Shown: piece after piece, positions 1 to 62,705 of the stretch
How the letters are laid out: the number at the start of each line of letters is the position of its first letter
Position numbering within the stretch: position 1 is the stretch's first letter
Virus record (IMG/VR): IMGVR_UViG_3300044788_000047
Coordinates: 1 to 62,705 of that record
Length of the DNA stretch: 62,705 nucleotides
Direction: 5' to 3' (one strand)
Source of the DNA: a virus
Taxonomy: Duplodnaviria; Caudoviricetes
Notes under the pieces: model-generated
Told to the model about the DNA's origin: nothing
Seen by the model: only the letters and a program-made list of their open reading frames with translations
The model's database searches: none
Translations under genes and position numbers: made by a program

Positions 1-144
1 ATCTCACGCGCCCACGTATCGAAATCCGTAGACCCGGCCTCGTAGACCGTCCCGCCGTAGTCCACCAAATCGTCAATGATGTCATCGGCCTCGTCCGCGC
101 CGATTGCCAGCGTCTCGATCGGCTTGTTGAGCTTGGCCTGCAAC
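1..144. repeat. Terminal overlap, left copy
   Basis: Identical to 62562-62705 except position 18 (A) vs 62579 (G), a synonymous GAT/GAC Asp codon on the minus strand. Confidence 0.97.
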
Positions 145-3100
145 CGCTTCTTGGCGGCCTCGGCCGCGGTCATGTCGAAGATTTTTACTCCTGGCCCCCC
201 GACGGCTGGCGCGGGAGCTTCGCCCCTTCCACCCCGTGCACCACCCCCTGATGGTGGGGAGGGAACAGTCGCCGCGGCGGGAGGTCCGGCTTGAGGGGCT
301 GCGGCCGAGGGAAGCTCGGCTGGGGGCGCGGCGGCAACGGCCGCATCGGCGCCGGGGGCAGCGCCAAGATCCTCGCCACCGCGGCCCGGTTGGGTCGGAT
401 AAAGGGAGCCCTGTTCAGGCGCATCTCGTTCCACCTTTCTGACGGCGGCTTCCCAGAAGTTGTCCCGTGTGAGATCCTGCGGCGGCAGGCCGGCGAGTTC
501 ACCCTGGTTCGGATCCGCGACCGCGGCATCGACCCGTTCGTAGTAGTTGGTGAGCGCCTCCTGAATCCGCTTGGATCGCTTGGCTTGGGCGTCGAACAGC
601 GCGAGGATCGACTTCGCCACCTGGCTGATACTCTCGTCGGGAATGAGCGATGGCTGCGTGAGTACGACGCCCTTTTCACTGTAGACGGGTTTGCCCAGGT
701 AGTTTTTTAGCGCGTCCGGATCGGAGCTCCCCCGAAGCTCGGAGAGCTTGAGCGCCGCGTCGGCGATCTCCTTGCTGAGGAGGAGCTGCGGCGCGATAGT
801 GGCGATCCGGCTCTCGACGGCGACCACCCGTGGGGCGATGTTCTGGAGCGCCATGAGGACATTCCGGATGTTCTCGTTCAGGTTCTCGGCCAGCGGAGCG
901 ACCAGGTTCTTGCCGTAGGCTTTGGCGAAGAGGGCGTTGCGTATCCTGGCCAAGCCTTCTTGACTGAGGCTCCCGTCTGGCGTGAGGTAGCGACCGCGCT
1001 CGGAGGCCGGCACGACGTCGGCCATGAAGGCGCGCACGAAGTCCCGGTTCTGCGCGGTGTTGATCTGTCCCGTCTCGGATGGCTGGAAGAGCGCGAGGAG
1101 TTTGGAGGACAGGTTCCCAGCGTCGATACCGGCGAGCTCGGTTGAGGACATCGCGGAGACGCTCGAGACGTTGGCTTCCTGCGCGAGCTTGGTGAGGTCC
1201 ATGGCCGGGTCGTCGATCACGCGCACGAGCACCGGAACGGTCGCCTTCTCGAAGTCTGCGGTGGAGATCCCAAACTTCTCGTGGTTCGCCTTGAGCCAGT
1301 CGTAGTACCGCTGCCCGGGCGCGCGGTCTCGCGCCTCCGGCCCGAAGGCCTTCCTGAGCGCCTCGGTACGCCGGTTCCCCGAGATGACGTTGCCGTACTG
1401 GTCGAGGATCGGGGCACCCTGGCTCGCGAGCCGGCTCTCCCCGAGCTGCTCCGGGTCGAGCTGGCCGGCGATCGCGTGCTCGGCCGCCTCATAGACGCCG
1501 CGCTCTTCTACCGCCCGCGGCTGGTACTGCTGCGGGTAGCCCGGCATCCGAGAGGTCCTGGCCTCCGGCAGGTCGATCACCGCCCACTTGAACGGCACCT
1601 TGGTCCCAGCTTCGGTCACGGCCTCGCCAGTGGCCCCGTACTGCGCCTTGAGTGACGGTTGTCCACCCGCGAAGCCTCGTTTCTCCAGCTCTTGAGCAAC
1701 CAAAGGGAACCTCTCCCACATCTCCTGCATGCCCATAACGAGTTGGCCCTGGACCCTGAACGTTTGTTGTGGTTTCCCTCCGACCGAGTAGGGACGCATG
1801 ATCTCAATGTTGGCGCGGCCAACTCGAAACGTCTGCGGCTCCATCGGGCCCGGTGCTGTGACCGTAGGTGTCACAGGTGTCGGCGCTGCTGGCGCCTGTG
1901 GCACCTCCGGCGGGACCTCGACAGGCCGGGCGGCCGGAGCCATCGTCTTGGCCTTGCGGATCTCCTCGTCGATGAAGGCCATCCGTCCGATGTCCACGGA
2001 CCCGGGTTCCCGCCCACGCAGGTTCGCTCGGATGTAGGTCCTGACCATCTGGCCGATGCGGCGGAGCGCCGGTTCTGGAAGCCCGGTATGAGCCTCGAGG
2101 GCAGCCAGGTAGTCGGCATCCCGCTTCGATGGCACCTGCTGGGCGACGATGTAGAGTCCCTTCTCGAGGTCCCGGGTGAAGGCAAGGTCGTAGGACTTGT
2201 CCTGGATGTTGTACCGGGGCTTGGCGCCGGCGAGCTCGCGTGGTAGGGTGAACTCGCCCTTGAGTGGGGCAGCAGCACCCGGTAGCTCCGGTGCCGCAGC
2301 GGCCGGAGCTTGAGCCGGAGATGGCTCGGCAGGGCGCGGGGCGGGGGTCTCCGGAACGGTCTCCCCAACAGCGGCAGGCGCTCCGGGGACCTCCGCCGGG
2401 ATGGTCACTTCTGGGGGTCCAGCGGGCCGCGCCGGGGCCTCTGGGGCGACTTCGGCCGCCGGAGGACGTACCACCTCAATGGGACCGGCCGGAGCCTCCT
2501 CTGGCCTTGCGGCGGCCTCTGGCGGAGCTTCTGGGGGTGCGGCCTCGGCATCCTCAGCTCGCTTCGCCCCCTCTTCGTAGGCGACCCGCCCGGCTTCCCG
2601 CTGGAGGATCGCCTGGGCGGCCGACAGCTCGGCCTCGTCCTGGGTCTGCCCCCTGCGCCGGAACACGCTCACCAGCCGGCCGAACTCGGCCGCCTCGACC
2701 TTCTGCCGGGCCTCGGCGATCGCGAGCTTGACCGTGTCGTCCAGCGGGACACCCTTGGCCTTAGCCTCCCGCTTGAGGCCCTCAAGGACCAGGCGAGGAT
2801 CCCGGCCGTGGAAGAGGAAGAGCATGTCCAGCCCGTAGTCGAAGGCTTTCTGGGCCAGCGGGCGCTCGTCGAATGGGTGCTGGAGGTTGACGGCGTCGTT
2901 CAGGACGGCCCCGATACCCCATCGGGCGGCGAGAGACGGGAGTTCCTGCCCGGTGAAGGTCCCGCTCACGCCACCGAACACCGCGCCCGTCAGGGCCCCC
3001 TTCCCAGCCGCCTTGAGCAGCACCTTGCCCGCCTCGAGCACCGACTCTTTCTCGAAGGCATGGCCGGTCTCGGCGGCGGCCGAGGCGGCGGCCAGCGTAG

Positions 3101-3902
3101 CCGCCTCCTTGATCACCGCCTTGCCGAGGATGGTCCTGGTGGTGTCGGTCATCAAGGGCGCGAGATACCGCCCGATGGTGGCTTCCGTAGCTGCGCGAGC
3201 CGCAATGTACGGTGTGGTCAGGAATCCAGCGACGTGGCCTGCCCCGTAGGCAAGACTCTCGCCGATCGTCTCGGGCTCCTGGTCGGGAAACCCCGTCGCG
3301 CGCTTGACGGCACCACCGATGCCCAGCGTTACCGCTTCCGCAGCTCCCGTGAGCGCCTGGCCGACCACTCTCGGGCCCGGCTCACGGTACTCGGATACCG
3401 GCACTCCGGTCTCTCGCGCGCCGAGCGCGACGACCGCCTTCGCGCCTTCGGCCGTTTTCCGCCGCTCCTCGGCCTTGCCGAGGTCGAGCAGGCCCAGACC
3501 CGAGAGGATCCTACCGAAGACCCCGGGCTCAGTGGTCCTCTTGGTGCCTTCCGGTGCAGCCCGAAGTTCTGGCTCGGTTGCGACTCGGGGTGGCCGCTCC
3601 GCTGGCTTCGGTGCCCTCGCCGCGAGGTCCTCTTCCATGCCGCCCGTCGAGAAGGCACGGCTGGCTACCTCACCTACGGCCCCAGCGGCAGCGCCCACGG
3701 CCTCTCCCACTGCACCGGCAACAGCGCCGGCTCCACGCGCGATCTGCCGCCCCGTTTCAGCGGCACCCTCGAGGAGCGGCCGGCCGAAGATCGAGGGATA
3801 CGCGGGCGCCGCCGGTTCAGGCGGGATCTGGAAGGCGCTCGTCGCCGGGGCCTCAGCCACCGCAACGGCCGCATCGTCTTCCGCGGGAATCGTGAACGCC
3901 AT
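1..3902 (-). CDS. Giant polyvalent virion/ejected protein, N-terminal ~1,300 aa (Pro/Ala linkers + ddrB-like ParB domain); continues across the origin into 62561-57281, ~3,060 aa total
   Basis: Missing from the ORF track because it runs off the edge. Manual translation from ATG at 3902 (TAATG overlap with the upstream stop) is open to base 1 and in frame with the 57281 ORF. Contains YQPR...LDPEQLGESRLASQGAPILDQYGNVISGNRRTEAL...PVLVR...DGSLSQEGLARIRNALFAKAYG. Confidence 0.88.
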   Translation of the reverse strand, partial: MAFTIPAEDDAAVAVAEAPATSAFQIPPEPAAPAYPSIFGRPLLEGAAETGRQIARGAGAVAGAVGEAVGAAAGAVGEVASRAFSTGGMEEDLAARAPKPAERPPRVATEPELRAAPEGTKRTTEPGVFGRILSGLGLLDLGKAEERRKTAEGAKAVVALGARETGVPVSEYREPGPRVVGQALTGAAEAVTLGIGGAVKRATGFPDQEPETIGESLAYGAGHVAGFLTTPYIAARAATEATIGRYLAPLMTDTTRTILGKAVIKEAATLAAASAAAETGHAFEKESVLEAGKVLLKAAGKGALTGAVFGGVSGTFTGQELPSLAARWGIGAVLNDAVNLQHPFDERPLAQKAFDYGLDMLFLFHGRDPRLVLEGLKREAKAKGVPLDDTVKLAIAEARQKVEAAEFGRLVSVFRRRGQTQDEAELSAAQAILQREAGRVAYEEGAKRAEDAEAAPPEAPPEAAARPEEAPAGPIEVVRPPAAEVAPEAPARPAGPPEVTIPAEVPGAPAAVGETVPETPAPRPAEPSPAQAPAAAAPELPGAAAPLKGEFTLPRELAGAKPRYNIQDKSYDLAFTRDLEKGLYIVAQQVPSKRDADYLAALEAHTGLPEPALRRIGQMVRTYIRANLRGREPGSVDIGRMAFIDEEIRKAKTMAPAARPVEVPPEVPQAPAAPTPVTPTVTAPGPMEPQTFRVGRANIEIMRPYSVGGKPQQTFRVQGQLVMGMQEMWERFPLVAQELEKRGFAGGQPSLKAQYGATGEAVTEAGTKVPFKWAVIDLPEARTSRMPGYPQQYQPRAVEERGVYEAAEHAIAGQLDPEQLGESRLASQGAPILDQYGNVISGNRRTEALRKAFGPEARDRAPGQRYYDWLKANHEKFGISTADFEKATVPVLVRVIDDPAMDLTKLAQEANVSSVSAMSSTELAGIDAGNLSSKLLALFQPSETGQINTAQNRDFVRAFMADVVPASERGRYLTPDGSLSQEGLARIRNALFAKAYGKNLVAPLAENLNENIRNVLMALQNIAPRVVAVESRIATIAPQLLLSKEIADAALKLSELRGSSDPDALKNYLGKPVYSEKGVVLTQPSLIPDESISQVAKSILALFDAQAKRSKRIQEALTNYYERVDAAVADPNQGELAGLPPQDLTRDNFWEAAVRKVERDAPEQGSLYPTQPGRGGEDLGAAPGADAAVAAAPPAELPSAAAPQAGPPAAATVPSPPSGGGARGGRGEAPAPAVGGPGVKIFDMTAAEAAKKRLQAKLNKPIETLAIGADEADDIIDDLVDYGGTVYEAGSTDFDTWARE

Positions 3903-5233
3903 TAGGGACTCGTGGACAGTAACCCCGCAGCGCGATCCGCTTCGGCCTGGGTCATGGTGCCGTTCGCGACGTTGTGGTCGAGGATCTGCTTGATGCGCTG
4001 CGGGCGTGTCATGGTCTTGGGCGGACTCTCCCGCATCGCCTTCTGGACCGCCGAGACCGCCTCATTGACGGTGACTTGCCGAACCGTCGCCCCTTTCGCG
4101 CCGCTGCCAATCTTGTCGAGTTCATCCGAATCCGCCGCAATCTGCTGGCGGGCGATCTCCTTGTCCTTCGGGAGCGCATTCGCCGACGTGAGGATCGACC
4201 GATTCTGGGCAATCCGCTTCGAGAGGACCGTCGCGCGCTCTTTGCCCTCTTTGCTCCCTCCTGCCGCCCCTGCCGCGCTCGGAGCCTTCCCCGGCACCGT
4301 CGCTTTGGTTTTGCGGGCCTCTTCGCCAGCGACCCGCTTCTGTTCCAGCAGGAACGGCTCATCGGCCGTCTTCTTGGCGGTCTCCATTGCACCGGCCTGC
4401 CGCACCTTTTCGTCGTCCTTCACGGACTGGGGCTTGAGCGCGTTCATCTTCGGCAGGAACCCGGGATGGAGACCCTCCTCTGCGCGCGACCACGCCTGCG
4501 ACGCAGAGAGGCTGGGATTGGCGACGCGCAACTGCGTGTACTTCTCGATGGCGGAGTACACCGCGTCCGGCTGGTTCTGCTTGACGTCCTCCAGCGTGTG
4601 CTTGTTGAGATCCTTCATCAGCGGGTGACTCGCTCCGATGGGGAACGCCTTGTAGATGGCGGCGATGCCATCGAGGCTCATCCGCGTCCGCTCTTCCGGG
4701 CTCTTCGCGGTCGCGGCATTCCTGATGGTATCTTGGTAGACGCCCAGCGCCCCGCCCAACTGCTTCGCGGTTTCGGAATCGTCGAGCAGGAGCTTGTAGT
4801 CTCGTAGCGCCTCCTTGACGTGGACAGGATTGCCGAGTTTCATCGCGAGGTTCACCAAGTCGAGCTGGAAGTCCTTGGGGTCGGCGTACCCGCCGGCATC
4901 TGGCTTCTTCTTCATGCGTTCCGCTATCGTGGCACCGAACGCGCGGGCGTCGTCCTGCCGCGTGATCTTCTGCCCCGCCTCCTTGAGCGCCAGCGCGTGC
5001 GTATCGCTGCTGATAGCCTGCTCCCGCAACTGCCCGGGAAGGAGTTGCTCCGCCATGTTGAGGCGCTGCTGGCTCCGCTGGCCTTCCTCGTCGCCTTGGC
5101 GCACTCGCGCAGTCGTCCCGTAGGCCTTGAGTCCCTCGTCCACCGCCCCCGAGATACCCTCGCCGAGCCGCTTCGCTGGCCCTTCGGCGACCTGCTCGTA
5201 GCCTTGAAGTCCTGCCAAGAGTCCCGCAGCCAT
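3902..5233 (-). CDS. Putative internal virion (DNA ejection) protein
   Basis: 443 aa, helical, Ala/Gln/Lys-rich; sits between the pilot-like gene and the giant protein as in podovirus ejection modules. Confidence 0.6.
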   Translation of the reverse strand: MAAGLLAGLQGYEQVAEGPAKRLGEGISGAVDEGLKAYGTTARVRQGDEEGQRSQQRLNMAEQLLPGQLREQAISSDTHALALKEAGQKITRQDDARAFGATIAERMKKKPDAGGYADPKDFQLDLVNLAMKLGNPVHVKEALRDYKLLLDDSETAKQLGGALGVYQDTIRNAATAKSPEERTRMSLDGIAAIYKAFPIGASHPLMKDLNKHTLEDVKQNQPDAVYSAIEKYTQLRVANPSLSASQAWSRAEEGLHPGFLPKMNALKPQSVKDDEKVRQAGAMETAKKTADEPFLLEQKRVAGEEARKTKATVPGKAPSAAGAAGGSKEGKERATVLSKRIAQNRSILTSANALPKDKEIARQQIAADSDELDKIGSGAKGATVRQVTVNEAVSAVQKAMRESPPKTMTRPQRIKQILDHNVANGTMTQAEADRAAGLLSTSP

Positions 5234-5248
5234 GGTCGGTCCTTTCCC

Positions 5249-6136
5249 TTATGAATACAGGGGATCCGCTCGACTCTCGTCGAAGGTGCCTCCCGGTGTC
5301 GGATTCATGCCAGAGAGACTATATGCCTGATCGCCCGCCTGTTTCTGCATCCCCCGGAACGCGCCGTAGAGCCCGCCCGCGCCACGCAAGAGCGCCGAGC
5401 CGATGTCGCCGTAGCCGGTCGATCGCCCCATGCCGATGCCGTATTGTCGATCCATGAGCGACAGCATGTAGGGGTCTTGCGCCCCGGCCGCAGCAGCACC
5501 TAATTGTTGCGGTGCCCCCCGCATGATGCCCACCTGGAACTGCTGCTCCTGCAACTGCGACGCCGCCGAGCTCTGGGCAATTTGCTCGGCCGCCGTCGTC
5601 TCGCCACGCCGCAACGCCGACTCCTGGATGTTCCGGCTCTCCTGGCCCTTCTGGAGTTGCGTGGAGCCCGCCGTGCCGGTCTTGTAGTCCGGCCCCTGCG
5701 TCCGCAGAAGGTACTCCGTGCGTTGCGCGTCCTGCTCGTTGAGGCTCCGCGTGGCGCCGGGGTCGATGTCGAGCTCGCCCTTCAAGCCCTTGAGCACCTT
5801 CTCGTCCGCCAACTGCCGGATCTGATCTTCGGCCTGCTGGGTCTTGGTCTGGGGCTTCTTCTCGATCCCCGTGATCTGCCCGTTCGGTCCGTAGACCGGG
5901 ACGAGGCCCGCCGAGTCGAGCTGGAACGGCAAGAGCATCTCGGCCATGGCATAGGCCCGGTCGGCCCGTGCCTGGTCTTCCGCCATCCTGGCGCGTACCG
6001 CCGTCGGGATCTTGCCGCTCGGGCCGGACATCATCCCGTAGACCGACGATCCGATCCCGACAAGCGCCACGGCGGCCGAAAAGTACCCGCCCTGATTGGT
6101 CAAAGCCCAGCGGAGTCGCCTGAGCAATTCGTTCAT
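5249..6136 (-). CDS. Putative pilot/DNA ejection protein
   Basis: 295 aa; N-terminal Gly/Ala hydrophobic segment, Gln-rich coiled region, Gly-rich hydrophobic C-terminal segment; position. Confidence 0.6.
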   Translation of the reverse strand: MNELLRRLRWALTNQGGYFSAAVALVGIGSSVYGMMSGPSGKIPTAVRARMAEDQARADRAYAMAEMLLPFQLDSAGLVPVYGPNGQITGIEKKPQTKTQQAEDQIRQLADEKVLKGLKGELDIDPGATRSLNEQDAQRTEYLLRTQGPDYKTGTAGSTQLQKGQESRNIQESALRRGETTAAEQIAQSSAASQLQEQQFQVGIMRGAPQQLGAAAAGAQDPYMLSLMDRQYGIGMGRSTGYGDIGSALLRGAGGLYGAFRGMQKQAGDQAYSLSGMNPTPGGTFDESRADPLYS

Positions 6137-6146
6137 CGCCCACCCC

Positions 6147-7382
6147 CTAGTCCGGCCACTGAATATCCCACCCGCTCAGGGCCACCGCGTCGATCGAATA
6201 CGTCGGGGAGACGGCGTAGAAAATCGTGGACCGGGGATCTCCCCGCGTGGGCACCCGCATGGGCGCGCCGCTCTGGCCCGATTGTTCTTGATAGAACGCC
6301 GCGACCTTGGTCACCGTCGGCACGCCACTCCACGATTGCCAGTGAAATCCTGCCGTCGCGCCTCCCGCCACGAGGACGTTGATTTCCACGGCACTCACGG
6401 CGACCGTCGGCACATAGGCGCTCAAGTCGAGGGCCGTGGCGTTCGTCAGAACCGAGCTGGTGATGACCTGGGGCGGCGTGGCGAAACTAAATGAGCTATC
6501 AAACTGGACGCCCTTCAAAAAATGCGCGGTGGCATCCGTCCCGAAACCGCCCACGAGGCGCCGCTTCGTGTAGCCGATCGGCATCGTGGGGTTGGTCCCG
6601 GAGGTCGAGAGGAGACCCGAGAAGGTGTTGGAGGGCGGCCTGAGGATGACGTAGAGATAGTAAAACGTGTTGGCGGCCAGCGTCCCGCTGTCCAGCGCAT
6701 CGGCGCCGGTGGTCGTGGCGTCTACCGTCGTCGTGAAGGGCGACTTGATGAAGCCGGCCACGCTGATCCGATCGGCCGAGAGGTTGATTTTCGTGTTGGG
6801 CGTGCCGGGATTGTTGAGGGCGATGAACTTGATGGTCACGGCACTGCCGTAGGAACTCGACGGTCCCGTGAGCGTGTTGACGATCCCGGCATGGTCCCGG
6901 TACGCGAGCACGGTGTTACCGGCGCCATCGTCTTTCGCATAGAGCGATAGGGTATTGAGCGCCGGCGGCGGCGGCGGGTCGGCGATCTCGGTGTAACTCG
7001 TGTAGGTCGCTCCCCAGTGCTTCGAGACGTCGCGTGCCAGCGAGTTGTCGATCACTTCATACCAGTAGCTCTTTCCGACGATCGCCTTGAGTTGAAAGCG
7101 GAGCCGCTCAAGTTCTCCCTGCACCGTGCTCGCCTGGGAGGCCGAGGTGCCCGGAAACGGATCGACCGTCACCCGCATCTGGCTCACAGAGGAGGAATCC
7201 CCTGTGACACAGGAGGCGATGTTCGAGGTCACCGTCCGCGTGAAGGCGCTGTTGAGGTCCGTGGATGTCAGGATCTCGTTGAGGGCCCAGGTCTTGAAGA
7301 CGCCGCACTGCGCTGCGGCAGGAGCGGGCAGTCCCCACCAGAGCGCAAGCACGGACACTGCCACTAGCATTCGTAGGCTCAT
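6147..7382 (-). CDS. Tail fibre/spike-like protein with N-terminal signal peptide
   Basis: Start at 7382 (GAGGAG RBS). MSLRMLVAVSVLALWWGLPAPAAA|Q; anchor-like segment QM..TVDP...GELERLRF....IVGKSYWY; fibre-type DALDSGTLAANTFYYLYVI...PTMPIGYTKRRLVG. Confidence 0.7.
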   Translation of the reverse strand: MSLRMLVAVSVLALWWGLPAPAAAQCGVFKTWALNEILTSTDLNSAFTRTVTSNIASCVTGDSSSVSQMRVTVDPFPGTSASQASTVQGELERLRFQLKAIVGKSYWYEVIDNSLARDVSKHWGATYTSYTEIADPPPPPALNTLSLYAKDDGAGNTVLAYRDHAGIVNTLTGPSSSYGSAVTIKFIALNNPGTPNTKINLSADRISVAGFIKSPFTTTVDATTTGADALDSGTLAANTFYYLYVILRPPSNTFSGLLSTSGTNPTMPIGYTKRRLVGGFGTDATAHFLKGVQFDSSFSFATPPQVITSSVLTNATALDLSAYVPTVAVSAVEINVLVAGGATAGFHWQSWSGVPTVTKVAAFYQEQSGQSGAPMRVPTRGDPRSTIFYAVSPTYSIDAVALSGWDIQWPD

Positions 7383-7392
7383 GGGTCTCTCC

Positions 7393-7779
7393 TCATTTCT
7401 TGTTGCCAAAACTATACCCCCCGAGACTAAACGCCGTCTGTAATTGTGAAATCCGGAAGTATGGGAACGGAGTCTCGCCGAACGTTATCGGCTCACACGC
7501 GCTCTCCGCCGACGCGACGAGGTCGGGATCGCCGCTCGTGAAGATGGCCCGATAGGCTTTCGGGGCGACGTCGGTGATCAGGCGCTCGCTCGAGAGGACG
7601 ACCGCGCTGGTCCCGCCCGCTGGGACGGGCACGGTTTCCTCGGTGAAGTCACCGCTACAGTCGCCGGTCTCGTAGAACCGGAAGGTGATGGTACTTCCGT
7701 CCGGAATGACTCCACCAATGACGGCAACCACAGCCTGGTCGAGGATGACTACCGGGACGAAGACGAAGGGCGTCGTCAT
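7393..7779 (-). CDS. Ig-like (bacterial Big-type) virion accessory protein
   Basis: D.A.V...P.G.ITF.FY...C.G...Y.A.F..GD......S.CEP pattern with a Cys pair. Confidence 0.6.
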   Translation of the reverse strand: MTTPFVFVPVVILDQAVVAVIGGVIPDGSTITFRFYETGDCSGDFTEETVPVPAGGTSAVVLSSERLITDVAPKAYRAIFTSGDPDLVASAESACEPITFGETPFPYFRISQLQTAFSLGGYSFGNKK

Positions 7780-9365
7780 CAGACAACCGACCAGGTTCCC
7801 GCTAGCCAGACACTCGTCGAGAACGCAACGGTGACTGTGCCGGACGCGAATTTCCCTCCCTGATGGGGCCCCACCAGCACGTCCGTAATCACCATCACGC
7901 CGCCACCGGCATGGATTTCCCGGCCGATGTCTGTGGTGTCGAACGCCCCGACTAACACCTGAGTGCCTGGGACAGTGGTCTGCACGAACGCATCACCAGT
8001 CGAGACTGGGTGCGGGGCCCCGAAGTCAAAGTAGAGGTCGGCCAGCCGGAACTCCTCCGGCAGCGGGCCCGGTGGAGGCGGAGGCGGCGGGGGTGGCGGA
8101 GGCGGCGGGGGTGGCGGGGGCGGCGGGGGTGGCGGCGGAGGCGGCGGCGGTGGAGGTGGAGGCGGTGGAGGTGGAGGTGGAGGTGGAGGTGGAGGTGTAG
8201 GTGTAGTAGGAGGAGGCGGCGGCGGCGGAGGCTGTGGTGGCGCAGTCGGCGACGCCGACAGGAGGATCGTCGTCGTCACGCTGGCGACCCCTGCCGGCGG
8301 TGTGATCGCGGTTTCCTTGTTCAGGATGGGCGACGTCGGTGAGAGCGACGCGACGTCCTGGACGATGAGATTCGCAAAGACATGATAAGCAGGAAACTCG
8401 GCCCAACTCCCGCCCGACCGCTCGATATAGGCAAAGTTGTCCCCGCCATCGGCGCCAGCCAAGACCCCCGAAATGGTGCCATAGGCCCGAAGCGAGGTTC
8501 CGGCCCCACTCAGGCCGATGTAGTACGGTGTGCCATTGACAACTTCGAGGGGATCGAAGTAGACAGTCATCGGCGTGACGCCGCCCGACGAGCGCACAGC
8601 CGCCAAGAGCGTAGCCGATCGCAGGGCCACGCCGGCAGCGTTGTAGATCCCGATGACGGTATCTACGGTGACGTCGCAATCGAGGCGGACCCCGCTGATC
8701 TTCATGTCCCACGGCGGAATAAACTTGGCGCCGACCAAGTCCGCGCCACCCGACGGCAGGGAGATGATGGCGGAGCTCGACGCGAGACACCCCCAGGGCA
8801 CGAGCCATTCGTCGTCCTCAACATAATGCAGCGCCAGAAGCGGGACTGTTTCCCCTGTGCCCCCGGTCGAGTTCCAACCAAGCGCATCTGGATCAGTGAC
8901 GCTATAGGGAAACCCCCACGATCCCGCTGGTCCGAGAAAGTACCGCGATCCAGTACTCGGCGATCCCCCGCCAAGACTGGCGACGGTCACACAACACGCA
9001 AGCAACTGGCCGCGCGTCACGGCAAGGCCAGAGTTCATATTTGCTGCTATCCATCCATTTGTGGGTAGTGCTGAAGACGGAATAGGCGCCCCGTGGTCGC
9101 CAGTGCCAATCACACCGGAACCTGTCGGCAGTCCATCCGCGCCAACCGTTTCAAGGCTCCACGTCACACCGAACACGCCTTGGACGATGTACGACTGATA
9201 GGCGTAGGCGTTGATCGTGCCCGTCTTGGGTGCGGCGATGACATAGCCGAATCGGGTGCCGACCACGGAGGCACCATCTAGCCAGTGGTAGAAGTTCTCG
9301 ATGGCCGGGGTGATGGCAAACTTGAAGTTCCACGGCCACGGCCAGTAGGCGACGGGGAGGGACAT
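7779..9365 (-). CDS. Virion accessory/receptor-binding-like protein: tandem beta-sandwich domains, polyproline stalk, C-terminal beta domain
   Basis: 528 aa; N-terminal ~340 aa paralogous to 9366-10358; 42 consecutive Pro; C-terminal domain paralogous to 45589-46119. Confidence 0.65.
   Translation of the reverse strand: MSLPVAYWPWPWNFKFAITPAIENFYHWLDGASVVGTRFGYVIAAPKTGTINAYAYQSYIVQGVFGVTWSLETVGADGLPTGSGVIGTGDHGAPIPSSALPTNGWIAANMNSGLAVTRGQLLACCVTVASLGGGSPSTGSRYFLGPAGSWGFPYSVTDPDALGWNSTGGTGETVPLLALHYVEDDEWLVPWGCLASSSAIISLPSGGADLVGAKFIPPWDMKISGVRLDCDVTVDTVIGIYNAAGVALRSATLLAAVRSSGGVTPMTVYFDPLEVVNGTPYYIGLSGAGTSLRAYGTISGVLAGADGGDNFAYIERSGGSWAEFPAYHVFANLIVQDVASLSPTSPILNKETAITPPAGVASVTTTILLSASPTAPPQPPPPPPPPTTPTPPPPPPPPPPPPPPPPPPPPPPPPPPPPPPPPPPPPPPPPPPGPLPEEFRLADLYFDFGAPHPVSTGDAFVQTTVPGTQVLVGAFDTTDIGREIHAGGGVMVITDVLVGPHQGGKFASGTVTVAFSTSVWLAGTWSVV
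8070..8195 (-). repeat. (CCN)42 polyproline tract
   Basis: 126 nt of mixed CCG/CCA/CCT/CCC codons, preceded by PPQPPPPPPPPTTPT. Confidence 0.95.
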
Positions 9366-10358
9366 TTAGCTTATCCCAGGGAGCGAGAGCGCGAGATGTG
9401 GGAAGCGGGTGGCGTCATCCGTCCACGCCCCGCCTGCTCGCGACGTGGCGATAGCGGCCACCCCGGCGGCTTGGATCGCCGCCGACATGGTCGTGCAGAA
9501 CAGTTTGAGACTCCCTGTCGTCGTCTGATACGCTGTGAGCCGGTAAGCGTCACCTTTCACGAGCGGGACATCGGTGGGCCACGCAACATAAGGATGGAAG
9601 GTGCCCGACTCCGAGTGTTGCTGGTCCGTCAACGCCTTCGAGGCGAGTAACGACCCGGCATCAGTATAGAGACGGATCTCGTAGTCGGCGTTTGTCAACA
9701 GCGCCATCACGGCACCGGCACACATCGCGTTGAACGGCATCACCAATCGACCCCCGACCTCGGACCCGATGGCCGACGCCGTGAGGGGCGCGTACATGCT
9801 CGTGGTGCCATCGCCGAACCACGTCGCCGCCGGGTACACGTAGTCCCCGTCGAGCGCCAGCGCCACCATGGGCTTATTGGTTGTCTTGCCCCACGCCGGC
9901 TCTGGAGACGCACCGAGGGTATAGGATTCTCCATCTCCTAGCACACCAGCGTTGTTGAGGTTCACGAAACCGCCGCCGAGCGTATTGAGACGTCGCACCA
10001 TGAGCGCGATCGGCTCGCCGACGGCGACTGTCCGTGTGCCTCCCCCATCGGCCCCGGTGTCTGTCGGCGACAGATCCATCCAGGTCGGACTCGCCGAGGG
10101 TACAACGAAATCACGATAGTAGGTTTCGGCGGCGACAGGGAATCCGGTTGTGAGATCCACGAGCCGCACAGACACGCGCACGGTATCGGCAGGCCCGCTT
10201 AGTTGCAAACCGATCTTTGTAATGTCGCCGGAGAAGGGAGCTCGGAACACAAAACCGCTTGTACCACTCGAGGCAATCGCCTTCGACGCCTGCGACGCGA
10301 GAATAAAGTTCTGCGGGCCAGTGGGCCACCACACGCCGCCGCCGACGGCCAGCGCCAT
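9366..10358 (-). CDS. Virion accessory beta-sandwich protein, paralogue of the N-terminus of 7779-9365
   Basis: Shared pattern WP..P.NF...G.V..AP..G.I...G.P...VG.....P......G......D..I..Y..AG..L.S..L...GG.W. Confidence 0.6.
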   Translation of the reverse strand: MALAVGGGVWWPTGPQNFILASQASKAIASSGTSGFVFRAPFSGDITKIGLQLSGPADTVRVSVRLVDLTTGFPVAAETYYRDFVVPSASPTWMDLSPTDTGADGGGTRTVAVGEPIALMVRRLNTLGGGFVNLNNAGVLGDGESYTLGASPEPAWGKTTNKPMVALALDGDYVYPAATWFGDGTTSMYAPLTASAIGSEVGGRLVMPFNAMCAGAVMALLTNADYEIRLYTDAGSLLASKALTDQQHSESGTFHPYVAWPTDVPLVKGDAYRLTAYQTTTGSLKLFCTTMSAAIQAAGVAAIATSRAGGAWTDDATRFPHLALSLPGIS

Positions 10359-10381
10359 CTATCGCTCGAGCATCCGGGCGG

Positions 10382-10795
10382 TCAGCAGCCCGTCCACGAG
10401 AAAATCCCCGCGTCATTCCACCCGGTCGGGATGTCGCCGCCGTCCGGCGTCTTCGGCAGGAGCCCCGCAATGGTGTCGAAGAGCGCGATCAGGTAGGAGG
10501 TCGCGGCGACCCCCGTGTCCTGATAGAGTCCAATATAGACGACCTCGTCGCCGCTGACAGCCGGGTAGGTGACGTTGTCCGCGTCGAAGACGCCGGCTGC
10601 ACTGACCGTCTTGCCCGTGAGTGCCACTGCGGTGCCCACGATCGCGCCACCGGGAATGTCCGACAGGAACTCGTCCGTCGCGAGGTTCGGCGTGTAGGCG
10701 GCCGAGAGGAGGACGGCCTTGATCGTGTCCGTGAGCAGGTCGATCTGCTTCGTGAGAAAGGCCCGGTGCGCCTTCCCATAGAGCGCGTTGGCGAT
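10382..10795 (-). CDS. Small minor tail/fibre-associated protein with probable ATC start (137 aa)
   Basis: GAGGAGG-N8-ATC GCC AAC GCG CTC TAT; reads (M)ANALYGK...IDLLTDTIKAVLL...FDADNVT...LIALFD...PDGGDI...WN..GIF, a pattern I recognise from phage minor tail proteins. The ORF track starts 52 codons downstream. Confidence 0.7.
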   Translation of the reverse strand: MANALYGKAHRAFLTKQIDLLTDTIKAVLLSAAYTPNLATDEFLSDIPGGAIVGTAVALTGKTVSAAGVFDADNVTYPAVSGDEVVYIGLYQDTGVAATSYLIALFDTIAGLLPKTPDGGDIPTGWNDAGIFSWTGC

Positions 10796-10811
10796 GGCTA
10801 GGTCCTCCTCA

Positions 10812-12779
10812 TCACGGATTCGTCCCGATGTACCCGTGATAGCGGATCCGATGCCCGCGCCCGCGCAGGCGCCGCGCGCAGAAGAGCGGCGTCAGCCACC
10901 CGAGCGTCTGCTGATCCAGGTACGACTGATCCAGGATGAAGCTCGAACTTTTCCCCTGGAGGGGAATCTTCAACTGCGTCGGCTGGAGGACCCCGTCGAT
11001 GTAGACGTCGATCGTCAGAAACCAGGCGCCGACGGGTAGCCCTTCGACGATCAAGAAATGGTAGTTCTTCTGCGAGACTTTGTATTGGTCGCCGAGGTGC
11101 TGGAAGTTGTCGTCCCAGGTCTCCCACTCACTCCGGTAGGGGACATTCACGTCAGCGTAAATCGCCTGGTAGCAGAGTTTGATGATGCCGCCCGACCCGC
11201 TCGCGATGGGCGTGCGGCTCCCGTCGATGTTGATATGCAGACACAGTCCCTCGCATTCAGGAAAGGTCGAGTGGTGGAAGCGAATGCCGAAGTCGGGCAG
11301 CCGCTTGATGTTCATTTTGAGACGCAGGTTGTTGACGAGGGAGCCCTTCTTGCTGAAGCCGCCCCACAACTCCTCGATCTGGTCGAAATAGATCAACTGA
11401 CAAAACGGCAGTCGCCCCTTGTCTACGTTATCTTCGAGAAATTGAGCATAGGTCTCTTGCGAAATCGAGGAGGCGTTGACGTCGCCGAGCTGATAGGCCG
11501 CGGTCTTCGACATCCGATGCCACGAGCCGTCCGGCGCGATAAAGATCACGTCGTCATAGAACTGGCTCTGGTCCGACCCCTGAATGACGGTGATCGCCAA
11601 GGGCCCCACGCACCCGACCGCGTTCGTGTGTTCATTCACCGTCCACTGGGTCACATCGAGGCTGCTCGTGTCGATCCGGTAGATACCCCGGGGCTTCTTG
11701 TAGATCCACCCCTGGCCACGCCAAGACACGCCCGCCGTGATGCCATCCCCCTTGCCGGTGAAGATCGGGATCGTGATGGGATTCGAGAGAAAGTCCTCGT
11801 GGTCGGTCCTCGAGGAGACGTACAAGACATGGACGTTGTTCGTGTTCCCAAAGCACGCAAGGCGACCTTCCATGAGGAACCCGGCCGTCGGCTGGTTGTC
11901 GAGGCTCCAGTCGAGCGGCGGGCGGCTGATCCGATGCACGGAGCGCGTCGAGTTGTAGACCGGCGCGACGCGATGCGTCTCGGTGCCATCGTTGCCGGTT
12001 TGGCCATCTGAGAAATTGTCCGTATAGTCGGTGGTCCCGTTGTCATCGAGTGTGTGGAGAAAGATCGGCGGTGGCGTGATGAGCGCCGTCCCGGGATCGT
12101 AGGCGATGCTCCGGAAGATCCGGCGAAACGTCGTTCCATCGGGCCCGGTCGGCACGAACAGTTGCACCCGCGCGCGATTGCCGTTGGCAATGACCACACT
12201 GGTCACCGGCCCGGCCGCGGTCTCGCCGCGCGCATTGCCGAAGACATAGGTGTAGTCGTGCTGGCCGAGGTTGATCGCGCCCTCAGTCTCTAGCACGGTC
12301 GCGCCCAGGGGCACGGTCGGGTCCGCGAGCCCCGTATCGGTCGTGGCATCCCCGCTGAGCACTTGCGGCGGACCCCCACCGAAGAGGATGAGCTTCGGGG
12401 GATAGCCCGCGATCTCGGAGCCGCATTCGACAGGGACCATGAGCCGATCCGGCTTGAGTCCGGCGACGAGGCGCATGTAGGTACGCCCGTCGTCCTGACT
12501 GATGTGGATGGTGCCATCGCGACCGCAGGCGACCATCCGGGACGTATCGGGATACGGGAAATACTGGTGGATCGTGCCGACAACCGGGCTGTCTTGCAAC
12601 GGAAACTCGACCATCATCCGAGTCCCCGGCTCCGTCTCCCACAGGTCGTTTTCGAGCGTGCAGTTGATGAGGGCCTTGAGAAACTTTGGGCCGGCCACGT
12701 TGACCGCGTTCGGGTTCATCGTGGCGTACTCGGCCCCTTGGCCGGCGCGCTGCGGGAGGAGGAGCTCCCTGTACCCCAT
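10812..12779 (-). CDS. Tail tubular protein B / P22 gp10-like nozzle (stabilisation) protein
   Basis: 655 aa, beta-rich; F.MEGRL, LYVS, GDGITAG, VGCVGP..I, DVIFIAPDG, SI; follows the adaptor gene. Confidence 0.75.
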   Translation of the reverse strand: MGYRELLLPQRAGQGAEYATMNPNAVNVAGPKFLKALINCTLENDLWETEPGTRMMVEFPLQDSPVVGTIHQYFPYPDTSRMVACGRDGTIHISQDDGRTYMRLVAGLKPDRLMVPVECGSEIAGYPPKLILFGGGPPQVLSGDATTDTGLADPTVPLGATVLETEGAINLGQHDYTYVFGNARGETAAGPVTSVVIANGNRARVQLFVPTGPDGTTFRRIFRSIAYDPGTALITPPPIFLHTLDDNGTTDYTDNFSDGQTGNDGTETHRVAPVYNSTRSVHRISRPPLDWSLDNQPTAGFLMEGRLACFGNTNNVHVLYVSSRTDHEDFLSNPITIPIFTGKGDGITAGVSWRGQGWIYKKPRGIYRIDTSSLDVTQWTVNEHTNAVGCVGPLAITVIQGSDQSQFYDDVIFIAPDGSWHRMSKTAAYQLGDVNASSISQETYAQFLEDNVDKGRLPFCQLIYFDQIEELWGGFSKKGSLVNNLRLKMNIKRLPDFGIRFHHSTFPECEGLCLHINIDGSRTPIASGSGGIIKLCYQAIYADVNVPYRSEWETWDDNFQHLGDQYKVSQKNYHFLIVEGLPVGAWFLTIDVYIDGVLQPTQLKIPLQGKSSSFILDQSYLDQQTLGWLTPLFCARRLRGRGHRIRYHGYIGTNP

Positions 12780-14026
12780 CAGTACGCCGGCTCCTCTCGG
12801 GTCCGCGTCCGGTTGCCCGACACGCCGAGGAGCTTCTGGTCCTCATCGGCTCCCATGAGTTCCCGCTCCTCCTTCCACTTCCGCTCCCACGTGACGGCGC
12901 GCGAGTCGTTCTTCATCTCGAGCAGGTGGAAGAGCACGCCATCGGCGAGCACCCAGCGCCAGTTCCTCGGGACGAGGATCTCCGACACGCCGAGGGTCTG
13001 CGAGAGGTCGCGTGCGACGATGGTGTGGTAGATTTCGACGAACCCGTCCTGGCTGGGAAAGTGGGAGAACCGGAGCCGAGTGTCGCTCACACGGGCGTAC
13101 TTGTAGGGCGGCCATGTGGGGTTCGGCGGATCCGGGTAGTGGTCCGTCAACCACGAGACCGTGACAGGCCCCTCGATCTCGCGGCCTGACGAGGGCCCCT
13201 TCGGCTGCATGGTGATGATCTGGCGCACGCCACCGGCCGTGTCGAGCTGCGGCGGCCGCTGGGCGGCGGTGATCGGCCCGATCGTGACGAGATCGCCCGC
13301 GTCGGCCACGTTGTAGGCGTAGGTCGTCGTCACGTTGTCCGCGAGCGTCGCGATCAGGAAGAATCGCGTGCCGCCTGCCTCGGTGGCGTAGAGGTTGCGG
13401 TAGGTCGTGCCCGGCGGCCCAACCGGAATGTTCGTGATGTTGAGCACCGACGCCACCGCGAACGTGATGGACGCGGGCGGGCCCGCCATGTTCTCCCCAA
13501 AGTCGTTGCCAAAGGACACCACGACGGAGCGCGGGCCGAGGTCCACGAGACCGCCGCCGCCGCTGGTGAGCGTGGGCGCCGTCGGGGTCTCCTGGATGCT
13601 CGTCAGGTCGTATTCGTCCCTGTAGACCGTGACCCCCAGGCCGGCAAACGGCGCGATCAGGAACGGCGACTCGAGCGTCACGAGCGCGGAGCCGGCCACG
13701 TGCGAGAAGATCCGCACGCCATAGGTGACGCCGGGGGCCAGGATCTTGAACCCAGTGAGGTTCTGCGCGACGACCGCACCCAAGATCGCCGTGTAGCCGG
13801 AGGACCAGGTCAGCGTGGTCGCGATCGGCCCGTAGAGCCTCAGCATGAGCGGGGTGGCCGCCCGGGCGAAAAGCCACGGCTTGTAGTTGAGAAGCTCCTG
13901 GTAAGCCCGATCGCCGGCGCGCGCGGACATGCCGAAGAACTCGCTGACGTCCAGGCCGGTCTCTTCTTCGGCCCGGTCCATGGCGTCAGCTCGAATGAGC
14001 GGCCAGGTGTCGAAGCTGCCGGACAT
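12779..14026 (-). CDS. Tail tubular protein A / head-tail adaptor
   Basis: N-terminal helices (RAYQELL..KPWLF); C-terminal P.KY...LRF...P......EI.H...LVP..WR.VLADG pattern; position. Confidence 0.7.
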   Translation of the reverse strand: MSGSFDTWPLIRADAMDRAEEETGLDVSEFFGMSARAGDRAYQELLNYKPWLFARAATPLMLRLYGPIATTLTWSSGYTAILGAVVAQNLTGFKILAPGVTYGVRIFSHVAGSALVTLESPFLIAPFAGLGVTVYRDEYDLTSIQETPTAPTLTSGGGGLVDLGPRSVVVSFGNDFGENMAGPPASITFAVASVLNITNIPVGPPGTTYRNLYATEAGGTRFFLIATLADNVTTTYAYNVADAGDLVTIGPITAAQRPPQLDTAGGVRQIITMQPKGPSSGREIEGPVTVSWLTDHYPDPPNPTWPPYKYARVSDTRLRFSHFPSQDGFVEIYHTIVARDLSQTLGVSEILVPRNWRWVLADGVLFHLLEMKNDSRAVTWERKWKEERELMGADEDQKLLGVSGNRTRTREEPAY

Positions 14027-14074
14027 GCTACAGCCTCCAAACGGCCGCGAGAGGGCCGAAGGTGAAGTACCTTC

Positions 14075-14566
14075 CTATTGCTCGACGGCTCCCTTCACGG
14101 TGCCCTTGCCGCCGCCGCTAGTCGGCTCGCCCGCCATAGGGTAGCCAGGCTTGGCGATGTCGGCCGTGCCCGTCCGCTCCTTGCCATAGCCGGTGTGCTT
14201 CGACATGCCGCCCCAGGCGGCCATCGCGCCGTCCGCGACCTCCGCCCCGCCCTTGACGTTCTCGTTGACCGAGCTGGCTGGCGTCCCGAAGCCCGAAGCG
14301 TCCTTCGTCTGCCCGGCGCCCGTCGCCGACTGCAAACCGGCTGGATCGTTCGGGTAGTGGTTCGGCGACACGTAGTCGCGCGCTCGGCCCTGCACGAGCG
14401 ACTCTGGCCCGCCATCGCCGCCCTTCTCGACGGCCTTGTGCGCGCCCGAGACGCCGCCGCCCGAGCCTGCGAGACTATGATGCCCAGCGACGTCGTGCGT
14501 GAGCGTGCCGCCCTTGCGGCGATCGGGGGTCTTGCCTTGTCCGCCCTTGACGGGTTCGTCGGCCAT
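14075..14566 (-). CDS. Gly-rich low-complexity hypothetical protein (163 aa)
   Basis: ATG at 14566 after AAGGAG RBS; late operon. Confidence 0.6.
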   Translation of the reverse strand: MADEPVKGGQGKTPDRRKGGTLTHDVAGHHSLAGSGGGVSGAHKAVEKGGDGGPESLVQGRARDYVSPNHYPNDPAGLQSATGAGQTKDASGFGTPASSVNENVKGGAEVADGAMAAWGGMSKHTGYGKERTGTADIAKPGYPMAGEPTSGGGKGTVKGAVEQ

Positions 14567-14577
14567 GGATCCTCTCC

Positions 14578-15072
14578 TTATGCGGGGATGTCGATCGCCC
14601 GGAGGTCCGGGTCCCCGTCGATGTAGGTGACGTTGGTGACGTCGAGAGCCGTCGTGCCTGGAACGAAGGACGGCGGCAGGATGATGGAGCAGATCGTCGC
14701 CGTCGCCACCGAGCGCGTCGGCGGATTCTCTTTCGCCTCCGCGAGGGTAGCAAACGGACCGCTGAAGAGAATGCTGACCGTACCGTCCTTGTCGAGTTGC
14801 ACGCGAAGGTGGAGCCACTGGCCGGCCGCGGTGGTCGGAATGTTGAACCCCGTGATGACCTGCGCGGAGAGGTCCGCCTTGAGGTAGCGCACGCCGTTGA
14901 TCTCGAAGACGATCCCGCCCGAGGGCACGACGGTCGTCTTGAAGGTCGCCGCGCTGCCGCTGTTGACCGCCGGCACGCACTGGGAATGCACCCGGTTGAC
15001 GAGGGCGACCAGCACGGCCGCGAGCGCCCCCTGGTTGACGCCCCGACCCGTCAGTACCGCCTGTCTGCCCAT
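14578..15072 (-). CDS. Putative head decoration protein
   Basis: 164 aa beta-rich, AAGGAG RBS, near the MCP; ends FVPGTTALD. Confidence 0.5.
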   Translation of the reverse strand: MGRQAVLTGRGVNQGALAAVLVALVNRVHSQCVPAVNSGSAATFKTTVVPSGGIVFEINGVRYLKADLSAQVITGFNIPTTAAGQWLHLRVQLDKDGTVSILFSGPFATLAEAKENPPTRSVATATICSIILPPSFVPGTTALDVTNVTYIDGDPDLRAIDIPA

Positions 15073-15099
15073 GACGACTCCTTTCGTGGACCGGGTGAG

Positions 15100-15636
15100 C
15101 TAGTCGCCCACCACGTCCTTCATGTCTTTCAGGACGGCGGCGCCCTGATCGGGGTTGACTCGTGTCCCCTTCTTGAGGTCTCGATAGCGTTTGACCACCT
15201 CGAGCGCATCAGGTTCGCCGCGCACCTCGTAGATAGGCGTGCCGTCGCGATCATCCCGCAGCCGGAAGAAATAGAGGATGTGGTCAAGGTGTTCGACCAG
15301 CACGAACCGCTTGCCGTCTGCCGTCCAGCCGTCCCGCCGGCGTCGGCCCTTGTTGTCCACCGCCGCGAAGTCGTAGTCGGTGTAGCCGGCGTCCGACTTT
15401 CGCTTGTTGAGATGCACGATGGTGCTCGCCTCGGGATTGGGCTCGTCCGCCTGAAGCCGCTGCCCGACGGTCTCCATGAGCATGGTGCCCTTGACGCGCT
15501 CGGTCTTGTGGGGGTGCATCCCGAGATAGACGATCCGCACCTCGATGGACGGGAAGCTCTCGCCCATCGCCTCCGCCGAGAGGGTCTGCTCGGTCGTCAG
15601 CCGCTTCTCCTCTGCTGCCGTCGCCGCTCGTGCCAT
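15100..15636 (-). CDS. Hypothetical protein
   Basis: 178 aa, AGGAG RBS, late operon. Confidence 0.65.
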   Translation of the reverse strand: MARAATAAEEKRLTTEQTLSAEAMGESFPSIEVRIVYLGMHPHKTERVKGTMLMETVGQRLQADEPNPEASTIVHLNKRKSDAGYTDYDFAAVDNKGRRRRDGWTADGKRFVLVEHLDHILYFFRLRDDRDGTPIYEVRGEPDALEVVKRYRDLKKGTRVNPDQGAAVLKDMKDVVGD

Positions 15637-15639
15637 GGT

Positions 15640-16833
15640 CTAACTCTCCTGTGAGGCCGCGTGCAAGCGGCCCGCGGCGAACAGCGCCACGATCGCCTGC
15701 TGCGGCATGTGAAACGTCGGACTCCCCAACGAGTTGACGGCCGCGACGATCGCGACGCCGACCCACATCAGATCCCTGTCCTGTCCGGTCCCCATCAGCA
15801 CCCAGGCGCCTCGGCTGAGACGCCAGACCCACCAGCCGACCAGCGCCACGCCGACCAGGCCGAACTCAAACCAGAGCTGGAGCGGCTCGTTGTGGGCCTG
15901 CATGGTGACGGGGGACCCGATCGCGCCGGCCTTCTGAGCCTGCTCATTGACCACGATCGACCAGAGCCTCCACGAGCCGGGCCCGTTCCCGACCACCCAA
16001 TGCTGCCGCAGATCCGGCCAGGCGTTCGCCCACACGGCCGTCCGGCCAGACGTGGCCGTCGAGAGCAGGGTGTCGCCGTGACTGTCCGGCCGCTGGATAT
16101 GCTGCACGCTCACCGCGACGATCAGCACCACGAGCGCCGCGCCCATGACGGGCCGCCACGATGAGGGCAGATCGCGCCAGGACATCAGCGCCAATCCGGC
16201 CGCGCCGGAGACCACGGGGCCGATGTTGCCGGTCGCGACGGTGCCGGCGACCACCAGTAGCGCCCACCAGCGACCACCGAGCGCGTAGACGACCGGCACG
16301 CCGAGCGCCAGGTAGGCGCCCCAGAAGTTCGGATGCGTGAGCCAGCCCATCGGCTTCCCGACGAATGCCTTGAGCAGTGTCGGCGTGCCTTGCGACGTCG
16401 TGACCCCGAGCCAGCGCAAGGGGTCGCCGAGGACATTCGGGCTCGGGTAGAACTCGAAGAGATTCATACCGCCGAGGATGCCTTGAATCGCCACGCCAAC
16501 CACGAGTGCCCAGGCGCAGCGGGTCGCCGCCACTTCCGACAGGGCCGCCGCTTCGACATAGAGCAGCGCCGCCATCACGAGGACGAACAACACCTGGAAC
16601 CCACGGATGGGGACGCCCGCCCACAGCACATGCGCCAGGGTCCATCCCAGAAAGAGGGCGACCGGCCAACTCGCCCGGCCGACCCACCGAAGCAGCAGCA
16701 GGCCGGCCGCCACCAGCATGTACGCGATGATGGCGCCGCGCTCGGGCACGAGCGCGAGGTTGAAGGGCAGCGGGAGGGCGAGGCTCCCGAGGAGCCCCAC
16801 CCAGACCGCCGGCCAGAGCGGGCGCGGTGTCAT
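15640..16833 (-). CDS. O-antigen ligase / O-oligosaccharyltransferase-like (Wzy_C family) polytopic membrane protein
   Basis: About 11-12 hydrophobic segments; G.L.HPNF.GAYL; SGR..VW..AW......W..GNGPGSW; QAHNEPLQLWFEFGLVG with the conserved Arg and His of the periplasmic loop. Confidence 0.85.
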   Translation of the reverse strand: MTPRPLWPAVWVGLLGSLALPLPFNLALVPERGAIIAYMLVAAGLLLLRWVGRASWPVALFLGWTLAHVLWAGVPIRGFQVLFVLVMAALLYVEAAALSEVAATRCAWALVVGVAIQGILGGMNLFEFYPSPNVLGDPLRWLGVTTSQGTPTLLKAFVGKPMGWLTHPNFWGAYLALGVPVVYALGGRWWALLVVAGTVATGNIGPVVSGAAGLALMSWRDLPSSWRPVMGAALVVLIVAVSVQHIQRPDSHGDTLLSTATSGRTAVWANAWPDLRQHWVVGNGPGSWRLWSIVVNEQAQKAGAIGSPVTMQAHNEPLQLWFEFGLVGVALVGWWVWRLSRGAWVLMGTGQDRDLMWVGVAIVAAVNSLGSPTFHMPQQAIVALFAAGRLHAASQES

Positions 16834-16835
16834 GT

Positions 16836-17798
16836 CTAGTAGTCGTTACCTAATTCTTCGCCGATGATGTAGAGATACCCGCTGCCGCAGTTGGCGTTGC
16901 AGATCCCCGCGCCGAACCCGACGTGATAGACGACCGTTTTCTTCGTCCCGTCGCCCACGAAGGGGATGCGGTTGTACACGCCCGCGTGCGTGCCGATCGC
17001 GCCGACGATGCCGTTGGACAACAGGTGGCCCGAGTGGAAGGACGCGGCGTAGTAGTCGATGAGCGTGGCGGTGGATGCCGAGAATGTCGCCGTACACGGC
17101 AGCCAGCCGAGAGTGGCCAGCGTGACGCCGCCCGTGCTATCGGCGACTTTGGTGACGCCCGAGGCGCAGAATCCCTTCGGGTCAGTTTCGAGAATCCCCG
17201 CGATCACATGCGAGCCCGCCCCGGTGGCGGTCACCTGAATCGCGACGTCGCGCACCAGGAAGCCCTTCGGAATCGTCACGCCGGAGTTGGTGTACGACGT
17301 GCCCGACGAGGACGCCCCAGCCGAGAACGGGATCTGGATGATCTTCTCGTTGCCTTGCTGGTCGAGAATCATGTAATGTCCGGCGCTCCCAGCGGGCGTG
17401 TAGCCTGAGAGCCTGGAACGCGCCCGCTTGGACCAAGCGATCACATCCACGGAGGTCACCGAGACGGCCGTGTAGAACGCGCAGGACTGGCCTTGACTCG
17501 AGAAGAGCGCCGCGGCCGTGATCGGATTGGCAGCGGCAGTCGAGAGGGTGGCATCGGTGTAGATCGTGGCGAGCGTGTCCGACCCGGCGGTGTAGACGAA
17601 GCACCGGGCGGTCGTGTCGGTGAGCGGCTGGTTTCGTTCGTCTCGGAGCTGGAACCACCAGAACATCGAGCTGCCGAGTGGCTGGGCGCTGACCTCGGCG
17701 GTGCGGATCTGCATGTGCGGCGTGATCGCAGGGGCCAGCGGCAGCAGTACGAACGCCAGTGCCAGGAGGCCCATCAGGATGCGCTTCGTCATCGTCAT
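16836..17798 (-). CDS. Head decoration-like protein with N-terminal signal peptide and 6 Cys
   Basis: Immediately follows the MCP; MTMTKRILMGLLALAFVLLPLAPA leader; VYTAGSDTLATIYTD...ANPI motif seen in virion-binding N-terminal domains. Confidence 0.6.
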   Translation of the reverse strand: MTMTKRILMGLLALAFVLLPLAPAITPHMQIRTAEVSAQPLGSSMFWWFQLRDERNQPLTDTTARCFVYTAGSDTLATIYTDATLSTAAANPITAAALFSSQGQSCAFYTAVSVTSVDVIAWSKRARSRLSGYTPAGSAGHYMILDQQGNEKIIQIPFSAGASSSGTSYTNSGVTIPKGFLVRDVAIQVTATGAGSHVIAGILETDPKGFCASGVTKVADSTGGVTLATLGWLPCTATFSASTATLIDYYAASFHSGHLLSNGIVGAIGTHAGVYNRIPFVGDGTKKTVVYHVGFGAGICNANCGSGYLYIIGEELGNDY

Positions 17799-17827
17799 TC
17801 CCCCTTCGGCCCGTGGCCGCCTGGTTG

Positions 17828-18919
17828 TTAGTTGTTGGTCCGGTACGTTCTGATGCTGATCATCGCGTGATCGACCGCGTTGAACACGGCCTTCTTCACG
17901 CCGTAGATGGCCCCGATCGCGAACCCGACCTTATTCCCGTAGTCGAACTCTTTCTCGACCCACCGTGGCCGCTCGCCCCATGCGTAGGCCGCGGCCTGTC
18001 GCGCGACGAACTGCGCGTTGGCGCCCGGCAAGTTGCTGCCGGCTCCGTAGGTCGTGCTCGTCGCAATGTCCTCATGGACGTGACAGATGACGCCGTCCCA
18101 GATGCCGACCGACCCCTCGAAGAGCGGGTTGTCGTCGCCGCGCGTCTGCGCTTCCCGCTGCGCCTGGATCCACGCGGCGTCGAAGGTCTTGAGATCCGAC
18201 TCCTGATCGGGGTGCATGATGAGCACGTAGTATTCCTTGCTGCCGATCTTGACCGGCCAGAGCTTCGGCGCGGCCTTCTTCGCTTTCGTCTTGGCCTTGG
18301 TGATCAGGGCGGTCGTCAGGTAGTCGCCGACGTTGAGCGTGGCCGTCGAGGTGGCCGAGCCGCCGTAGACCGACGTGGACGGGGACAGGTCGATCGCCGC
18401 GAAGATGTCTGCGTCGATCGTCTCCGCCAGCCACGTCGTCAGGAGCTCCTTGGCGGTCATGCGCTGGTTCCAGGCCGTGCGGCGCTCCGACATGCGGCCC
18501 TTGAGCCGGACGGCGTTGCGCTTCTGGTCGATGGTGACGGCATCCGTGAAGTCCGCGATGGCTTCTTCGGAGTTCTCGAGGTCGCCGTCGCCGGTGGTGC
18601 CGGCCCCCTGCAACTTGCGGATGAACGAATAGGTGATCTTGTCGCCGGGTTGCCCCTCGAGCTCATCCTTCACCTGGATGATGTTGTTGAGTCCCCGGCC
18701 CATGAACTTGTTCCAGTAGATGAGCTTGGGCAATTCCACCCAGGCATCGCGACTCCACTTCTTGACCGTGGCCGCGTTGCCCGTCAGCCACTCCGAGTCG
18801 GCCCCGCCAGAAATCGGCAGGAGGCCGGAGCGCGCGAGGAAGAACGCATCGGGGATCGACAGCCCCGCCTCACGCCAGATCGTGTAGGCGGTCAGCCACC
18901 TCTTCAACATCTGCATCAT
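17828..18919 (-). CDS. Major capsid protein (N4-gp56-like), 363 aq with a 39-aa leader
   Basis: ATG at 18919 after AAGGAG; VKKWS, EL..QPGDKIT, GDGDLENSEE, IDQKRNAV, YVLIMHP.Q..DL, NPLFEG..G.WDGV, DYGN..G. Confidence 0.9.
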   Translation of the reverse strand: MMQMLKRWLTAYTIWREAGLSIPDAFFLARSGLLPISGGADSEWLTGNAATVKKWSRDAWVELPKLIYWNKFMGRGLNNIIQVKDELEGQPGDKITYSFIRKLQGAGTTGDGDLENSEEAIADFTDAVTIDQKRNAVRLKGRMSERRTAWNQRMTAKELLTTWLAETIDADIFAAIDLSPSTSVYGGSATSTATLNVGDYLTTALITKAKTKAKKAAPKLWPVKIGSKEYYVLIMHPDQESDLKTFDAAWIQAQREAQTRGDDNPLFEGSVGIWDGVICHVHEDIATSTTYGAGSNLPGANAQFVARQAAAYAWGERPRWVEKEFDYGNKVGFAIGAIYGVKKAVFNAVDHAMISIRTYRTNN

Positions 18920-18944
18920 GGCTCGGCTCCTTCTGCCTGTCCGC

Positions 18945-19880
18945 TCAGACGCGGCCCCCCGCCAGGTACGCATCGCGCACGGACTTGGGAAGTCGCGCAT
19001 ACTCCTCGTCCGGCATCTTCTCGATGTCGGTATCGGTGAGCACACGCGGCTCACGGCCCGTAGCGTGCGACAGGCGACGGACGCCGCCAAAGCGATCGGC
19101 GGTTGTTCGCACTTCGATGACGGGGCGCGGAGTCTCCTCTCGCGCGCCGTCGGATCTTGGCGTGGTCGGTTCCAGCTCACCCCGCTCCTCACGGATCGAC
19201 ACGGCGAGCGCGTAGGCGTCCTCGCCGGGATCTTCGGACATGAGGATCAGCTTCCGCCACATCACGGGGTCCCTCGGCTTGCCGGTGGCGGGGTCGATGG
19301 CGATCGCGTCGGCCACGCCGGACTTGTTGAGCATCTCGTCGTAATCATCGTGCTCGAAACGGGCCAGCTTTTGGCTGATGCGGATCACGCCCTTGCGGGC
19401 GGAAATGATCCCCGGCTCCATCTCGCTGATGATCTCGCTCTTGATGGCCGGGAGGGCCGACGTCAAATCCTGGGCTTCTTCGAGTGTCTTGCGGTTCTCA
19501 GCGCGTGTGGCTTCGTCGCGGAGTCGCTTGGCTTCGGCTTCCGCGTGCTCGTGCGCTGCGCGCTCCTGAGCCAGCTCGTCTCGGAGGCGCTTGCCATGCT
19601 CCCGCTCATGCTTGAGCGCGGTCCCGAGGTTCGCCGCCCTAGTCGCGTCATCGACCTTCGGCTTCGGTTCCTCGGCCCCAAGGACCTTCTCCTCGGGCTT
19701 CGCCTGGTAGACAACCTCCTCGGCTGGGGCGACATCCTCGCCCGCCAGACCGGGGTCTCCCTTGTGGTCAGGGAATGTTGGCGTCTCGTCGGCTTCGGGA
19801 GTCTCCTCGCCGGGCTCGAGTACCGCCGCCGCCGACGCTTCGGTCGGCGAGTCCGCAGACGCGCTCTTCCGTCGTTTCAT
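18945..19880 (-). CDS. Capsid scaffolding protein
   Basis: Acidic N-terminus, ALKHERE coiled coil, C-terminal IEKMPDEEYARLP; directly upstream of the MCP. Confidence 0.75.
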   Translation of the reverse strand: MKRRKSASADSPTEASAAAVLEPGEETPEADETPTFPDHKGDPGLAGEDVAPAEEVVYQAKPEEKVLGAEEPKPKVDDATRAANLGTALKHEREHGKRLRDELAQERAAHEHAEAEAKRLRDEATRAENRKTLEEAQDLTSALPAIKSEIISEMEPGIISARKGVIRISQKLARFEHDDYDEMLNKSGVADAIAIDPATGKPRDPVMWRKLILMSEDPGEDAYALAVSIREERGELEPTTPRSDGAREETPRPVIEVRTTADRFGGVRRLSHATGREPRVLTDTDIEKMPDEEYARLPKSVRDAYLAGGRV

Positions 19881-19968
19881 GGTCTCCGTCTCCTTACCCG
19901 TTCACGGCGGGTCGCCGATGCGCCTTGATGACGGGGTGGCGCCCCCGATAGTCCCCGCACGGGGACCT

Positions 19969-19991
19969 TCTACTGAGGGCCGCGCTGTCGC
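19969..19991 (-). promoter_or_regulatory. Putative late promoter motif, copy 1 (GCGAC-N8-CCTCAGTAGA)
   Basis: Intergenic, upstream of scaffold/MCP; one of four same-strand copies. Confidence 0.7.
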
Positions 19992-19999
19992 AGCTCACG

Positions 20000-20404
20000 C
20001 TAGATCCAGACATCTCGCTCGAGCTGGTTCGCAAGCTCATGGGCACGCCGGCCGACTTGGTCCTTGTAGGGCCCGTCGAGGAGTTCTTTCGCCGCCGTGG
20101 CATAGTCTCCCGCCTCGAGCGCCCCATACATCTTCGGGTTCTTCCCGACCCAGCCGATCCCTTCGTTGAAGGTGAGGTTGAGGAGGGCCCCCTGCCGCGC
20201 GTCGGAGAGACGCGACCAGAACGGCAACTGCAAACAGGCCGTGTGGGCAGCCGCCACATCGTCGCGGAGGATCTGATCGCGGGCAGCCCAGGACAGCGGC
20301 ACCGCCATGTTGTGTCCGACCCCGACCGTCCAGTTCCCACGCGAATCTTGATAGGGCGTCGCGCGGTCCCCTTCGTGTCGGCGCAACTGCTCGAAGATGT
20401 CCAT
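20000..20404 (-). CDS. Phage lysozyme (GH24, T4-like)
   Basis: HEG......YQD..G.WTVGVGHN (E-x8-D-x5-T triad); RQGALLNLTFN.G; QVGRRA. Confidence 0.9.
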   Translation of the reverse strand: MDIFEQLRRHEGDRATPYQDSRGNWTVGVGHNMAVPLSWAARDQILRDDVAAAHTACLQLPFWSRLSDARQGALLNLTFNEGIGWVGKNPKMYGALEAGDYATAAKELLDGPYKDQVGRRAHELANQLERDVWI

Positions 20405-22602
20405 CAGACGCCGGTGGCGCTCGGCGGCAGGTCCGCGCGCTCCGTCAACTTCTGGCCACCCGTGGGGAGCTGTCCACTGGGGTTCTGGACGTTGCCCGCC
20501 TCCTCGCCCAGCGGATTCTGCTTCGTCCGCGGATCCGGCTCGTTGAGCGCCTTGTGGGCGAGCGCGACGCGGGCCTCCTCGGGAATGTCCTCACCCTTGA
20601 GCGAGATGGACGTCTTCGGTGGCGGCGAGGGCTTGGGCTCCGTCAGGGACTTGGCCAGGGCCCGCACCTGCGCGACCAGCTTGTCGCGATCGGGCAGCCC
20701 GTCAGTCATCTCGACGATGGCGGCCATCAGGTATGGCGCCACGGCCGGGACCTTCTGCATGAGCTCCAGCAGATTCGCGAGCGCGCCCTGCCGGTGGGTT
20801 GCGGAAATAGGCGTCTCGGTCACCTTGAGGTCGTAACGGAGGGTGCTGATGTCGTTCAGGACCTTGTGCCGGAGCCCCGCGGTGGGGGTCTCGGACGGCT
20901 CCGGCCCGACCGGCTTGTTGACCTCGATGAACTCGAACTCAGCGGTCTCCGGATTGACGAGTCGGACCACGTCCTCGTCGCTGTACTTTTCCTGAATCCG
21001 GCGGGCCATCTTGGTCCACACGAGGCGCTTGGTGAACCGGAAATTGTCGAAGAGCTCGTTGTTGCCGATGTTGCCCTGCTGCACCTGGAGCTTCTTCGCC
21101 ACGCCGGAGACGGCGTGCCCTTCGCCGCCCTGCATCTCGGTGTTGACCATCGAAATCTGCCGGATCTCGTTGACCGCCGCCACCAGCACCTCGAAGAGAC
21201 CCTGGGGGATATTCGGGGGCGGGATACGGCTCGGCAACCGGGCCTGCTTCTTGACCGTATAGACCCCCTTCGGATCCCGGCTCTCGCGCTCGAAGGCGTC
21301 CAAGTTGGTCACGGTGTTCTCGTCCACAAACCATCCGTCCCCGCTGGCCTTCGTGAGCCAGGAGATTTGCGATCGCCGGGCATTCACCTCGTCTTGCGGA
21401 TCGCGCAGGTTCCGGACGACGCCGTAGACTTCGTTGCCGCGCCAGTAGGCGAAGAACGGGATGATCGGGTAGCTGGTTTCGTCCATCCTGAAGGGAATCC
21501 CCTCCTCGAGCACGTAGTCCGTGGCGGCCAAGCAGCACAGAGCGTGGATCTTCCGCTGATACCGCTCGATCACCTGCCAGTCCAGGACGCCTTTGCTCCG
21601 ATCGGCGACGGCCTGCATATAGCGTTTGAGCTTCGTCTCGCTCGTGGTGTGGTAGACCTGCTTGCCGTCCTTGTCGGCCAGGAGCCAGAGCGGGTAGAAC
21701 TCGGGATAGTAAACGTCGAGCACGCGCACGCGGTTCTTCGAGACGTCAAACCAGAAGTCCATATCCTGCTGGGGGCTCGAGTAGTCGCTGGTCTCGTAGT
21801 GGTCCTTGGGATTGCCCTCCGTGAGGACCGCGCCCTCCTTGCTCGCGTCCTGCGCCATCGTCTGGTTCTTGATCTTCGACAGCGCCGCCACGATGGCCTC
21901 TTCCCGGTCGGGATATTGCGAGCAGAGGAGGTCCACGTCCACCCAGCGGTGCCGGAACATGCCGCGCGTGTCGGAGAGATCGTACTTGTTCCACGGCGTA
22001 CACCAAATCCATTCCTCCGGACACTTGACCACGCTGAAGTCGATCGTGCCCTTGATGGGATCATCCGTGTAGTCGATCGGCATCTCGAAGCCGACGACCC
22101 CGCCGATGACCCCGTCGGCGAAGCCCTGCGAGAGGATGTATTCCCCGTTGGCCTCGTCCATGGACTGCTTGAGGAGTCGCGTGAAGAGCTCGGCCACGCC
22201 CACGTCGTCCTTGGCCTTGGGCGCCGCGATCGGATCGTAGCGGTTCATCCGCTCGATCCCGAAGAGCGCGTTACACGTCGGCTGGATGTGGTTGATCGTC
22301 AGGGTGGGGCGGCTCTTGCTCTTCGCCTCGCTGCGCTGGGCGTCGGTCCACTGGCCCGACCCGGTGTAGTAGCCGAAGTCGATCGGGACCTGCTCGCGGA
22401 GGTCCTTCCAAAACGGCTTGTCCCACTCCTCGCGGAAGAGCTCCTTGAAGTACCGCACCCGCCGGTCTCCGCCCTCGGGGCCCGTGCCTTCGTTGCCGGC
22501 GCGCTCTCCCCCCGGGCCCGATCCGGACTGCGATCGGACCATGGCCGTCTCGCCGAGTGCCTGCTCGACAGAGGGCTTCTTGAGCGGCGGCGCGTCAGGC
22601 AT
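20404..22602 (-). CDS. Portal protein (P22-like)
   Basis: 732 aa; YY.G..QW...RP.LTINHI; YPIIPFF...YGVVRNLRDPQDEVN.R.S; SGVA...Q.QQG; YDL.V...P...T.RQ. Confidence 0.9.
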   Translation of the reverse strand: MPDAPPLKKPSVEQALGETAMVRSQSGSGPGGERAGNEGTGPEGGDRRVRYFKELFREEWDKPFWKDLREQVPIDFGYYTGSGQWTDAQRSEAKSKSRPTLTINHIQPTCNALFGIERMNRYDPIAAPKAKDDVGVAELFTRLLKQSMDEANGEYILSQGFADGVIGGVVGFEMPIDYTDDPIKGTIDFSVVKCPEEWIWCTPWNKYDLSDTRGMFRHRWVDVDLLCSQYPDREEAIVAALSKIKNQTMAQDASKEGAVLTEGNPKDHYETSDYSSPQQDMDFWFDVSKNRVRVLDVYYPEFYPLWLLADKDGKQVYHTTSETKLKRYMQAVADRSKGVLDWQVIERYQRKIHALCCLAATDYVLEEGIPFRMDETSYPIIPFFAYWRGNEVYGVVRNLRDPQDEVNARRSQISWLTKASGDGWFVDENTVTNLDAFERESRDPKGVYTVKKQARLPSRIPPPNIPQGLFEVLVAAVNEIRQISMVNTEMQGGEGHAVSGVAKKLQVQQGNIGNNELFDNFRFTKRLVWTKMARRIQEKYSDEDVVRLVNPETAEFEFIEVNKPVGPEPSETPTAGLRHKVLNDISTLRYDLKVTETPISATHRQGALANLLELMQKVPAVAPYLMAAIVEMTDGLPDRDKLVAQVRALAKSLTEPKPSPPPKTSISLKGEDIPEEARVALAHKALNEPDPRTKQNPLGEEAGNVQNPSGQLPTGGQKLTERADLPPSATGV

Positions 22603-22605
22603 CGG

Positions 22606-23061
22606 TTAGGGGGCCTGCTGCGCCTTGGCCTTGGCGTCGAGCTCACCTGCGAGCTTGTCGCCCGCCTTGATTGACTGCGCTTCAGTCGCCGCTTCACGCT
22701 TCGATTGTGGGGTGGTCTGGGGCCGCGCCGCCGCCTGGCGCTCGCGCTCGGCGCGATTGCCCGCCTCGACCAACTTCCGACCGTCCTCGACCCGCTGCCG
22801 GTCGGCTGCGGCCTCCTTCTCGGCCCGCGCGACCGCCGCCGTGTCCTGCGCGTCCTTGAGACGCTCCAGGTCGATCTCTTCGGCCGTGCGCTCCCGCGCG
22901 GAATCCGGCCGGACATCGGCCTTGTCAAGCGCCAACTGCGGCAGTGAGACCGCTTCTCCGCCGATGTCGAGCACTGGGCGTCCAGTATCAAGGCTGCCGA
23001 TCACCAGCGCCGTAAGGGTTACTCGCTGGCCCATCTTGTAGACAAACGGCTTCGGCATCAC
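22606..23061 (-). CDS. Hypothetical protein (small beta domain + coiled coil)
   Basis: AAGGAG RBS; between TerL and portal. Confidence 0.65.
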   Translation of the reverse strand: MMPKPFVYKMGQRVTLTALVIGSLDTGRPVLDIGGEAVSLPQLALDKADVRPDSARERTAEEIDLERLKDAQDTAAVARAEKEAAADRQRVEDGRKLVEAGNRAERERQAAARPQTTPQSKREAATEAQSIKAGDKLAGELDAKAKAQQAP

Positions 23062-23069
23062 CGTCTCCT

Positions 23070-24527
23070 TTAGCCGACCATCCAGGCCCGGGCGGTCTCG
23101 GCGAGTGGTCGTGAGCGATCGTGCTTCGGGGCCTTCGGCCGCTCGACGAGTTTGGGGATGGGGAAATGGACGCCCATGCCGTACCCCAGAGCGTCGCCGT
23201 GTTCCGAGTGTTCATCCTTCACGATGGCCATCACCTGTCCCGACGGGGTCTTCTTGTAGTGCCACCCGCCGCTGAGGGCGCGGATCATGGCCACGGCTTC
23301 GGGATCCACCTGGACGACCGGCTGGCCGCCCTTCAAGGTCCGCTCGAGCTTGGCGCGGATAGGGCCCACGCGATCGGGAATCGGGATCGGGCCCCCCTCG
23401 AAGCTCGCCGGCTTGCCGGGCCTCGACGTGAGCATCTCTTCGATCGCGGTGACGGCGGACACTTCGTTGTTGCGGGCTTCCGGCGTGAGGCCGTTCGGAT
23501 CGCCGATGTCCTCGAAGTGATAGTCCATGATCCGCTTCCGGCCCTGCCACGGGAGCACGTGTTGCGCGATGTGCTGCTCGCAGCCGAGGTTGGCCCCGCG
23601 GATGGACATGAAGATATTGATCCGACCGATCGGGGTGATCTGCCACCAGACGCAGGTTGGATTCAAGCCGAAGTCCCACGATCGCTGAATGGGCACGCTC
23701 CGCAGGATCGGCAGCTCGATCTTGGACAAGTGGACGTCGCCGAACTCTGGGGTGACCGCCACGCCCAGTTGGATGAAGCCGACCTTGCCTTCGACCAGGC
23801 GGGCGATCAGATCGAAGCGGCCCATCGCTTCGAGGATGGCCTTGTTGTGGGTCCGGTACTCGGCCGTCACGCCCGGGTTTTCCCCCTTGGGGATCTCGAA
23901 GAACTTGACGGTGTAGCCGTGCGAGCGCAGGCGCTCGATGGTGTCGAGGTCGTCGCGATACTTGATCGTCCAGTGGTCCTTGTCGGGAGGGTTCATGGTG
24001 ATCTGCACCCTCGGCTTCACGCCCGCGGCGCCACCTTGGCGCAAGGACGTCACGGCGAGGAGCGCGTCTTCGGGGATGCCGGAGGAGATGTCGGCCGCCG
24101 GCGCCGGTTCCTCGATCCACGCGCCGGCGCCCTCGAAGCCCTGCAAGCGGTTCGCGTCGTCCGGCGTGTCGAGACCGAAGAAGTTGAGCTCGACCACCGC
24201 CTTGAAGAAGCCAAAGGTCGTCCGCATCCCGATCTTCACGACCTTGGGCTCGAGGCGGTCGAGTCCTTCGTTGGGCAACCCGTACTCCCGACACGCGCGC
24301 CGGATCGACTCAATCGTGGTGATCCGCAGATTCTCCCACGTATCCCGAATGACCGCCCAGCGCATCGGCCATTGGGAGACGGGCTGCTCGAGGGCGTGCG
24401 CGATCGTCGCGAAGAGGCCGGTCGTGGTCTTCCCTTCGCCCCGCGGACCCATCAGAAAGATCATGTTGTCCTTGCACTGGATGAACTCGCGCTGGGTCTT
24501 TGTGGCCGGAAAGGTGATCTCAGGCAC
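23070..24527 (-). CDS. terL: Terminase large subunit
   Basis: GPRGEGKT Walker A, AWIEE Walker B, ITMNPP, WDFGLNP nuclease motif, C-terminal EHGDALGY. Confidence 0.93.
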   Translation of the reverse strand: MPEITFPATKTQREFIQCKDNMIFLMGPRGEGKTTTGLFATIAHALEQPVSQWPMRWAVIRDTWENLRITTIESIRRACREYGLPNEGLDRLEPKVVKIGMRTTFGFFKAVVELNFFGLDTPDDANRLQGFEGAGAWIEEPAPAADISSGIPEDALLAVTSLRQGGAAGVKPRVQITMNPPDKDHWTIKYRDDLDTIERLRSHGYTVKFFEIPKGENPGVTAEYRTHNKAILEAMGRFDLIARLVEGKVGFIQLGVAVTPEFGDVHLSKIELPILRSVPIQRSWDFGLNPTCVWWQITPIGRINIFMSIRGANLGCEQHIAQHVLPWQGRKRIMDYHFEDIGDPNGLTPEARNNEVSAVTAIEEMLTSRPGKPASFEGGPIPIPDRVGPIRAKLERTLKGGQPVVQVDPEAVAMIRALSGGWHYKKTPSGQVMAIVKDEHSEHGDALGYGMGVHFPIPKLVERPKAPKHDRSRPLAETARAWMVG

Positions 24528-24870
24528 TCGCGACCTCAGCCAGCGCCAACGGCGCCTCGGCGTCCCGCGCCTCGACCTTCTGCGCCATCCCGTCTTCGTC
24601 CACGTGAAGCTCGACCACCTGCTTGCCCCCGATGTTCAGGATGAGCGTGCCATCGCCACCGGACTGCAACGCCAGCGTCTCCTTCGGCTTGCCGTAGACC
24701 ATGTGGTGCAGCAGGATCTCCATGTGGGCAGCCTCGCCTTTGAGGATCCGCTTCATCAGGTTTCGGCGATACCGAGGGTCGGCGAAAAACTTGCCCCAGA
24801 AGTGCTGGAGCTCGAGCCCTTGGGCTCGGCCGACGTTGTTCGGCATTTCCATGTGGATCGTGGCCTTCAC
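24520..24870 (-). CDS. Probable terminase small subunit
   Basis: 116 aa overlapping the TerL start; helical core followed by YGKPKE. Confidence 0.5.
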   Translation of the reverse strand: MKATIHMEMPNNVGRAQGLELQHFWGKFFADPRYRRNLMKRILKGEAAHMEILLHHMVYGKPKETLALQSGGDGTLILNIGGKQVVELHVDEDGMAQKVEARDAEAPLALAEVASA

Positions 24871-24874
24871 GGCG

Positions 24875-25132
24875 CTACTTCTTCTCCTCTGCCGGCTTGC
24901 TCTTGGCGAGCGCCGCCTTGGCGTCCGCGAGCTCCTTGGTCAGCTTGTCCGTCTTGTCCTGCTCCTGCGCGAGTCCGAGATCACACTGCTTGCGTGCCTG
25001 CTCCTGGCCCGAGGCGTACTTCACGACCCAGTCGGGGACGATCGACGGCGTCGGCGTCGGAGACTGCGCGAAGGCAAATGCAAAGAAAGACAGCCAGATA
25101 CCAAGTGCAACGACTAACGGGATGAGTTTCAT
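24875..25132 (-). CDS. Small exported/membrane coiled-coil protein
   Basis: MKLIPLVVALGIWLSFFAFAFA|QS signal-like leader followed by a coiled coil. Confidence 0.6.
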   Translation of the reverse strand: MKLIPLVVALGIWLSFFAFAFAQSPTPTPSIVPDWVVKYASGQEQARKQCDLGLAQEQDKTDKLTKELADAKAALAKSKPAEEKK

Positions 25133-25205
25133 CGCTCTCCCACTCCCCGGCGCGTGAGCGCCATCATGAGGAAACACCAGAGGACCATAGCGACCGCGCG
25201 CCCCA

Positions 25206-28200
25206 TCAGGTCCCCGAGCACGCCGAGGCGGACGAGGTGATCTGGCCCGTCGTGCTGATACAGAGAAACCGCGTCCCCGACACCGCAGGAATCGTCGGCA
25301 AGAACAGTGTACCGTTCATCATCAGGCGGAAGGCGTCGTTGCTCGTCGAGACCAGATTGTCCTGGTTTTGCGTGACGCGGAGCGCGATCCGGCTCGCGAG
25401 GTTGGAGGCATTGGTTCTGGGATAAATGAGGACGCCCTCGGCCCACGGTGGACCCACGACCTCGCCGACCCCTGCGGCGAGCCCGATGCCGGAATCGCTG
25501 CCGGTGAAGACGCTCGTGCTATCGCCTTCCCCGAAAACTTCCAGCGCGAATCCATACTGCCGGCTCGTGGCATCGACGAGTGTCGGCAAGCCCGCGGTCC
25601 GGTTCTGGACAAACTTGATGAAGGTCCCCGCGTTGCCATTCCCCATTTCGATGCCGGTAATCCCCGAGGCGTCAGCGCCCACGTCTTTCTGGCTGAAGTG
25701 ATAGGAGACGAGACAGTTGTTGGCAAACGAGTCGCTGGTGACGTTCTCGCAATAGATCCCGGTCTTGTTGGCGTTGCTGAGGTTGTTGAGCAGGAGCGTC
25801 ATGTAGGGATGCCGGGCAGTCGGGTCCGTGGTGGGCCCATATTGCGCGTGGCCACCCGGCTCCGTCACGATCCAGCGCGGGTTCCCGTTCGCCGTCGTGC
25901 TGTCCATCGTCGCGCCGGCGAGGAGGATATTCCGTCCGAGTGTGAGGTCCGTCCCATCAAACGTCAGGTTGGCGCTGGCCGCAAACGCGCCGCTCGCGTT
26001 GTACTGCACCTGCGTCGTGGAGCCGGACGGCACGGCGGTGACCGTCAACGTCGAGTTGGCCCCGGCATCTGCAAACGAGATATTGGCGCCCGCCGTGAGC
26101 GCCCGCTCGTTCGTGAGCGTGCCGTTGAGCGCGAGGGTGAGGTATTGGGCATCGGCCGGCGCCTGGTTCGTGGCGCACGCGCCGAATGACAACACCCCAC
26201 TGCCATTCGTCACCCAGCACTGCCCGTTTGTGCCGTCGGCGGTCGGCAGCGTCCAGATGACGCTCGACGCGATGCTATTGGGAGCTTTGAAACCCACGGA
26301 GTCCGTGCCGTTCGCCGCCAGCTCCAGGAAACGCACTTCGCCAGTGTTGCCCGCGCCAACCCCATAGGGCCCGGCCGAGAGCGCCGCTTGGCCCGTGGTG
26401 GTGACGCTCGTCACCGTGGGTGTCGCCGTGAAAGCGGGCGGGTTGCCAGTGCTGCCTTGGAGCACCGTGCCGGTGACGCCTTCCGCCGTCGCGGTGACGG
26501 CACTCGTACCGGCCCCCAGGAGCACCCCATGATCGGTGTGCGTGCCAGCGCCCAGGCCTCCGCGAGGGACCGAGAGCGTGGAGGCCCACGTGATCGTGTG
26601 CGTCGTGCCCGCGGAGACCATCGTGACGTTCGTATCGTCGGCGAAGGTCTGGACGGCCCCGTTGAGGCCGTTGAGGGAGGTGATGCCCGTGCCGGACCCC
26701 GCCGAGCACGCGCCCCAGGAGAGCGTGCCCGCCCCATCGGTCGCCAAGCATTCGCCATTCGCGCCGTCCACCGTCGGCAGCTTCCAGATCAGGTTTCCGC
26801 CGAGGGTATCGGCCGCCTTGAAGCCGACGTAGTTCGAGCCGTTGGCCGCGAGCTCGAGGAAGCGGAGCTCGCCCGTGTTCCCGACGCCGACGCCGTAGGG
26901 GCCCACGACCAGGGCGCCCTGCCCCGAGGTCGTGACGCTGGTCAGTGCAGGCGTGGCCGTGAAGGCAGGATCCGCGCCCGTCGCGCCGGCCAGGACGGTG
27001 CCGGTCGCGCCCGCCGTCGTCACGCCGAAGGGCGAGGCCGTGTTGCCGACGAGCACCCCATGGACGGTAAAGGTCGCCGCCCCCGAGCCGCCGTTGGCGA
27101 CAGGAAGAATGCTAGCCCCGACATGCGCCGCGAGATCGACGGTGCCGTAGAACGGGAGCGCGCCGACCCCGCCCGATAGCAACACGTTGCCCACGGCGAC
27201 GTCGGCAATCACGCCGCCGACGTTGGTACTCGTCGCGGCCAGCAGATCGCCCACGGTGAAGGCATTCGGCAGCGTCACGGTGGACCAGATCGGGTCGCTC
27301 GCCGAGACGCTCCGGAGATAGGTGCCCGTCGCGCCAGGGGCCAGGCCCGTCACATCCGTCGCCGTCGTGAAGACGGCGAGATGATGCACCGACGGCGAGC
27401 CGGAGGCGGTCACGGTGCCGGAACCCGCCGCCGACCACTTCACGCCGGTCGCCTGCGTCGAGTCCGCCGTGAGGACCTGGGTATTCGAGCCGACCGTCAG
27501 CTTGGTGAGGGTCGTTGTCCCGCTGGACACGAGGAGGTCGCCCTTGGCGGCATAGCTGGTTTGCCCGGTGCCGCCGTGGTTGGCGGCGATGGCCGTGCCG
27601 TTCCATGTCCCGCTCGTGATCGTCCCGACCGTCGCGATGTCCGTGCCGACGAGCTTCGAGGCGGCGATGGACCCCGCGAGCATCGAGTTGGTCACGCTGG
27701 CGCAGGTGCCGGCGGCGGCCGCCGAGAGCGCCGTCACGACCTGGTTGGTACACGTGGTCGCGGTCAGATTGAGATCGGCGCTGACGACCGAGCCGAACGT
27801 GGGTGCTCCAGCGCCGCCATGGAGCACGGTCGTCGCGCTGCCCAGACTGCCGAGCACCGTTGCATCCGCGCCGCCATTGCCCAGCATGAGCTGGTTGAGC
27901 GTCAGGTTTCCGAGGGTATTCGTGACCGTGCCGGCTCCGGCGCCCGTGCCCGAGGCGTGCCACGCCCCCGCGAAGTAGAAGTAGACACCGGCCGGGGCGC
28001 AGTCTGAGCAGTCGATGATCTCGCCGTCCACATGACTGGAGGCGTCGCGCTGCGCCGTCGTCATCTTCGGCGCCTTGAGCACCGAGCCCGTGCCGTCGGG
28101 GATGAGCACCTGCTTCGGGCGGATCGTCTGGGCGGGAGCCGTGCCCACCGAGACGAGGAGCAGCAATGGCAACAGCCAGGCGAGACCGAGATACCCACGC

Positions 28201-28259
28201 CACAAGACCAGGCGGCCGGCCAAAACAAGCAGCGCGACGAGAATAATCCAGGTGATCAT
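25206..28259 (-). CDS. Long fibre-like protein (1017 aa) with hydrophobic leader and 12 paired Cys
   Basis: Gly/Thr/Ala/Ser-rich fibre repeats (GGTG, KGDLL..., QVLTADS), an internal ~110-aa duplication, leader ending VGTAPA|Q. Confidence 0.8.
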   Translation of the reverse strand: MITWIILVALLVLAGRLVLWRGYLGLAWLLPLLLLVSVGTAPAQTIRPKQVLIPDGTGSVLKAPKMTTAQRDASSHVDGEIIDCSDCAPAGVYFYFAGAWHASGTGAGAGTVTNTLGNLTLNQLMLGNGGADATVLGSLGSATTVLHGGAGAPTFGSVVSADLNLTATTCTNQVVTALSAAAAGTCASVTNSMLAGSIAASKLVGTDIATVGTITSGTWNGTAIAANHGGTGQTSYAAKGDLLVSSGTTTLTKLTVGSNTQVLTADSTQATGVKWSAAGSGTVTASGSPSVHHLAVFTTATDVTGLAPGATGTYLRSVSASDPIWSTVTLPNAFTVGDLLAATSTNVGGVIADVAVGNVLLSGGVGALPFYGTVDLAAHVGASILPVANGGSGAATFTVHGVLVGNTASPFGVTTAGATGTVLAGATGADPAFTATPALTSVTTSGQGALVVGPYGVGVGNTGELRFLELAANGSNYVGFKAADTLGGNLIWKLPTVDGANGECLATDGAGTLSWGACSAGSGTGITSLNGLNGAVQTFADDTNVTMVSAGTTHTITWASTLSVPRGGLGAGTHTDHGVLLGAGTSAVTATAEGVTGTVLQGSTGNPPAFTATPTVTSVTTTGQAALSAGPYGVGAGNTGEVRFLELAANGTDSVGFKAPNSIASSVIWTLPTADGTNGQCWVTNGSGVLSFGACATNQAPADAQYLTLALNGTLTNERALTAGANISFADAGANSTLTVTAVPSGSTTQVQYNASGAFAASANLTFDGTDLTLGRNILLAGATMDSTTANGNPRWIVTEPGGHAQYGPTTDPTARHPYMTLLLNNLSNANKTGIYCENVTSDSFANNCLVSYHFSQKDVGADASGITGIEMGNGNAGTFIKFVQNRTAGLPTLVDATSRQYGFALEVFGEGDSTSVFTGSDSGIGLAAGVGEVVGPPWAEGVLIYPRTNASNLASRIALRVTQNQDNLVSTSNDAFRLMMNGTLFLPTIPAVSGTRFLCISTTGQITSSASACSGT

Positions 28260-28594
28260 GGTTTATTCTCGCAGATGGGCCAGGCGCGCTCGACCGCTTT
28301 CCAGAATTGCACCGCGGCCTCGGCCTGATCGCCTTTCCACTCTATCGTCTTCGTAGCGGGATCTATGGTGAGGAAGGTCCTGCCCTCCGCGTCCACGAAC
28401 AAAAGTTTCGCCGGTCCCAGCAGCGGGCCCACGTCGTATGTGCCTTGCGTGGACCGCAGAACGTGACCTTTGCTGCCTGACGGCTCGGCGCTGGCCGTCC
28501 CCACCCAGACGAGCATGAGAACGGCCAGCGTCAGATAGGTGGCCAGGGAATAGCGAAAAAGAAGCCTGGGTCGATGCTGACCACCCCCATTCAT
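28256..28594 (-). CDS. Small exported protein
   Basis: Leader ...LATYLTLAVLMLVWVGTASA, shared at the DNA level with 49016-49993. Confidence 0.6.
   Translation of the reverse strand: MNGGGQHRPRLLFRYSLATYLTLAVLMLVWVGTASAEPSGSKGHVLRSTQGTYDVGPLLGPAKLLFVDAEGRTFLTIDPATKTIEWKGDQAEAAVQFWKAVERAWPICENKP
28486..28550. repeat. 65-bp direct repeat encoding a signal peptide, copy A
   Basis: 64/65 identical to 49876-49940. Confidence 0.95.
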
Positions 28595-28595
28595 G

Positions 28596-28937
28596 TCAGC
28601 CCTTCCACTCTCGGTTGAGGGTCCTCGGGGCGTAGTAGGTGATCTGGAGCGTGGCGTCGGCCGTCACCCGGATCGCCCGGAACCCGATGAGCTCGGGCAC
28701 GAAGAGATAGAATTTTTCTCCGGCTGCCACCAGGATGCCCTGCGCGCCGGTGGGGTTGTTGCCGGAGATCCCGCTGTCCTTCCAGTACCGGATCTGATCG
28801 ACTTCGCACACGATCTCGGCCAGGGCCGCGGCCCCAGCCTTCGCGGCCGTGAGACCGACGGCATTGAGACTGACGGTGAGCGTTTCGTGGTCTTGCGGTT
28901 GGTAGTTGCGAAGGTCGGGACCCTGCGTATCCGGCAT
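28596..28937 (-). CDS. Small beta-sandwich (spike-base-like) protein, paralogue 1
   Basis: ETLTV...A.I..E...IRY...PT...G...A.L.ITYY pattern shared with 48363-48788 and 54271-54591. Confidence 0.6.
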   Translation of the reverse strand: MPDTQGPDLRNYQPQDHETLTVSLNAVGLTAAKAGAAALAEIVCEVDQIRYWKDSGISGNNPTGAQGILVAAGEKFYLFVPELIGFRAIRVTADATLQITYYAPRTLNREWKG

Positions 28938-28972
28938 ACGTTCTCCCTCTCGTGAGGCAACGGGCAGCCGCC

Positions 28973-28995
28973 TCTACTGAGGGGCGGCGAGTCGC
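28973..28995 (-). promoter_or_regulatory. Putative late promoter motif, copy 2
   Basis: GCGACTCGCCGCCCCTCAGTAGA, intergenic, heading the fibre/terminase block. Confidence 0.7.
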
Positions 28996-29010
28996 AGGGG
29001 CCCGAGGCGA

Positions 29011-29277
29011 CTAGGTGTGGAGCGTGCTGCGGCGGCTTTGGACCAGCAACGGCTGGATGCGAGCGGTGATGCCGTCCAAGGACAACGGGGTGGGCACCGC
29101 GATGAAGATCAACTGGTCTCCGTCACCCAGAAGAAACCGGATGCACTCGCCGCCCTGGTCTGGATCTTGCGCGGCTTCTTTCGAGAATCCCTTGATCGTC
29201 CGACCCTTGACGATCTCAGCCACCTGGTCGAGCGTCATGGGTTTCGCACCGGGAAGACTGTTCCAGTCGGCCATCAT
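29011..29277 (-). CDS. Hypothetical protein (88 aa)
   Basis: ATG at 29277 overlapping the upstream stop; GGAG RBS. Confidence 0.55.
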   Translation of the reverse strand: MMADWNSLPGAKPMTLDQVAEIVKGRTIKGFSKEAAQDPDQGGECIRFLLGDGDQLIFIAVPTPLSLDGITARIQPLLVQSRRSTLHT

Positions 29278-29630
29278 CTCGTCTCCACAGGAAAGAGGTC
29301 GCCAAGAGCCTTGCCGGTCCGTCTCGTGTTGTGGGCGTTCTTGACATGGAAGGGCGTGTCGTAGCGAAGGTGGCACCGCTGGCACATCGCGCGCATGTGG
29401 GTTTCGTCCTCGCAGGTCGAGTCGTGGCAGAGGTGCGCGACAGTCAAGATCACCTTCCCCTTCGCCCACTTCGCCGGTTGGCCGTGCCGTTCCTCGCACC
29501 TACGTGGTCCCGGATGCGTTCGGTGGAGCCCGCATTCCCCCTCGCACTCACAGCGGCCCTCGGCCCGGTGAAACCTGACTCGCAGGCTGATTGAGGGCCA
29601 CGCTGGCGGGTAGGCTCTTTGGGTGGGCAT
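29274..29630 (-). CDS. HNH-family zinc-binding endonuclease-like protein
   Basis: YP..W..IS...RA.GRCEC...LTVAHL.HD......H.RAMCQRCH. Confidence 0.7.
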   Translation of the reverse strand: MPTQRAYPPAWPSISLRVRFHRAEGRCECEGECGLHRTHPGPRRCEERHGQPAKWAKGKVILTVAHLCHDSTCEDETHMRAMCQRCHLRYDTPFHVKNAHNTRRTGKALGDLFPVETR

Positions 29631-30147
29631 CTATCCCCGAATCGTCCGGATGAGCTCGGCGATTTCCGTCCACGCCGCCGCGACAACGGCGGCCATTACG
29701 ACGACGATGAAAAGAATGCCGGTGATGGTGAACCCCTTCGCGTAGCGCCGGTCGTGCTCGCTCGGTCCCTGGCCGTAGTCGAGGGTCATAGGCGCGTCCT
29801 CAGTTTCTCCTCGACGGTTTTCTTGGACAATCCGTATTTTCTTGCGAGACCGACGACCGACAAGCCGCGGAGAAAGTCTTTGGCCAGAACATATCGGCGG
29901 ACGTACTTGCGCTCGTGATGGCCCTTGCAACCTTTGCCGTCTCGGCACCAGAACGGCACCATGTCGTAGTACACCTGCACGGTACAGTTCTTCGCCCACC
30001 GCTGCTTGTAGCAACAAGACGTGGTCACCGTGCGATATGGCGGATTTCGTGTCCAGAAGCGCATGGGTTTCTTCAAGTCTCCGAGCACGATCACAAATCT
30101 CGTGGCGGGCTGATGCGCGCTCGTGTAGATGTGGATGCGATGCTTTT

Positions 30148-30303
30148 TCACCGCTTCTTCTTCACGCGCTCCGGCAGGCCCTTGTGCTTCGTCGAGGCGA
30201 AGTCCCGCGCGACGGCTGGCGCCGGGCATTTCCCGTCGGCGTGCTTCGGGTCGTGCGCGCACATCCCCATGAACCGCTGCTGCGCCTTAGACTTTGCTGG
30301 CAT
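30148..30303 (-). CDS. DUF3008-like small basic protein (51 aa)
   Basis: Manual translation MPAKSKAQQRFMG...FASTKHKGLPERVKKKR; below the ORF-track cut-off. Confidence 0.65.
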   Translation of the reverse strand: MPAKSKAQQRFMGMCAHDPKHADGKCPAPAVARDFASTKHKGLPERVKKKR

Positions 30304-30730
30304 CGTTCAGCCTCCGTTTCCCGTACTCCGTGACCTCGTAGAGAATGCTCGGCCGGCCGCCACCCGGGCCGACGGGTTTGACGCGCGTGGCGATCCGGAT
30401 GAGCGCCGGGTGGTGGGGCGCGTGGTACAGCAACCAGTAGCGGGCCTGCGTGAAGGCGGTGATGCCGACGTGACCGAGGACAATCTGCAATGCGTTCACG
30501 GTGAACCGCGAGGGCAGAAGCGCGAGGGCCTCGAGGAGGAGCGCGTCGGTGACGCGGCGGGCGGTCATCCCGTCCCTCCCTGCGCGGCGGCGCTCATTTC
30601 ACGACACGTAGGGCACGGGCAAGCCTTGATCGTTGGACGCTTCTTGCGCGTGAGCCACAATTCGTGGTGGCAATCGAGTTCGAGGCACCACCGATTCGGA
30701 TTCAGTGGAGACTGGTCTATACGTACAACC

Positions 30731-30892
30731 TTAGCCATTGCTCCCTCCCTGCGCGGCGGCGCGGACTTCATTCTGCTCTCGAATGTCAAGCAGGGCTTCG
30801 AGGATCGCGTCAAGTCGATCCATTAGCGGAACAACGCTGCGCTCATCGGCGCGGCTTCATAGGTCACGTCGAATGGTGTCACGGCTTCTCAT
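30731..30892 (-). pseudogene. Small cassette gene interrupted by an in-frame TGA
   Basis: MRSRDTIRRDL*SRADERSVVPLMDRLDAILEALLDIREQNEVRAAAQGGSNG; TGA at 30857-30859; bounded by junction repeats. Confidence 0.5.
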
Positions 30893-31120
30893 GTTTTCCC
30901 TCCCTGCGCGGGCAGATTACGAACGTAGCGATCATAAATAAACTCCGCTGTCGCCCGTTTCATCCGCTCGCTCGTGGATTTCTCAATCCAGTCGATGGCT
31001 CCCTTTAGCGCCTTGACGTCTGGATCGAGTCGGGCGTGCTTGCGGCAGCGTCCCGGAGAACAATGCTTACCACTGTGTCTTTTCATTGCGCCCCTCCCTG
31101 CGCGGAAGCACTAATAAGAG

Positions 31121-31264
31121 TCACGACCACGACCGCGACCGCGACCACGACCGCGACCGCGACCCCGACCGCGACCCCGACCCCGACCACGACCCCGACC
31201 CCGACCGCGACCCCGACCCCGACCGCGACCAGACCCTCCAGCGTTGCTTCAAGGCGCGGCGCAT
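31121..31264 (-). CDS. 47-aa Ser-Arg/Gly/Trp dipeptide-repeat peptide
   Basis: MRRALKQRWRVW(S-R/G/W)17S; ATG 1 nt after the upstream stop; DNA is (TCG-NGG)n. Confidence 0.7.
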   Translation of the reverse strand: MRRALKQRWRVWSRSGSGSRSGSGSWSGSGSRSGSRSRSWSRSRSWS

Positions 31265-31265
31265 C

Positions 31266-31523
31266 TTACTTCACTCGGCCGAAGCTCTCGATACATGCCT
31301 GCATGATGTACAGTTCGTGCGGGAGCGGTTGGGCGTCCTTCCACTTCGGATCGGTAAACGCCCCGGTTTCATAGACGATCGCCGGGTCGGCTAGGAGCAC
31401 GCAATCCGCATTCACGCCGGTCAACGTGCCCGTGTAGATATAGTTCAAGCAGAAGAGGGTGATACGCTCTCCGAGGAGCTTCATCAGACCTTCGCCGCTC
31501 ACGTCCTCGACCAGCTTCTTCAT
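31266..31523 (-). CDS. Sm/LSm-fold-like small protein
   Basis: Helix then LLGERITLF...YIYTGTLTGVN..CVLL.D..IV...LYI....IESF; AGGAG RBS. Confidence 0.55.
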   Translation of the reverse strand: MKKLVEDVSGEGLMKLLGERITLFCLNYIYTGTLTGVNADCVLLADPAIVYETGAFTDPKWKDAQPLPHELYIMQACIESFGRVK

Positions 31524-32307
31524 GCTGTCTCTCCTGTGGTGGATGCTATACCCCCCTGCGTGGCGGCGCGGGCGCGCGGATCATGAATAAGACACGAGAA
31601 TGAGCATGGATGTTTCCCCTTGTGGCACGTCCCAGCGCACGGGCAGTACAGTTTCATTCCGTCCCTCCTTGCGCGGCGGCGCGGGCGCTCTTGGCTAAAT
31701 CTTTATTGGCTTGTTCTGTCAGCGCGCTGAACAAGCCGTGATATTCACACGCCTTTACGAGCGCGATCAGATCGGTCTCGATACGTTTGGCTCTCGACCG
31801 GCGATCGTTGTTCAAAAAAACATCCGCGCCAGCACGGGTAGCCTCCGCAAGAGTTGTCATCTTCCCGCGGCGGCGCGGGCCTCAAGTGTTTGGATTACAA
31901 ATTGACCGTTGTACATTTTCCTTCCGTTGAACAACGCCGCCGCCGCCGTCCACGTCTCCTGTTCACGTACCTTGAGACGTTCAGCCAGGTTATTGATGGA
32001 CGCGCAAGCGAGCTTTTCTTGACCCTTGAGCCGCTCGATCTCCCGCGCCTGCTCCAGCTCGGTAAGGGTAAGGGCAATCCATACTTCAAGTGATGTCAAT
32101 GTCGATGTAGCCATGATCGTCCTCGCCTTCTCTAGCATCGCGGGTGTTAGCGTCGTCATGGGCACACACACGCGAATGGGGTGCCGTAACACCCCCAACG
32201 TCCATTGGGCAGCGTGACGATCCATCCGACGACGTGTCCACATTCACATATGAGAAATGGGCTTACCCGTACATGAGGTTTCGTCGCCACCGCCTCGGGC
32301 GTCGGGG

Positions 32308-32559
32308 TCATCGCCCGCCCTCCTCCACCGCGTCGGCTTCGCAATCGTCGAGCTTCAGGTTGATCTGGTGCCCGAGCCTCGCGGCCATCGCGAGCGCCGT
32401 GCGAAGATTCCCTCGCCAGTTGATCCGGATCTTCTCGAGCCCGGCCTCCGGCACCCACGGCGAGTGCCCCGCAAAGAGCGCCGTCTCGTAGCGCGCGAAG
32501 AGTTCCTCGAGCAACTCTCCGGTCGGAATCAACTCGTGCGGCCTCGTGGTGGTCTCCAT
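32308..32559 (-). CDS. Hypothetical protein (83 aa), possibly leaderless
   Basis: ATG 7 nt below a candidate -10 box. Confidence 0.5.
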   Translation of the reverse strand: METTTRPHELIPTGELLEELFARYETALFAGHSPWVPEAGLEKIRINWRGNLRTALAMAARLGHQINLKLDDCEADAVEEGGR

Positions 32560-32566
32560 GCCCGAG

Positions 32567-32596
32567 AGGATATGATATTGTTTCGGTACCTGTCAA
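32567..32596 (-). promoter_or_regulatory. Sigma70-type promoter candidate
   Basis: TTGACA-N18-TATCCT. Confidence 0.5.
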
Positions 32597-32774
32597 GCTG
32601 TATTTTCGGGGGACTAACGAAGAACATGAACCCAATCGGCCCAACACCAAGAAGCCAGAGATTGAGATAGCGATTGGCGTAGGGCCATGCCCACGGCCTC
32701 CAGAACAGACGAAGCGGACCTAGGTCAAGCACGACCACCTCCGCCACTCGGTCACATGGTAGCCTCCCTTGGTC

Positions 32775-32788
32775 GTTCCACGTGGAAC
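32775..32788. promoter_or_regulatory. parS-type palindrome (ParB loading site)
   Basis: Perfect 14-bp palindrome GTTCCACGTGGAAC, matching the core of the chromosomal parS consensus TGTTNCACGTGAAACA; in a gene-poor region. Confidence 0.75.
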
Positions 32789-32804
32789 CCTAGTCATGGG
32801 CCAG

Positions 32805-32833
32805 AGGATGGCTGAGAATTGAAAAGCTGTCAA
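32805..32833 (-). promoter_or_regulatory. Sigma70-type promoter candidate reading into parS
   Basis: TTGACA-N17-CATCCT. Confidence 0.55.
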
Positions 32834-33213
32834 GAATTTTCGGACTTGGGAATCGGGAGCGATGTGCGACGAGAGGAACCAATTTGCCGAGGCCAGCAAT
32901 ATGCTACGCAGTGCGTTAGGAGTTGAGAATGGGGATGGGACAGACGGAAACGGGGATCTCTCTCCCCGTGGGGCCGGGCGTGGGTGACGGGGGGCCCCGG
33001 GTCGCCGTTTTGTGGGCCTGCGGGTGCGCCTGGGCGTGGTGTGTGGGGCAGGGGTAGAGGTCGAGGTGGAACCTCGGCGGCCGGCTGGAGGCCTGAGCTG
33101 CCTGCGAGCTCGGCGTCATGATGGCATTAGGGCATCAGGTTCGCCAGTTTCCATTTTCTCCGGGCGGTGCGTCATCGTATATACGTCAGCATTTACACAT
33201 AGATACGTGGATT

Positions 33214-33241
33214 AGGTCTGATAATGGACATTATGTCAACC
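33214..33241 (+). other. dif-like XerC/XerD recombination site
   Basis: AGGTCTGATAA-TGGACA-TTATGTCAACC: 11-6-11 layout with inner ATAA/TTAT symmetry (E. coli dif is GGTGCGCATAA-TGTATA-TTATGTTAAAT); in the AT-rich non-coding region. Confidence 0.8.
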
Positions 33242-33447
33242 ACCGTCCTGGCGTCATGATGCTAGTCTTTACAGGCACTTAGTTTATCTGGGGCATTTGT
33301 GCCCCACTCTTGGCGGTTAGAGGCGGAGCTGATCTGAGAGTGGGTGCCCGTACTCCTTATCTTATCCTTACTACTTCTACTACTACTACGTCACCAGTGT
33401 GTAGATATGTCCTGTATATCCTCTCCACATACTCTCCATACCATATC

Positions 33448-33460
33448 AATCAATCCTTTA
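33448..33460 (+). promoter_or_regulatory. IHF-like site near dif
   Basis: AATCAATCCTTTA fits WATCAANNNNTTR; two TTTWCAGGCACTT repeats nearby (~33268, ~33461). Confidence 0.35.
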
Positions 33461-33574
33461 TTTTCAGGCACTTTACCTACTTATAAACATGGCGACCAGA
33501 ACAGTCGGCGCTGAAAGTTGCTGAAAGGCATTGGCTATGTACGTTTTCGAGATAAAACCTCGTAATTGGCTGGT

Positions 33575-34093
33575 TCACTTCTGACCAGAAAGAGATCGTA
33601 GTATGAGCATCCCACGCTCAAGTCGTCGGTACAGCGTGGCACGATCAACACGCAGGAGGTCGGCAATGGTCTCCGCTGAGTCGAAGAGGCCGGAGGCACG
33701 GAGAGCAAGCGGGAGGCGCAAGCGAGGGTCTGGGAGCACCCGATGAATGGCGAGGTGGTTGGGGTAGGCGACTGGCAGGGGAGCTGGGGCGATGAGCTTA
33801 GCAGCGCGGCGCAGGACCGTGTAGGGGTCTTGGGTGAGGGCAGGCAGGGCGTAGGCGACGGTCCTATGCTGCTCGCGTGATCGACAGAGCAGGACAACCA
33901 CAGCGCGGGTCAGGGGATTCAGGCAGGCTATCAGCGGGTCGGTGGACGGGTATTCTAGCGGGTGGTGCGCGCGTTCGTCACGGAAGATGTCGAGGGGCAC
34001 GCGGCTGACGGGCTCGGGCTCGCGGTGGGTGGATCCGATGAGCTGGGCGAGCTCGCGGCGCCGACCGAGGTCGAAGGCCTGGACGCGGGTCAC
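33575..34093 (-). CDS. Putative transcription regulator with C-terminal sigma-region-4-like HTH (candidate late activator)
   Basis: C-terminal ETIADLLRVDRATLYRRLERGMLILR. Confidence 0.55.
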   Translation of the reverse strand: MTRVQAFDLGRRRELAQLIGSTHREPEPVSRVPLDIFRDERAHHPLEYPSTDPLIACLNPLTRAVVVLLCRSREQHRTVAYALPALTQDPYTVLRRAAKLIAPAPLPVAYPNHLAIHRVLPDPRLRLPLALRASGLFDSAETIADLLRVDRATLYRRLERGMLILRSLSGQK

Positions 34094-34338
34094 GGCATCG
34101 GCTCGGGGCCTTTCAGGGGAGGCGGCATCTGGGGCAGGCCGAGCGCGCGGGCGATCCAGAGCTGGTGGCAGTCGGGATGAAAGACCGCGGGGCCTTGGAC
34201 CGTGAAAGGGTGGGTCAGCTCCACCTTATCTCCGCACGCGGCGCAGACCCAGAGGATGTGGCGGTGGGTCGTCGGTCGTATCGCGCGCGAGCCGTTTTGG
34301 CCGCGGGTGCAGGCGTCCATCATCGGAAAGGCGTCCAC
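34090..34338 (-). CDS. Small Cys/His zinc-finger-like protein
   Basis: CAAC...FHPDC; overlaps the next gene's start; directly below a promoter candidate. Confidence 0.5.
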   Translation of the reverse strand: MDAFPMMDACTRGQNGSRAIRPTTHRHILWVCAACGDKVELTHPFTVQGPAVFHPDCHQLWIARALGLPQMPPPLKGPEPMP

Positions 34339-34346
34339 GAGGCAGG

Positions 34347-34376
34347 AACGTAGCCGAACTGGGGCGCGGCTGTCAA
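34347..34376 (-). promoter_or_regulatory. Sigma70-type leftward promoter candidate
   Basis: TTGACA-N18-TACGTT at the point where the strands diverge. Confidence 0.55.
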
Positions 34377-34508
34377 GATATAATAGGTTTCGGGCAGGGC
34401 GAGCCGCCCGTGTAAAACTTCCATTAGTTTCGGGCAGAATGGGGGAGTGCCTAAAGAATACGCATTCGTGAATCCTTTAGTTTTATCGGGTTATGATTTA
34501 GATTGACG

Positions 34509-34523
34509 TGGCACGGGCCTTGC
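34509..34523 (+). promoter_or_regulatory. Sigma54 (-24/-12) promoter candidate heading the early genes
   Basis: TGGCACGGGCCTTGC = TGGCAC-N5-TTGC; GTTTCGGGCAG direct repeats upstream at 34387 and 34427. Confidence 0.7.
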
Positions 34524-34608
34524 GTGTATGTGTAGCATGATGAGGCCGCAGGACACCACAGGAACCCGCACCCAGGAGACCAACGACTCGAGGGAGGGAG
34601 AAAACGAC

Positions 34609-34968
34609 ATGGACTCAAACGAGGTTTGTACTGACTGCGGCGCAGGCGGCATCCTAATCAGCCCAGCGGGGCAGTGCCATCAGTGCGAGCAGGATCAACG
34701 TGAGCTGGACGCAGAGGACGGGGAGAGGAACGACATGAACAGCAGATACCGGCTCGTAGCGGCCGACGACATGAGCGTATCGGAGGAAATCACCAGCGTC
34801 TTTGACGCCCGTCTGATTGCTCAGGCCCCCGCCATGCGGGAGGCGCTCAACGGTTTCCTTGAGTGGTACAAGGGACTTGAAAGTCCCGGCCTTGCGCCTC
34901 ATTCGCTGGAACTGACTGCGCGGCTTCGTGAGGCCCGCGCCGTCCTGCGGGCCTGTGAGGAGACCTAG
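34609..34968 (+). CDS. Early hypothetical protein (CxxC/CxxC + ARLIAQAP motif)
   Basis: GGGAG RBS; ARLIAQAPAMREAL shared with 37097-37410. Confidence 0.6.
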   Translation: MDSNEVCTDCGAGGILISPAGQCHQCEQDQRELDAEDGERNDMNSRYRLVAADDMSVSEEITSVFDARLIAQAPAMREALNGFLEWYKGLESPGLAPHSLELTARLREARAVLRACEET

Positions 34969-35393
34969 CCATGCCGGCCGTATACTGCCCCGTGAAGGGT
35001 CATGAAAAGATCCGCCTCCGTTGTCACGCGACTCGCCGCGGGCTGGTATCAGACGATCTTTGCCACGGTGCCCGATGCACGGGCCAAGGGCGCGGAGTTT
35101 GCCCACTGCCTGAACGGCATCGGTGGCTCGCCGGTTCACGTGGTGGACATGGAGCCGGTCAATGCCTAACCTCGTGAAGGTTGCCGTAATTCGGATGCCC
35201 GGCTATCCCATCGGTCAGCCCGCGCCGTGCTACCTCAACTGTCCTTGTGGCGCCAAGCCGAAGCGGGGCGGACTGGCTGAGTACGTCCCCTGCGTGTGCG
35301 GGGCCGTGTACTCGTTCAACGGCTACCTTGTCAACTCATGGCCGATAGCAGGCCGCAGGGTGCAGTGAACCTATCACGGGAGAGAGGGACGAC

Positions 35394-35633
35394 ATGAACG
35401 CTAACGCAAAGCTGAAAACCGAGACGAACACCCAGAGTATGGAGCGGCGCATCTTGAAGGCCGCTGGCGAGCGGCTAGGGCATCGCCGCGACCTGTCGGC
35501 AGACTTCGAGCATGGACAGTGGTGGATCACCAACCGGCGCACAGGCGCGCAGTGGTCCGTGGTCGATGCCGAGGGCGGTCCCAGCGTAGACGGCTTCGAC
35601 TTCGAGCAGGTCACGCAAGGCGACGAGGACTAA
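35394..35633 (+). CDS. Early hypothetical protein
   Basis: 79 aa, purine-rich RBS. Confidence 0.6.
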   Translation: MNANAKLKTETNTQSMERRILKAAGERLGHRRDLSADFEHGQWWITNRRTGAQWSVVDAEGGPSVDGFDFEQVTQGDED

Positions 35634-35673
35634 CCCCCGAGCAGTGAACCCATCGACAGAGGGAGAGGACACC

Positions 35674-36396
35674 ATGACCTACAGGGAACGCAAAGAAGCC
35701 CGGCTAGAGAAGCGTCTCGACTGGGCGGCGGGGCGGCGCGAGAAGGCGGCGAGCCTCCGCGCCACCACCGACCGCTACCGCGGGGATGTGGCCTTCAACA
35801 CCCAGCCGGGGCATATCCCGGAGCGGGCGCGGATCATTCAGGCCACGGACAAGGCCGCAGAGCATCAGGGCATGGCCGCGGAGCATGAGAGCAAGGCCGC
35901 CGAGATCAGTCGGCAGCTTGACCGGAGCATCTACGACGACGACCCAGACGCCATCAGCCAGATTGAGGCGCGGATCACCAAGCACGAGGCGCAGCGGGCG
36001 CGCATGGTCCTGGTCAACAAGCTCTACAAGAAAGGGAACGCAGAAGGGCTCACAGCACTGGGACTCGACCTGGACAGGATCAAGGCCAAGCTCGCGGCGG
36101 CCGGCGGGTATTGGGGTAAGGCGCCCCATCTGCCCTACGAAATGAGCAACCTATCGGGGCGCATCGGCGCCGACCGGAAGCGCCTGGAAGCGATCAAGGC
36201 GCGCCAGGAGCGGGCCGCCCGGGCTGAGACAAGCGAGACGGGCGTGCTGATCGAAGGGGAGGCATGGGTGCGCGTGACCTTTGCCGAGAAGCCGGAGCGG
36301 AGCATCATCGAGGCACTCAAGGCGGCGGGGTTCTCGTGGGGCGCAGGGCACTGGATCGGCGAGCGGGCCAAGCTGCCCGCAGAGGTGACAGCATGA
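35674..36396 (+). CDS. DUF3560-like protein
   Basis: Y.ERKEAR...QPGH..ERAR...A.......SI..DDPDA...IE.RI...YE.SN....I...RKRL...V.F.EKP......LK..GF.W. Confidence 0.75.
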   Translation: MTYRERKEARLEKRLDWAAGRREKAASLRATTDRYRGDVAFNTQPGHIPERARIIQATDKAAEHQGMAAEHESKAAEISRQLDRSIYDDDPDAISQIEARITKHEAQRARMVLVNKLYKKGNAEGLTALGLDLDRIKAKLAAAGGYWGKAPHLPYEMSNLSGRIGADRKRLEAIKARQERAARAETSETGVLIEGEAWVRVTFAEKPERSIIEALKAAGFSWGAGHWIGERAKLPAEVTA

Positions 36397-36911
36397 GCAC
36401 ACGGGGCGCGATTGCCAAGCCACACGGAGACGGCTGGATCGGGCGGTATCACCACTCGGATTCCTATCCGAGTGGGCTGGGCGCGACGCTCTGGGAGGCG
36501 TATCACGGGCCCTTCAAGGGGGATGCCAAGGCGATGCAACGGTACTTTGTGGACGAAGAGCCCATCGCCTGGTCGTGTGTTGTAGGCGCGGATTTCAGCC
36601 TCCCGCCCGGGTGGGCCACTGGCGGACCGCGCTCGTATCGTGACCGAGGCGATGGGGAGACGCCGAGCAAGCCAATGATCTGTACCTGCCAAGCCTCTGC
36701 CGTCAAAGATGCGGAGTGCTCGCCCCTTTTCATCGAGTGGGCCTACGTCCTGACGGATGAGGCGATGGTGATCTATCAGGCCAAACCCGCGCCCTACAAG
36801 CGGACGCCGAAGGGGGAGGTGGACCCCGGTTATGTTCACGTCCTGCGGCATGTGATCCCGTGGCACGGTGCAGAGCCCAAGTGGGACGCGCTCGAATCTG
36901 AGGCGGCCTAG
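36393..36911 (+). CDS. Conserved phage hypothetical protein
   Basis: MSTRGAI...RYHHSDSYPSGLGATL...EWAYV; ATGA overlap. Confidence 0.65.
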   Translation: MSTRGAIAKPHGDGWIGRYHHSDSYPSGLGATLWEAYHGPFKGDAKAMQRYFVDEEPIAWSCVVGADFSLPPGWATGGPRSYRDRGDGETPSKPMICTCQASAVKDAECSPLFIEWAYVLTDEAMVIYQAKPAPYKRTPKGEVDPGYVHVLRHVIPWHGAEPKWDALESEAA

Positions 36912-37406
36912 CCATGCGCCGCCTGACTCCCCCATCCTGGTATCACGACGGCCGCGGCCCGAGCCTGACGTGTGAGTTGTGCCCGCGGAGCCCTCTGGAG
37001 TCCCCTGCGCCAATCTCTCAGACGCGGTGTCCAGCCTGTCACCTCCTGATCGAGGCCCACGAGTTGCTGCCCTGCCAGGGAGAAAGGATCAATACATGAG
37101 CCAGCACACACCGGAGTGTGAAAATAGCGGGCTCTTCCTCGTGTGTACTTGTGAAAAAACCATGAGCCAGCCCTGGGTCGTTTTGGGAGCCGGGCATCAT
37201 AAGGCCGTGTGCTGCATGAAAAACACTCACAACGAAGAAGAAGCCGCTGCAAACGCCCGCCTGATCGCCCAAGCTCCGGCGATGCGGGAGGCGCTGGACA
37301 ATGCGCTGACGTGGTGGCACTCGATCCCGCAGCACTTCAACGCTGCTCAAGAGCCGAAGTGGATAGCAGCGACCCGCGCCATCCTGGCCGCTACGCCGGA
37401 AACGCC

Positions 37407-37613
37407 ATGACGAACCCCGGCCGGTTCTACCAGCAGCGTGCGGCCTACGAGCGCGCGATGATCCAGGCCGCCATCTGCGAGCACAGGACGCACACCGCCG
37501 CGGCCAAGGGCCTCGGGCTCAACCGGACGTACATGCTGCGCCTGATGAGGAAGCTCGGCTTGAGCAAGCAGCATTCGCCCGTCCGGGTTTCCGAACGCAA
37601 GGCCGTGCGATGA
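37407..37613 (+). CDS. Stand-alone Fis-type HTH protein
   Basis: YERAMIQAAI......TAAAKGLGLNRTYMLRLMRKLGL, like the C-terminal domain of sigma54 activators. Confidence 0.75.
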   Translation: MTNPGRFYQQRAAYERAMIQAAICEHRTHTAAAKGLGLNRTYMLRLMRKLGLSKQHSPVRVSERKAVR

Positions 37614-37771
37614 GCGGCCCGGAGCTTTTCAAGAGGCGGAGAGAACGAGGTTGGACCCAAGCCCAGCTCGCCGTGCGCCTGTCCGTGGACCGCTCCACGA
37701 TTCAACGGTGGGAAAACGGCAAGGTGCCGATCCCAGAGAAGATGGCGAAGCTCATCCGGTTCACCTGCTAG
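37610..37771 (+). CDS. XRE/Cro-type HTH protein (53 aa)
   Basis: Manual translation MSGPELFKRRRERGWTQAQLAVRLSVDRSTIQRWENGKVPIPEKMAKLIRFTC. Confidence 0.8.
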   Translation: MSGPELFKRRRERGWTQAQLAVRLSVDRSTIQRWENGKVPIPEKMAKLIRFTC

Positions 37772-39269
37772 GAGGCGCCATGCGAACCTTTCTTGCTGTG
37801 ATGATCGTTGCCGCCGTTGCGGCGCTGGCCGGCGCTGTGGTCGTCTCGGTCAGACAAGAGCAGTGCGTTAGCGCCGTGCTCCGCGCACACTCCGAGCACC
37901 TGTCCACCTGGGAAGCGGTCGAGCTATGCCAGCGGAGGGCCGTCCGCTGAAAGCCTACACGCTCCGAGACTACGGCAAGGCGATGGGGATGAACAAGCGG
38001 GAGATCGAAACCTACAGGAAACAGTGCGCGTGGAACGACAAGATGGCGAAGATCCTGAAAACCGAACGCAAGCAGGAGGCTCAACCGAATGGCTAAGACG
38101 CCGTGGGTTATAGTCTATGACGCGACGGGAGCACACGGACACTCGCCTTACACGATGGAGTGTCAACGGTGCCACCAGGTCTATGTTCCGCCGATACCGA
38201 TGGCCGTTGATATGTTCGCCAGAAGCGCGCGCCGGTTCCAACGCGACCATGCGAGCTGCAAGGAGAAGGAGACGCCATGACCGAACGCCCACCGGCAGGC
38301 CGCCCCGATGCCCCGTTGTGGGCCGGGACGATGAACATCCTGAGCAATTACTACTACGCCGCCAACGTGGGCGTCGCCGTCCGCGCCCACTCCGCCCACG
38401 TGGCCGCGCGCCTCGCCGTCGCGGAGGTCCGCGCCAAGCTGCCGGCTAGAACGCGCGTCAAGGGGTTCATGTTGAAGCTCGAGCGCCAGCCGGCGGCGAG
38501 CGTAGCCAAGAAAGGACTGGCGCCATGAGTATGACGGCGCAAGAGATCCGTATCTGGCTCAACACGCTTGATGACGATGAGCGCGTGGCAATCGACGAGG
38601 GCGGCCTTACCCTGTTGGCCGAAGGCGGCGATTACCTCGAAGTCGGCGGGGAACCCGAGGGCGGGTGGCAATGATCGCCCTGCTCTGTGCACTCGCCATC
38701 TGCCTCAGCTCTGACGGCCCGGTCGAGTTGCCCCAGCCGCCGCCGTGGCTGCGGGCAGCGCCGTCCGTCGCAGACGTGCGGTGGAAGTTCACCGTCAAGT
38801 TTTACGGGCGCGAGATCATCGTGGACGGCTGGGAAAGCGAGCGCGAGTGCCGCGACATGAAGCGCCGGATGGAGCGGAACTTCCCCGATGCGCTCATTAC
38901 CGACTGCGAGATCAGCGAGTGAAAATCCTCATCGAACAAATCGCCGCCCTCTGTCTCGGCATCATCATCTTCGGCGGCTTGTTCCTTGCCTACGAGCTTG
39001 TTGTGGATCGAAGAATCAGTACGCCGACCGTTGGAGGGCTGGTACTTGCTGCCGCGGCTGCTTTTCTGATCCTCTTTTTCCTCTGGCGTACAGTCCGATG
39101 AGCGCCACCACGCAGCGCAACGAGGACACCCGGCGCCATGTATGCGGAGAGCTCCAGGCCCGTGGCCTTGGTGTTCACCTTGCGTGGGCGGTAACAACGC
39201 GGATTCCTTTACGATTGCTGCGACTGATGGAGCAACAGTGGAGTCCGGGAGCGCGCCAAAAGAAAAAGG

Positions 39270-39299
39270 TTGACGAGACCGCCGCCGTTGGCGTAGTGT
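39270..39299 (+). promoter_or_regulatory. Sigma70-type promoter candidate for the recombination/replication block
   Basis: A-tract then TTGACG-N18-TAGTGT. Confidence 0.5.
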
Positions 39300-39878
39300 C
39301 CCGTGCATCGTCACCACCACCCCTTACTTGAGGGAGATAGCGCATGACGCCTGAAGTGGAAGCCCTGAGAGATCAACTGTCCCACCGGATCGAGACCCTT
39401 CGGAAAGCGATCGACGAGAAGCGCGTCGATACCTACCTCTGCGAGCAGGAACGCCGCCGCCTGATGATGGGCAAGAAGCCGGCCGAGGTCCGCGCAACTC
39501 TCGGGGAGCACAAGATTGTCCTGGTCTGAGATCCTCGTCGGCGGTGCCTGGCTCTGTTTTGCGAGCTGGCTGATCTTGCGGGCCAAGCGGCTCGGCCGGA
39601 GACGCTGATGCTCTGGCTCCTCCTATTGCTGTTCGCGGGCTGCGCCCAGGCGCCGCCAACCGTGATCCCGCAGGTTGCCGCGCCGCCCTGCATGATCGGC
39701 CAGTTGACTCCCGGCGGTCTCATCGAGACCCCCTACGGTCGGCGCTTCGTGATGGTGCCGTGCGTGCAGCAGCCATGAGACTCCTGCTCGTTCTCATCGT
39801 CGCCGTCGAGGTGATCCGCCACTGCTGGCACGGCTCACCCGATCATCGTCCGCCACCGTTCAAGTGAGAGGAGACGTC

Positions 39879-40205
39879 GTGGATTCAGACGACCAAGCGA
39901 TCAAACGATGGGCGGAGGCGCTGACGTCCACCCTCTACGAGCTCGTCGATCGCCCGGATGACGTGGCGGTGGTCGTCACCGAATCCGCGAACCGCGCCCT
40001 GCCGGTCGAGTTTCTCATCCGTGTGCATCCCGAGGATGTGGGCCGCGTGGTCGGCCGGAAGCAACAGACGCTCGACGCCATGCGCGTCCTGATGAACGCC
40101 TGGCGGGGCCTCCACCGACGCGGCGCCTACCTCAAGGTCGATGGGCATATTGAGCTCGCAGGCGAGGGTGGGCGCGTGCTGACGGGGGAGCGGTATGGAC
40201 GCTGA
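39879..40205 (+). CDS. khpA: KhpA (UPF0109)-like KH-domain protein with degenerate GxxG loop
   Basis: LVDRPDDVAV...IRVHPEDVGRVVGRKQQTLDAMRVLM...LKV. Confidence 0.8.
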   Translation: MDSDDQAIKRWAEALTSTLYELVDRPDDVAVVVTESANRALPVEFLIRVHPEDVGRVVGRKQQTLDAMRVLMNAWRGLHRRGAYLKVDGHIELAGEGGRVLTGERYGR

Positions 40206-40394
40206 CCAGTGGGCGGCAGCGGCTACGGCCAAGATCGAGACGAAGAAGCTGGCTGCCGAGGCGGCCGCTGTCCTGCACTGCTCCATCGCCGCCCTCGAGG
40301 GGCCGGAGTTTCTTTCGAGGGAAAGACGGATGCAGATTGGTGAGCAGTTACGCGCTACCGTTGAGTTCATCGAACAGGTGGGAGCACGACTCGA

Positions 40395-40829
40395 ATGAGC
40401 GAGCGCGGGTGGAACCTACGCAATCGCTCGCGCATGGTCCCCGTGTGTCATCCTGAGCGGCCCCATCGAGCAAGAGGCTACTGCAACCAGTGTTATATGC
40501 GTCTCTGGAAACAGGGCGTGGCCCGTCGTCCGGCGTGGTGTCATAGCGACAGACCGGAGTGGGCGCGGGGGCTGTGTAAGCGGTGCTACGACTCGCGCCC
40601 GCGAGAAGGCTACGAAGCTCTGCTTGAGGCGCAGTCCGGGGTCTGCGACAACTGCGGCCGCGGAAACGGACGACGGCGGTTAGACATTGACCACGATCAC
40701 CGAACGGGAGTTCGGCGCGGGCTGCTCTGTTCCCCCTGCAACACGGCCCTTGGTCTTCTCAAGGAAGACCCAACTATCATCCTCGGGCTTATCGCTTATC
40801 TTGAACGACACAGGAGGATCGTCGCATGA
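40395..40829 (+). CDS. Endonuclease VII-like HNH nuclease with N-terminal zinc-finger repeats
   Basis: Q.GVCDNC...LDIDHDH.TG..RGLLC..CN.ALG. Confidence 0.85.
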   Translation: MSERGWNLRNRSRMVPVCHPERPHRARGYCNQCYMRLWKQGVARRPAWCHSDRPEWARGLCKRCYDSRPREGYEALLEAQSGVCDNCGRGNGRRRLDIDHDHRTGVRRGLLCSPCNTALGLLKEDPTIILGLIAYLERHRRIVA

Positions 40830-42091
40830 ACGCCACGAAGCCAACCAAAACCATCTTCGAGACCGGAGCCGAGATCGCCGATGAGCCGCAAGTGACCGAC
40901 GACACCGCCTTGGTGCCGAAGCGCGGCACCGGTCAGTCCATGATCGAGCGGTGGATGGAGACCGGCGCCGAGACCGCGATGAAGCGCATCGAGACCGTGC
41001 TCGACATGCTGGCGCGGCTCCGCAAGGCCAGCATCGCCGCCACGTACCCGTCCGACTGGATCATCCACACCAGCAAGGACGCCGACGGGAATATTCTGAG
41101 GCAGGTCGGCTATTTGCAGGACGTGGGCGCCGAGCGCGCTGGCAAGCCGTGGGGCATCAGCGTGGGCTCTCCCGCCATCGAGCGCGAGGACTTCCCAGAC
41201 GGCTCCTACTCCTACCATATGCTCTCGGAAGCATGGTCGAACGTCACCGGAGAGCGGCTCGAATACATCGAGGGTTCGCGGTGGAGTGGCGCGGGGTTCT
41301 TTGCGAACAGGAGCGGCCCGAACGAGAAGGTCGATCCGACGCATGTGCGTAAGGCGGCCTACGCCAACCTGCACGGGCGGGCTGTGCGCGCGCTCGCTGG
41401 ACTGAACGCCGTGCCGCTCGACATGCTCACAGCCTCCGGCATCGACACGGGCAAGGTCGTGATGATCGGCTACGACAAAGGCGCGAAGGGTGGTGAGTCA
41501 ACCGGCGCCGCCATCGGCACCGCTGACGTGACGATCGGCTGGGGCAACTCCAAGGGCAAGAAGCCGTCGGAACTGGCCGAGAAGGATTTGGAATACTACC
41601 TCGGCGCATTTCAGGCGAGCATCGAAGACCCCGACAAGAAAAAGTGGCTCAAGGGCAACCAGCGGATGCTCGACGCGCTCAAGACAGAGAAGGCGCGGCG
41701 GTCGGCACCGAAGGTCGAGGCTCCCGCGCCGGACAGGGACACGGGTCCAACTGAGGCCTCGACTGGCGAGGCCCCCGGGTCGGCAGCGCAAACCCCCGGT
41801 GAAAAACCCATCGTCCCCAAAGAACCGGCTAAGGCAGGTGATGAGCCTGCCCGGGAGCCGACTCCCAAATCCCGCGGCAAGCTCATCTCTGAAGTCTTCG
41901 ACCTGATGAACCGGGCGAACGAGAACAACCAGAAGCGGTCGGCGGCCACGCTCCGCGCGCTCTCCATGGACTTCAACCTGCCCAAGGAGACGAGCAACCT
42001 GTCGGACTTCACCGATGAGGCGCTGTCGAAGATCCTGCTCATGTCCCTGGCGGAGATCAAGACGTTCCAGGCCGCGGCGGGGTTGGTGTGA
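40826..42091 (+). CDS. Putative ssDNA-annealing recombinase (Rad52/Sak-like fold)
   Basis: YL...GAE...EGSR....F...VRKAAYAN...RAV....GL followed by a disordered tail; near an exonuclease. Confidence 0.5.
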   Translation: MNATKPTKTIFETGAEIADEPQVTDDTALVPKRGTGQSMIERWMETGAETAMKRIETVLDMLARLRKASIAATYPSDWIIHTSKDADGNILRQVGYLQDVGAERAGKPWGISVGSPAIEREDFPDGSYSYHMLSEAWSNVTGERLEYIEGSRWSGAGFFANRSGPNEKVDPTHVRKAAYANLHGRAVRALAGLNAVPLDMLTASGIDTGKVVMIGYDKGAKGGESTGAAIGTADVTIGWGNSKGKKPSELAEKDLEYYLGAFQASIEDPDKKKWLKGNQRMLDALKTEKARRSAPKVEAPAPDRDTGPTEASTGEAPGSAAQTPGEKPIVPKEPAKAGDEPAREPTPKSRGKLISEVFDLMNRANENNQKRSAATLRALSMDFNLPKETSNLSDFTDEALSKILLMSLAEIKTFQAAAGLV

Positions 42092-42288
42092 TGACCGCCA
42101 AAGAGGACGCACTCAACGCGCTCGACACGGCTCGCAAGATGCTGGACGCACCGGAGCCAATGGCAGGGCTCCGGCTGTCCCTGCTGCACAGCACGCTCGA
42201 CTTCGCCGCGTCCGCTATCGAACGGATCGAGGAAACGAAACGGCCTCGGAGGGCCAAGGCGGCCCCCACCACGGCACCGGCAGCGTGA
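42088..42288 (+). CDS. Hypothetical protein (66 aa)
   Basis: Coupled by overlap to both neighbours. Confidence 0.55.
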   Translation: MMTAKEDALNALDTARKMLDAPEPMAGLRLSLLHSTLDFAASAIERIEETKRPRRAKAAPTTAPAA

Positions 42289-42289
42289 C

Positions 42290-42784
42290 ATGCTCACCGC
42301 CAAGGTCCTCGACCCGCGCTACCACTATCGCCCACTGCAACACACGGCACGCGAGACGGCCTGGCTCATAGAGCTCGTGGCGCGGTGCCACCCCACGAGA
42401 AAGGAATGGCCGCGCGCCTACTGGTTCGCCTTCCCGACCTACGTCATCCAGCACCCGCGGCACCTCGCCCTGATCGGCTATAGCGCCGTGAGCGTCCAAG
42501 GCGCCCTCATGCAGGGCATTGACATGGGTGTGGACCCGGACTTCCGCCGGCGCGGGCTCGGGAAAATCCTCATGTTCTCCCGGCTGCGGCTCTGCCGGCA
42601 GCTTGGAATGGTGACGACCATCGTCGGACAGACGCAGGGAGAGAACGCCCCCATGGTCCACCTCTTCGACCAGGCGGGGTTCGAGCAGATGAACGTGGTC
42701 GAGGGCTACTACACGGACCTCGAGGGCGGTCCTCGGGACGCCGTGATCTTCGCGGGCAACGCCGACACCTGGAAGGAGACATAA
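42290..42784 (+). CDS. GNAT acetyltransferase (RimI-like)
   Basis: MGVDPDFRRRGLGKILM (motif A); EN.PM..LF...GF......GYY....DA. Confidence 0.85.
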   Translation: MLTAKVLDPRYHYRPLQHTARETAWLIELVARCHPTRKEWPRAYWFAFPTYVIQHPRHLALIGYSAVSVQGALMQGIDMGVDPDFRRRGLGKILMFSRLRLCRQLGMVTTIVGQTQGENAPMVHLFDQAGFEQMNVVEGYYTDLEGGPRDAVIFAGNADTWKET

Positions 42785-43782
42785 TGGCACCCGAGACCGT
42801 ACAGGACGACCCCGAGTACGCGCTGACCCCGGAGGGCTTTCATAGTACCTACCTGAACCTGCTCCGATCCGAGCGGAAGACCTGGCCCGCGCGTTCCTGG
42901 ACACCTTCGAACCTCGGGCATCCATGCGACCGCTTCCTCGTGTGGCGATTTACCCGATGGGACGAGCAGCAGGCCATCGAGCCCGAGCTCCAGGCGATCT
43001 TTCAGGAAGGCAACATCCACCAGCCTCACGTCTATGCCGCGCTTGAGCGTATGGGGTTCCAAATCCAGCGGGAGGACGAGAAGACGAAGCAGTGGGAGCC
43101 GTCGAAGGGCATCCGGCTCTCCGGCAGGATCGACGGCAAGATCCTCGGGTTCAAGGGCCAGAAGTACCAGCCGTCCATCATCCTCGAGATCAAGACCACG
43201 AGCCCCTACACCTTCGACGCGCTCAACACCATCGACGACGTGCGGAAGAACCGGGCGCACTACGTCCGCGCGTACTACGACCAAGACATCCTCTATTGCA
43301 TCCTCGAGGAGCGGCCGCGCGGGATCATGGTTTTCAAGAACAAGCAGACCGGGCTGCTCAAGGCCATCCCGTTCGAGCTCGACTACGACCGGGCGGAGTG
43401 GCTCATCAAGCGCGCCGAGCGGCTCCAGCCGATGGTGGACAAGAAGCTGGACCCGCCACCCATCGACTTCGACGCCAAAATCTGTGGCGACTGCGCCTTC
43501 AACCATCTGTGCTTCCCTGACAAGCAGGGCGGCCAGGGCGCGGCGCTGGTCGAGAACGCCGAACTCCTGATGCAGCTCGAGGAGCGGGCCGAGCTCGAGC
43601 CGATGTCGAAGCGGTACGATGCGCTGGACAAGGCCGCGAAGGACACGATCAAAGCCGTGATGGGCAAGGACGGGCAGGCGATGTGCGGGCCGTGGGCGAT
43701 CAAGGTCGCGACGCGGCCGCGGAAGAGCTACACCGTCGAGGACGGCGAGACAACCACCGTGAAGCTCTCGCGGATCGAGTGA
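42784..43782 (+). CDS. Cas4-like PD-(D/E)xK exonuclease with a four-Cys Fe-S motif
   Basis: PS.LG.PC.R, G...H, GRIDG, LEIKT, Q...Y, CGDCAFNHLC. Confidence 0.85.
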   Translation: MAPETVQDDPEYALTPEGFHSTYLNLLRSERKTWPARSWTPSNLGHPCDRFLVWRFTRWDEQQAIEPELQAIFQEGNIHQPHVYAALERMGFQIQREDEKTKQWEPSKGIRLSGRIDGKILGFKGQKYQPSIILEIKTTSPYTFDALNTIDDVRKNRAHYVRAYYDQDILYCILEERPRGIMVFKNKQTGLLKAIPFELDYDRAEWLIKRAERLQPMVDKKLDPPPIDFDAKICGDCAFNHLCFPDKQGGQGAALVENAELLMQLEERAELEPMSKRYDALDKAAKDTIKAVMGKDGQAMCGPWAIKVATRPRKSYTVEDGETTTVKLSRIE

Positions 43783-43797
43783 GCCGGCCATCCTCGC

Positions 43798-44769
43798 GTG
43801 GCGTTTCACTATATCCAGCAGGGGTACTTTGGCGACCGCGAATATCGGGCACTTTCGCGGGACGAGGGGTACTTCTCCGACTTCCTGTGGCAACTGCCGC
43901 AACTGAGCGGCGCCGGGGTCGGGCGGATCAGCCTCGGCATCATGGCCGCGGAGTCCTATGGCAAGTTCACTGTGGACGAGTGCCAGGCGCTGCTGACCGT
44001 GCTCCAGGCCAAGACACGAGTCCTCTACGACAATGAGTGGCTCTGGGTGGTCAACTACTTCAAGCACAAGCCAGAAGGGTCCAAGTGGGTGATAATTAGC
44101 GCGCGGCACTCCCTTCAGGAATGCGAATCGGCCGTGATCGTCGAGGGGTGGCTCAAGAAATACGGGCAGCTTGAGCGGGTCAAGGCGGTCATGGCCGGCA
44201 TGGTCTTCGGCAGATCCACGGACGACATCCCAGACGGCCCCCAGCCGTTCTTGGCCGGGATACAGGCCGAGCCTGCCGAACTCCGCCTGCACGCCGCCGA
44301 CGTCGATGCCGTGTGGATACACTACCAGAAGAAGATGAAGTCCGAGAGCTTCCTGACGCCGAAGCGCAGGCAGAAGATTCTCGAGCGGCTTCGGGAGAAC
44401 ATCGTCGAGGAGGGGGTGCCGCGGGTCGTCACGGTCGAGGATCTCATGCGCGCGATCTCCAACTGCGCCAAGTCCAACTGGCACATGGGGCGTGACCCGA
44501 AAACCGAGGGCCACAAGTACAATAGCCTCGAGGACCACATCCTCGTCAGCCAGGAGAAGTTTCTCTACTGGCTCACCTACGAGGCGGGGCAGGCCACGGG
44601 GCCTGGTGGCCAGCCGAAGGGCGAAGTGGTCCTCCGCGAGGAGACGCCGAGCCCGAGCGCGAAATGGACCGGCGACCGCACTCCCCCCGAAGAGGTCAAA
44701 GAGATCCTGAAGCGCACGAGGCGGAAGCTCGACGGGCCGGAGTCGAAGGAGCAGGTGTTCCGTGGGTAG
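43798..44769 (+). CDS. Putative replication initiator / replisome organiser
   Basis: N-terminal winged-helix-like region (..YD.EWLWV.NY.KH); C-terminal W..Y...LT.KR...I..RL...AI.N.....WH.G. Confidence 0.6.
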   Translation: MAFHYIQQGYFGDREYRALSRDEGYFSDFLWQLPQLSGAGVGRISLGIMAAESYGKFTVDECQALLTVLQAKTRVLYDNEWLWVVNYFKHKPEGSKWVIISARHSLQECESAVIVEGWLKKYGQLERVKAVMAGMVFGRSTDDIPDGPQPFLAGIQAEPAELRLHAADVDAVWIHYQKKMKSESFLTPKRRQKILERLRENIVEEGVPRVVTVEDLMRAISNCAKSNWHMGRDPKTEGHKYNSLEDHILVSQEKFLYWLTYEAGQATGPGGQPKGEVVLREETPSPSAKWTGDRTPPEEVKEILKRTRRKLDGPESKEQVFRG

Positions 44770-45076
44770 TCAGACCCGTCTCCCCTTCGCCCGCAACCGT
44801 AACGAGGACGCCTACCAGGAGTGGGCCGCCACGCATAAGGACGTGATCGTGCTTTTTCTCCAGTTCGCCCGCGAGCGCCTCGCCAGCGGCCGGCGCTTCG
44901 GCATCGGGGCCTTGACTGAGCGGGTCCGGTGGGAAGTGGCGACGACGTGGGGGCCGGACAAGAGCGGGTTCAAGATCAACAACAACCACCGGGCTTACCT
45001 CGCTCGTGATTTACTAAAGTTAGAGCCACGCTTGGCCAGACTCGTGACAACCCGCCGCGTGAAAGGAGACTCCTGA
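44762..45076 (+). CDS. Conserved phage hypothetical protein
   Basis: ERVRWE...FKINNNHRAYLAR....P.L motif. Confidence 0.6.
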   Translation: MGSQTRLPFARNRNEDAYQEWAATHKDVIVLFLQFARERLASGRRFGIGALTERVRWEVATTWGPDKSGFKINNNHRAYLARDLLKLEPRLARLVTTRRVKGDS

Positions 45077-45152
45077 TGCTCTACCTCTGGGTGTCCCTGT
45101 CGTTCTGTGCTGGCATCGTCCTCGGTGGGCTCTTGGCTCGCGCGGCGCAGGA

Positions 45153-45578
45153 GTGAAGCGCCTCGAGGTGTGGATCCCGGGTGCACCGCCCGGGCCCAAC
45201 CAGCGCGCCTCAACCACCCGCGGCCGGATGAGCTCGACCAAACGGCAGCGGGAGAAGGCCCAGATGTGCGCGATCAAGGCCCGGTTCGAGGCAGAGACGA
45301 AGCACCAGGGGCTCCATGCGGTCTTCCGAGGGCCCGCAAAAATCACCTTCGAGGTTCGGCGACGCCGGCTATTGGACGAGCTGGTAAACCTCCCTGCGAG
45401 CCTCAAGGCCACGCAGGATGGCCTCTGCAAGGCGGTGCTGCCACTCGGCGACGGCCCCACGGCCCCCTACACGTGGACGATCGTTCAGATTCGAGTAGGC
45501 AAGAAGTCAGAGGAGGGGGTGTTTGTTGAAATAGAGGAAGTAGATAGCCCTCCCTCGGCGGCCGTCACCACGGCATGA
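45153..45578 (+). CDS. RusA-like resolvase
   Basis: IPG.PP..N...ITF...R..D...N....K...DGL......D. Confidence 0.55.
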   Translation: MKRLEVWIPGAPPGPNQRASTTRGRMSSTKRQREKAQMCAIKARFEAETKHQGLHAVFRGPAKITFEVRRRRLLDELVNLPASLKATQDGLCKAVLPLGDGPTAPYTWTIVQIRVGKKSEEGVFVEIEEVDSPPSAAVTTA

Positions 45579-45588
45579 CGGGGCCTGC

Positions 45589-46119
45589 TCACGCGGGGAC
45601 TTGGCTCCAGGTCCCCTGCGGCCAGAACGTGTCTGAGAAGGCCACCAAGATCGTGCCCAGGACCACTTTGCTATGGGCCTCGACGTACACCGTGTCAATC
45701 CGGTAGACGCCACCTCCAGCCAAGATTTTCATGCCCACATCGGTTGGGCTGAATCCCCGGACATCAACGGTCGTCCCCGGGATGAAGAGGCGCAGACCGA
45801 CGCCAGGACCCACCGAGCTAGAGGACAGCGACAGGTCATAGGGCACCGCTCCAGGCACCACAGGACCGGGTGGGATTGGCGGCTGGACCGGCGGCTGGAC
45901 CGGCGGCTGGACCGGCCCCGGCTTGCCCCATCCGCCGAAGGGATCTGTCGGATAGATCGGCGGCTGAGTCGGGGGGATCACAGGGGGGGCTCCGAGGGCC
46001 TCCTGGAGATGATGGAGGAGCGTCAGGGAAAGATCGAGAGCGCCCGCGAGGGATCGAGCCTCAATCCTGGTGAGGAGATCACGGAGGTCCATCGCATCGG
46101 CTTCGGTCAATGTCACCAT
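45589..46119 (-). CDS. Pro-rich-linker protein with C-terminal beta domain (paralogue of the 7779-9365 C-terminus)
   Basis: (PVQP)n linker then PGT.V.V..F..TDVG..I.AGGGV..I...VAFS...W..GTWS.V. Confidence 0.65.
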   Translation of the reverse strand: MVTLTEADAMDLRDLLTRIEARSLAGALDLSLTLLHHLQEALGAPPVIPPTQPPIYPTDPFGGWGKPGPVQPPVQPPVQPPIPPGPVVPGAVPYDLSLSSSSVGPGVGLRLFIPGTTVDVRGFSPTDVGMKILAGGGVYRIDTVYVEAHSKVVLGTILVAFSDTFWPQGTWSQVPA

Positions 46120-46317
46120 TTACCCGCCCTCCGTCAGAGGCTCGATCACCCCAAGCGTTTCCAAGGTCGCCACGATCGACGCCGTGAACCGATGGACAAG
46201 ATCGCCCCGGCGCCAGATGCCGGGTTCCGCATGGAGCGGGCCGAGATCCGAGACGACCTCGACTCGCTCCCGCAAGCGGACCCACGTCACGCGACGGCCC
46301 GCGCCGTCAGCCGACTC

Positions 46318-46572
46318 CTACCGACGACGCGAGGCCGCGGCCGGGGTGTTCGTCACCATGGCCTGCGCGAGTTCATCCGCCTTGGCCTTCTGGGCGTCCA
46401 CCACCGCCTGCACGGGCGCCAGTTCCTCCGCCGTCGCGCCGTTCTCCAGCGCCTTGTCGATGGCCGCCTGGGTCATGGCGGCGATCCCGTTGATGAAGAC
46501 CGTCGCGCTGCTGATGACATCGGTGTCTGCCGTGACCGTTGCGATCAGGGGACTCAGATCCGCGTGTGCCAT
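46318..46572 (-). CDS. Small helical hypothetical protein
   Basis: AAGGAG RBS; Ala-rich helices; ends NTP. Confidence 0.6.
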   Translation of the reverse strand: MAHADLSPLIATVTADTDVISSATVFINGIAAMTQAAIDKALENGATAEELAPVQAVVDAQKAKADELAQAMVTNTPAAASRRR

Positions 46573-46599
46573 AGTGAGCGTCTCCTTACTCTGTGGGTA

Positions 46600-46845
46600 C
46601 TAGGTTGACTTCGGGGCGCTGTCGAGCGCCTCCTGGAGCTGCTCGGCGGCGACCGCTTGACCATCCACGGCGCCGCCAAGCGCACCCAATTGCTCCGGGT
46701 CCACGGTCGTCCCGTCCTCATTGAGTTTCACGAGCAGTTCCTCGAATGAGATGGCCTGCCGCTCCGTGGCGACCGCGATCCGTTTGAGATCCTGGGCGAC
46801 CGCAGGCGAGAGGTCCAGCCGAACGTTGATGCTGAACAGTGGCAT
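46600..46845 (-). CDS. Small hypothetical protein
   Basis: 81 aa, acidic helical; same operon. Confidence 0.55.
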   Translation of the reverse strand: MPLFSINVRLDLSPAVAQDLKRIAVATERQAISFEELLVKLNEDGTTVDPEQLGALGGAVDGQAVAAEQLQEALDSAPKST

Positions 46846-46941
46846 CAGTCTAGGCTCCCATTGTGTGACCGCAGGAGCAGCACGAGCATCACCACCAATC
46901 CTACAAGCACTCCACCGAGCACCGCAAGGCTGGCATCCATG

Positions 46942-47235
46942 TTACTTCCCGAGCGTTGGCGCCCCGATGGACACCTGGGGCACGACCGTTATCGGCACCT
47001 TCACCTTGTCGGCCGTATCCGTCACGGACAGGCCTTCCTGCGTGCACGTCATCGCCCCGCCCTGGACGCCCGTGCCGCCCATGCGGACGACGCCATAGAC
47101 CGAGGACACGGAGACGCACCAGGACCGTTCGCTCTTGCCGAGTTGTTTCAGGACGTCATCCGACGGCGCCAGCGAACAGCCACCGAGCAGGACCACGAAT
47201 AGCCCCACGACACCCCATCGCCACAGTCCAGTCAT
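46942..47235 (-). CDS. Lipoprotein (possible o-spanin)
   Basis: MTGLWRWGVVGLFVVLLGG|C lipobox; two further Cys; lysis-like neighbourhood. Confidence 0.55.
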   Translation of the reverse strand: MTGLWRWGVVGLFVVLLGGCSLAPSDDVLKQLGKSERSWCVSVSSVYGVVRMGGTGVQGGAMTCTQEGLSVTDTADKVKVPITVVPQVSIGAPTLGK

Positions 47236-47640
47236 CGTGACGCCTCCCGCATCTGTGCGGAGAGCAGTCGGAGGGCCACCGTCGCCCCCCCGACGCACCC
47301 GCCATGCAATTCTTCAAGCGCCCGCTGCACCTCCCGCTGCCAGTCATCGAGGGTCTGCGTCGCAATCGGTTTGATCTGGAGGGGGCTCACGATTTCACCT
47401 CACATCGAAGACACACATAGGTCGTCTGGCCGCCATCTGTACGCGTCCAAAACGGCACGTCAAGAAACCAATCGTGTTGCCCAATCCAGCATGCGAATCT
47501 CCCCAATCGACCCCGCCACCCACGCGGACGTTTGTAGAGACCGATGTCGCACCACTCGCCAAGTTCCAGGCGCACCCAATCCGTTGTCAATTCCACATAG
47601 ACATGAACCGGAGGCTTGTCCATCACACTCATGCGCGTAC

Positions 47641-47889
47641 TCACGGCCTCGCCTCCTTAGCGACGGTATCGGCCGTCTTCTGGGCCTGGGCCGGCGTGAT
47701 CCACGGGGCTGGCGTCGAATCCGCGACGCCACCCCAATAGGCGCTGACGGCGAGGATACCCGGCCAGAGCACCGCAATCCAGTCAATCAGGCTGATCTGG
47801 CCGGCAGCTTTGAGGGCACCCCAGTTGACGGCCAGGGCGCCGATGAAGATGCCGACCGACTTGAGCGAGAGCTTGACGTAGGGGTTCAT
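47641..47889 (-). CDS. Putative holin
   Basis: 82 aa, two hydrophobic segments, charged C-terminus. Confidence 0.5.
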   Translation of the reverse strand: MNPYVKLSLKSVGIFIGALAVNWGALKAAGQISLIDWIAVLWPGILAVSAYWGGVADSTPAPWITPAQAQKTADTVAKEARP

Positions 47890-48248
47890 TACTCCTCCAT
47901 CCAGGCGCACATCTGCTTGAACGCCCCCGGGATGTACCGCTGGCGGAACTGCGCCCGGTCCTCAATGCTCATCGTCAGGATACACGCGCTCCGATCCGAG
48001 GCCGTCCGCAAGATTCGATGCTCCTTCGTCGCGTCGTCCCGAAGTCCGCTGATGGCCTGCTGGGTTTGCCACCCAGAGAAGAATATCGAGGCCATAATCG
48101 CCAGGACGCCCAACGCCAGAAAGACGCCAACCCCGCGCACCGAAAGACTGGCTTCCTTGTAGCCGATCCGCAGGGTCGAGTCGCCCGCTCGGAATGGCGT
48201 CGGGTCAAAGTGTTCCGGGTCATCCACCCGCTTGGCCTCACTTCCCAT
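47889..48248 (-). CDS. Single-pass membrane protein (lysis module, possibly i-spanin or antiholin)
   Basis: One TM segment followed by a helical domain with two Cys. Confidence 0.4.
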   Translation of the reverse strand: MGSEAKRVDDPEHFDPTPFRAGDSTLRIGYKEASLSVRGVGVFLALGVLAIMASIFFSGWQTQQAISGLRDDATKEHRILRTASDRSACILTMSIEDRAQFRQRYIPGAFKQMCAWMEE

Positions 48249-48362
48249 CCCGCCACCCGCAGATGCACGTCCATCGGCGCGTCACCGAATCGAAGTAGGC
48301 GCTCTGCCGCTTGCATCGCGGGCAATAGGTCGTAGCCGGCGTTGACCGTCCAGCTCGTGGTC

Positions 48363-48788
48363 TCATTGTACCCTATAGTAGGTGACATTCACGACAGCCG
48401 AGATGGCGTTGGACCCGGCCGGTAGGATCGAGGAGAATCTGGCGATGTTGCTGGCGCCGCAGACGGAGATCGGCGTGAGCACGGCGGCCGTGTGGTGTCC
48501 GATTGTCGCTGTGGGCGCGGTGCCGTCCACCCGATACCGGATCGAGCTCGGCGCCTCGACGGAGAAGACCGCGATGTCGGCCGCTCGCGCTTTGGTCGGC
48601 GCATAGGTGCCAGCAGTGAAGGCCACAGCCGGCGTATAGGTCACGGTCAACGTCTCGAAGGCGAACGCGGCCTTCTGGACTGGCGGAAGGCTGCAATCTC
48701 CCACGACGACCTGACTGGGCGCCGGCACTGTCAGCGCGAGGACCAAGGCTAGGACGAACCCAATCAACACGAGCCGTCGCATAGGCAC
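48363..48788 (-). CDS. Small beta-sandwich (spike-base-like) protein, paralogue 2, with signal peptide
   Basis: MRRLVLIGFVLALVLALTVPAPS|Q; FETLTV...IRYRVDGTAPT...G...VNVTYY; two Cys. Confidence 0.65.
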   Translation of the reverse strand: MPMRRLVLIGFVLALVLALTVPAPSQVVVGDCSLPPVQKAAFAFETLTVTYTPAVAFTAGTYAPTKARAADIAVFSVEAPSSIRYRVDGTAPTATIGHHTAAVLTPISVCGASNIARFSSILPAGSNAISAVVNVTYYRVQ

Positions 48789-48795
48789 AATCTCC

Positions 48796-48818
48796 TCTAC
48801 TGAGGCACTACGAGTCGC
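48796..48818 (-). promoter_or_regulatory. Putative late promoter motif, copy 3
   Basis: GCGACTCGTAGTGCCTCAGTAGA, intergenic. Confidence 0.7.
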
Positions 48819-49015
48819 GTCATGCGCTGGCCCGCATACCGACGCGCCAGCAGCGACGGCAGAGCACCGCCTTGGGATGGGCCATCGGGGACCGGGTGAG
48901 GCTCATCGGCTCGTCCTGATGTCCGCGGACGGCACAGTAGAGCCGACACAACCGAAACCAGACGCGACGCCAGATCACGAAGTACTCCGATGTCTCATCG
49001 TGTCTCTATCCTTTC

Positions 49016-49993
49016 TCACTGCGCCCGCCGCCGCTGGAACATCCCCGACGCAGGCGCCGCGGGCGTGTAGGTGATGATGATGACGCCGTTCCGTCCAGCC
49101 GCTCCCGTGCCGCCCGCCGAGGTGCCCGATCCTCCCCCACCGCCCGCCGAGCCCCCCGCACCCCACTTGCCGCCCGGTCCCGCGTTCGTCCCGGGTGCGG
49201 CGTTGCCGCCCGTGCCGCCTCCACCCGCGCCTCCTGCGCCGCCGACTTCAGCCGAGACGGTATCGGTCTTGTAGGTCGTGTTGCCGCCCGTGCCGCCATC
49301 GGATGTTGAGCCGGTGCCGCCGCCGACCGTCCCGCCGTCGCCGCCGTCGCCCCCTGTGGCTCCTGAGCCCGCCGTGCCCGCCGTCCCGCTGCTCGTAGAT
49401 CCAGCCGCCCCGCCTCCGCCGCCGCCGCCACCGCCGATGCCAACCGAGCGGGCGCCACCCCCAGCCCCGTTCGATCCGTCGCGGGTTGTCGTGCCGGCCG
49501 GAGTGCAGGTCGTTGTCGTGGACCCCGCGCCGGGGTTGCCCGCGCCGCCGCCGACTCCACTAGAGGCTTGGAGTGTGCCCGCCGCCGAGAAGAAGGTACA
49601 CGTCCCGTTGCTGCCGCCTGCACCTGCACCGCCGAGCGCGCCACCCTGGCCGATCTGATACGTCACCGGCCCGGCGCCGGGGTTGTGGTTCGTGATGGTC
49701 GCATAGCCGCCGCCCTTGCCACCCCCACCGCCACCACGCCCCTGCGTGGAGGTGCCGGTCGTGCCGCCCGCGCCGCCACCGCCCGCGCCAATCACCTCGA
49801 TGGTGTTGTGCGCCGGGTCGAAGTCGGCGGGCACGGTCCAGCTCGTCCCGGTCGTCAGCACGACGATCGTGTCCACGGCGCTGGCCGTCCCCACCCAGAC
49901 GAGCATGAGAACGGCCAGCGTCAGATAGGTAGCCAGGGAAGAATACCGAAACCCGGGTCGATAATGGTAACCACCCCCCCGTTGAGTCATCAC
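49016..49993 (-). CDS. Glycine-rich fibre-tip-like protein with signal peptide
   Basis: TSWTVP...IEVIGAGGGG...GGGGGG..Y...G..GVIIITY glycine-rich domain; leader ending GTASA. Confidence 0.75.
   Translation of the reverse strand: MMTQRGGGYHYRPGFRYSSLATYLTLAVLMLVWVGTASAVDTIVVLTTGTSWTVPADFDPAHNTIEVIGAGGGGAGGTTGTSTQGRGGGGGGKGGGYATITNHNPGAGPVTYQIGQGGALGGAGAGGSNGTCTFFSAAGTLQASSGVGGGAGNPGAGSTTTTCTPAGTTTRDGSNGAGGGARSVGIGGGGGGGGGAAGSTSSGTAGTAGSGATGGDGGDGGTVGGGTGSTSDGGTGGNTTYKTDTVSAEVGGAGGAGGGGTGGNAAPGTNAGPGGKWGAGGSAGGGGGSGTSAGGTGAAGRNGVIIITYTPAAPASGMFQRRRAQ
49876..49940. repeat. 65-bp direct repeat encoding a signal peptide, copy B
   Basis: 64/65 identical to 28486-28550. Confidence 0.95.
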
Positions 49994-52900
49994 TACATCG
50001 CCCGCCGATACGTGATCGTTGCCCCGATCAGGTTGGTGCTACAGGTGCAGGTATCCGCGCCGTCGTTGCCATCTCGGAACACCCGGATGTGAAGCAACTC
50101 GGAGGTCGCCGTGGTACACGTCCCCGTACCCGTCGTCGGCAAGGTCGCACCCGTGATGATGCTCGACTGGACCCGGTTGGCCGTGCCCGCGACGGCTGTC
50201 GTGACCGTGTTGAAGCCATCGCCCGTCGTTGGGAAGGCCGTGTCATCGGTCTCCGTCGCGCCTGTCGCCGTGCAAATGAATTGCACTGTCCACTTCGCGT
50301 TGCCGCTCGTCGCTGAGGTTGTCCACAAAAGTTGTACATCCACGCCACCTAGGGTCGTCCAATCGGCCGGCAGATGTTCCGTGATCTGCGCGGAGAATCC
50401 CCCCGACGTGTCGGCGTACTGGAGCACGCCCTTCTGGGTGTTGGTGCCAGTCACACACGCAGCGACGGCCGGGGTCGCAGTCGGCAGGTCCCAGATCGTC
50501 CCCGCCGTCGCGTTGTTACACCCTGCGGCGGGGAGCCACTTCTTGAAGGGCAGCGTCACGACGTTGCCGGTCGAATCGGCGTTCAGCGTCTTGTTGGTGA
50601 AGACCAGGGTGCTGGCCGCCGAGTCCTGATACGTCGAGGCGACGCCCGCACCGTTGGCCGTGAGGACCAGGCCGGACGTCGTGGCGGCAATCACGCCGAT
50701 GGCATTCGTACCTGTTGCGGCGAGGATGTCACCCGTCGTGGCCGCGTTCGGCAACGTCAAGGTGGACCAGAGTGGCGCCGCCCCGACCCCACCGGCTCGC
50801 AGATACGGGCCCACCGCCACGTCCGCCAGTCGCGTAAAGGTTGTCGTCCCATCCGCGTAGAGGAGATCCCCGACCGCCTGCGAAGCAATGGCGAGGTGCG
50901 CGGCGTTGAGCTTGCCTGCCACGTTGCCGATGACGGTGTTGCCGCCGACGAGCACGCTGGTGCCGAAATACCCGGTTCGGGCGGTTGCACTGCTGGAACC
51001 GAGATCATACGTGTTAGTCGTGCCAGGCGTGAGATGTCCAACGGCAGCATTCCCGTCGAAGAACCACCACGTCGTCGTGAGAGCCAAATCACCCCCACCA
51101 AGACCGAACTTGATGGACGAGTTCTTGGTACTGGCATTTTGATTCAGACCAATATGCACGCTTCCGTCTGTGCCACTTGCGGCGCCTTTCTCGCCATAGA
51201 TAAAGGCGGAACCGCCGTTGAAGGCTCCCGTCCCACTTTGGCCACCACCGATACCGCCCCGAAGGGTCGCATTGCCGCCGTGGGCATTCTGGAGGGCGTC
51301 CCAACTCTGTCCAAATCCTCCATTGAGCGAGACGTTCCCTGCCGTCGCACTGCCCGACTCGCCGGGATCGCCACCAGTGACGGCAACACTGCCCCCGGTG
51401 CCCGTACCACGACCGGCGGAACCAGCCATAAAGAGACCGCCGCCTGCCGCGTTCACACCATCCTTCGGTGAAGATCCACGTATGGTAAAACTGTTTCCGG
51501 CGCCGGTCGTCGTCTTCTGGAGCATCGCCAGCTCTTGCGCTGAGTCCCCACTCAGATAGATACGGCCGAGATCAGTGATCTGGACTACGGTGCCCGCTGC
51601 GGAACTAAAGGCCACAAGCGGCCCTGAACCGACCGCGCTACTAAATATCAACGGCGTCCCATTCCCCGTGCCAAACGGCACAGTGATCGCCTTGACCGAG
51701 ACGTTATCAATATGTCCGTCGAACGTGGACACGAGGGGCGTCAGCAATAAGTTCCCTGTGGTCACGGCAATGACATAATCGGTAAACGTCCCGTTCGCCG
51801 CGTGAAACGCTCCACTCGCGCCGCCGAGCGTCGGCCGAAGGCTCCCCGCCGTGCGGCTGGTGATGGTATAGACCAGCTTGTACACTGTGCCGACCGTGAT
51901 TGACAGGGGTGTGCTCGGAAACAACGCGGTCGTATTGCCTGTGTTGTGCTGGACATCGGTGCCGGCGTTGCAGGTCCAGTCGGTCGTCGTCCAGTCGTCG
52001 CAGGTGCCCGTCGAGAAGTCTCCAGCCGTCACCAATTCCGTGCCGAGTTCCTCGTTCTGGGAAAATCCGTGTGCCCCGACAGTCCCAGCCGCCGTCATCA
52101 CGGCGCCACTCTCAGAGACGATCGAATCTGCGAGCACGCCCCCAGCACCATCCGACCATTTCGTCAAGACGCCCGTCGTGCCAGAGCCGGTGACGGTGCC
52201 CGACCCGCTGGGTGTCGCCCAGGTGTTATCTCCACGCAGGAAGGTGGTGCCGCTTGGTGTGCCCGTGGCGGTCAGGTCGGCAATGGCGACGCCGCTAAAG
52301 GTGGGATTGCCTGCCGCATTCCCGTGGAGGAGTGTCGTGGTCGTGCCTTGATTCGCAAACTGGGCCGACGCCAGGGTGGCCGTGGTACAGGTGCCGACCG
52401 CGCCCGCGGAGAGAGCCGTCACGAACTGGTTCGTGCAGGTCGAGGTCGTGATGTTCAGGTCGGCACTCACGACCGCTCCGAAGCTCGGCGCGCCGGCTGC
52501 ATTGCCGTGGAGCACAGTGGTCGTCGTCCCGAGCGAACCCAAGGCCGTGACCACGGTCGTCCCGGCCCCGAGGATGAGGGCATCGGTCGTCAGCGTGCCG
52601 GAATTCGTGACCGTGCCGCTGCCGGCGGGGGTGGCACACGTCACCGCGCCCGCATCCGAGATCGCGTTGACGAAATCGCTGCCGGTGCAGGTGAGCGTCT
52701 GGACCCCGTGCTTGACCACGCCGGCATCGTCCTTCACGGCGAGGTTCTTCGAGGTCGAATCGACGTAGATCGAGCCCTTGCCGGCCGCAGGCGTCCCAGG
52801 GGCCGCGATGGCGGTCGCCAGGAGACTCCCGGCCATCGTGGTCCCTGTCGGGATGTTGACCAGCGTGGTCGCCAGGGTATTCGTGGTGGTCACATCCCCG

Positions 52901-54270
52901 GTCAGATTGCCGTTCGTGATGGACGTGGCCCCGCTGAATTGGGTCAGATTGCCACTAGCAGGCGAGCCGGTAGTGGTCACGGTCCCGCTACCCGCAGGCG
53001 TCGCACAGGTGAGCACTCCGGTTGCCGCGACCGCACTCACGAAATCGCCCGCTGTGCACGTGGCGGGTTGGACGGGATTGCTGTCCGCGTTCGGCAACGT
53101 AAAGATGCGAGAGCCCGTCAAGGTCGCCATCGTGACCGTGGTCGTGTTCGTCGTTCCGAGCACGAGCTGGTTCGTCGCCGCAGGCAGCGCGAGTGCGGCT
53201 TCGATAGACACCAGACCATTCGTGATGGTCAGTTCCGGCGTCACACTGACACCCAGGCGGAGGGTATCCAGATCCGAATTGCCGTAAATGCTCAGAAGAT
53301 ACGCGGGCGAGGCAACATCGCTGTCCGTCAACGTAAAGCCCGTGATCGTGGGACCATTGACGACAGCAGAGCCAGACCAGCCCGCCATCGTCAACTCAAA
53401 GATGGCGTTGTTGGCCAGTGATTTCGTCGGCGTCCCGTAACTACCATTGAACCTGAGAGTCTTGATGAGCGGCGCGAACTTACCCGTGATATAGAGCGAT
53501 TGGTCAACCGTAAAAGCTTTGCTATCTACGCTATGGAGGAACGTCGCCATGTCGGCTGCGACCGTCCCGGACCCTTGGACAGTCATGACATTGAACCAGG
53601 GCGACGAAGGGTCTTCGTAGAGGAGGCTGTCCCCGAGCGCCGTTGTTCCGGTCCACAGGGGGACGAAGTTCGCGGTGCCCGAGCCGGTGACGCTTCCCGC
53701 CGGGGTGGCACACCCCAGCACCCCGGCCGCGCTGATCGAGTTGACGAAGTTACTCCCACTACACGTCGCCGGTTGGATGGGATTGGAATCCGCGTTCGGC
53801 AGGGTGAATACCCGACTTCCCGTGAGCGTGGCCATGGTGACCGTCGTGGTATTCGTGGTGCCGAGGGTGAGTTGATTGGTGTTGGCACTCAAGGTCAAGG
53901 AGGTCGCGAGGGGGGTTGCGGTAAACGCGGGGTTCGCGCCGGTAGCTCCCTGGAGAAGAGTCCCCGTGGCCCCTACAGGGATGCCGGTGATGTCCGTCGC
54001 TGTGGTAAAGACCGAGAGCTGATGGATGAGCGGCGAGCCGCTAGAGGTCACGGTCCCGCTGCCGCCTCCACTCGTGATGGTACACGTCCCCAACCCGCCC
54101 CCCTGTGCACACGTCACGCCCGCACCGACGAAGTTGAGAATGCTGATGCGCCCGAGCGGAGTGCCTTCGTCGCGCAACTGTATCCCACCGCCGGGAGTGA
54201 TCTGCGCCTCCGCGCGGACCAGGAACGTCGCGAGCAGCAGCACAAGAACGAGTGGGAAGGCGCGTCTCAT
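49993..54270 (-). CDS. Long fibre-like protein (1425 aa) with signal peptide and 18 paired Cys
   Basis: MRRAFPLVLVLLLATFLVRAEA|Q; repeated TC....FV..I...G...C motifs; TFLRGD.TW; a carbohydrate-binding-like module; Gly-rich beta repeats. Confidence 0.8.
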   Translation of the reverse strand: MRRAFPLVLVLLLATFLVRAEAQITPGGGIQLRDEGTPLGRISILNFVGAGVTCAQGGGLGTCTITSGGGSGTVTSSGSPLIHQLSVFTTATDITGIPVGATGTLLQGATGANPAFTATPLATSLTLSANTNQLTLGTTNTTTVTMATLTGSRVFTLPNADSNPIQPATCSGSNFVNSISAAGVLGCATPAGSVTGSGTANFVPLWTGTTALGDSLLYEDPSSPWFNVMTVQGSGTVAADMATFLHSVDSKAFTVDQSLYITGKFAPLIKTLRFNGSYGTPTKSLANNAIFELTMAGWSGSAVVNGPTITGFTLTDSDVASPAYLLSIYGNSDLDTLRLGVSVTPELTITNGLVSIEAALALPAATNQLVLGTTNTTTVTMATLTGSRIFTLPNADSNPVQPATCTAGDFVSAVAATGVLTCATPAGSGTVTTTGSPASGNLTQFSGATSITNGNLTGDVTTTNTLATTLVNIPTGTTMAGSLLATAIAAPGTPAAGKGSIYVDSTSKNLAVKDDAGVVKHGVQTLTCTGSDFVNAISDAGAVTCATPAGSGTVTNSGTLTTDALILGAGTTVVTALGSLGTTTTVLHGNAAGAPSFGAVVSADLNITTSTCTNQFVTALSAGAVGTCTTATLASAQFANQGTTTTLLHGNAAGNPTFSGVAIADLTATGTPSGTTFLRGDNTWATPSGSGTVTGSGTTGVLTKWSDGAGGVLADSIVSESGAVMTAAGTVGAHGFSQNEELGTELVTAGDFSTGTCDDWTTTDWTCNAGTDVQHNTGNTTALFPSTPLSITVGTVYKLVYTITSRTAGSLRPTLGGASGAFHAANGTFTDYVIAVTTGNLLLTPLVSTFDGHIDNVSVKAITVPFGTGNGTPLIFSSAVGSGPLVAFSSAAGTVVQITDLGRIYLSGDSAQELAMLQKTTTGAGNSFTIRGSSPKDGVNAAGGGLFMAGSAGRGTGTGGSVAVTGGDPGESGSATAGNVSLNGGFGQSWDALQNAHGGNATLRGGIGGGQSGTGAFNGGSAFIYGEKGAASGTDGSVHIGLNQNASTKNSSIKFGLGGGDLALTTTWWFFDGNAAVGHLTPGTTNTYDLGSSSATARTGYFGTSVLVGGNTVIGNVAGKLNAAHLAIASQAVGDLLYADGTTTFTRLADVAVGPYLRAGGVGAAPLWSTLTLPNAATTGDILAATGTNAIGVIAATTSGLVLTANGAGVASTYQDSAASTLVFTNKTLNADSTGNVVTLPFKKWLPAAGCNNATAGTIWDLPTATPAVAACVTGTNTQKGVLQYADTSGGFSAQITEHLPADWTTLGGVDVQLLWTTSATSGNAKWTVQFICTATGATETDDTAFPTTGDGFNTVTTAVAGTANRVQSSIITGATLPTTGTGTCTTATSELLHIRVFRDGNDGADTCTCSTNLIGATITYRRAM

Positions 54271-54591
54271 TTAGCGGTAGTAAATCACCGAGAGGGTGGC
54301 ATCCGCCGCGCCGACTGACGCGAGGATGAGACCGCCAGGAGTCACGAGCGCCGAGAGTTCAGGCAGGTTCCATTCGACCACGTCGGCGTCGTAGAGGGGC
54401 GTGCCAAGCGTGCTCGTCGGCGCGGCCGTCATCCTGAATCGAATCGGGCCACCTTCAAGCCGCGCTCGCGCGATGCGAGAGCCGGCCACGTAGGCCGCGT
54501 TCGGATGCACAACGGTCCCCGCGAGTGGAATATTAATGACTTCCTCTGCCCAGGGGACGGACGGGTTAGAGCTGATGAACACGGCGGGCAT
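54271..54591 (-). CDS. Small beta-sandwich (spike-base-like) protein, paralogue 3
   Basis: A...LE.GPIRF....APT...G.......ATLSVIYY. Confidence 0.55.
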   Translation of the reverse strand: MPAVFISSNPSVPWAEEVINIPLAGTVVHPNAAYVAGSRIARARLEGGPIRFRMTAAPTSTLGTPLYDADVVEWNLPELSALVTPGGLILASVGAADATLSVIYYR

Positions 54592-54597
54592 CGCACT

Positions 54598-55158
54598 CTA
54601 ACTCACACCGGCCGTCTGCGTCGCGTCCTTGATGACCTGGGCGAATCGGTCCTGCGTCGTTTTCAGGTTCGCCTGCGCTTCCTCGGTCTTCCGCAGGACC
54701 TCGCGGAGCACGGCCCGATGCGCCGCTTCAATCCGATCGCACTTGGCCTGGAGTTCGGTCGTCCGCAGTGTCGCCGCTGCGGCGCCGTTCGACGCTTCGA
54801 GGGAGAGTTTCCTATGAAGGTCGGCGAGCTCTCCCGCAACGGTGTCGATCTCGGCAGTCAGTTCCGCCTTGCGCTTGGTGGCGATCTCGGCCGTTGCCTG
54901 AAGGTCCACATCGAGCTTGACCATCTCCGTCGAACAGGTATGGACGACGGTCGCGTGCTGATGCTGGAGAGTCTCGATCTCTGCCACGAGTGCATCGCGT
55001 TGCTTCGTCAATCGCGCCATCGCGCTCTGGACGCTGACGGCGGTGCCAAGCGTCTGCTCGATCTTCTCGAAGGCGCGCGCTTCCTTGAGGCGATCCCGGG
55101 CGACCGCCCGCACCACGTCAGCCGCGTCCGCGAGTGTCATGTCTTTCGGATCAGCCAT
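54598..55158 (-). CDS. Coiled-coil protein
   Basis: 186 aa with heptad pattern; AGGAGG RBS. Confidence 0.65.
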   Translation of the reverse strand: MADPKDMTLADAADVVRAVARDRLKEARAFEKIEQTLGTAVSVQSAMARLTKQRDALVAEIETLQHQHATVVHTCSTEMVKLDVDLQATAEIATKRKAELTAEIDTVAGELADLHRKLSLEASNGAAAATLRTTELQAKCDRIEAAHRAVLREVLRKTEEAQANLKTTQDRFAQVIKDATQTAGVS

Positions 55159-55168
55159 GGTGTCGCCT

Positions 55169-55191
55169 CCTATTGAGGGCCGCGCTGTCGC
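55169..55191 (-). promoter_or_regulatory. Putative late promoter motif, copy 4
   Basis: GCGACAGCGCGGCCCTCAATAGG; same 8-nt spacer as copy 1. Confidence 0.7.
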
Positions 55192-55194
55192 GCC

Positions 55195-55542
55195 CTAGCG
55201 AGTGTAGACGATGTCAAAGGCGACGTTGGTTCCGGCTCGGACGTTCGGCCGGATGGCGACCGGATTGAGCTTGACGTGGTAGAGACCGGGCCGAGTCAGC
55301 TTCTCCTCCGTATCATCGTCCCGCAGGACCATCCAACTGTCCTCGACCTCGGGGGTATTGGTGCCTTCAAGATCCCCATCCTCCAACTCCCCCGTGATCT
55401 GGATGGTTTTCTCTCGGTACTCGGTCTTGGAGATCGGCGCCCCGACCGAAGCGGTGTCCATCCCCGCCCATCGGATCCGACACCCGACCGACGAACCGCC
55501 TGGGATTTCATGGACCACTGGGAGCACAACGCGCGTCGCCAT
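55195..55542 (-). CDS. Small beta-sandwich virion-accessory-like protein
   Basis: W.G......G.P.......KTIQI.G......LEGTN....W..L.D...IRP pattern. Confidence 0.5.
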   Translation of the reverse strand: MATRVVLPVVHEIPGGSSVGCRIRWAGMDTASVGAPISKTEYREKTIQITGELEDGDLEGTNTPEVEDSWMVLRDDDTEEKLTRPGLYHVKLNPVAIRPNVRAGTNVAFDIVYTR

Positions 55543-55545
55543 GGC

Positions 55546-56871
55546 TTACTCCTCCTCTTCGATGCTGTGGATGCGTTCAAGATATCGCGAGAGGCCCGTG
55601 TGGCTGAGGAATGAATGCGCCTCGAGCGCGGCCAGGGCCTCCTCTGCGCGAGCCACGGGATCAGTCCGGTATTGTTTCCGCTTGACGTCGAGGCTGTTCG
55701 CGACCTCGAGGAGTTCTCGCCGGAGCGTCCGAATGTCGGTGCCGACCTGTCCGATGGTGCCGACTTGGCCATCCCGGCCGGCCAAGCAAGGCTCGCGATC
55801 GACATTGAGCATGACGTCGGTCAGGCTGATCCGGTCGTCGTGGAGCACCGTGACATCCAGCGGCGCCCCACGGTACTTCGCGGCAACCCTGGTAGCGTCC
55901 TCGGTGGGGTACGGAGGCACCGACAGCCGGAGCGTCATGGCCACTTCGGGAGACAGGATCCATTCATCGAGCTCGCCCAGCGCGAAGGCTTCCAAGTGGT
56001 CCGCGAGGCTCCCCTGGACAAGCCGGCAATAGGCCGGGAAGGCGTCGAACCCCAAGCGGGCAGACCATTCCAGCCAGAACGGCTCGCCGGCCGCGTTGAC
56101 GATGCAGTTCATGTCGATGGGGCCGACGTACCGAGCCCGACGAAGCCGGCCTTCGAGGCGGGCGACCCCGGCGCGCGGCAGGCCTGGCTTCGCGCCCTCG
56201 AGCGCCCAGACCATGTTGGCCTCGCACCCCGTCCGTGGGCCGAGGTTGCCGGTCAGAAACTTCTTGTCCTCGATGGTGGCGTTGAACGGCGGCACGAATC
56301 GCTCTCCGTCAAACCAGCCCTCGCAGGACACTTCGATGCCCTCGACGGCCCGTTGGAGCTCGAACGGCGGCTTCTCACCGGGGACGGTCTCCCACCACTT
56401 GAGCGACCGGATCATCATCGCCGGCACCCCGTCCATCGTCATGTCGGTGCCTGGGTCGCCTGAAATCTTGATGTACCACTTGCCCTCTTCGTCCTCCAGG
56501 AAGTCGATCGCCTCCCGGATCTTCGTGAACGGGTGGGACTCGGGGACAGTGATGCCGGCCTCGGAGGCGATCAGGCTGCCCCTGTGGCGGTCGCGCTCGA
56601 GGTCGGTATCCAGCGGGTTGCCCCCGATGACGGGGTGCCCGAGCAGTCGAAGCTGCTGACCGCGCGCGCCATGACCCACGGTATCGAAGACCACCAGCGC
56701 CCCCTTGGGCACCGTCGGCGTGTCCACCTTGTTCACGAGCCCCTGGCCGATGTGCTTGCCCTGCGAGTTCTCCACGTAGAAGAGCACTTTTCGGCCTTCC
56801 TGTTGGAGTCGGCGAGCAAGAAAGTGGCTGTCGCCCCACTCGGACCAGATGAAGATCGCGCGGTCGGTCAC
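55546..56871 (-). CDS. PurD (GAR synthetase)-like ATP-grasp amide ligase, 441 aa
   Basis: Probable GTG start at 56871 overlapping the upstream stop; LERDR..G......GI.VP, YIK..G, Q..VEG.EVS, E.KKF..GNLGP.TG, Y.G.ID.NC, LEW.AR.G. Confidence 0.8.
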   Translation of the reverse strand: MTDRAIFIWSEWGDSHFLARRLQQEGRKVLFYVENSQGKHIGQGLVNKVDTPTVPKGALVVFDTVGHGARGQQLRLLGHPVIGGNPLDTDLERDRHRGSLIASEAGITVPESHPFTKIREAIDFLEDEEGKWYIKISGDPGTDMTMDGVPAMMIRSLKWWETVPGEKPPFELQRAVEGIEVSCEGWFDGERFVPPFNATIEDKKFLTGNLGPRTGCEANMVWALEGAKPGLPRAGVARLEGRLRRARYVGPIDMNCIVNAAGEPFWLEWSARLGFDAFPAYCRLVQGSLADHLEAFALGELDEWILSPEVAMTLRLSVPPYPTEDATRVAAKYRGAPLDVTVLHDDRISLTDVMLNVDREPCLAGRDGQVGTIGQVGTDIRTLRRELLEVANSLDVKRKQYRTDPVARAEEALAALEAHSFLSHTGLSRYLERIHSIEEEE

Positions 56872-57284
56872 TTCTTCCTCTTGGGCCACTTCGGGAGCCA
56901 CTTGGGGAGACGGTCGAAGGCGGCGTCGTACTCGGCCCAGTTCGCGTTCAATTCGTGTGCGACCAGGCGCTCGATCGCGATGCCGAACCGATGCTCCTTG
57001 TAGTACGGCGCCTTCGGGTCGTCGCCGGCCTCGTCGATCGCCGGCCCCTTCACGCCCTTTGGCGCTTTCCACGCAAGATCCCAGTTGTCCACTTGCTTTG
57101 CCGTGATGCCCCGGAAATGACACAGCATTGCCTCGTGAAGCTCGTGCGTCGCGACCAGAAACTCATAGTGCTCACAGCCCATCTTCGAGACGCGGATCTC
57201 CAACGTGTCACCGTCAAACCACCAATTTCCGGACGTGTCGTAGGTTTGCTCGTCATGGGGGATGGTCTTGATGACGATGTTCAT
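56868..57284 (-). CDS. Small putative metal-binding hydrolase-like protein (HExxE)
   Basis: Y.T.G.W...EI.VS...LVA.HELHEA.LC...E.GD...APY..EH..GI..ER; coupled to both neighbours. Confidence 0.55.
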   Translation of the reverse strand: MNIVIKTIPHDEQTYDTSGNWWFDGDTLEIRVSKMGCEHYEFLVATHELHEAMLCHFRGITAKQVDNWDLAWKAPKGVKGPAIDEAGDDPKAPYYKEHRFGIAIERLVAHELNANWAEYDAAFDRLPKWLPKWPKRKK

Positions 57285-60200
57285 CGGGCGTACTCCAGTT
57301 GACGGCTCTCGTCGTAGGCGACTCGGTCCCGCCTGATCTCCTGCATCACTCGTCGGCTTTCGTTGAAGGACTCGAGGAGCACCCGCTCGCGGGCGTTCGC
57401 CTTCGTCGCGGCATCCATCGTCGTGTCCGTGCGGATGCGGTCGAGCGTCCGGCGTTGGTTCTTGAGTTGCGCGGCGTGTCCAGCGACCACGCCCGATTCC
57501 TGGAGTTCGAACTCGTGGGCCGCTCGGAAGCTCTCCTGTTGGCTCTCCGGCAATCCCCGGAGCGCCTGCATGGCTCCTGTGACCTGCTTATAGAAGTCGT
57601 AGAACTCTTCCTGCGGTTTCGAGAAGGTCGGGGGAAAGCGGGCCAAGAAGCGATTGACGCCGGGATATTCGGCGAGTCGCATCTCGGGTGCAGCCGGATC
57701 CCCCTTGGTGAGTGCCAGGATGCGGTCGGTCGCCGAGAGCGCGTACTGGCCATAGTAGCCGGCCAGGCCTCGGAAGATGTGTTCGATGTCGTTCGGCGTG
57801 AGCTTGTTGAGTCCCGGGACCGACTGAAAGGCCTTCGACAGCTCCACCGCGCCCGCAGGACCACCCGGACGGCCTTGCATGGGGGGCGGCAGGTTCCGCT
57901 GCCACGTCTTGTTGATGTCGCGGTTGAAATAGAAGTCCTTGTTCGTGGCGATCTCCCCGATGACGCGCACGACGGTTGGGAGCGCCTCGACGCGGCTGGC
58001 CTGCCAGAAGCTCTTGGCGAGGCGCTGGAAGAGCGCCGGCTCGCTGCCGTTGGCCCACTCGAGAATCTGGCGCGGGGCGGTGGCGAAGACCCACCCGAGC
58101 CCGTAGGCTTTCGGCATACTGAACATTTCGTTACTACGACGCTCCTGGTCTTCAAGGGAGAGCGTCTCCCACTCATCGGAGGCGATCCGAAGTCCAGGCG
58201 GGATGAGATAGAAGTTCATGTTCCGCTGTTCATCCGTGAGCGCCTGATAGCGTGGGTCGTCCTTGTTGAGCAGGTAGCCCAGGATCTCGGCGAACATGGT
58301 CAGACCACCAATGTAGAGCATCCCTCGACCGATGCGACCGGCGGGGTTTCTGTACATCTCACGGAACATCCGCGCGTTCCGGTACATCCCCTGGAAGGCG
58401 GGGTTCATAAACGTCACGGCCTGCATGTAGCGCCGGAACTGCTGGTTGGCCCCGTGCAGGTCGAAGTCGATGCCCGCCTCGCGCGCCTGATAGCCGGCTT
58501 CGATGTTGACGGATCTCCGGCCAGCCAAGACGTCCACCGGCCGCGCCTTCTCGATCGCCAGTCCAGCCACGCCGACCCGCGTCGTCTCGTCCCAGACACG
58601 GAGAATCTTCTCTGCCCAATGCCTGACGTCACGCCGTAGCTTGCCCTGATACCAGGCGCCGTCCTTGAGGTCCTGAATGTTCCTCGCGAGGGCCTCGGGG
58701 CTCACGTTCCGGTATGAGAAGATCCTGCCGCCGCCAGCGAGAAAGCGCCGGTAGGTCTTATCCGACTCGAGGATGCCCCTGAAGAACGGCGGGATCGGCC
58801 CCCATCCCGCAGCCATCGCCTCTTGTTGCTCGCGCGCCATGTGCGCCGGCATGAAGGACGGCGAGAGCACGACGCCGCGCCGGAGCATCCTGGCTGGGCC
58901 CCGCAGGAAGGTGTTGAAGGCCATCGTCGCCCAGGCCGTGTTCTCGGCCATCATGGGCATGTCCTTGCCGGTGAGCGCCCCGATCGAGCGCATGAGCATC
59001 GGGTTGAGGATCTGGACGACGTGCGGTGTTCCGCGGCGATAGACCACCATTTCGTTCGCCGGGAGGTTGTCTCGGCTCGGACGGAAGATCGTCGCCAGCC
59101 GGTTCAGGTCGAGCTGGTCGAGGATGTCGAGCGAGATCCCGGCATCGCGGAAGGCATCCTCGAGCTCCCGCCGGAACGACGCGAGCTGGACCGTGGTCGC
59201 CTTCATGGGCGTCGCCACCTTCTCCAACTGCATCCCGAGGAACTTGCCAGTGGCGAGCGCCTTATTCTCCGTCAGGTCGAGCGTCCGTGCGAGGACCTCA
59301 TTGCGCTTCACGGCGGAGATGATCGCCAGCAGGTTGCTCTGGTAGAGCTCGAGCGGGTCGAGCACGATCCGTTCGCTGGTGCCTCGGGTCCGGTGGAACC
59401 CCTTGCCGAGGCCGACCTTGGTCCCGAGCGCGCCGACCGCTTGCGGGTCACCGGGATTGTCCATGAGCCGGCCCAGAGGCACATAGAGTTCGATCGCGTC
59501 CTTGATGGCGGCGATCTCCTGTGGCCCCTTGAGGTCTGAGGAGCCGACCCACTCGAGGAAGGCATCGTTGAAACCCTGCCACTCGTCCATGACTCCGTTG
59601 AAGTCCGGATGTGTGGCCTCGAGGCGGGCGATCACGTCGGCCACGTCCACGCTCGACAGGTCGCCTAGCTTGCGAAGGTGCTCGGCTTGCTGCTGATAGA
59701 TCGGCCGATCCGACATCGCGCGAGACTCCATCACGCGCGCCATGGCGTAGGTGCGGAAGTCGTTGATTCGATTACCGACCGGCTTGAGGATCTGGAAGAA
59801 GCTCTTGGTGCCTGGGATGGGCTCGTCGGTCGTGGGGTCGAGGCGCCCCTGGGGCACGCTCGGATGGTCTGGATCGCCCATCAGCGCCGCGTGCGCGTTG
59901 TAGATCGACCCGCCCATCGTCCGCCCCAGCTTGTTCGGGTCCTGGTCGGCCGCGAGCTTGGTCCCTTCAGGATCGACCAACTGCACCATCTGCTGAAACG
60001 GGAGCCAGCGGTTGACGAACTGAAAGATGTGCTCCTGGCCCTGGCGCTGGAGCTCGCCGATGCTGGCAGCTTGCTTCGCGCGCTCGATGAGCGGGCGCTT
60101 CTCCCGCGTCGCGATCATGCGGCCGATGCGCTCTTCCGGCGTTGAGGCTCGAAGCGCAAGGATCTGGTCGCGGAAGGCGTTGAAGGCCTGCTCGAGGTCC

Positions 60201-62705
60201 GGCACCGTTGCCAACCGCGACTCGAACCACGGGTAGAAGGTCGGCGCGACCTGGCGGGCCAGCGCGGGATCGGTGGCGTAGAGCCGTGCGAACTCGGCGA
60301 ACCCTTCCGACAACTTCGGTCCCTTCACCCCTTGCACCTGCGTCAGCGCGTCCATTTCTGCGGCGAACGGCTGGAGCTCCTGATTACTGATCTGGAGTCC
60401 GGTCATCACGCCGCGGACCATGCTCGTGCCCTGCAAACCGTGGCCGAACTCGTGGGCGAAGGTGTCCACGTCCGTCCCCTTGCGGGCGCGAATGTTGCCC
60501 GAGAGCTTGTGCCGCCAGCCGAGGACCCCCTTGCCGACGACGTGACCCTGGATGGCGAGGGCGCCAGACTTGGCCATGCGGAGCGCCTCGGCCATCGCCT
60601 GAATCATCTGGTCCTTCCGGGGAGTGTCCGCGGCCTTCGTGCCGAACATACGCCGCACTTGGCTCTGGGGTGGCGCTGGGCGCGTCGGCGTTCTCGCCCC
60701 GCCGACGGCCATGCCTTCTCGCTCGGGCACCACCTCTTGCTCTGGCGTCACCTCGAGCGGCTCTTCGACGCCCATCTGTTCCTCGCCGGTGCCCCCGATG
60801 AAGTCGCCCTCACCAATCCCCTGCGTGCCCACATCGAGCGCCGGGACGTCTCCGGAGACGACCGCGTTGAGCATTTTCATCTTCCGAGCGATGATCCCCA
60901 TGTTCCAACTGTCGATGTTCGTGTCGGCGTACAAGACGTGGATTCTGGGGTAGCTCTTGGTGGTCATGCGCCACACCCGGCCGATCGCCTGCACCATATC
61001 GACGGCCGAAAAGGGCGACGTCACGATCACCATGTCGCGCGGGGCGTTGCCCACGACGTCATCGAGGTTGATACCCGTGCCACCCTTCTCCACGGTGGCC
61101 AGGACCACGCGCGTCTTCCCGGCCTGGAAGTCGTCCATGCTCCCCGTGGTGCCCGAGGCGCCACCGTGGATCTCCGAAATGTCCGTGATGCCCTCGCGCG
61201 CGAGGGCCTCCCGCATGAGCTTGACCGTCCCATCGCTCTGGTGGACGACGTCCCGCTCTTCCCCGACCACGTTGCCGAAGGCGTCGCGCACGACGCGCTT
61301 GATGGCGACCTCAGAGTAGTTGACCCTCGCCATGAAGACGACGACCTTGCGATTCTCCGCGAGCGAGGCTTTGATGGCGGCAATGGTCTGCTCTACCTTG
61401 AAGGTTTCGAGGGCCCGCCGTTGGTGCTGGAGCATCGAGGCCCGCCGAATCCCGACGAGGCGGTCCCCGTATTCGTTGATGTACGCTGTCTCGATCTTGT
61501 TCTGCACCATCATCGCCCCAGGCGAGGGCGGGATGGCGGTGAACAGGACCGTGACGCCATCGAGGGCGATCTCGCGCTTGATCATTCGGCCCTGGCGCGT
61601 GAGCTCGGTAAACTCCTTCTCCATGTTTTCGAGGACCTTCTGGAGGCCAAGCGCGGGGTTGGCCTCCCAGATCATCACCGCGCCCTTGGGGGTCCGCTGC
61701 TTTCTCTGGATCAGGCCCATGCGCTTGAAGACGTCGGCCGCCGAGACCTTGCCGAAGAGACCGGATTCCACCATGTAGTGCACGTGATGCGCCATGTCGG
61801 CCGGGGTCGCCGAGAAGAAGAGATTGCCGCCGGAGGCGCGGATCATGCGGAGGCCGGTCTTCGAGGTCTCGCTCGAGATGTTCTTGAGCTTGTGGGCTTC
61901 GTCCCAGATCATCACCGTGTTGTCGTCCACGGGGAGGTTCTGGAAGCGGTGGTAGCTCGTGACATAGGTCACGGCGCCAGCTTCGACGGGCCCGGAGGTC
62001 CACGGCTTGAGAACCACACCCATCGCGTCCGCGTCTTTCTTGTACGACCCGCTGAACGCCCACTGATCCTTGAGCTTGCGGAGCTGGAGAACCTGTTGCG
62101 GTGAGACAATCACGACCTTGTGGCCCCGGTCGGCCAGGATCTTCGCGGCGGCGATCTGCTCTCGCGTCTTCCCGACGCCGGTCATGTCGGCGTTGGCGAA
62201 GGCACCGACCTCCTCGAGCGCCTTGAGAGACGCCGCGACCCCTTGGCGCTGCGCCGGCGTCAGATGTTGAGCAAGGCTCTGAGGTATGACGGACTCATCG
62301 ACCGTGGGGGTGACGTCGTCCCGGGCGGTGATGATCCGGCGAGTTCGCTCATCGCCAGGGCGCTCAGGGTGTCGCTCGACGGGGCCTGCTCCGGGTCCGG
62401 GGGGAGCTGGTCCGGCTTGACCGGCCACGCCTGCGGGTCCTGCTGGGGCTTCTGGAACAGCTCCTTGAGCGGCTTGGCCACGGCTCGCCTCCATGCGGGC
62501 GCGAATCCCCTCGAAAGCCGGGCGGAGGTACTCTTCGACCCCTTCGCCCAGTGTGCTACGGATCTCACGCGCCCACGTGTCGAAATCCGTAGACCCGGCC
62601 TCGTAGACCGTCCCGCCGTAGTCCACCAAATCGTCAATGATGTCATCGGCCTCGTCCGCGCCGATTGCCAGCGTCTCGATCGGCTTGTTGAGCTTGGCCT
62701 GCAAC
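57281..62705 (-). CDS. Giant polyvalent protein, C-terminal part: Strawberry-notch/SNF2-like SF2 helicase, zincin-like (HExxH) peptidase, LPD38-like domain
   Basis: ADMTGVGKT (Walker A), DEAH, SATP, GGTGINL, QAIGRVWR; AHEFGH...EGFAEF; C-terminal IDFDLHG...FMNPAFQG...NKDFYFNRDI. Confidence 0.88.
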   Translation of the reverse strand, partial: LQAKLNKPIETLAIGADEADDIIDDLVDYGGTVYEAGSTDFDTWAREIRSTLGEGVEEYLRPAFEGIRARMEASRGQAAQGAVPEAPAGPAGVAGQAGPAPPGPGAGPVERHPERPGDERTRRIITARDDVTPTVDESVIPQSLAQHLTPAQRQGVAASLKALEEVGAFANADMTGVGKTREQIAAAKILADRGHKVVIVSPQQVLQLRKLKDQWAFSGSYKKDADAMGVVLKPWTSGPVEAGAVTYVTSYHRFQNLPVDDNTVMIWDEAHKLKNISSETSKTGLRMIRASGGNLFFSATPADMAHHVHYMVESGLFGKVSAADVFKRMGLIQRKQRTPKGAVMIWEANPALGLQKVLENMEKEFTELTRQGRMIKREIALDGVTVLFTAIPPSPGAMMVQNKIETAYINEYGDRLVGIRRASMLQHQRRALETFKVEQTIAAIKASLAENRKVVVFMARVNYSEVAIKRVVRDAFGNVVGEERDVVHQSDGTVKLMREALAREGITDISEIHGGASGTTGSMDDFQAGKTRVVLATVEKGGTGINLDDVVGNAPRDMVIVTSPFSAVDMVQAIGRVWRMTTKSYPRIHVLYADTNIDSWNMGIIARKMKMLNAVVSGDVPALDVGTQGIGEGDFIGGTGEEQMGVEEPLEVTPEQEVVPEREGMAVGGARTPTRPAPPQSQVRRMFGTKAADTPRKDQMIQAMAEALRMAKSGALAIQGHVVGKGVLGWRHKLSGNIRARKGTDVDTFAHEFGHGLQGTSMVRGVMTGLQISNQELQPFAAEMDALTQVQGVKGPKLSEGFAEFARLYATDPALARQVAPTFYPWFESRLATVPDLEQAFNAFRDQILALRASTPEERIGRMIATREKRPLIERAKQAASIGELQRQGQEHIFQFVNRWLPFQQMVQLVDPEGTKLAADQDPNKLGRTMGGSIYNAHAALMGDPDHPSVPQGRLDPTTDEPIPGTKSFFQILKPVGNRINDFRTYAMARVMESRAMSDRPIYQQQAEHLRKLGDLSSVDVADVIARLEATHPDFNGVMDEWQGFNDAFLEWVGSSDLKGPQEIAAIKDAIELYVPLGRLMDNPGDPQAVGALGTKVGLGKGFHRTRGTSERIVLDPLELYQSNLLAIISAVKRNEVLARTLDLTENKALATGKFLGMQLEKVATPMKATTVQLASFRRELEDAFRDAGISLDILDQLDLNRLATIFRPSRDNLPANEMVVYRRGTPHVVQILNPMLMRSIGALTGKDMPMMAENTAWATMAFNTFLRGPARMLRRGVVLSPSFMPAHMAREQQEAMAAGWGPIPPFFRGILESDKTYRRFLAGGGRIFSYRNVSPEALARNIQDLKDGAWYQGKLRRDVRHWAEKILRVWDETTRVGVAGLAIEKARPVDVLAGRRSVNIEAGYQAREAGIDFDLHGANQQFRRYMQAVTFMNPAFQGMYRNARMFREMYRNPAGRIGRGMLYIGGLTMFAEILGYLLNKDDPRYQALTDEQRNMNFYLIPPGLRIASDEWETLSLEDQERRSNEMFSMPKAYGLGWVFATAPRQILEWANGSEPALFQRLAKSFWQASRVEALPTVVRVIGEIATNKDFYFNRDINKTWQRNLPPPMQGRPGGPAGAVELSKAFQSVPGLNKLTPNDIEHIFRGLAGYYGQYALSATDRILALTKGDPAAPEMRLAEYPGVNRFLARFPPTFSKPQEEFYDFYKQVTGAMQALRGLPESQQESFRAAHEFELQESGVVAGHAAQLKNQRRTLDRIRTDTTMDAATKANARERVLLESFNESRRVMQEIRRDRVAYDESRQLEYAR
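62562..62705. repeat. Terminal overlap, right copy
   Basis: Matches 1-144 with one mismatch; lies inside a coding region. Confidence 0.97.

Follow-up and report, generated by a model that had tools for sequence, protein, structure and literature searches.

The question raised by this 62.5-kb tailed-phage genome is why its fibre-like appendage proteins should carry bacterial export signals and paired cysteines. In the window, which is the whole stretch of 62,705 nucleotides that was analysed, the initial annotation had pointed to eight late-strand proteins with hydrophobic leaders, and all eight ORFs were indeed present, all on the minus strand and each with a Sec-type leader. Exported tailed-phage fibre proteins of this kind were not found reported in our literature searches. 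The eight are listed below, a slash marking the cleavage-type site.

6147-7382, minus strand: leader-bearing fibre protein of the tail module, 411 aa, with Cys26 and Cys58 (leader and N-domain homology)
16836-17798, minus strand: leader-bearing protein directly behind the MCP, 320 aa, 6 Cys, 'A1 family' (homologues)
24875-25132, minus strand: small leader- or anchor-bearing protein, 85 aa, 1 Cys, Lys/Ala/Glu-rich tail (hydrophobic N-terminus)
25206-28259, minus strand: giant fibre-like protein, 1017 aa, 12 Cys as six local pairs (leader, repeats)
28256-28594, minus strand: small leader-bearing protein just upstream of the 1017-aa gene, 112 aa, 1 Cys (leader)
48363-48788, minus strand: small leader-bearing protein, 141 aa, 2 Cys (leader MRRLVLIGFVLALVLALTVPAPS/Q, SD AGGAG)
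49016-49993, minus strand: glycine-rich (33% Gly) leader-bearing protein, 325 aa, 2 Cys (leader)
49993-54270, minus strand: giant fibre-like protein, 1425 aa, 18 Cys (leader MRRAFPLVLVLLLATFLVRAEA/Q, homologues)

Each of the eight leaders has a basic n-region, a hydrophobic core and a small-residue site, the sites being, in coordinate order, AAA/Q, APA/I or VSA/Q, AFA/Q, APA/Q, ASA/E, APS/Q, ASA/V, and AEA/Q. The initial annotation is corrected for 25206-28259, where two hydrophobic segments precede APA/Q. The leader of 6147-7382 is MSLRMLVAVSVLALWWGLPAPAAA/QC with the Shine-Dalgarno (SD) motif AGGAG 6 nt upstream of the start, that of 24875-25132 is MKLIPLVVALGIWLSFFAFAFA/QSPTPTPS with SD GGAG, and that of 28256-28594 ends in SLATYLTLAVLMLVWVGTASA/E with SD AAGG. 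The leaders are not bypassed: no comparable internal start follows any of them, and SD sites favour the leader-including starts. Nine leader-including starts were examined, of which 6 have an SD motif in front and 3 directly adjoin an upstream stop; among the eight candidates these numbers are 5 and 3, and the start of 25206-28259 overlaps the upstream stop. A putative ninth leader, in 14578-15072, was dropped as it is not conserved.

Leaders were scored by our own Kyte-Doolittle hydropathy heuristic, in which the best 10-residue window, starting within residues 1-40, must reach at least 2.2. By this rule 18 of 72 predicted proteins pass in this genome, compared to 8 of 70 in the first 50 kb of Bcep22, and among the large proteins (at least 250 aa here) 7 of 21 pass compared to 2 of 22 (Fisher p 0.069). 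That the leaders are beyond chance is argued much more strongly by their being kept in homologues, and they look like genuine, conserved Sec/signal peptidase I (SPase-I) signals. The head module is given here for comparison.

17828-19192, minus strand: MCP, no leader
18945-19880, minus strand: scaffold-like protein, no leader
20404-22602, minus strand: portal, no leader
23070-24527, minus strand: large terminase, no leader

Profile matches in this module (17828-24527) were to phrog_334 (2.7e-68), phrog_156 (5.4e-102) and phrog_2 (8.8e-15). Portal and scaffold lack a leader by hydropathy, as had been claimed; for the tail tubes, BLAST to Bcep22 identified no genes, as MCP and portal were the sole proteins with a match there.

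What kind of proteins are exported can be judged best from 6147-7382, which is composed of a conserved N-terminal fibre domain and a region like the second domain of Mtd. The fibre-family matches of the genome's own proteins are all sub-threshold; 6147-7382 gave 22.9 bits against PF21916, under the Pfam cutoff of 24.6, so that its likeness to BPP-1 Mtd is weak, and an E of 0.0034 against phrog_19294 tail fibre. Mtd is not known to have a leader. The family of 6147-7382 has 7473 representatives, and its Atlas neighbours include Mtd-domain clusters. Leaderless homologues start with 'MGATFSRVKTW..LTA.DLNAEF' exactly at the start of the mature chain, and in some N-domain homologues a leader is fused directly onto that leaderless fibre start. 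A related phage (L013/G004) encodes a protein in which a leader and the same N-domain are combined with matches to Collar (72.8 bits) and to Gp10_C (29 bits). Its gene immediately follows the homologue of 10812-12779 in the tail module, which is the same position as that of 6147-7382.

The 1425-aa giant has 192 homologues at E <=1e-3, and a leader was found in 88 of 119 among the matches listed; these share kinship and the counts are therefore not of independent events. A net-positive n-region and a -3/-1 site are found in every one of the 88, the median leader is 20.5 residues long, and the +1 residue is Gln in 37 of 88 (enrichment p 2e-28). In one of the homologues (P0008) the leader takes up residues 1-20, and the chain behind it matches phrog_1640 'tail protein' starting at profile position 2. 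The other giant, 25206-28259, has repeat modules in common with 49993-54270 and weak matches to annotated tail-fibre genes in 3 phage records, and the Atlas clusters nearest to the fibre proteins are mostly virus-dominated. Since the mature chains have the same N-termini as leaderless phage fibres, homology and synteny support a fibre type for at least 6147-7382 and the two giants. The overall reading given earlier is partly supported: the export signals look genuine, the fibre type is backed by homology and synteny, and 24875-25132 is possibly not an appendage.

The cysteine counts given earlier were right (2, 6, 1, 12, 1, 2, 2, and 18 in coordinate order, six of them even), and the local pairs of the two giants fall within repeat units, the two cysteines being 16-17 and 12-16 residues apart. 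The expectation that signal-bearing homologues gain Cys pairs compared to signal-less ones was borne out in two families. In the first, 20 of 25 N-domain homologues of 6147-7382 with a leader have the Cys26/Cys58 pair, against 1 of 18 without one (Fisher p 1.1e-6, the fragment P0144 left out); in the second, that of the post-MCP protein, close homologues have both the leader and the conserved Cys columns and 3 distant homologues lack both. For the 1425-aa protein, 74 of 88 leader-bearing homologues have an even Cys count (binomial p 5e-11 among related sequences), but so do 15 of 18 leaderless fibre homologues, and the difference in Cys density between the two groups is weak (p 0.04). The commonest Cys gaps in the fibre homologues are 16 (108/1114) and 17 (73/1114), and within this genome the leader set shows no more than a modest excess in Cys density (1.25 vs 0.8 per 100 residues). 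Cys pairs alone are not proof of periplasmic folding, because a leaderless fibre of 903 aa and 2 Cys (L113) carries the region of residues 456-549 of the 1425-aa protein, which holds one of its Cys pairs, at 73-75% identity, and because virion disulfides form without export, as described for siphovirus tail-tube rings, the Q-beta capsid and phage Milano (PMC13576161). In the cases that this source describes, Cys pairs likewise stabilise extracellular virion parts, but the proteins have no signal peptide and are oxidised after assembly or release, whereas here the pairs co-vary with the leader (PMC13576161).

Downstream of the MCP gene the post-MCP protein has a partner.

15640-16833, minus strand: polytopic Wzy_C-family membrane protein, 397 aa, partner of 16836-17798 (PF04932, 47.4 bits, cutoff 31.7)

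The leader of 16836-17798 is kept in 10 close homologues that were aligned and, by the Kyte-Doolittle rule, in 12 of 12 post-MCP homologues (P0122-P0133). Its AF2 model (pLDDT 68) has a helix at 4-17, a low-confidence linker at 19-35 and an all-beta body, and its nearest Atlas clusters are 85-93% viral. The Wzy_C protein, with at least 6 hydrophobic segments, has 16 homologues, all on contigs <=60.6 kb, and its clade is found only on phage-sized contigs; H167, N169, R264, GxGxG 282-286, H314, E316, H375 and P377 are invariant. Where the post-MCP protein has a leader, the Wzy_C protein adjoins it in 7 of 8 lineages, against 0 of 3 where it has none (p 0.024); L025/L026 is the counter-example, and significance is lost in a strict tally (5/8 vs 0/3, p 0.18). 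A leader-bearing or polytopic ORF is downstream of the MCP in only 11 of 66 MCP-related loci. The initial annotation did not mention this enzyme; a phage-borne Wzy_C membrane enzyme linked to an exported post-capsid protein is new here.

These observations lead to the question of where such fibres would mature, and they suggest that, in this and in many uncultured phages, some of the virion is completed beyond the cytoplasm. The explanation that we favour, with a probability of about one half, is that fibre-type appendages are exported as Sec preproteins, folded in the periplasm and joined to particles late, with Wzy_C travelling alongside. Proteins 6147-7382, 25206-28259 and 49993-54270, and probably also 16836-17798 and 49016-49993, would be made as Sec/SPase-I preproteins and would enter the periplasm of a diderm host, where removal of the leader would often expose Gln and the mature chains would fold with local disulfide pairs. 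Heads and core tails would undergo the usual cytoplasmic assembly, and the exported fibres, whose place in the virion is suggested by homology and synteny, would come into contact with them either at the inner membrane or not before holin-dependent lysis has joined the two compartments. The Wzy_C enzyme may transfer glycan in the periplasm, moving undecaprenyl-linked glycan onto the post-MCP protein, or may act with that protein on envelope glycan.

A rather unlikely explanation is that export is real but that the proteins do not belong to the virion, being receptor-binding-protein paralogues that work in the infected cell's envelope, or on it, by masking or destroying the receptor, blocking superinfection, keeping progeny off debris or decorating the cell surface, the Wzy_C pair remodelling envelope glycan as in seroconversion. 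Such functions are known from T5 Llp, which masks the receptor, and from the seroconversion O-antigen polymerases of phages D3 (wzy-beta) and epsilon15, which are likewise phage-encoded polytopic enzymes of O-antigen metabolism. It would agree with such a role that both giants are encoded away from the tail module, one before the terminase gene and the other behind the giant DarB-like gene, that Wzy_C is an envelope-glycan enzyme family, that the genome also has small lipobox proteins, and that the close relative L005 lacks the block 6147-10358 and, in place of 24875-25132, encodes an esterase-like protein that is exported (373 aa, 12 Cys). However, the mature N-terminus is the N-domain of leaderless fibres, P0008 even matching the tail-protein profile from position 2, for which a decoy would have no use; between the core tail gene and the giant gene of G004, the leader-bearing fibre is the only ORF that maps to a fibre family; and none of the eight proteins showed an outer-membrane anchor or a secretion domain. 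Moreover, leaderless post-MCP homologues occupy the same head-module slot without the enzyme, which is hard to fit to an ancestral envelope role. The present case differs from the seroconversion polymerases in this respect and in that Wzy_C is locked to an exported protein; no integrase was found among the ORFs scanned.

It is improbable that the hydrophobic N-termini are uncleaved signal-anchors or inner-membrane tethers, or segments used later in infection, with assembly cytoplasmic or membrane-proximal. The two hydrophobic segments of 25206-28259, the long gap from the core to VSA/Q in 16836-17798, the resemblance of 24875-25132 to a membrane-anchored coiled-coil protein, and the N-terminal TM-like segments of 5249-6136 and Bcep22 gp70, whose cleavage sites are unclear, would be compatible with anchoring, but the small-residue -3/-1 site in 88 of 88 leader-bearing fibre homologues, the length of about 20 and the Gln-enriched +1 position are features of cleaved SPase-I signals and not of anchors, and Cys pairs that co-vary with the leader fit a lumenal or periplasmic fold. 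That wrong starts or frames yield chance hydrophobic N-termini is very improbable and already largely refuted, for although the GC is about 64%, spurious ORFs are numerous, MCP ORFs overlapping the scaffold gene have hydrophobic N-terminal extensions (the one case seen) and the ninth leader failed, SD sites precede the leader-including starts and leader character is kept across homologues at 40-80% identity on many contigs and in GC-poor relatives such as L085.

Periplasmic maturation of fibres can be compared to known systems. Filamentous-phage pVIII and pIII and the membrane-containing PRD1 have virion proteins with signal sequences or membrane insertion, maturation on the periplasmic side and joining at the membrane, but in those phages the particle is extruded or forms around a membrane, while this is a tailed phage with terminase, portal and HK97-type capsid and cytoplasmic assembly. 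Bcep22-like podoviruses (Lessievirus) resemble it in genome size (~62 kb), MCP (~35% identical), portal (~26%) and a giant DarB-like polyvalent protein, and differ in that nothing else maps by BLAST, and in that Bcep22 has fewer large proteins passing the leader rule and no annotated Wzy_C in its head module. A precedent is gp70 of Bcep22, whose annotation reads 'virion structural protein, contains potential signal peptide'. PF04932 is described as covering WaaL ligases and PglL, and 21 of 31 predicted pglL genes as adjoining an exported target gene, often co-oriented and outside LPS loci (PMC3643930); PglL/PilO-type O-oligosaccharyltransferases are described as acting on Ser/Thr in the periplasm (PMC6901666). 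The Wzy_C gene here is similarly adjacent to and co-oriented with an exported-protein gene in the 7 of 8 lineages, but PF15864 PglL_A was absent even at E 10, the target is not a pilin, and the gene is phage-borne with putative activity; PilO is also described as lacking PglL motifs (PMC3643930). Phage lysis proteins such as signal-peptide/SAR endolysins and spanins also use host Sec and N-terminal hydrophobic signals, JC1 Rz1 being described with a Sec/SPII signal (PMC9144972), and this genome too has a lipobox protein and small TM proteins. Lysis proteins are small factors, whereas the leaders here are on fibre-type proteins of 320 to 1425 aa with mature ends matching virion-fibre N-termini. 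The lysis genes are as follows.

20000-20404, minus strand: phage lysozyme, leaderless (PF00959, 52.6 bits)
46942-48248, minus strand: putative lysis cassette of a lipobox protein (VLLGGC/S) and two small TM proteins (anatomy only)

As the lysozyme has no hydrophobic N-terminus, any lysis role would need a holin. The cassette and the glycine-rich 49016-49993 gave no family matches in profile searches. Protein 24875-25132, a weak match to phrog_4297 (Rz-like spanin, E 0.0049), could have a role in lysis or be a membrane protein rather than an appendage. Protein 48363-48788 gave 17.1 bits against CHB_HEX_C_1, under the cutoff, and has weak similarity to the leaderless 54271-54591 (E 0.013). Finally, 28256-28594 and 49016-49993 have in common a 65-nt leader repeat (28486-28550 and 49876-49940) that is 98.5% identical.

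Eight proteins encoded on the minus strand of the window start with a leader of the Sec/SPase I type, in which a basic n-region is followed by a hydrophobic stretch of about 7-15 uncharged residues and by small residues at -3/-1. The initial annotation had described a hydrophobic leader in each of these ORFs, usually with a basic n-region and an AxA-type end, and a basic n-region, a hydrophobic core and a small-residue site were confirmed for all eight; leader calls throughout were made with our own hydropathy heuristic, which stands in for SignalP. The cysteine counts, 2, 6, 1, 12, 1, 2, 2 and 18 in the order listed here, agree with the even numbers reported earlier for six of the proteins, and the cysteines of the two giants are local pairs, as had been proposed, set regularly within repeat units. 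The eight proteins and the landmark genes are as follows.

6147-7382, minus strand: leader-bearing tail-module protein
16836-17798, minus strand: leader-bearing protein of 320 aa behind the major capsid protein (post-MCP protein)
24875-25132, minus strand: leader-bearing protein
25206-28259, minus strand: leader-bearing giant, 1017 aa
28256-28594, minus strand: leader-bearing protein
48363-48788, minus strand: leader-bearing protein
49016-49993, minus strand: leader-bearing protein
49993-54270, minus strand: leader-bearing giant, 1425 aa
15640-16833, minus strand, downstream of 16836-17798: Wzy_C-family polytopic protein (PF04932, 47.4 bits; cutoff 31.7)
17828-19192, minus strand: major capsid protein, MCP (PHROGs)
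20404-22602, minus strand: portal (PHROGs)
23070-24527, minus strand: large terminase (PHROGs)
3902 to 1, then 62561 to 57281, minus strand: 3,060-aa ORF across the junction, with ddrB-ParB, Sno-type helicase and LPD38 domains

The Sec/SPase I features were found in 8/8 window proteins and in 88/88, 12/12 and 25/25 leader-bearing homologues in three families, and the n-region was net-positive in 24 of the 25 from the 6147-7382 family. By a crude rule (best 10-residue Kyte-Doolittle window of at least 2.2, beginning within the first 40 residues) 18 of the 72 predicted window proteins passed, and 7 of the 21 that are at least 250 aa long, compared to 8 of 70 proteins and 2 of 22 large ones in the first 50 kb of Bcep22 (p 0.069 for the large proteins). 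Ser/Thr/Ala/Gly make up a median of 44% of the mature chains of the eight and 33% of 25 other late proteins, and charged residues 11% compared to 23%. Of the 9 genes examined, 6 have a Shine-Dalgarno motif ahead of the start that includes the leader, and in the remaining 3 this start abuts the upstream stop codon; the possibility raised earlier that downstream starts bypass the leaders was looked for, and no start just after any leader is similarly supported. A lipobox (L-[AS]-[GA]-C with Cys at +1, the SPase II type) was found in none of the eight leader proteins; it is present in 39608-39778 (LFAGC) and 46942-47298 (LLGGC). Tat signals have a conserved twin-arginine motif, S/T-R-R-x-F-L-K, and a weakly hydrophobic core. 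Two window leaders contain RR, but Tat export was rejected because the homologues mostly have KK, RK or KR and the cores are strongly hydrophobic. Two further candidates were also rejected, 14578-15072, which in its orthologue in the close relative L005 has an Asp inside the hydrophobic stretch and lacks the Cys, so that the leader is not conserved, and 7393-7779, which has a hydrophobic N-terminus but with an Asp inside it and no basic n-region. Apparent leaders on the MCP ORFs of two related loci, L011 and G004, are artefacts of upstream ORF extension. A 65-nt repeat (28486-28550 and 49876-49940, 98.5% identical) codes for the same leader on two different proteins, which points to a leader cassette copied recently by duplication or gene conversion.

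At an E-value of 1e-3 or better, 192 homologues of the 1425-aa protein were found. Of the 119 matches listed in addition to the query, 88 carry a leader and 18 start at Met without one; the other 13 are ambiguous or begin at a codon other than Met, and some of the "leaderless" ones resemble truncated leaders. In all 88 leader-bearing homologues among the matches listed the n-region is net-positive and a -3/-1 site is present; their median leader length is 20.5, and Gln stands at +1 in 37 of the 88 (p 2e-28 against 4%), an enrichment that is real because the site rule ignores +1. The mature chain has an even number of cysteines in 74 of these 88 (p 5e-11) and also in 15 of the 18 leaderless homologues listed, and the most frequent Cys-Cys gaps in the listed homologues are 16 and 17. 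Among the matches listed, leader-bearing homologues have a median of 1.24 cysteines per 100 residues and leaderless ones 0.56, a weak difference (p 0.04). Leaderless fibres in the related loci L112 and L113/L116 share residues 448-549 of the 1425-aa protein at about 70-75% identity, and this segment holds one of its Cys pairs. In another viral contig (L117, 5420-11391) two consecutive leader-bearing giants of 1,168 aa (18 Cys) and 834 aa (14 Cys) lie directly behind a 229-aa leaderless ORF.

The association of leader and cysteines is sharper in the family of 6147-7382, which comprises 7,473 representatives. Its N-terminal domain is common to 44 of the best 150 of these 7,473, and after one fragment was dropped there remained 25 leader-bearing and 18 leaderless proteins, of which 20/25 and 1/18, respectively, carry the Cys26/Cys58 pair (p 1.1e-6). 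The leaderless homologues start with "MGATFSRVKTW..LTA.DLNAEF", exactly at the beginning of mature 6147-7382, and in five leader-bearing homologues among the same best 150 of 7,473 the leader is joined straight to that start and the cysteines are missing. The post-MCP protein 16836-17798 has 15 homologues. A leader is present in all 10 close ones aligned (43-68% identity), the Kyte-Doolittle rule is passed by 12/12 of homologues P0122-P0133, and in three distant homologues (about 27%) the leader and the conserved Cys columns are both missing. The expectation set out in the initial annotation, that signal-bearing homologues gain Cys pairs, was therefore borne out in these two families. In all three families the homologues counted are related to one another, and the counts are not those of independent events. 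The AF2 model of 16836-17798 (pLDDT 68) consists of a helix at the N-terminus, a linker of low confidence and a body that is all beta; a Foldseek search with it gave no clear match (TM about 0.2), and several BFVD matches, to large phage proteins, aligned only 80-100 columns at 2.4-3.2 A rmsd.

Whether the leader proteins are virion appendages was judged from domains and gene order. The leaders are directly followed by domains found at the very N-terminus of leaderless phage fibres. In P0008, a homologue of the 1425-aa protein, residues 21-131 match PHROG 1640 "tail protein" from profile position 2, behind the leader, and the Pfam accession precomputed on P0008, PF03906, is what we take to be the T7 tail-fibre N-terminal domain; the accessions on other 1425-aa homologues are presumably Peptidase_S74, Collar, pectate lyase 3 and collagen. 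The PHROG tail-fibre match of 6147-7382 (E 0.0034), the sole one among the eight, is sub-threshold; its Mtd second domain scores 22.9 bits against a cutoff of 24.6, and its structural neighbours in the Atlas (TM 0.56/0.81) are unnamed viral clusters, some with mtd_2nd. The closest Atlas clusters of 16836-17798 and 6147-7382 are mostly virus-dominated. The Pfam cutoff was passed by 0/8 of the window leader proteins; PHROGs, Pfam and NCBIfam scans gave no match for most tail-module proteins, and sequence searches against solved structures gave nothing informative. A search of cultured phages gave no homologue of the 1425-aa protein or of the leaderless post-MCP protein, and for the others the matches were short.

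Tail fibres usually evolve by keeping a conserved N-domain and swapping the C-terminal domain at a fixed position in the tail module. In the related 52.8-kb genome G004, a replicate with an MCP 54-55% identical to that of the window, the portal, scaffold and MCP are followed by homologues of 15100-15636, 14578-15072, 12779-14026 and 10812-12779, and directly behind the last of these lies a 407-aa leader-bearing protein, then three ORFs and a giant ORF. This 407-aa protein shares 50% identity, over its residues 12-115, with residues 5-109 of 6147-7382, a stretch that includes the leader; Collar and Gp10_C make up its C-terminus. This locus is the best evidence, of an indirect kind, that leader proteins may be virion appendages. 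L005 lacks the whole 6147-10358 block (four genes of 330, 528, 128 and 411 aa) and has about 1.2 kb there instead, so that the block behaves as a swappable cassette. A position in the tail module, as is expected of fibre genes, is found for 6147-7382 and its G004 counterpart; both giants are placed at other points of the late strand. Of the eight, at least 24875-25132 may instead act in lysis or at the membrane.

The window, 62,705 b long, is an IMG/VR virus record in full. Its first and last 144 b (1-144 and 62562-62705) repeat each other with one mismatch, at position 18, which indicates that the genome is circular or terminally redundant and about 62,561 bp long, though the record is classed as "linear". 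Its GC content is about 64%, early genes are on the plus strand at about 33.7-45.6 kb and late genes on the minus strand. The MCP is 30-35% identical to capsids of Bcep22-like, Ralstonia and Klebsiella podoviruses (about 62 kb), BLAST mapped only the MCP and portal onto Bcep22, and the 3,060-aa ORF resembles the DarB-like "large polyvalent protein" annotated as Bcep22 gp75. The longest MCP ORF overlaps a scaffold-like gene (18945-19880) by about 250 nt, and since its PHROG match begins at residue 138 the MCP probably starts further downstream. No integrase turned up among the ORFs scanned in the window and no tRNA was found in it, and a scan of it for promoters and terminators gave chance-level results only. 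Prophage-like MCP relatives are spread over MAGs of many phyla, so no host is called from them; the lipobox proteins, the Wzy_C family and the style of the leaders suggest a diderm host.

Tailed-phage particles assemble in the cytoplasm, and in the textbook view entirely so. A far-reaching reading, with a probability of a little under one in five, is that this lineage uses two compartments: heads and tails would assemble in the cytoplasm, and the fibres and the capsid-proximal protein would be exported by Sec, disulfide-bonded, O-glycosylated by Wzy_C from host lipid-linked glycans and added at lysis. In the mechanism that seems most likely, the fibre-type proteins would be exported by Sec, for which the comparative evidence is strong; the leader would be cut at an A-x-A-type site, often exposing Gln, local disulfides would be made in the periplasm, as the Cys parity and the co-variation of Cys with leader suggest, and when the compartments merge at lysis the fibres may dock via their conserved N-domains. 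A serious alternative for the giants and the small proteins is that they are exported envelope effectors outside the virion, which mask or destroy receptors, act in exclusion or are displayed on the surface; the location of both giants outside the tail module favours it, and the fibre-type N-domain of P0008 points the other way. That the leaders are uncleaved anchors is a further rival, to be weighed against the -3/-1 sites and the +1 Gln enrichment. That they are an artefact is the weakest. The co-occurrence of leader and Cys favours true export to a compartment that is oxidising. According to the accessible text of PMC13576161, disulfides can form in virions without export, and in that of PMC13412088 the DsbA hits of a Klebsiella screen are ascribed to host receptors. 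No report of Sec-signal-bearing tail fibres was found in the open-access articles searched; the GenBank note on Bcep22 gp70 ([quoted passage not shown]) is the nearest precedent found.

The glycosylation part of the two-compartment reading comes from 15640-16833, which has at least 6 hydrophobic segments; its family, PF04932, takes in WaaL ligases, some Wzy proteins and PglL OTases. In a survey of about 100 MCP-anchored related loci, scored by HMM, a Wzy_C or polytopic ORF lies directly after a leader-bearing protein of the post-MCP family in the window and L010 (the record of L002 and L005), in L003 (a partial ORF), in L011/L012 (54.2 bits) and in L085 (47 bits); the neighbour in L020 has 7 TM segments and a weak score of 17.3 bits, and that in G004/L118 scores 23.2 bits, is 28% identical to 15640-16833 over 399 aa (E 4e-27) and forms with its partner a pair far from the MCP. 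The counter-example is L025/L026, where the leader-bearing protein has no Wzy_C behind it and the records are 28-36% complete. In L006, L007 and L008/L009 the slot of the leader-bearing protein is taken by a leaderless homologue with no Wzy_C or polytopic neighbour. The tally is 7/8 leader-bearing vs 0/3 leaderless lineages (p 0.024), and with the five strongest cases only it is 5/8 vs 0/3 (p 0.18). The clade of 15640-16833 has 16 homologues, all with PF04932 and all on contigs of at most 60.6 kb, and five of these contigs coincide in length with contigs of post-MCP-protein homologues. A comparable pair in L086, a 128-aa leader protein and a 7-TM protein (14.5 bits), shows no detectable homology of the small protein.

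Residues H167, N169, R264, G282/G284/G286, H314, E316, H375 and P377 are invariant in the Wzy_C clade, and R264 and H314 are so in 19 sequences; conserved Arg and His of the periplasmic loop are described for E. coli WaaL (R215, R288, H338) in the accessible text of PMC3643930. R264-G282-H314 is like R298-G316-H349 of PglL by spacing only. The PglL_A motif, PF15864, gave no Pfam match at E <=0.05 and none in a six-frame search at E <=10; the accessible text of PMC3643930 describes PilO as likewise without PglL motifs. According to the same text, 21 of 31 predicted pglL genes adjoin an exported pilin target, away from LPS loci, and 15640-16833 shares this trait, being adjacent to and co-oriented with an exported-protein gene outside LPS loci. 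O-OTases modify Ser/Thr of proteins in the periplasm from undecaprenyl-linked glycans (PMC6901666, accessible text). If the two were enzyme and substrate, it would be understandable that a head-module protein became exported exactly where the Wzy_C enzyme is present. That 15640-16833 glycosylates 16836-17798 is possible though rather doubtful, and glycosylation across the whole set of exported proteins is less likely than that; remodelling of envelope glycans is the main alternative for the pair. No report of a phage-borne protein O-OTase was found in the same open-access articles.

If the two-compartment reading is true, the phage would wear host-type glycan and oxidised fibres. Routine export and oxidation of fibres, or even their glycosylation, ahead of their joining the particle would, if true, mean that for host-range work the receptor-binding proteins of uncultured phages should be made periplasmically, in DsbA-competent hosts; the timing of lysis relative to particle completion would have to be rethought, and annotation pipelines would have to handle signal-peptide-bearing "hypothetical" giants in viromes differently. 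A phage Wzy_C locked to an exported protein would be a new class of phage-encoded glycan transferase, and would offer, together with the post-MCP protein, an enzyme-substrate pair open to direct test. The comparative data hold natural experiments, as the same domain occurs both with a leader and without one, and likewise for the Cys pairs.

The lysozyme (20000-20404) has no leader, so that any lysis role would need a holin; its gene lies between the portal and scaffold genes, far from a putative holin/lipoprotein cluster (46942-48248) whose small TM proteins and lipobox protein look, by anatomy only, like the rest of a lysis cassette. An Rz-like spanin has an N-terminal TM segment, a periplasmic coiled coil and a partner lipoprotein; 24875-25132 weakly matches the Rz-like phrog_4297 (E 0.0049), has a cleavable-looking AFA/Q site and lies about 22 kb from the lipobox gene. 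In the place of 24875-25132, between a fibre gene and terminase-side genes, L005 has an exported esterase-like protein (610-1731, 373 aa, 12 Cys, "LHGGE") with no Pfam match. A similar terminal "IR[YF]...YY" pattern is shared by leader-bearing 48363-48788 and by leaderless 28596-28937 and 54271-54591, each of which precedes a fibre cassette; the similarity is too weak (E 0.005 to 0.6) for the three to be called paralogues. Downstream of the giant 3,060-aa ORF, 55546-57123 encodes a 525-aa protein whose match to ATP-grasp (purD-like) is weak (E 3.6e-4) and lies well under the cutoff. In the related locus L048 a gene of the GDP-mannose 4,6-dehydratase/epimerase type (8716-9699) lies about 1.7 kb downstream of the MCP, which places sugar-nucleotide metabolism inside the structural module. 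On the plus strand, 39608-39778 and 38665-38922 are small early proteins with export signals, one with the LFAGC lipobox, and are candidates for envelope proteins of the superinfection-exclusion type.

Follow-up and report, generated by a model that had tools for sequence, protein, structure and literature searches.

In the podophage A1002 of Pseudomonas, the nozzle solved by cryo-EM consists of two proteins, a nozzle-base (gp42) and a nozzle-rope (gp39), which complete each other's platform and propeller strands and whose genes have fibre genes between them (PMC13730344). The C-terminal platform of the T7 nozzle is described as a jelly-roll contacting two adaptor subunits (PMC6702177), and in Sf6 the N- and C-terminal extensions are said to build jointly a domain wedged between the adaptors (PMC9728967). 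The nozzle considered here, from an uncultured phage of sediment origin, has the same overall fold from N- to C-terminus and occupies the same position in the gene order as those of T7 (gp12), P22 (gp10), Sf6 (gp8), Pa223, SU10, and VP1, but these canonical nozzles include the last platform strand in their own chain, and in the window (the whole 62,705-nt stretch analyzed) it is on another ORF. The relevant features are:

6147..7382, minus strand: fibre-like gene, with its likely ATG at 7380-7382; directly after the intact nozzle gene in relatives
7393-7779, minus strand: Ig-like ORF (from the ORF list), cassette gene 4, 128 aa
7396..7461, minus strand: orphan last platform strand, residues 107-128 of the Ig-like ORF (homologue alignment, tblastn); stop codon at 7393-7395
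7462..7479, minus strand: linker, residues 101-106 (pLDDT ~50), including the right junction
7467-7474, minus strand: right junction, GACTCCGT, inside the linker of the Ig-like ORF
7480..7779, minus strand: Ig-like domain, residues 1-100, ending at CEP (phmmer links, AF2)
7779..9365, minus strand: cassette gene 3, 528 aa
9366..10358, minus strand: cassette gene 2, 330 aa, no named family
10382..10795, minus strand: cassette gene 1, 137 aa, phrog_644 family, similar to Brujita gp23
10814..10821, minus strand: left junction, GAATCCGT, overlapping the nozzle stop codon
10812..12779, minus strand: nozzle or tail hub gene ("tail tubular protein B"), 655 aa, assigned by fold search on a relative's model
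17828-19192: capsid gene
20404-22602: P22-like portal gene

A nozzle gene and its missing strand

By the modeled fold of a close relative, the 655-aa ORF is a podophage nozzle, or tail hub, in agreement with the "tube B" label given to it in a sequence-only reading of this DNA. The fold tests used an AF2 model (pLDDT 85.5) of an intact homologue, P0002, which is 72% identical to the window's protein. This model aligned end to end with solved nozzles at Z scores of 21-29 (Pa223 29.4, SU10 28.3, VP1 26.8, P22 gp10 25.2, Sf6 gp8 24.2, and T7 gp12 ~21); with Pa223, 459 residues were aligned, model positions 4-672 against chain positions 2-513. The last strand of the model is at residues 658-668, and the alignment reaches the very C-termini of the solved nozzles. 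Gene order is likewise that expected of a nozzle gene, after portal, capsid, and head-completion genes and before fibre and ejection-protein genes: the P22-like portal and the capsid genes come first, and the fibre-like gene and large polyvalent proteins are downstream. Searches with the sequence itself yielded much less, with no family match in Pfam, PHROGs, or NCBIfam, none by tblastn against GenBank phages, and none in a profile search of genome contigs; a PDB profile search matched only a ~130-aa domain of the GP4 nozzle (8jov_A, E 1e-7). An Atlas pointer to PF11134 is a lead only.

The nozzle ORF ends in ...RLRGRGHRIRYHGYIGTNP, with final residues GYIGTNP followed by TGA TGA, and lacks only the final strand of its platform domain, which in this family is ~21 aa long. 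The sequence-only reading had expected a family C-terminus extending further, and 14 of 16 close homologues (P0002-P0017) do run past RLRGRGxRI...G into a conserved [YFW]F[RK]I...F[SD].GG strand, the exceptions being P0007 and P0010. It had also placed the missing strand 3.35 kb downstream, fused in frame to the C-terminus of the Ig-like ORF (...CEPITFGETPFPYFRISQLQTAFSLGGYSFGNKK), and the two-piece match found there agrees: by tblastn against the window's record, residues 1-653 of P0002 align to 10821-12779 and residues 655-676 to 7399-7464, the latter with 82% identity (E 4e-7).

The orphan strand is highly conserved as a peptide. It is identical to that of P0003 at 20 of 21 residues, vs. 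71% identity for the nozzle body. Compared with locus L001, it has a pN of 0.11 with saturation at synonymous sites (13.5 differences over 13.3 sites), a synonymous divergence not reached by any of 146 21-codon windows from the nozzle body and fibre (maximum 0.88). A peptide kept while its synonymous sites saturate argues for continued selection on the strand, although part of this constraint could predate the split.

AF2 predictions for the Ig-like ORF have pLDDT 87-96 over residues 11-100, falling to ~50 in the linker and ~65 in the tail, so the tail is no confident part of the Ig fold. Residues ~4-100 are related to Big_3_5 repeats, as judged from phmmer links to two Big_3_5-bearing proteins (P0023 and P0024, with 11 and 7 repeats; E 6e-43 and 1e-35) and the confidently predicted beta-sandwich. 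There was no direct match to Pfam, the PF16640 Big_3_5 model included, nor any Foldseek match of the model to the PDB at E <= 0.001, and scanning IMG/VR with an alignment of the Ig protein gave none either. Within the size range of 70-224 aa, the only small strand carrier recovered was the window's own; among longer proteins, the tail profile had 13 matches, consisting of 10 nozzles, two contig-end fragments (P0178, P0179), and again the window's own protein. Across the databases searched, no complete small protein other than that of the Ig-like ORF was found to bear the strand.

The cassette and its insertion site

The nozzle ORF and its strand are separated by a four-gene tail-accessory cassette of 3,347 bp, located in the final beta-hairpin loop of the platform domain. 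Its ORFs all run on one strand in tight succession, stop and start codons abutting or overlapping by one base. The protein of gene 1 is 49% identical to gp23 of mycobacteriophage Brujita, which is sited among minor tail protein genes; its probable start is an ATC at 10793-10795, 7 nt past GAGGAGGA, whose Ile aligns with Met1 of the Brujita protein. Genes 2 and 3 have a ~115-aa stretch in common (26% identity, E 5e-4), and neither has a tblastn match among GenBank phages. In gene 3 a ~75-residue proline tract (DNA ~8031-8264) lies between the N-terminal part and a C-terminal domain of ~100 aa. For gene 2 there are weak leads to DUF4082 and lectin-like domains.

That this block was inserted at the 3' end of the nozzle gene, as first proposed from the letters alone, is supported by relatives: in all three related loci whose ORFs were read (L001, L002, L003) the nozzle gene adjoins the fibre gene directly. 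In the tree, the intact P0002 and P0003 are the sister group of the window's nozzle (support 100/100), which makes the split a derived state. Members of one sister clade carry in-frame BNR-type inserts of 370 or 730 aa in the same hairpin loop, after which the chain (in P0005, P0006, P0177, and L003) returns to the last strand. With these inserts in one clade and a cassette here, the last platform hairpin is an insertion hotspot, occupied in this phage by four genes.

Two details of the junctions noted in the sequence-only reading were confirmed. Near-identical 8-mers are present at both on the minus strand (10821-10814 and 7474-7467), and excision of the 3,347 bp between their TCCGT copies would leave both frames in register. 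The repeat amounts to only five exact bases. Its presence at both junctions weakly exceeds chance (a rough estimate of 0.04-0.15, some slack in junction positions allowed). The 8-mer is not enriched in the window, with 4 matches vs. 5.46 expected, and was rejected as a recombination site on that ground.

Possible consequences of the split

If the nozzle is functional, its last strand could be supplied in trans, be dispensable, or be restored by removal of the cassette; alternatively, the genome could be a dead end. Supply in trans, in which the strand would dock the Ig-like protein onto the platform of the nozzle, seems to us the best reading of the sequence, and a somewhat probable one. The nozzle would be translated without its final strand, and the ~21-aa strand would be made at the C-terminal end of the last cassette protein, following the Ig-like domain and six linker residues. 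As the phage tail is assembled, this C-terminal end would insert into the open platform jelly-roll by strand complementation, restoring the nozzle fold, and six copies of the Ig-like protein would thereby be fixed at the nozzle-adaptor level of the tail. The split, the insertion, the identity of the fold, and the strand's conservation are established by the data. We infer this docking and its stoichiometry, and also a role for the other three cassette proteins: the Ig-like copies may be a foot for these, among them two lectin-like proteins, one with a long polyproline spacer. The original suggestion that the accessory proteins as a group dock through the single strand goes beyond the evidence, as only the Ig-like protein carries it.

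It is also conceivable, if rather unlikely, that the strand is dispensable: the shortened nozzle would work alone, the tail of the Ig-like ORF would be a leftover of the insertion, and the cassette proteins would attach otherwise or not at all. P0007 and P0010 form a well-supported clade (100/100) whose 641-aa nozzles stop before the strand, represented by two 90% clusters with whole genes on contigs of four different lengths, so that a nozzle without the strand may function. A leftover fragment would by chance be read through in frame in ~1 of 3 cases, and database searches turned up no second small carrier. Against this, the 14 homologues keep the strand, even past inserts of 370-730 aa, and the strand in the window shows no decay. 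In solved tails the platform jelly-roll touches the adaptor, and this is its final strand. The P0007-type clade may itself be split. Two 121-aa relatives of the Ig domain with a linker and short hydrophobic tail (P0029, P0035) were considered as plugs for nozzles of this type and dropped, their contigs differing in length from those of the nozzles and the hhalign probability against the tail profile being 0.2%.

A dead end, that is, a defective recombinant genome or an assembly chimera, appears very improbable. The record is a single linear contig of an uncultured virus, with ~80% estimated completeness and no isolate; however, separate assemblies of three DNA runs (X1, X2, X3) contain both junctions at >= 99% identity, X3 not being flagged as a possible source of the DNA. 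Coverage is even over both junctions, and every ORF of the module is open and tightly coupled. In an RNA run (X4), small contigs were found inside the cassette only; since these may be DNA carry-over, they are no evidence on splicing or expression.

Removal of the cassette, either from DNA (a deletion between the TCCGT copies, site-specific or through microhomology) or from RNA, had been offered in the sequence-only reading as the other way to an intact nozzle; it found no support and is the least probable of these accounts, with hardly any weight left to it. The short direct repeats would yield an in-frame joint, but the contigs of the three DNA runs span both junctions uncut, and no 10814-to-7467 joint was reported among them, though contigs drop rare variants. 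No long flanking repeats were found, the four ORFs contain no recombinase, homing endonuclease, Hint, or reverse transcriptase domain (Pfam, PHROG, NCBIfam), and Rfam has no match at E <= 1 between 7000 and 11200; with neither ribozyme nor Hint or endonuclease domain detected in these searches, the insert does not resemble an intron of the self-splicing type, an intein, or a homing-endonuclease element. Two further routes, translational bypass and protein splicing, were rejected, the insert being 3.3 kb over four ORFs in different frames with no Hint domain.

Supply of the strand in trans is a better reading than removal at the DNA or RNA level. More tentatively, and with the odds rather against it, the 21-aa strand could be a portable docking tag that travels with any loop insert, the platform hairpin being a plug-and-socket and its two nozzle-coding flanks homology arms. 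The outlying synonymous divergence of the tail would then mean that the plug came with the cassette from a donor already split or insert-bearing, and the strandless P0007/P0010 clade would represent further split cases. If so, related phages could swap single domains or multi-gene receptor-binding cassettes at this site by recombination.

Docking in trans would make this the smallest natural split known for any phage nozzle, with one strand anchoring added tail proteins. It would provide a simple rule for locating the attachment of accessory receptor-binding proteins on short-tailed phages, and a short, naturally occurring tag with which new proteins could be attached to phage tails. A single protein family displays the successive stages together: a loop left intact, a loop with in-frame domain inserts, and one with a multi-gene insert. 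For annotation, the warning is that a "truncated" nozzle gene need not be broken.

Comparison with known split systems

In the donor-strand complementation of chaperone-usher pili, a beta-sandwich lacking one strand is completed by a strand of another polypeptide. The resemblance to the arrangement proposed here is by analogy only: there is no homology, chaperone, usher, or polymerization.

The essential nrdA gene of Aeromonas phage Aeh1 is reportedly fragmented by inserted DNA and its product reassembled as protein (PMC3045599). There too an insertion splits an essential gene, which presumably recovers its function when the pieces come together, but the insert is a homing-endonuclease element in an enzyme gene, whereas in the window the cargo is tail genes, the host gene is structural, and one of the pieces consists of just one strand fused to a cargo protein.

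The closest parallel is the A1002 nozzle. In both cases a one-protein nozzle fold is split over two polypeptides of the tail module, and the missing strands are at the C-terminal end of another tail protein with an Ig-like domain. In A1002 the fold is completed by strand complementation, as solved by cryo-EM; for the window complementation is proposed. They differ in scale and position: in A1002, ~150 residues (platform-C and two partial blades) come from a 620-aa rope protein encoded upstream, while in the window only ~21 residues, one strand, are found on a 128-aa protein encoded downstream. A split nozzle was thus already known from A1002, and the arrangement here is a further variant, one whose intact and in-frame-insert relatives reveal how the split arose.

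A nozzle gene without its last strand

The window, a whole IMG/VR virus record (linear, 62,705 bp, completeness estimate ~80%), carries every late gene on the minus strand. Those needed here, with the first and last genes of the four-gene cassette between the nozzle gene and a fibre-like gene, are:

20404-22602, minus strand: P22-like portal gene
17828-19192, minus strand: Phage_capsid_3 capsid gene
10812-12779, minus strand: nozzle ORF, 655 aa, ending ...RLRGRGHRIRYHGYIGTNP, then two stop codons
10821-10814: octamer GAATCCGT
10382-10795, minus strand: cassette gene 1, phrog_644, 49% identical to mycobacteriophage Brujita gp23
7393-7779, minus strand: cassette gene 4, Ig-like ORF, 128 aa, ending ...CEPITFGETPFPYFRISQLQTAFSLGGYSFGNKK
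7474-7467: octamer GACTCCGT

An O-antigen ligase-like multi-pass membrane protein gene (15640-16833, minus strand; Wzy_C, E 2e-12) sits within the structural module, capsid genes on one side and tail genes on the other. Two giant polyvalent-type proteins are encoded at 3-3902 and 57281-62704 (-), one with a ddrB-ParB domain, the other with LPD38 and helicase domains.

The 655-aa protein has no match in Pfam, PHROGs or NCBIfam, and none by tblastn among GenBank phages; 5.8 billion proteins yielded 21 matches, including the window's own. Its closest intact homologue, P0002 (676 aa, 72% identical), was folded with a 20-row alignment (pLDDT 85.5, pTM 0.82). By Foldseek and VIA-align, the model resembles nozzles and tail hubs of podophages, with alignments that run from the first to the last residues of both partners: Pa223 (Z 29.4), SU10 (28.3), VP1 (26.8), P22 gp10 (25.2), Sf6 gp8 (24.2), GP4 (22.1), and T7 gp12 (~21). 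The name "tube B" given in the sequence-only reading is therefore right. The model's final two strands are residues 645-652 and 658-668, and the loop joining them is the site in question. In the excerpts available, the T7 C-terminal platform is described as a nine-strand jelly-roll, three strands being N-terminal, with two adaptor subunits bound (PMC6702177), and the Sf6 apical domain as built jointly by N- and C-terminal extensions and wedged between adaptors (PMC9728967). A ~90-aa domain (G.H.Y.Y.F.N..GET...GP.GT..R.IYR) is repeated in the nozzle and the upstream 415-aa protein (12779-14026, minus strand), within whose gene tblastn with P0002 matches 13184-13588 at 30% identity.

Comparison of the last 45 residues of P0001-P0021, the nozzle and its homologues, bears out the expectation that the window's displaced tail would match theirs: a conserved terminal strand ([YFW]F[RK]I..I...F[SD].GG...) ends 14 of the 16 close homologues (P0002-P0017), the exceptions being P0007 and P0010 (641 aa), which end before it. 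In four more distant homologues (P0018-P0021), read unaligned, ~20-25 residues of strand-like pattern come after the G.G.R motif. The window's 655-aa protein lacks the strand, and the 128-aa ORF bears it (82% identity to the P0002 tail, E 4e-7, in a separate tblastn piece after that of the body). Across all fetched loci, a scan for the tail motif located it once in the window, separated from the nozzle body by 3.35 kb; tail and body share one ORF in the related loci L001-L006, and L007 and L008 cover the gene's 5' part alone. The 641-aa nozzles (P0007, P0010, P0173, P0174) form a clade that ends before the last strand, and their genes are complete on contigs that have four distinct lengths.

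The inserted cassette and its junctions

Both octamers are where they were first placed, 3,347 bp separate the TCCGT copies, and deleting this span would leave the frames in register. DNA alignment puts the breakpoints only a few bases from the octamers; microhomology at an illegitimate junction fits the five shared bases as well as other explanations do. A homologue of the fibre-like gene (6147-7382) directly follows the nozzle gene in L001, L002 and L003 (nozzles 72%, 50% and 60% identical to the window's), the loci in which downstream order was read, as proposed for an inserted block. Insertion and split are established at the level of sequence and fold, and the initial observation as a whole holds.

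A maximum-likelihood tree of nozzle bodies (21 rows, close ones cut 8 residues past the RLRGRG motif; partial P0017 omitted, and likewise P0001, a shorter call of the window's own gene) places the window nozzle as sister to intact P0002 and P0003 (100/100). The next clade (P0005, P0006, P0177; 100/100) has in-frame inserts in the same loop, ~370 aa long or, in P0177 and L003, ~730 aa, with BNR/sialidase-type repeats, after which the conserved strand resumes in the chain. Strand-less P0007 and P0010 form a third, separate clade (100/100). The hairpin loop is thus a hotspot changed at least three times, with the intact form ancestral.

In Brujita, the neighbours of the gp23 gene encode minor tail proteins. 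No ATG, GTG or TTG start is present for cassette gene 1 at 10793-10811 (minus strand); an ATC codon 7 nt past GAGGAGGA lines up with gp23 Met1, pointing to a rare ATC start or else a sequencing variant. Genes 2 and 3 belong to no named family, share a ~115-aa stretch, and point weakly towards DUF4082 or lectin-like domains; their GC3 (0.73, 0.70) is below that of flanking genes (0.82-0.91), consistent with foreign origin. Gene 3 includes a ~75-residue proline tract (8031-8264, GGN/CCN repeats), where contigs of three DNA sequencing runs (X1, X2, X3) all break. Gene 4 is the strand carrier: an Ig-like domain akin to Big_3_5 repeats (residues ~4-100) leads through a linker of 6 residues into the strand. 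Its AF2 model is confident for the domain (pLDDT 87-96), with the linker at ~50 and the tail, modelled as a strand, at ~65. The domain's nearest small relatives (P0029 and P0035, 121 aa; P0039, 149 aa) end in a proline-rich linker and short hydrophobic tail, a layout that may repeat this plug architecture for other sockets; comparison with the tail of the window's nozzle showed no similarity. The fibre-like protein and its homologues (from 10801 in L001, 10768 in L002, 5806 in L003) have a signal-peptide-like hydrophobic start (7290-7382, minus strand, in the window), in all four ending A-x-A, then Q-C, which is unusual for a virion fibre.

Fate of the orphan strand

The orphan strand is identical to that of P0003 at 20 of 21 residues and of P0002 at 18 of 21, with nozzle bodies 71-72% identical. 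Against L001, its 21 codons are saturated at synonymous sites (13.5 differences over 13.3 sites), with pN 0.11 (nozzle body: pS 0.565, pN 0.19); none of 91 body and 55 fibre-gene 21-codon windows matches this pS (maxima 0.88, 0.85). Such saturation at low pN suggests that the peptide has been held despite heavy silent change, or that the segment's history differs from that of its flanks, as might be expected had it arrived with the cassette; at 21 codons this is suggestive rather than proof, and the constraint may in part be older than the split.

The best explanation, and a probable one, is complementation, in which the Ig-like protein would supply the nozzle's lacking strand in trans. The last strand could instead be dispensable, being absent from P0007 and P0010 too, but this seems unlikely. 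A defective genome or chimera is quite improbable; contigs of all three runs span both junctions uncut at ≥99% identity. The record may derive from X1 and X2, whereas X3, whose contigs here are records 8 (7183-7600) and 13 (10134-10986), carries no such flag. The same contigs and several searches tell against removal of the cassette at the DNA or RNA level to make an intact nozzle, the other option first offered and a very improbable one: no 10814-7467 joint is listed among them (contigs can hide rare forms), 7000-11200 has no Rfam match at E ≤ 1, no long flanking repeats were found, Pfam, PHROGs and NCBIfam show no recombinase, endonuclease or Hint domain in the four cassette ORFs, and the junction 8-mer occurs in the window without enrichment (4 copies against 5.46 expected).

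Comparison with a known split nozzle

Besides the nozzle of Pseudomonas podophage A1002, the literature search turned up no split nozzle, nor any instance of one strand alone being relocated to another protein. As excerpted, the cryo-EM account of A1002 (PMC13730344) describes a nozzle of gp42 (the base) and gp39, whose C-terminal platform and propeller pieces fill in the strands gp42 lacks, with fibre genes gp40 and gp41 encoded between them. A split nozzle is already known, then; the window's case differs in that the separated part is one strand only, carried by a small Ig-like protein that comes last in a four-gene cassette, and in that relatives both intact and with in-frame inserts document the route.

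Follow-up and report, generated by a model that had tools for sequence, protein, structure and literature searches.

A perfect 14-bp palindrome, whose sequence is that of a chromosomal parS variant, was found 425 bp from a dif-like site within the largest non-coding gap of a tailed phage genome. With a probability put at roughly 0.5, the palindrome is judged to be a genuine and selected host-type parS, with which the phage would offer host ParB a single point of loading, beside a dif-like XerCD site in its control region. The phage would thereby probably borrow the chromosome-handling proteins of its host. The occurrence of host-type parS on a phage is already known (phi29, Nf); the present case stands apart in that one parS and a dif-like site occur together in the control region of a tailed phage, the structural relatives of which carry an integrase. 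If true, this would amount to phage inheritance in which lysogeny genes are dispensed with and the host's centromere and dimer-resolution sites are displayed instead, a carrier or episomal route that lifestyle predictors relying on genes would miss.

General Features of the Genome

The window (the whole stretch of DNA that was analyzed) is a 62,705-bp virus record of IMG/VR, labelled "linear" and with a CheckV completeness of 80%. On joining of the contig ends, a single open frame of 3161 codons was obtained, which encodes the giant polyvalent protein listed in Table 1. As this frame runs uninterrupted over the contig ends, the genome is probably complete, being either circular or circularly permuted. 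Its size of ~62 kb is in line with that of the Bcep22-like phages (61–64 kb).

Altogether 108 ORFs were profiled against Pfam, and 74 of these also against PHROGs. The structural and lysis set recognized in this way consists of a P22-type portal, a capsid protein, the large terminase subunit and a lysozyme, and the other families matched were a Cas4-like exonuclease, endonuclease VII and a DUF3560/primase-like protein. A reading of the DNA made earlier from its letters only (hereafter the sequence-only reading) had pointed to a lone initiator-like gene. Such a match does exist in PHROGs (phrog_16167), but it is weak (E of 4e-6), and the protein had no match in the plasmids searched.

The same reading had stated that neither ParA nor a canonical ParB is encoded, and that the ddrB-like domain of the giant protein belongs to a separate family; both statements were borne out. 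None of the 108 ORFs matched ParB_N, the ParB HTH, ParA, recombinase or resolvase families in Pfam. Six-frame searches of the window returned zero matches to ParB_N and zero to Phage_integrase, and the sole match to AAA_31 (ParA-type ATPases) was an 11.7-bit P-loop within the helicase region. The ddrB-ParB domain is PF18763, a member of the ParB/Srx superfamily, and a ParB HTH domain was not detected in the giant protein. Because no lysogeny gene was recognized among the ORFs scanned, a persistent state of this phage is only assumed. As for the marks of a phage-plasmid, namely an initiator and partition genes of its own, the window was found to hold the weak initiator-like match and no parAB.

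The Non-coding Gap and its Promoter-like Units

The palindrome, the promoter-like units P1 and P2 and the dif-like site all lie in one gap (Table 1), in a genome of which only 8.8% is non-coding according to crude GC3-based gene calls. The palindrome was confirmed to occur exactly and once in the window, beginning 16 nt downstream of the −10 hexamer of P1 as the sequence-only reading had described. It fits the parS core family GTTNCACGTGNAAC at 14/14 positions, and its outer flanks are C..C compared with the canonical T..A. Three perfect 14-bp palindromes were identified in the window, and the parS-like one alone falls outside coding DNA (again by crude gene calls). The half-sites are not enriched, with nine copies of GTTCCAC found against ~7.6 expected by our own arithmetic.

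Table 1. Positions of the features discussed, numbered from the first nucleotide of the window.
Feature	Position	Strand	Remarks
Giant polyvalent protein, ddrB-ParB + helicase + LPD38 domains	1–4061 joined to 57284–62705	-	Domains from Pfam
Wzy_C (O-antigen ligase/polymerase-like) membrane protein	15640–16833	-	Within structural module
Largest non-coding gap, 1015 bp	32560–33574		Contains P2, P1, parS, dif-like site
P2, paralogue of P1, TTGACA-N18-TATCCT	32567–32596	-	Found by simple promoter scan, 10/12 matches
Hypothetical 25-codon ORF containing the palindrome	32720–32797	-	ATG at 32797, counterpart of P2's start codon
Perfect 14-bp palindrome GTTCCACGTGGAAC, host-type parS core	32775–32788		Sole exact copy in window
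P1, promoter-like unit TTGACA-N17-CATCCT	32805–32833	-	TTGACA 32833–32828, CATCCT 32810–32805
12-bp direct repeat GGCGTCATGATG	33112–33123 and 33250–33261	+	Exact copies bracketing the dif-like site (family D20)
dif-like 28-mer	33214–33241	+	Putative XerC arm AGGTCTGATAA, centre TGGACA, putative XerD arm TTATGTCAACC
P0001, 172-aa protein, weak C-terminal helix-turn-helix	33575–34093	-	Next gene upstream of the gap

P1 is below the threshold of the simple promoter scan, and its −10 hexamer fits at 3/6 positions. P2 is located 240 bp beyond P1, and the two units share ATCCTCT...CATG (repeat D13). The pattern TTGACA-N15–19-ATCCT occurs exactly twice in the 62.7 kb, these being P1 and P2, against an expectation of 0.05, and none of 100 shuffles reached two. 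The gene at 32308–32559, the first of a long leftward operon, has its ATG 7 nt beyond the end of the P2 −10 hexamer, a leaderless-type layout. A longer version of the frame that contains the palindrome (32720–32899) had no family match in Pfam or PHROGs.

The gap also has an AT-rich zone (~33300–33600) in which the G+C content falls to 41%. No Rfam match was obtained across 31500–35000, and the predicted fold of the leader RNA was no better than that of shuffles (z = +0.89). The sole tandem repeat found is a TAC x7 microsatellite at 33369–33389, near the dif-like site. An oriC mimic was considered and rejected: the DnaA-box consensus (9 bp, up to one mismatch) was matched four times in the window, where 3.9 matches are expected, and nowhere in the gap. 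For P0001, encoded next to the gap, a single homologue was found among 5.8 billion proteins; P0005, encoded on a Logan contig of 1081 nt, shares 61% identity with P0001. Its helix-turn-helix was matched by HTH_22, HTH_8, HTH_23 and HTH_17 at E values of 0.04–0.12, and among the proteins of the phage P0001 is the sole candidate to bind sites in the gap.

The Palindrome as a Chromosomal parS Site

By its sequence the palindrome belongs to the genuine chromosomal parS variants. The earlier description of it as a standard one held: the 14-mer stands beside parAB and mnmG in genomes, and it is identical to the 14-bp core of Pseudomonas aeruginosa parS1–4 as given in PMC4368675. It makes up both of the two parS sites in a MAG titled "delta proteobacterium" (G002), both of the two in an Anaeromyxobacteraceae MAG (G003), 3/13 in a Kribbella genome (G004) and 0/6 in a Dactylosporangium genome (G005). 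The sole parS site of Candidatus Multivorans (Acidobacteriota; G001) is the T/A variant. The parS family was matched in 132 of the 151 sampled genomes of the phylum of G002, which is a candidate host phylum, and many genomes there possess two identical parS sites ~1.8 kb apart, directly on either side of mnmG (loci L303–L313 and L326). In one of these genomes (G007; L326) the paired sites flank mnmG within an mnmE-mnmG-rsmG-parA-parB cluster, upstream of rsmG-parA-parB, and in G002 the sites are placed between parB and rsmG.

With regard to the positions outside the core, T..A flanks were present at 16/35 chromosomal sites, a rough figure (46%) because the sites were hand-picked from 17 genomes, some of them near-identical, and C..C flanks at 0/35. 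Each non-canonical flank of the phage site occurs singly among the chromosomal and listed viral sites; the pair C..C does not. The P. aeruginosa sites parS1 and parS4 are described as having an outer mismatch, C at the last position, with high affinity being kept (PMC4368675). It is likely that a compatible ParB would bind the phage palindrome.

The dif-like Site and Signals of the Host

The dif-like 28-mer contains a 21-nt core, GATAATGGACATTATGTCAAC, at 33220–33240. Its distance from the palindrome is close to the ~430 bp that had been claimed. The core cannot be a product of chance, and the dif-like site is real. The 21 nt are identical to chromosomal sites in nine fetched loci (e.g., Kribbella). 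When two central positions were left free, the core pattern was found at at least 120 GTDB loci, and 117 of those listed are Actinomycetota according to their record titles. The three non-Actinomycetota among the listed loci are the "delta proteobacterium" MAG, Candidatus Multivorans and the Anaeromyxobacteraceae MAG (G002, G001, and G003, respectively).

The left arm of the phage site (TCTGATAAT) has the form typical of the phylum of G002 (15/16 matches there), with G002 and G024 differing from the phage at 1/24 positions. The central GGACA and the right arm are of the Kribbella type, with two loci (L102 and L088) differing at 1/24 by our own count. The dif-like site thus fits the Actinomycetota (Kribbella) and the lineage of the "delta proteobacterium" MAG equally and gives no host call. 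Some sampled genomes of each candidate host group natively carry the parS variant of the phage, and a leaderless-type start such as that at P2 would fit several phyla. The structural genes favor a Gram-negative host; the phages matched by portal and capsid all have hosts of that kind.

Homology to host DNA ends at the core motifs, and consequently neither the parS nor the dif-like site comes from a captured host fragment. When the dif-like site was compared by blastn with 50,697 phage records, no match was better than E = 3, and the same was true of plasmids. The 12-bp direct repeats around the site may be binding sites for accessory proteins.

Occurrence of parS by Chance and on Other Viral Contigs

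The number of copies expected per window is ~3e-4 for the exact 14-mer and ~2e-3 for the 16-variant family (Markov orders 0–3, calculated analytically). The latter value is not rare over the ~250,000 windows that were screened, so the case rests on context and not on the number alone. A shuffle figure of 28/100 counts matches with up to two mismatches and is for that reason uninformative on the exact match.

In the whole IMG/VR collection the 14-mer was found in at least 120 contigs, compared with 58 for a control word consisting of the letters of the 14-mer read backwards, which is likewise palindromic (L182–L301 versus L328–L385). T..A flanks were present at 55/121 listed viral sites (45%) as against 3/58 control sites (5%), and the viral share equals that seen at the chromosomal sites (16/35). 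C..C flanks were seen at 0/121 listed viral sites. From the excess over the control and the T..A flank pattern it follows that orphan host-type parS on phage-like DNA is not random, which suggests that such sites are widespread and selected. A chromosomal-type ParB was detected by tblastn within 2 kb in 2/120 listed viral parS loci, only 49 of which have full 2-kb flanks.

The pairing with dif is a different matter. A dif-like motif was present within 2 kb in 0/120 other listed viral parS loci (49 with full 2-kb flanks), which means that the combination of parS and dif is not general. In four distant relatives (BcepIL02, RPZH6, Itty13, and Gerry) and the contig L002, parS (up to one mismatch) was found in 0/5 records. 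In a background set of loci with only single domains in common, parS was present in 0/55.

Relatives and Physical State of the Genome

The portal and capsid proteins share 26–27 and 30–35% identity, respectively, with those of the Bcep22/BcepIL02 group and of relatives from Ralstonia, Pseudomonas and Klebsiella. Only L002 (81% portal identity), L003/L323, L324, and L325 count as true relatives, L002 and L003 being the nearest, and each of them ends before the parS region. No relative spanning that region was found among viral contigs searched with the flanking proteins, the portal, the DUF3560 protein and proteins of 1017 and 421 aa, nor among metagenome contigs (TerL and portal alignment) or genome contigs (portal alignment). 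Since BcepIL02 has a tyrosine recombinase and a cI-like gene, the cis sites of the present phage stand in place of the integrase module of its relatives.

An integrated relative was sought by portal alignment in 185,579 species, each represented by one genome, and in 401 genomes of the phylum of G002, and none was found. Low-depth contigs of this phage were identified in sediment and soil runs (X2–X5), those of X4 and X5 leaving the palindrome uncovered. A Logan contig in the sediment run X2 spans both sites (31189–34274) with no differences, and X2 may be the source sample. Contigs also bridge the dif-like site in X3 (32881–33363) and X4 (33084–33260). It follows from these contigs, unbroken across the dif-like site in three runs, that an unintegrated form exists; an integrated form may exist beside it.

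Proposed Role of the Site and Alternative Explanations

In the proposed mechanism, the injected phage genome would circularize and host ParB would load at 32775–32788, spreading onto the adjacent phage DNA. Host ParA, possibly with SMC, would then handle the phage circle as cargo, by which unintegrated genomes would reach the daughter cells, and phage dimers would be resolved by host XerCD via the dif-like site. An alternative fate of the cargo would be carriage into spores, as for phi29. Spore formers are known from some lineages of both candidate host groups, and the parS may also bring this phage into spores in a phi29-like manner. Because the parS is located just downstream of P1, where the long leftward operon begins, bound ParB would probably dampen that promoter too.

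Precedents for both activities have been described in P. aeruginosa, where parAB with a single parS2 stabilizes an unstable plasmid (PMC4368675) and ParB at the intergenic sites parS3 and parS4 represses adjacent promoters (PMC5521831). It is likely that the palindrome is under selection. That partition is the main use of the site is a tentative view, for which we would give slightly less than even odds. A more far-reaching proposal, in which the integrase/attP module of the relatives has been swapped for a borrowed parS and dif and the phage would be a self-replicating episome that host ParABS partitions and host XerCD resolves, while the phage itself encodes no trans-acting gene for maintenance, is considered doubtful.

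ParB might instead be recruited for something other than partition. The parS could be a switch that silences the long leftward (late) operon, or a weapon that titrates host ParB and SMC, in which version many replicating phage copies may disturb the segregation of the host chromosome. A switch would suit the placement of the parS relative to the paired units P1 and P2, and repression of neighboring promoters is reported for ParB at parS3/parS4 (PMC5521831). No lysogeny or partition gene that would indicate a plasmid state was found. However, P1 is a weak candidate given its −10 hexamer (3/6), and P2, further downstream, drives the first real gene with no parS of its own. The adjoining dif-like site, moreover, suggests handling of a circular replicon over regulation, and recruitment of ParB for purposes other than partition is regarded as unlikely. 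Rather less credit is given to a palindrome that arose by chance and is not selected, at which host ParB would bind incidentally and to no consequence. The expectation of ~2e-3 per window does amount to hundreds of accidental family matches over all windows screened, and from the 58 occurrences of the reversed control in IMG/VR a few dozen accidental copies are to be expected; the present site is single, has C..C flanks and has no counterpart in the four distant relatives or on the contig L002. Against this, the flanks of the listed viral sites resemble those of real parS and not those of the control (55/121 versus 3/58), which suggests that few are accidental, and the site falls within the small non-coding fraction, in the one large gap, at 425 bp from a host cis site that is certainly non-random.

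A phage element that only looks like parS would be either an operator (e.g., for P0001) or part of a leaderless ORF or 5' leader transcribed from P1. P0001 is encoded 800 bp away and has a weak C-terminal helix-turn-helix, and the palindrome does lie inside a 25-codon frame opening at an ATG equivalent to that of P2. For an operator to fit a host centromere accidentally at 14/14 positions is, however, as improbable as the chance reading itself, the window has neither a second copy nor an array of operators, and neither the leader fold (z = +0.89) nor Rfam gave any sign of a structured leader, which makes a look-alike improbable. Also to be weighed is that the dif-like site is an attP for XerCD integration at the host dif, as in IMEX, whereby the parS would enter the chromosome or act only before integration. 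The dif-like character of the 28-mer, the finding of no recombinase gene, and the fact that relatives integrate by their own tyrosine recombinase all speak for this possibility. No integrated relative was found among the 185,579 species and 401 genomes searched, though, and the contigs are unbroken across the dif-like site in three runs, even if contigs cannot prove absence. An ectopic, terminus-proximal parS is in addition described as disturbing segregation in Bacillus subtilis and P. aeruginosa strains that lack native sites (PMC4368675). The earlier claim that a parS integrated at dif should harm the host accordingly has a published basis, restricted in that account to strains without native parS sites, and an attP is thought very improbable.

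Comparison with Known Systems

Viewed as a host-type parS beside a XerCD site, the arrangement has its nearest counterpart in phi29, which is described as having five host parS sites and using Spo0J for spore entrapment (PMC2731898). As in the published description of phi29 and Nf (PMC2731898), partition genes of the phage's own are missing and host chromosomal ParB is provided with a binding site. It differs from phi29, reported as having five sites on a linear protein-primed genome, in that a single site is present on a circularizing Bcep22-type podovirus, together with a dif-like site; where a phi29-type phage would have several parS sites, only one was found in the window. The chromosomal parS of P. 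aeruginosa has the identical 14-bp core, and parS1 and parS4 also end in C (PMC4368675). Chromosomal sites lie near oriC beside parAB, whereas the phage site is non-canonical at both outer positions and lacks a ParB gene in cis.

IMEX phages and plasmid multimer-resolution sites resemble the present case in that a mobile replicon with no recombinase of its own bears a dif-like 28-mer. Known IMEX are mainly filamentous phages; a 2025 paper is said to have extended coverage to double jelly-roll phages, and to our knowledge no tailed phage is among them. The window phage differs in that no integrated copy flanked by dif halves was found for it in the genomes searched.

With Bcep22/BcepIL02 (Lessievirus) the phage shares portal, capsid, a genome of ~62 kb and a giant polyvalent protein. 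BcepIL02 has a tyrosine recombinase and a cI-like regulator and no parS; in the window phage this is reversed, with a dif-like site in addition. Phage-plasmids such as P1 and N15 are low-copy episomes with active partition and dimer resolution, for which they possess their own ParA/ParB, centromere and recombinase. In contrast, the window phage would need to obtain all trans factors from its host.

Other Observations

The Wzy_C-like gene within the structural module (Table 1) may be a surface-modification (conversion) gene. When its product was used for host inference, one weak match was obtained among 151 genomes of the phylum of G002 and none among 151 genomes of the phylum of the Kribbella genome (G004), an outcome that gives no guide to the host. 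In all four metagenome runs a short GC-rich stretch at 31121–31264, with a 47-codon ORF of GC2 0.9, has a depth of 115–400 compared with ~5–9 in the remainder, together with many loose ends, and represents a repeat or low-complexity motif common to other organisms. In the soil run X5, short contigs of a variant of ~97% identity were found over the AT-rich part of the gap at 33244–33594 (5 of 170 and 4 of 151 nt differing), which indicates that a close relative of this phage exists outside the sediment samples.

Follow-up and report, generated by a model that had tools for sequence, protein, structure and literature searches.

A dif-like site in a tailed actinophage genome with no recognisable recombinase gene, and its possible use as attP by host XerC/XerD

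The closest described systems to the locus reported here are the IMEXs, which as far as the available text of a 2025 survey goes comprise the inoviruses and the dif-type double-jelly-roll phages, the tailed phages that appear there being integrase-encoding (PMC12715192). The accessible parts of two sources describe CTXphi, VGJphi and TLCphi of Vibrio, together with the dif-type double-jelly-roll vibriophages, as carrying a dif-like attP, encoding no recombinase and being integrated by the host XerC/XerD (PMC12715192, PMC3025954). The FtsK-independent routes of IMEXs are XafT (TLC), a folded single-stranded DNA attP (CTX), and a centre mismatch on the XerD side (VGJ), and these features define IMEX subtypes, not the IMEXs as a whole. 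Among tailed podoviruses, the available text on phage JC1 describes a serine recombinase (gp1) with an attP 41 bp upstream of its gene and integration in rimO (PMC9144972). Tailed temperate phages are in general assumed to bear an integrase or to be plasmid-like, and prophage finders and lifestyle predictors rest on that assumption. The plasmid sites cer and psi function together with accessory proteins and some 180 bp of accessory sequence. In the tailed phage P1, one recombination site serves the Cre/loxP system both in circularisation and in dimer resolution of the plasmid prophage, and P1 has its own recombinase and a partition system.

The window, i.e. the whole stretch of 62,705 nt that was analysed, is a viral record in IMG/VR. 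A sequence-only reading of it had pointed to a 28-mer with an 11-6-11 layout as a dif-like XerCD site in a tailed, podovirus-like phage, and we found this 28-mer (AGGTCTGATAA-TGGACA-TTATGTCAACC) by sequence search of the window at 33214-33241 on the + strand, with arms and centre as described (Table 1). The 28 bp are arranged as 11-6-11 with the inner inverted repeat ATAA-N6-TTAT, which is the layout of dif, and contain GATAA-TGGACA-TTATG. There is one copy only in the window, even at up to 3 mismatches, and no match in 100 shuffles; the number of copies of the inner 20-mer expected in the window by chance, from base composition, is 4e-9.

Table 1. Positions of the dif-like element, its surroundings and the genome ends in the window
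Feature	Position	Strand	Remark
XerC-type arm AGGTCTGATAA	33214..33224	+	outer 6 bases variable among genuine dif, inner GATAA fixed
6-bp central region TGGACA	33225..33230	+	same as dif centre of candidate hosts
XerD-type arm TTATGTCAACC	33231..33241	+	identical in Kribbella MAG L049, Dactylosporangium L015 and Micromonosporaceae MAG L046
Sigma-70-like promoter match	33230..33257	-	-35 ATGACG 33257-33252, -10 CATAAT 33235-33230; consensus match only
AT-rich intergenic region, GC 0.456	33120..33574		between head of leftward late/packaging operon and gene P0001
GGCGTCATGATG, 12-nt exact direct repeat, copy 1	33112..33123	+	pair brackets the dif-like site
GGCGTCATGATG, 12-nt exact direct repeat, copy 2	33250..33261	+	9 nt past XerD-type arm
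TTTACAGGCACTT, 13-nt repeat, copy 1	33268..33280	+	repeat search
TTTTCAGGCACTT, 13-nt repeat, copy 2	33461..33473	+	repeat search
P0001, 172 aa, all-helical, C-terminal helix-turn-helix	33575..34093	-	gene adjoining the dif-like site
P0002, 82 aa, possible zinc ribbon	34090..34338	-	all matches below cut-offs; heads short leftward unit
DarB-like giant, N-terminal 1300 aa	3..3902	-	ddrB-ParB domain at residues 766-896; runs off window start
DarB-like giant, C-terminal 1807 aa	57284..62704	-	helicase domains and LPD38; enters from window end
Terminal overlap	1..144 = 62562-62705		143/144 positions equal; closes to a 62,561-bp unit

The inner 20 bases, GATAATGGACATTATGTCAA, recur without a mismatch in 87 genome records, at one stretch apiece, and no record among the 87 has the 20-mer twice. 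Every taxon-bearing title among these records is that of a member of the Actinomycetota; among the 80 titles listed, 21 are Kribbella or Kribbellaceae and 14 Nonomuraea, and Dactylosporangium, Actinoallomurus, Nocardioides and many metagenome-assembled genomes (MAGs) are also present. The 20-mer lies at 48-51% of the record length in five of the seven complete chromosomes listed and at 55% and 97% in the other two, the percentages being counted from the start of each record, whatever start that record uses. With a single copy at such a position, the site is therefore the genuine dif in these five chromosomes. The best match to the full 28-mer is the dif of a Kribbella MAG, with 2 differences (26/28), followed by five more genomes with 3 differences (two Kribbella, a Kribbellaceae MAG, an Actinomycetota MAG and a Dactylosporangium). 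The dif-like reading was thus borne out by this search of the 28-mer against host dif sites, in which the 20-nt core is identical to the dif of the 87 Actinomycetota records, and the site, also offered as a host identifier, points to Kribbella-like Actinomycetota.

The phage site differs from the genuine sites at 2-7 positions (mean 5.2), and genuine sites differ from one another at 0-8 (mean 4.1). At all eight outer positions the phage base is also found among the genuine sites; for the outer 6 positions of the XerC arm, its frequency at the same position in the 87 genuine sites is 0.11-0.77. The likeness to the genome loci ends at the borders of the 28-mer and the flanks are unrelated to host flanks, so what the phage carries is a copy of the site and not a captured block of host DNA. 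Judged by these comparisons, the 28-mer is a real dif look-alike rather than a chance palindrome, and it is probably an XerCD substrate of some kind. Other dif sites of Actinomycetota have the centres TGCACA and TGTACA. In the accessible part of the source, the Frankia alni dif proposed for actinobacteria has the same arms and a different centre (Kono 2011, PMC3025954). A 17-base pattern with a free centre (GATAATNNNCATTATGTCAA) was found in 4 of 401 genomes sampled across the phylum, and therefore marks a subset of the Actinomycetota, not the phylum.

All five genomes with the best-matching dif have a gene that matches the XerD profile TIGR02225 at 321-343 bits, in four of the five over the curated cut-off, and in each of these candidate hosts a second Xer-like gene matches the same profile at 258-270 bits. 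The available text of a study of mycobacteria describes dif-flanked cassettes that are excised at high frequency by the XerCD of the cell (10.1101/758037), and therefore actinobacterial XerCD does use copies of dif at ectopic positions. A third tyrosine recombinase gene is present in Kribbella genome G002 (C1:4376686-4377516), 0.5-0.7 kb from dif, and no second dif-like site was found within 80 kb of that dif. Three isolate-derived provirus records (G403-G405, gene at 73-603) likewise have a tyrosine recombinase gene 0.5-0.7 kb from a dif-like site. There may be self-encoded dif-targeting enzymes, or a dif-linked Xer paralogue, in Actinomycetota.

The IMG/VR record is labelled linear and about 80% complete. 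The first and last 144 nt of the window are the same apart from position 18 (A vs G), a mismatch that points to the presence of two variants in the sample. The window begins and ends within one gene for a DarB-like giant polyvalent protein of about 3060 aa, which the contig ends cut in two and whose nearest full-length relatives have 3130 and 3209 aa. The two parts have about 45 residues in common (the end of the N part and the start of the C part) and are colinear on the 3130-aa relative P0005, residues 750-1298 of the N part on 826-1374 and the C part from its residue 1 on 1330 onwards. Because a 144-nt overlap joins two ends inside one colinear gene, the genome, as read from its ends, is closed and complete at 62,561 bp, and the label of linear and 80% complete is wrong.

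No candidate recombinase was found in six frames of the window at E<=1 with PF00589, PF00239 and PF07508; these tyrosine recombinase, resolvase and large-serine-recombinase profiles match in 14, 13 and 6, respectively, of 14 control genomes. Pfam and PHROGs scans of 74+105+41+1 ORFs gave no integrase, excisionase or transposase. The earlier remark that no tyrosine or serine recombinase is recognisable is upheld by both kinds of scan, and now applies to a closed genome. The window also has no tRNA gene or other usual attP landmark, and neither the XafT-type domain DUF3653 nor, in a six-frame search, FtsK/SpoIIIE is matched in it. ParB_N has no match, and for ParA there is only an 11.7-bit P-loop match to AAA_31 within the giant helicase. 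No clear lysogeny repressor was seen in the Pfam and PHROGs scans, the only candidate being a Cro/CI-type helix-turn-helix (HTH) protein of 53 aa.

The structural genes (P22-type portal, major head protein and large terminase in the Pfam/PHROGs scans) and a distant Bcep22-like kinship agree with the description of the phage as tailed and podovirus-like; a tape measure gene was not found by these scans. From about 33.1 kb the late and packaging genes are directed leftward, with uncertain gene calls at 30.5-33 kb, and the early genes occupy 34.5-47.1 kb in the rightward direction. The early genes include those for the Cro/CI-type HTH protein, endonuclease VII, a Cas4-type exonuclease and a replication-initiator-like protein (phrog_16167, E 4e-6). 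Most of the 74+ ORFs are without family assignment, among them products of 1017, 655, 531 (first call), 525, 443, 421 and 415 aa. Amid the structural module, 15643-16833 (-) encodes a Wzy_C (O-antigen ligase family) membrane protein (E 2e-12), which is also found in the relative L002 (73% identity). A tail-region protein (6150-7409, -) gave a match, just under the cut-off, to domain 2 of Mtd, which is the receptor-binding protein of Bordetella phage BPP-1; a reverse transcriptase gene was not seen. Two early genes, 34528-34965 (+) and 36979-37407 (+), both match phrog_1273 via their C-terminal 60 or so residues, so that a small domain may have been duplicated within the early operon.

The dif-like site had been said to lie in the most AT-rich region, and nowhere in the window is GC indeed lower than around it: the value is 0.456 over 33120-33575 vs about 0.64 for the whole window, and the five lowest-GC windows of 300 nt all begin within 33151-33351. 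The same region may be the largest non-coding one, gene calls at 30.5-33 kb being uncertain. A sigma-70-like match reads leftward into the late operon, its -10 falling inside the XerD-type arm; promoter-like sites number 2 in 2 kb vs a shuffle mean of 0.8. The two TTTWCAGGCACTT repeats noticed beside the site exist (13-nt copies in Table 1), and 2 of 100 shuffles yield at least 3 matches at up to 2 mismatches. A related inverted copy of the 13-nt repeat occurs at 34446-34466 in the divergent early promoter region, and for this reason the repeats are better read as a phage regulatory motif than as accessory sites for Xer. A motif around CAGGCACT/TAGGCACT and the word AATCCTTTAKTTT recur, partly inverted, at 33452-33473 and 34446-34483; this is likely a binding motif of a phage regulator. 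The IHF-like box did not hold up: one match to WATCAANNNNTTR, which we take to be the IHF consensus, was found at 33448-33460, and at least one match arises in 27 of 100 shuffles, i.e. it is not significant. To our knowledge, Actinomycetota have no IHF of the enterobacterial kind.

The gene next to the site, P0001, belongs with P0002 to a short leftward unit (P0002 to P0001) that extends from the divergent early promoter region to the dif-like site. P0001 matches HTH families in Pfam weakly (E 0.04-0.12), has one homologue among metagenome contigs (61% identity, on a contig of 1081 nt), and gave structural matches in the atlas at TM 0.34-0.48; its AF2 model (pLDDT 50) was too poor for a fold search. 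A resemblance to ECF sigma factors is a weak lead from the atlas matches. P0001 was also considered as a recombinase, XafT or excisionase and rejected, its Pfam matches being to HTH families only, with no DUF3653.

Contigs of four sediment runs bridge the unbroken site with 0 differences; X1 is the possible source of the record, and X2-X4 represent three further studies, all of them 2025 sediment metagenomes and perhaps of one campaign. Such agreement between separate studies shows that the join did not arise as a chimera in assembly. Among the joints and loose ends listed for the contigs of the four runs over 30200-36200, none falls at 33214-33241; contigs drop rare variants, so this bears neither for nor against integration. 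At 31004-31204 the summed contig depth is 110-216 in all four runs vs 2-11 alongside, and short contigs and loose ends are numerous there, as if a short G+C-rich repeat were common to other organisms in the samples.

The search for lysogens covered species representatives and contigs. Within that scope it gave no lysogen and no attL/attR junction. Portal searches were negative in 401 genomes sampled from the order of the best-matching host (G001), and so were TerL searches in all 101 genomes of its family. The closest relative and, with TerL as the query, the sole one among viral contigs is L002 (TerL 89% identical), a contig that ends 2.4 kb upstream of TerL, short of the site. In metagenome contigs no relative was found with a TerL alignment and then with TerL alone. 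P0001 gave none in viral contigs, and the N-terminal portion of the giant-protein piece at the right end gave one irrelevant match. The Cas4-like exonuclease found no relative, DUF3560 found four unrelated high-GC loci without a dif-like site, and the 1017-aa protein gave 49 domain-level matches, none of them a relative. In blastn against GenBank phages, 3 kb and 151 nt around the site had no match, and among 72,556 plasmid records there was no relative of the phage, TerL having one partial match at 28.7% identity.

In IMG/VR, the 17-base pattern matches 53 stretches and a reversed control pattern 22, so many of the low-GC matches may be chance. Twenty of the 53 loci have a GC of at least 0.60, at which by a composition estimate the AT-rich pattern is far less likely to arise by chance, and weight is put on these 20 loci and on the actinophage G409 only. 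A tyrosine recombinase was found in 5 of the 45 dif-pattern records searched (seven contigs <6 kb were left out) and in 3 of the 15 with a completeness of 90% or more. Comparison over 2 kb to each side of the site showed none of these records to be related to the window. Five dif-bearing viral records have one site each, and neither at the far end of provirus G442 nor in G409 was a second dif-like site found. The latter is a complete, DTR-bounded siphovirus-type actinophage of 56.4 kb and GC 0.71 with WhiB, a tape measure and a repressor-like HTH protein. Its dif-like site of the actinobacterial type (6867-6894) has an FtsK/SpoIIIE-like gene (2522-4621) on one side and a ParB-like gene (8551-9102) on the other, its 57 ORFs gave no integrase match, and the arrangement looks like an episomal module.

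We propose, as the leading though still tentative reading, that the 28-mer, a mimic of the chromosomal dif of the Kribbella-like actinobacterial hosts of the phage, is used as an attP for reversible insertion at dif; the phage would probably borrow the host XerC/XerD. Host XerC and XerD would bind the phage 28-mer and pair it with the host dif, strand exchange would take place inside the identical TGGACA centre, and the genome would end up at the terminus of replication, with a regenerated dif on one side and an attP-like copy on the other. The same enzymes could reverse the insertion, in which case some hold on excision at every division would be needed: a prophage between two near-perfect, directly repeated dif copies should often be excised by FtsK-activated XerCD, like the dif-flanked cassettes in mycobacteria, and stable lysogeny would need a brake. 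Also against insertion are the want of an integrated copy in the genomes searched, of a clear repressor and of an Xer activator of the XafT type. A chromosome-resolution site is of little use to a lytic phage, and the site therefore argues for a carried state. A lysogeny function is also to be expected, because the distant kin BcepIL02 and JC1 are of temperate type with their own recombinase and attP, yet it is missing here. Somewhat more hesitantly than the use as attP itself, we suggest that the phage could be a tailed-phage IMEX of Actinomycetota, in which integration and excision would be carried out wholly by host XerC/XerD via a dif copy, with no phage recombinase, directionality factor or known Xer activator.

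An episomal use of the site, in which the phage persists, or for some time replicates, as a free circle and host XerCD resolves its multimers (as at cer, psi and pdif) or circularises terminally redundant DNA after injection (as Cre/loxP does in P1) with no insertion, is a less probable account but the most serious rival. A full two-armed dif is typical of plasmids and secondary replicons. The core is matched at 21/22 positions on a 245-kb plasmid of Arthrobacter crystallopoietes (NZ_CP018865.1, 152006-152027) and at 21-22 of 22-24 on six Weissella plasmids (individual matches of 21/22 or 22/24), and these unannotated stretches are likely plasmid Xer sites. The actinophage G409, with its site between FtsK/SpoIIIE-like and ParB-like genes and no integrase match, the unbroken attP form in all four runs, and the replication-initiator-like gene of the phage itself also speak for a free circle. 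On the other hand, a plasmid prophage is judged by its own initiator and active partition, and in this closed genome we found the initiator-like gene only and no partition gene, ParA/ParB or other; with no ParB_N match and only 11.7 bits to AAA_31, a plasmid-type prophage would have no visible segregation system. No relative of the phage turned up among the plasmid records, and we reason that multimer resolution would be of little gain to a lytic phage. Resolution between phage copies needs no host centre, whereas recombination with a host site does, and the centre is host-identical, which favours a reaction between phage and host. We place insertion at dif above the episome because the centre is identical to that of the hosts and the closed genome is without a partition system.

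It is improbable that the site is out of use for recombination, as a relic of a past exchange with the host terminus or as a promoter or operator that merely resembles dif. The -10 of the sigma-70-like match falls in the XerD-type arm, so that match and site overlap, and the site lies among other repeats within the main regulatory intergenic region, as such an origin would have it; but hardly any copy of the 20-mer is expected by chance, and across 750 kb of unrelated viral loci even the closest candidate with the inner palindrome departs from the 28-mer at 11/28 positions. The end of the likeness at the 28-mer borders is against a captured host block, and a relic would decay, yet the phage site is within the natural spread of working dif sites. 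Least probable, and by a wide measure unlikely, is a phage-encoded recombinase of a kind that profiles do not recognise, acting here or at another attP. Room for one exists among the many ORFs without a family, several large proteins included, and the tyrosine recombinase genes close to dif or a dif-like site in Kribbella G002 and proviruses G403-G405 are a precedent of a kind; but profiles that find their targets in the controls gave no candidate here, the usual attP landmarks are missing, and a private enzyme would need no copy of the host's site.

If the use as attP is right, the prophage is expected at the terminus, in tandem arrays and with frequent excision. Since the site stands at the head of the late operon, over a leftward promoter-like element, insertion could then uncouple the late genes from upstream control until excision. 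Taken with the other high-GC dif-bearing viral contigs (40/45 without a tyrosine recombinase), Xer use might then be a general way for tailed phages to lysogenise. Tailed phages that relied on host XerC/XerD would be taken for virulent ones or for fragments, as the label of the present record illustrates. The dif-like site is also a cheap handle on host prediction for uncultured actinophages, the phage lends itself to testing how a large element that has two good copies of dif avoids excision driven by FtsK, and the region could serve as a minimal integration cassette for Actinomycetota. In a literature search with most subscription journals outside its scope, we found no report of a tailed phage with a copy of the host dif and no recombinase. 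The exploitation of Xer, so far described only for filamentous and tailless phages, would probably be extended by this locus to a tailed actinophage.

The phage resembles the IMEXs, as far as these are covered by the available text of the sources cited above, in having a dif-like site and no recombinase of its own. It differs from them in kind and host, the IMEXs being small filamentous or tailless phages of Proteobacteria and the present one a 62.5-kb tailed dsDNA phage of Actinomycetota. It differs also in the site, which is here a full 28-bp, two-armed copy with a host-identical centre and in IMEXs is folded single-stranded DNA, one-armed, or degenerate in the XerD arm. Looking for the FtsK-independent routes of IMEXs in the phage, we found no DUF3653, a dsDNA genome, and a centre equal to that of the host at all 6 bases. 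The RstR-like terminal gene pair of IMEXs is absent.

By portal, the nearest isolates are Lessievirus (Bcep22, BcepIL02, JC1) and the Ralstonia GP4-like podoviruses, at 26-27% identity over 82-84% of the query. With them the phage has in common a genome size near 62 kb, a giant DarB-like gene that follows the structural genes, divergent early promoters and a similar gene order. The C part of the giant protein is 22% identical over 659 aa to gp70, and from such values the kinship to Lessievirus would lie above genus rank at best, being far too distant for a genus. BcepIL02 has gp04, annotated as a tyrosine recombinase, and a cI-like repressor, where the phage has no recognisable recombinase and no clear repressor, and the hosts of these podoviruses are Proteobacteria. 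With plasmid Xer sites (cer, psi, pdif and the dif of secondary replicons) it has in common an XerC/XerD site on an extrachromosomal replicon; in contrast to cer and psi, no accessory sequence or protein of their type is identifiable, and the carrier is a virus without partition genes. Compared with P1, where the recombining enzyme is made by the phage, the enzyme acting at the present site would be that of the host.
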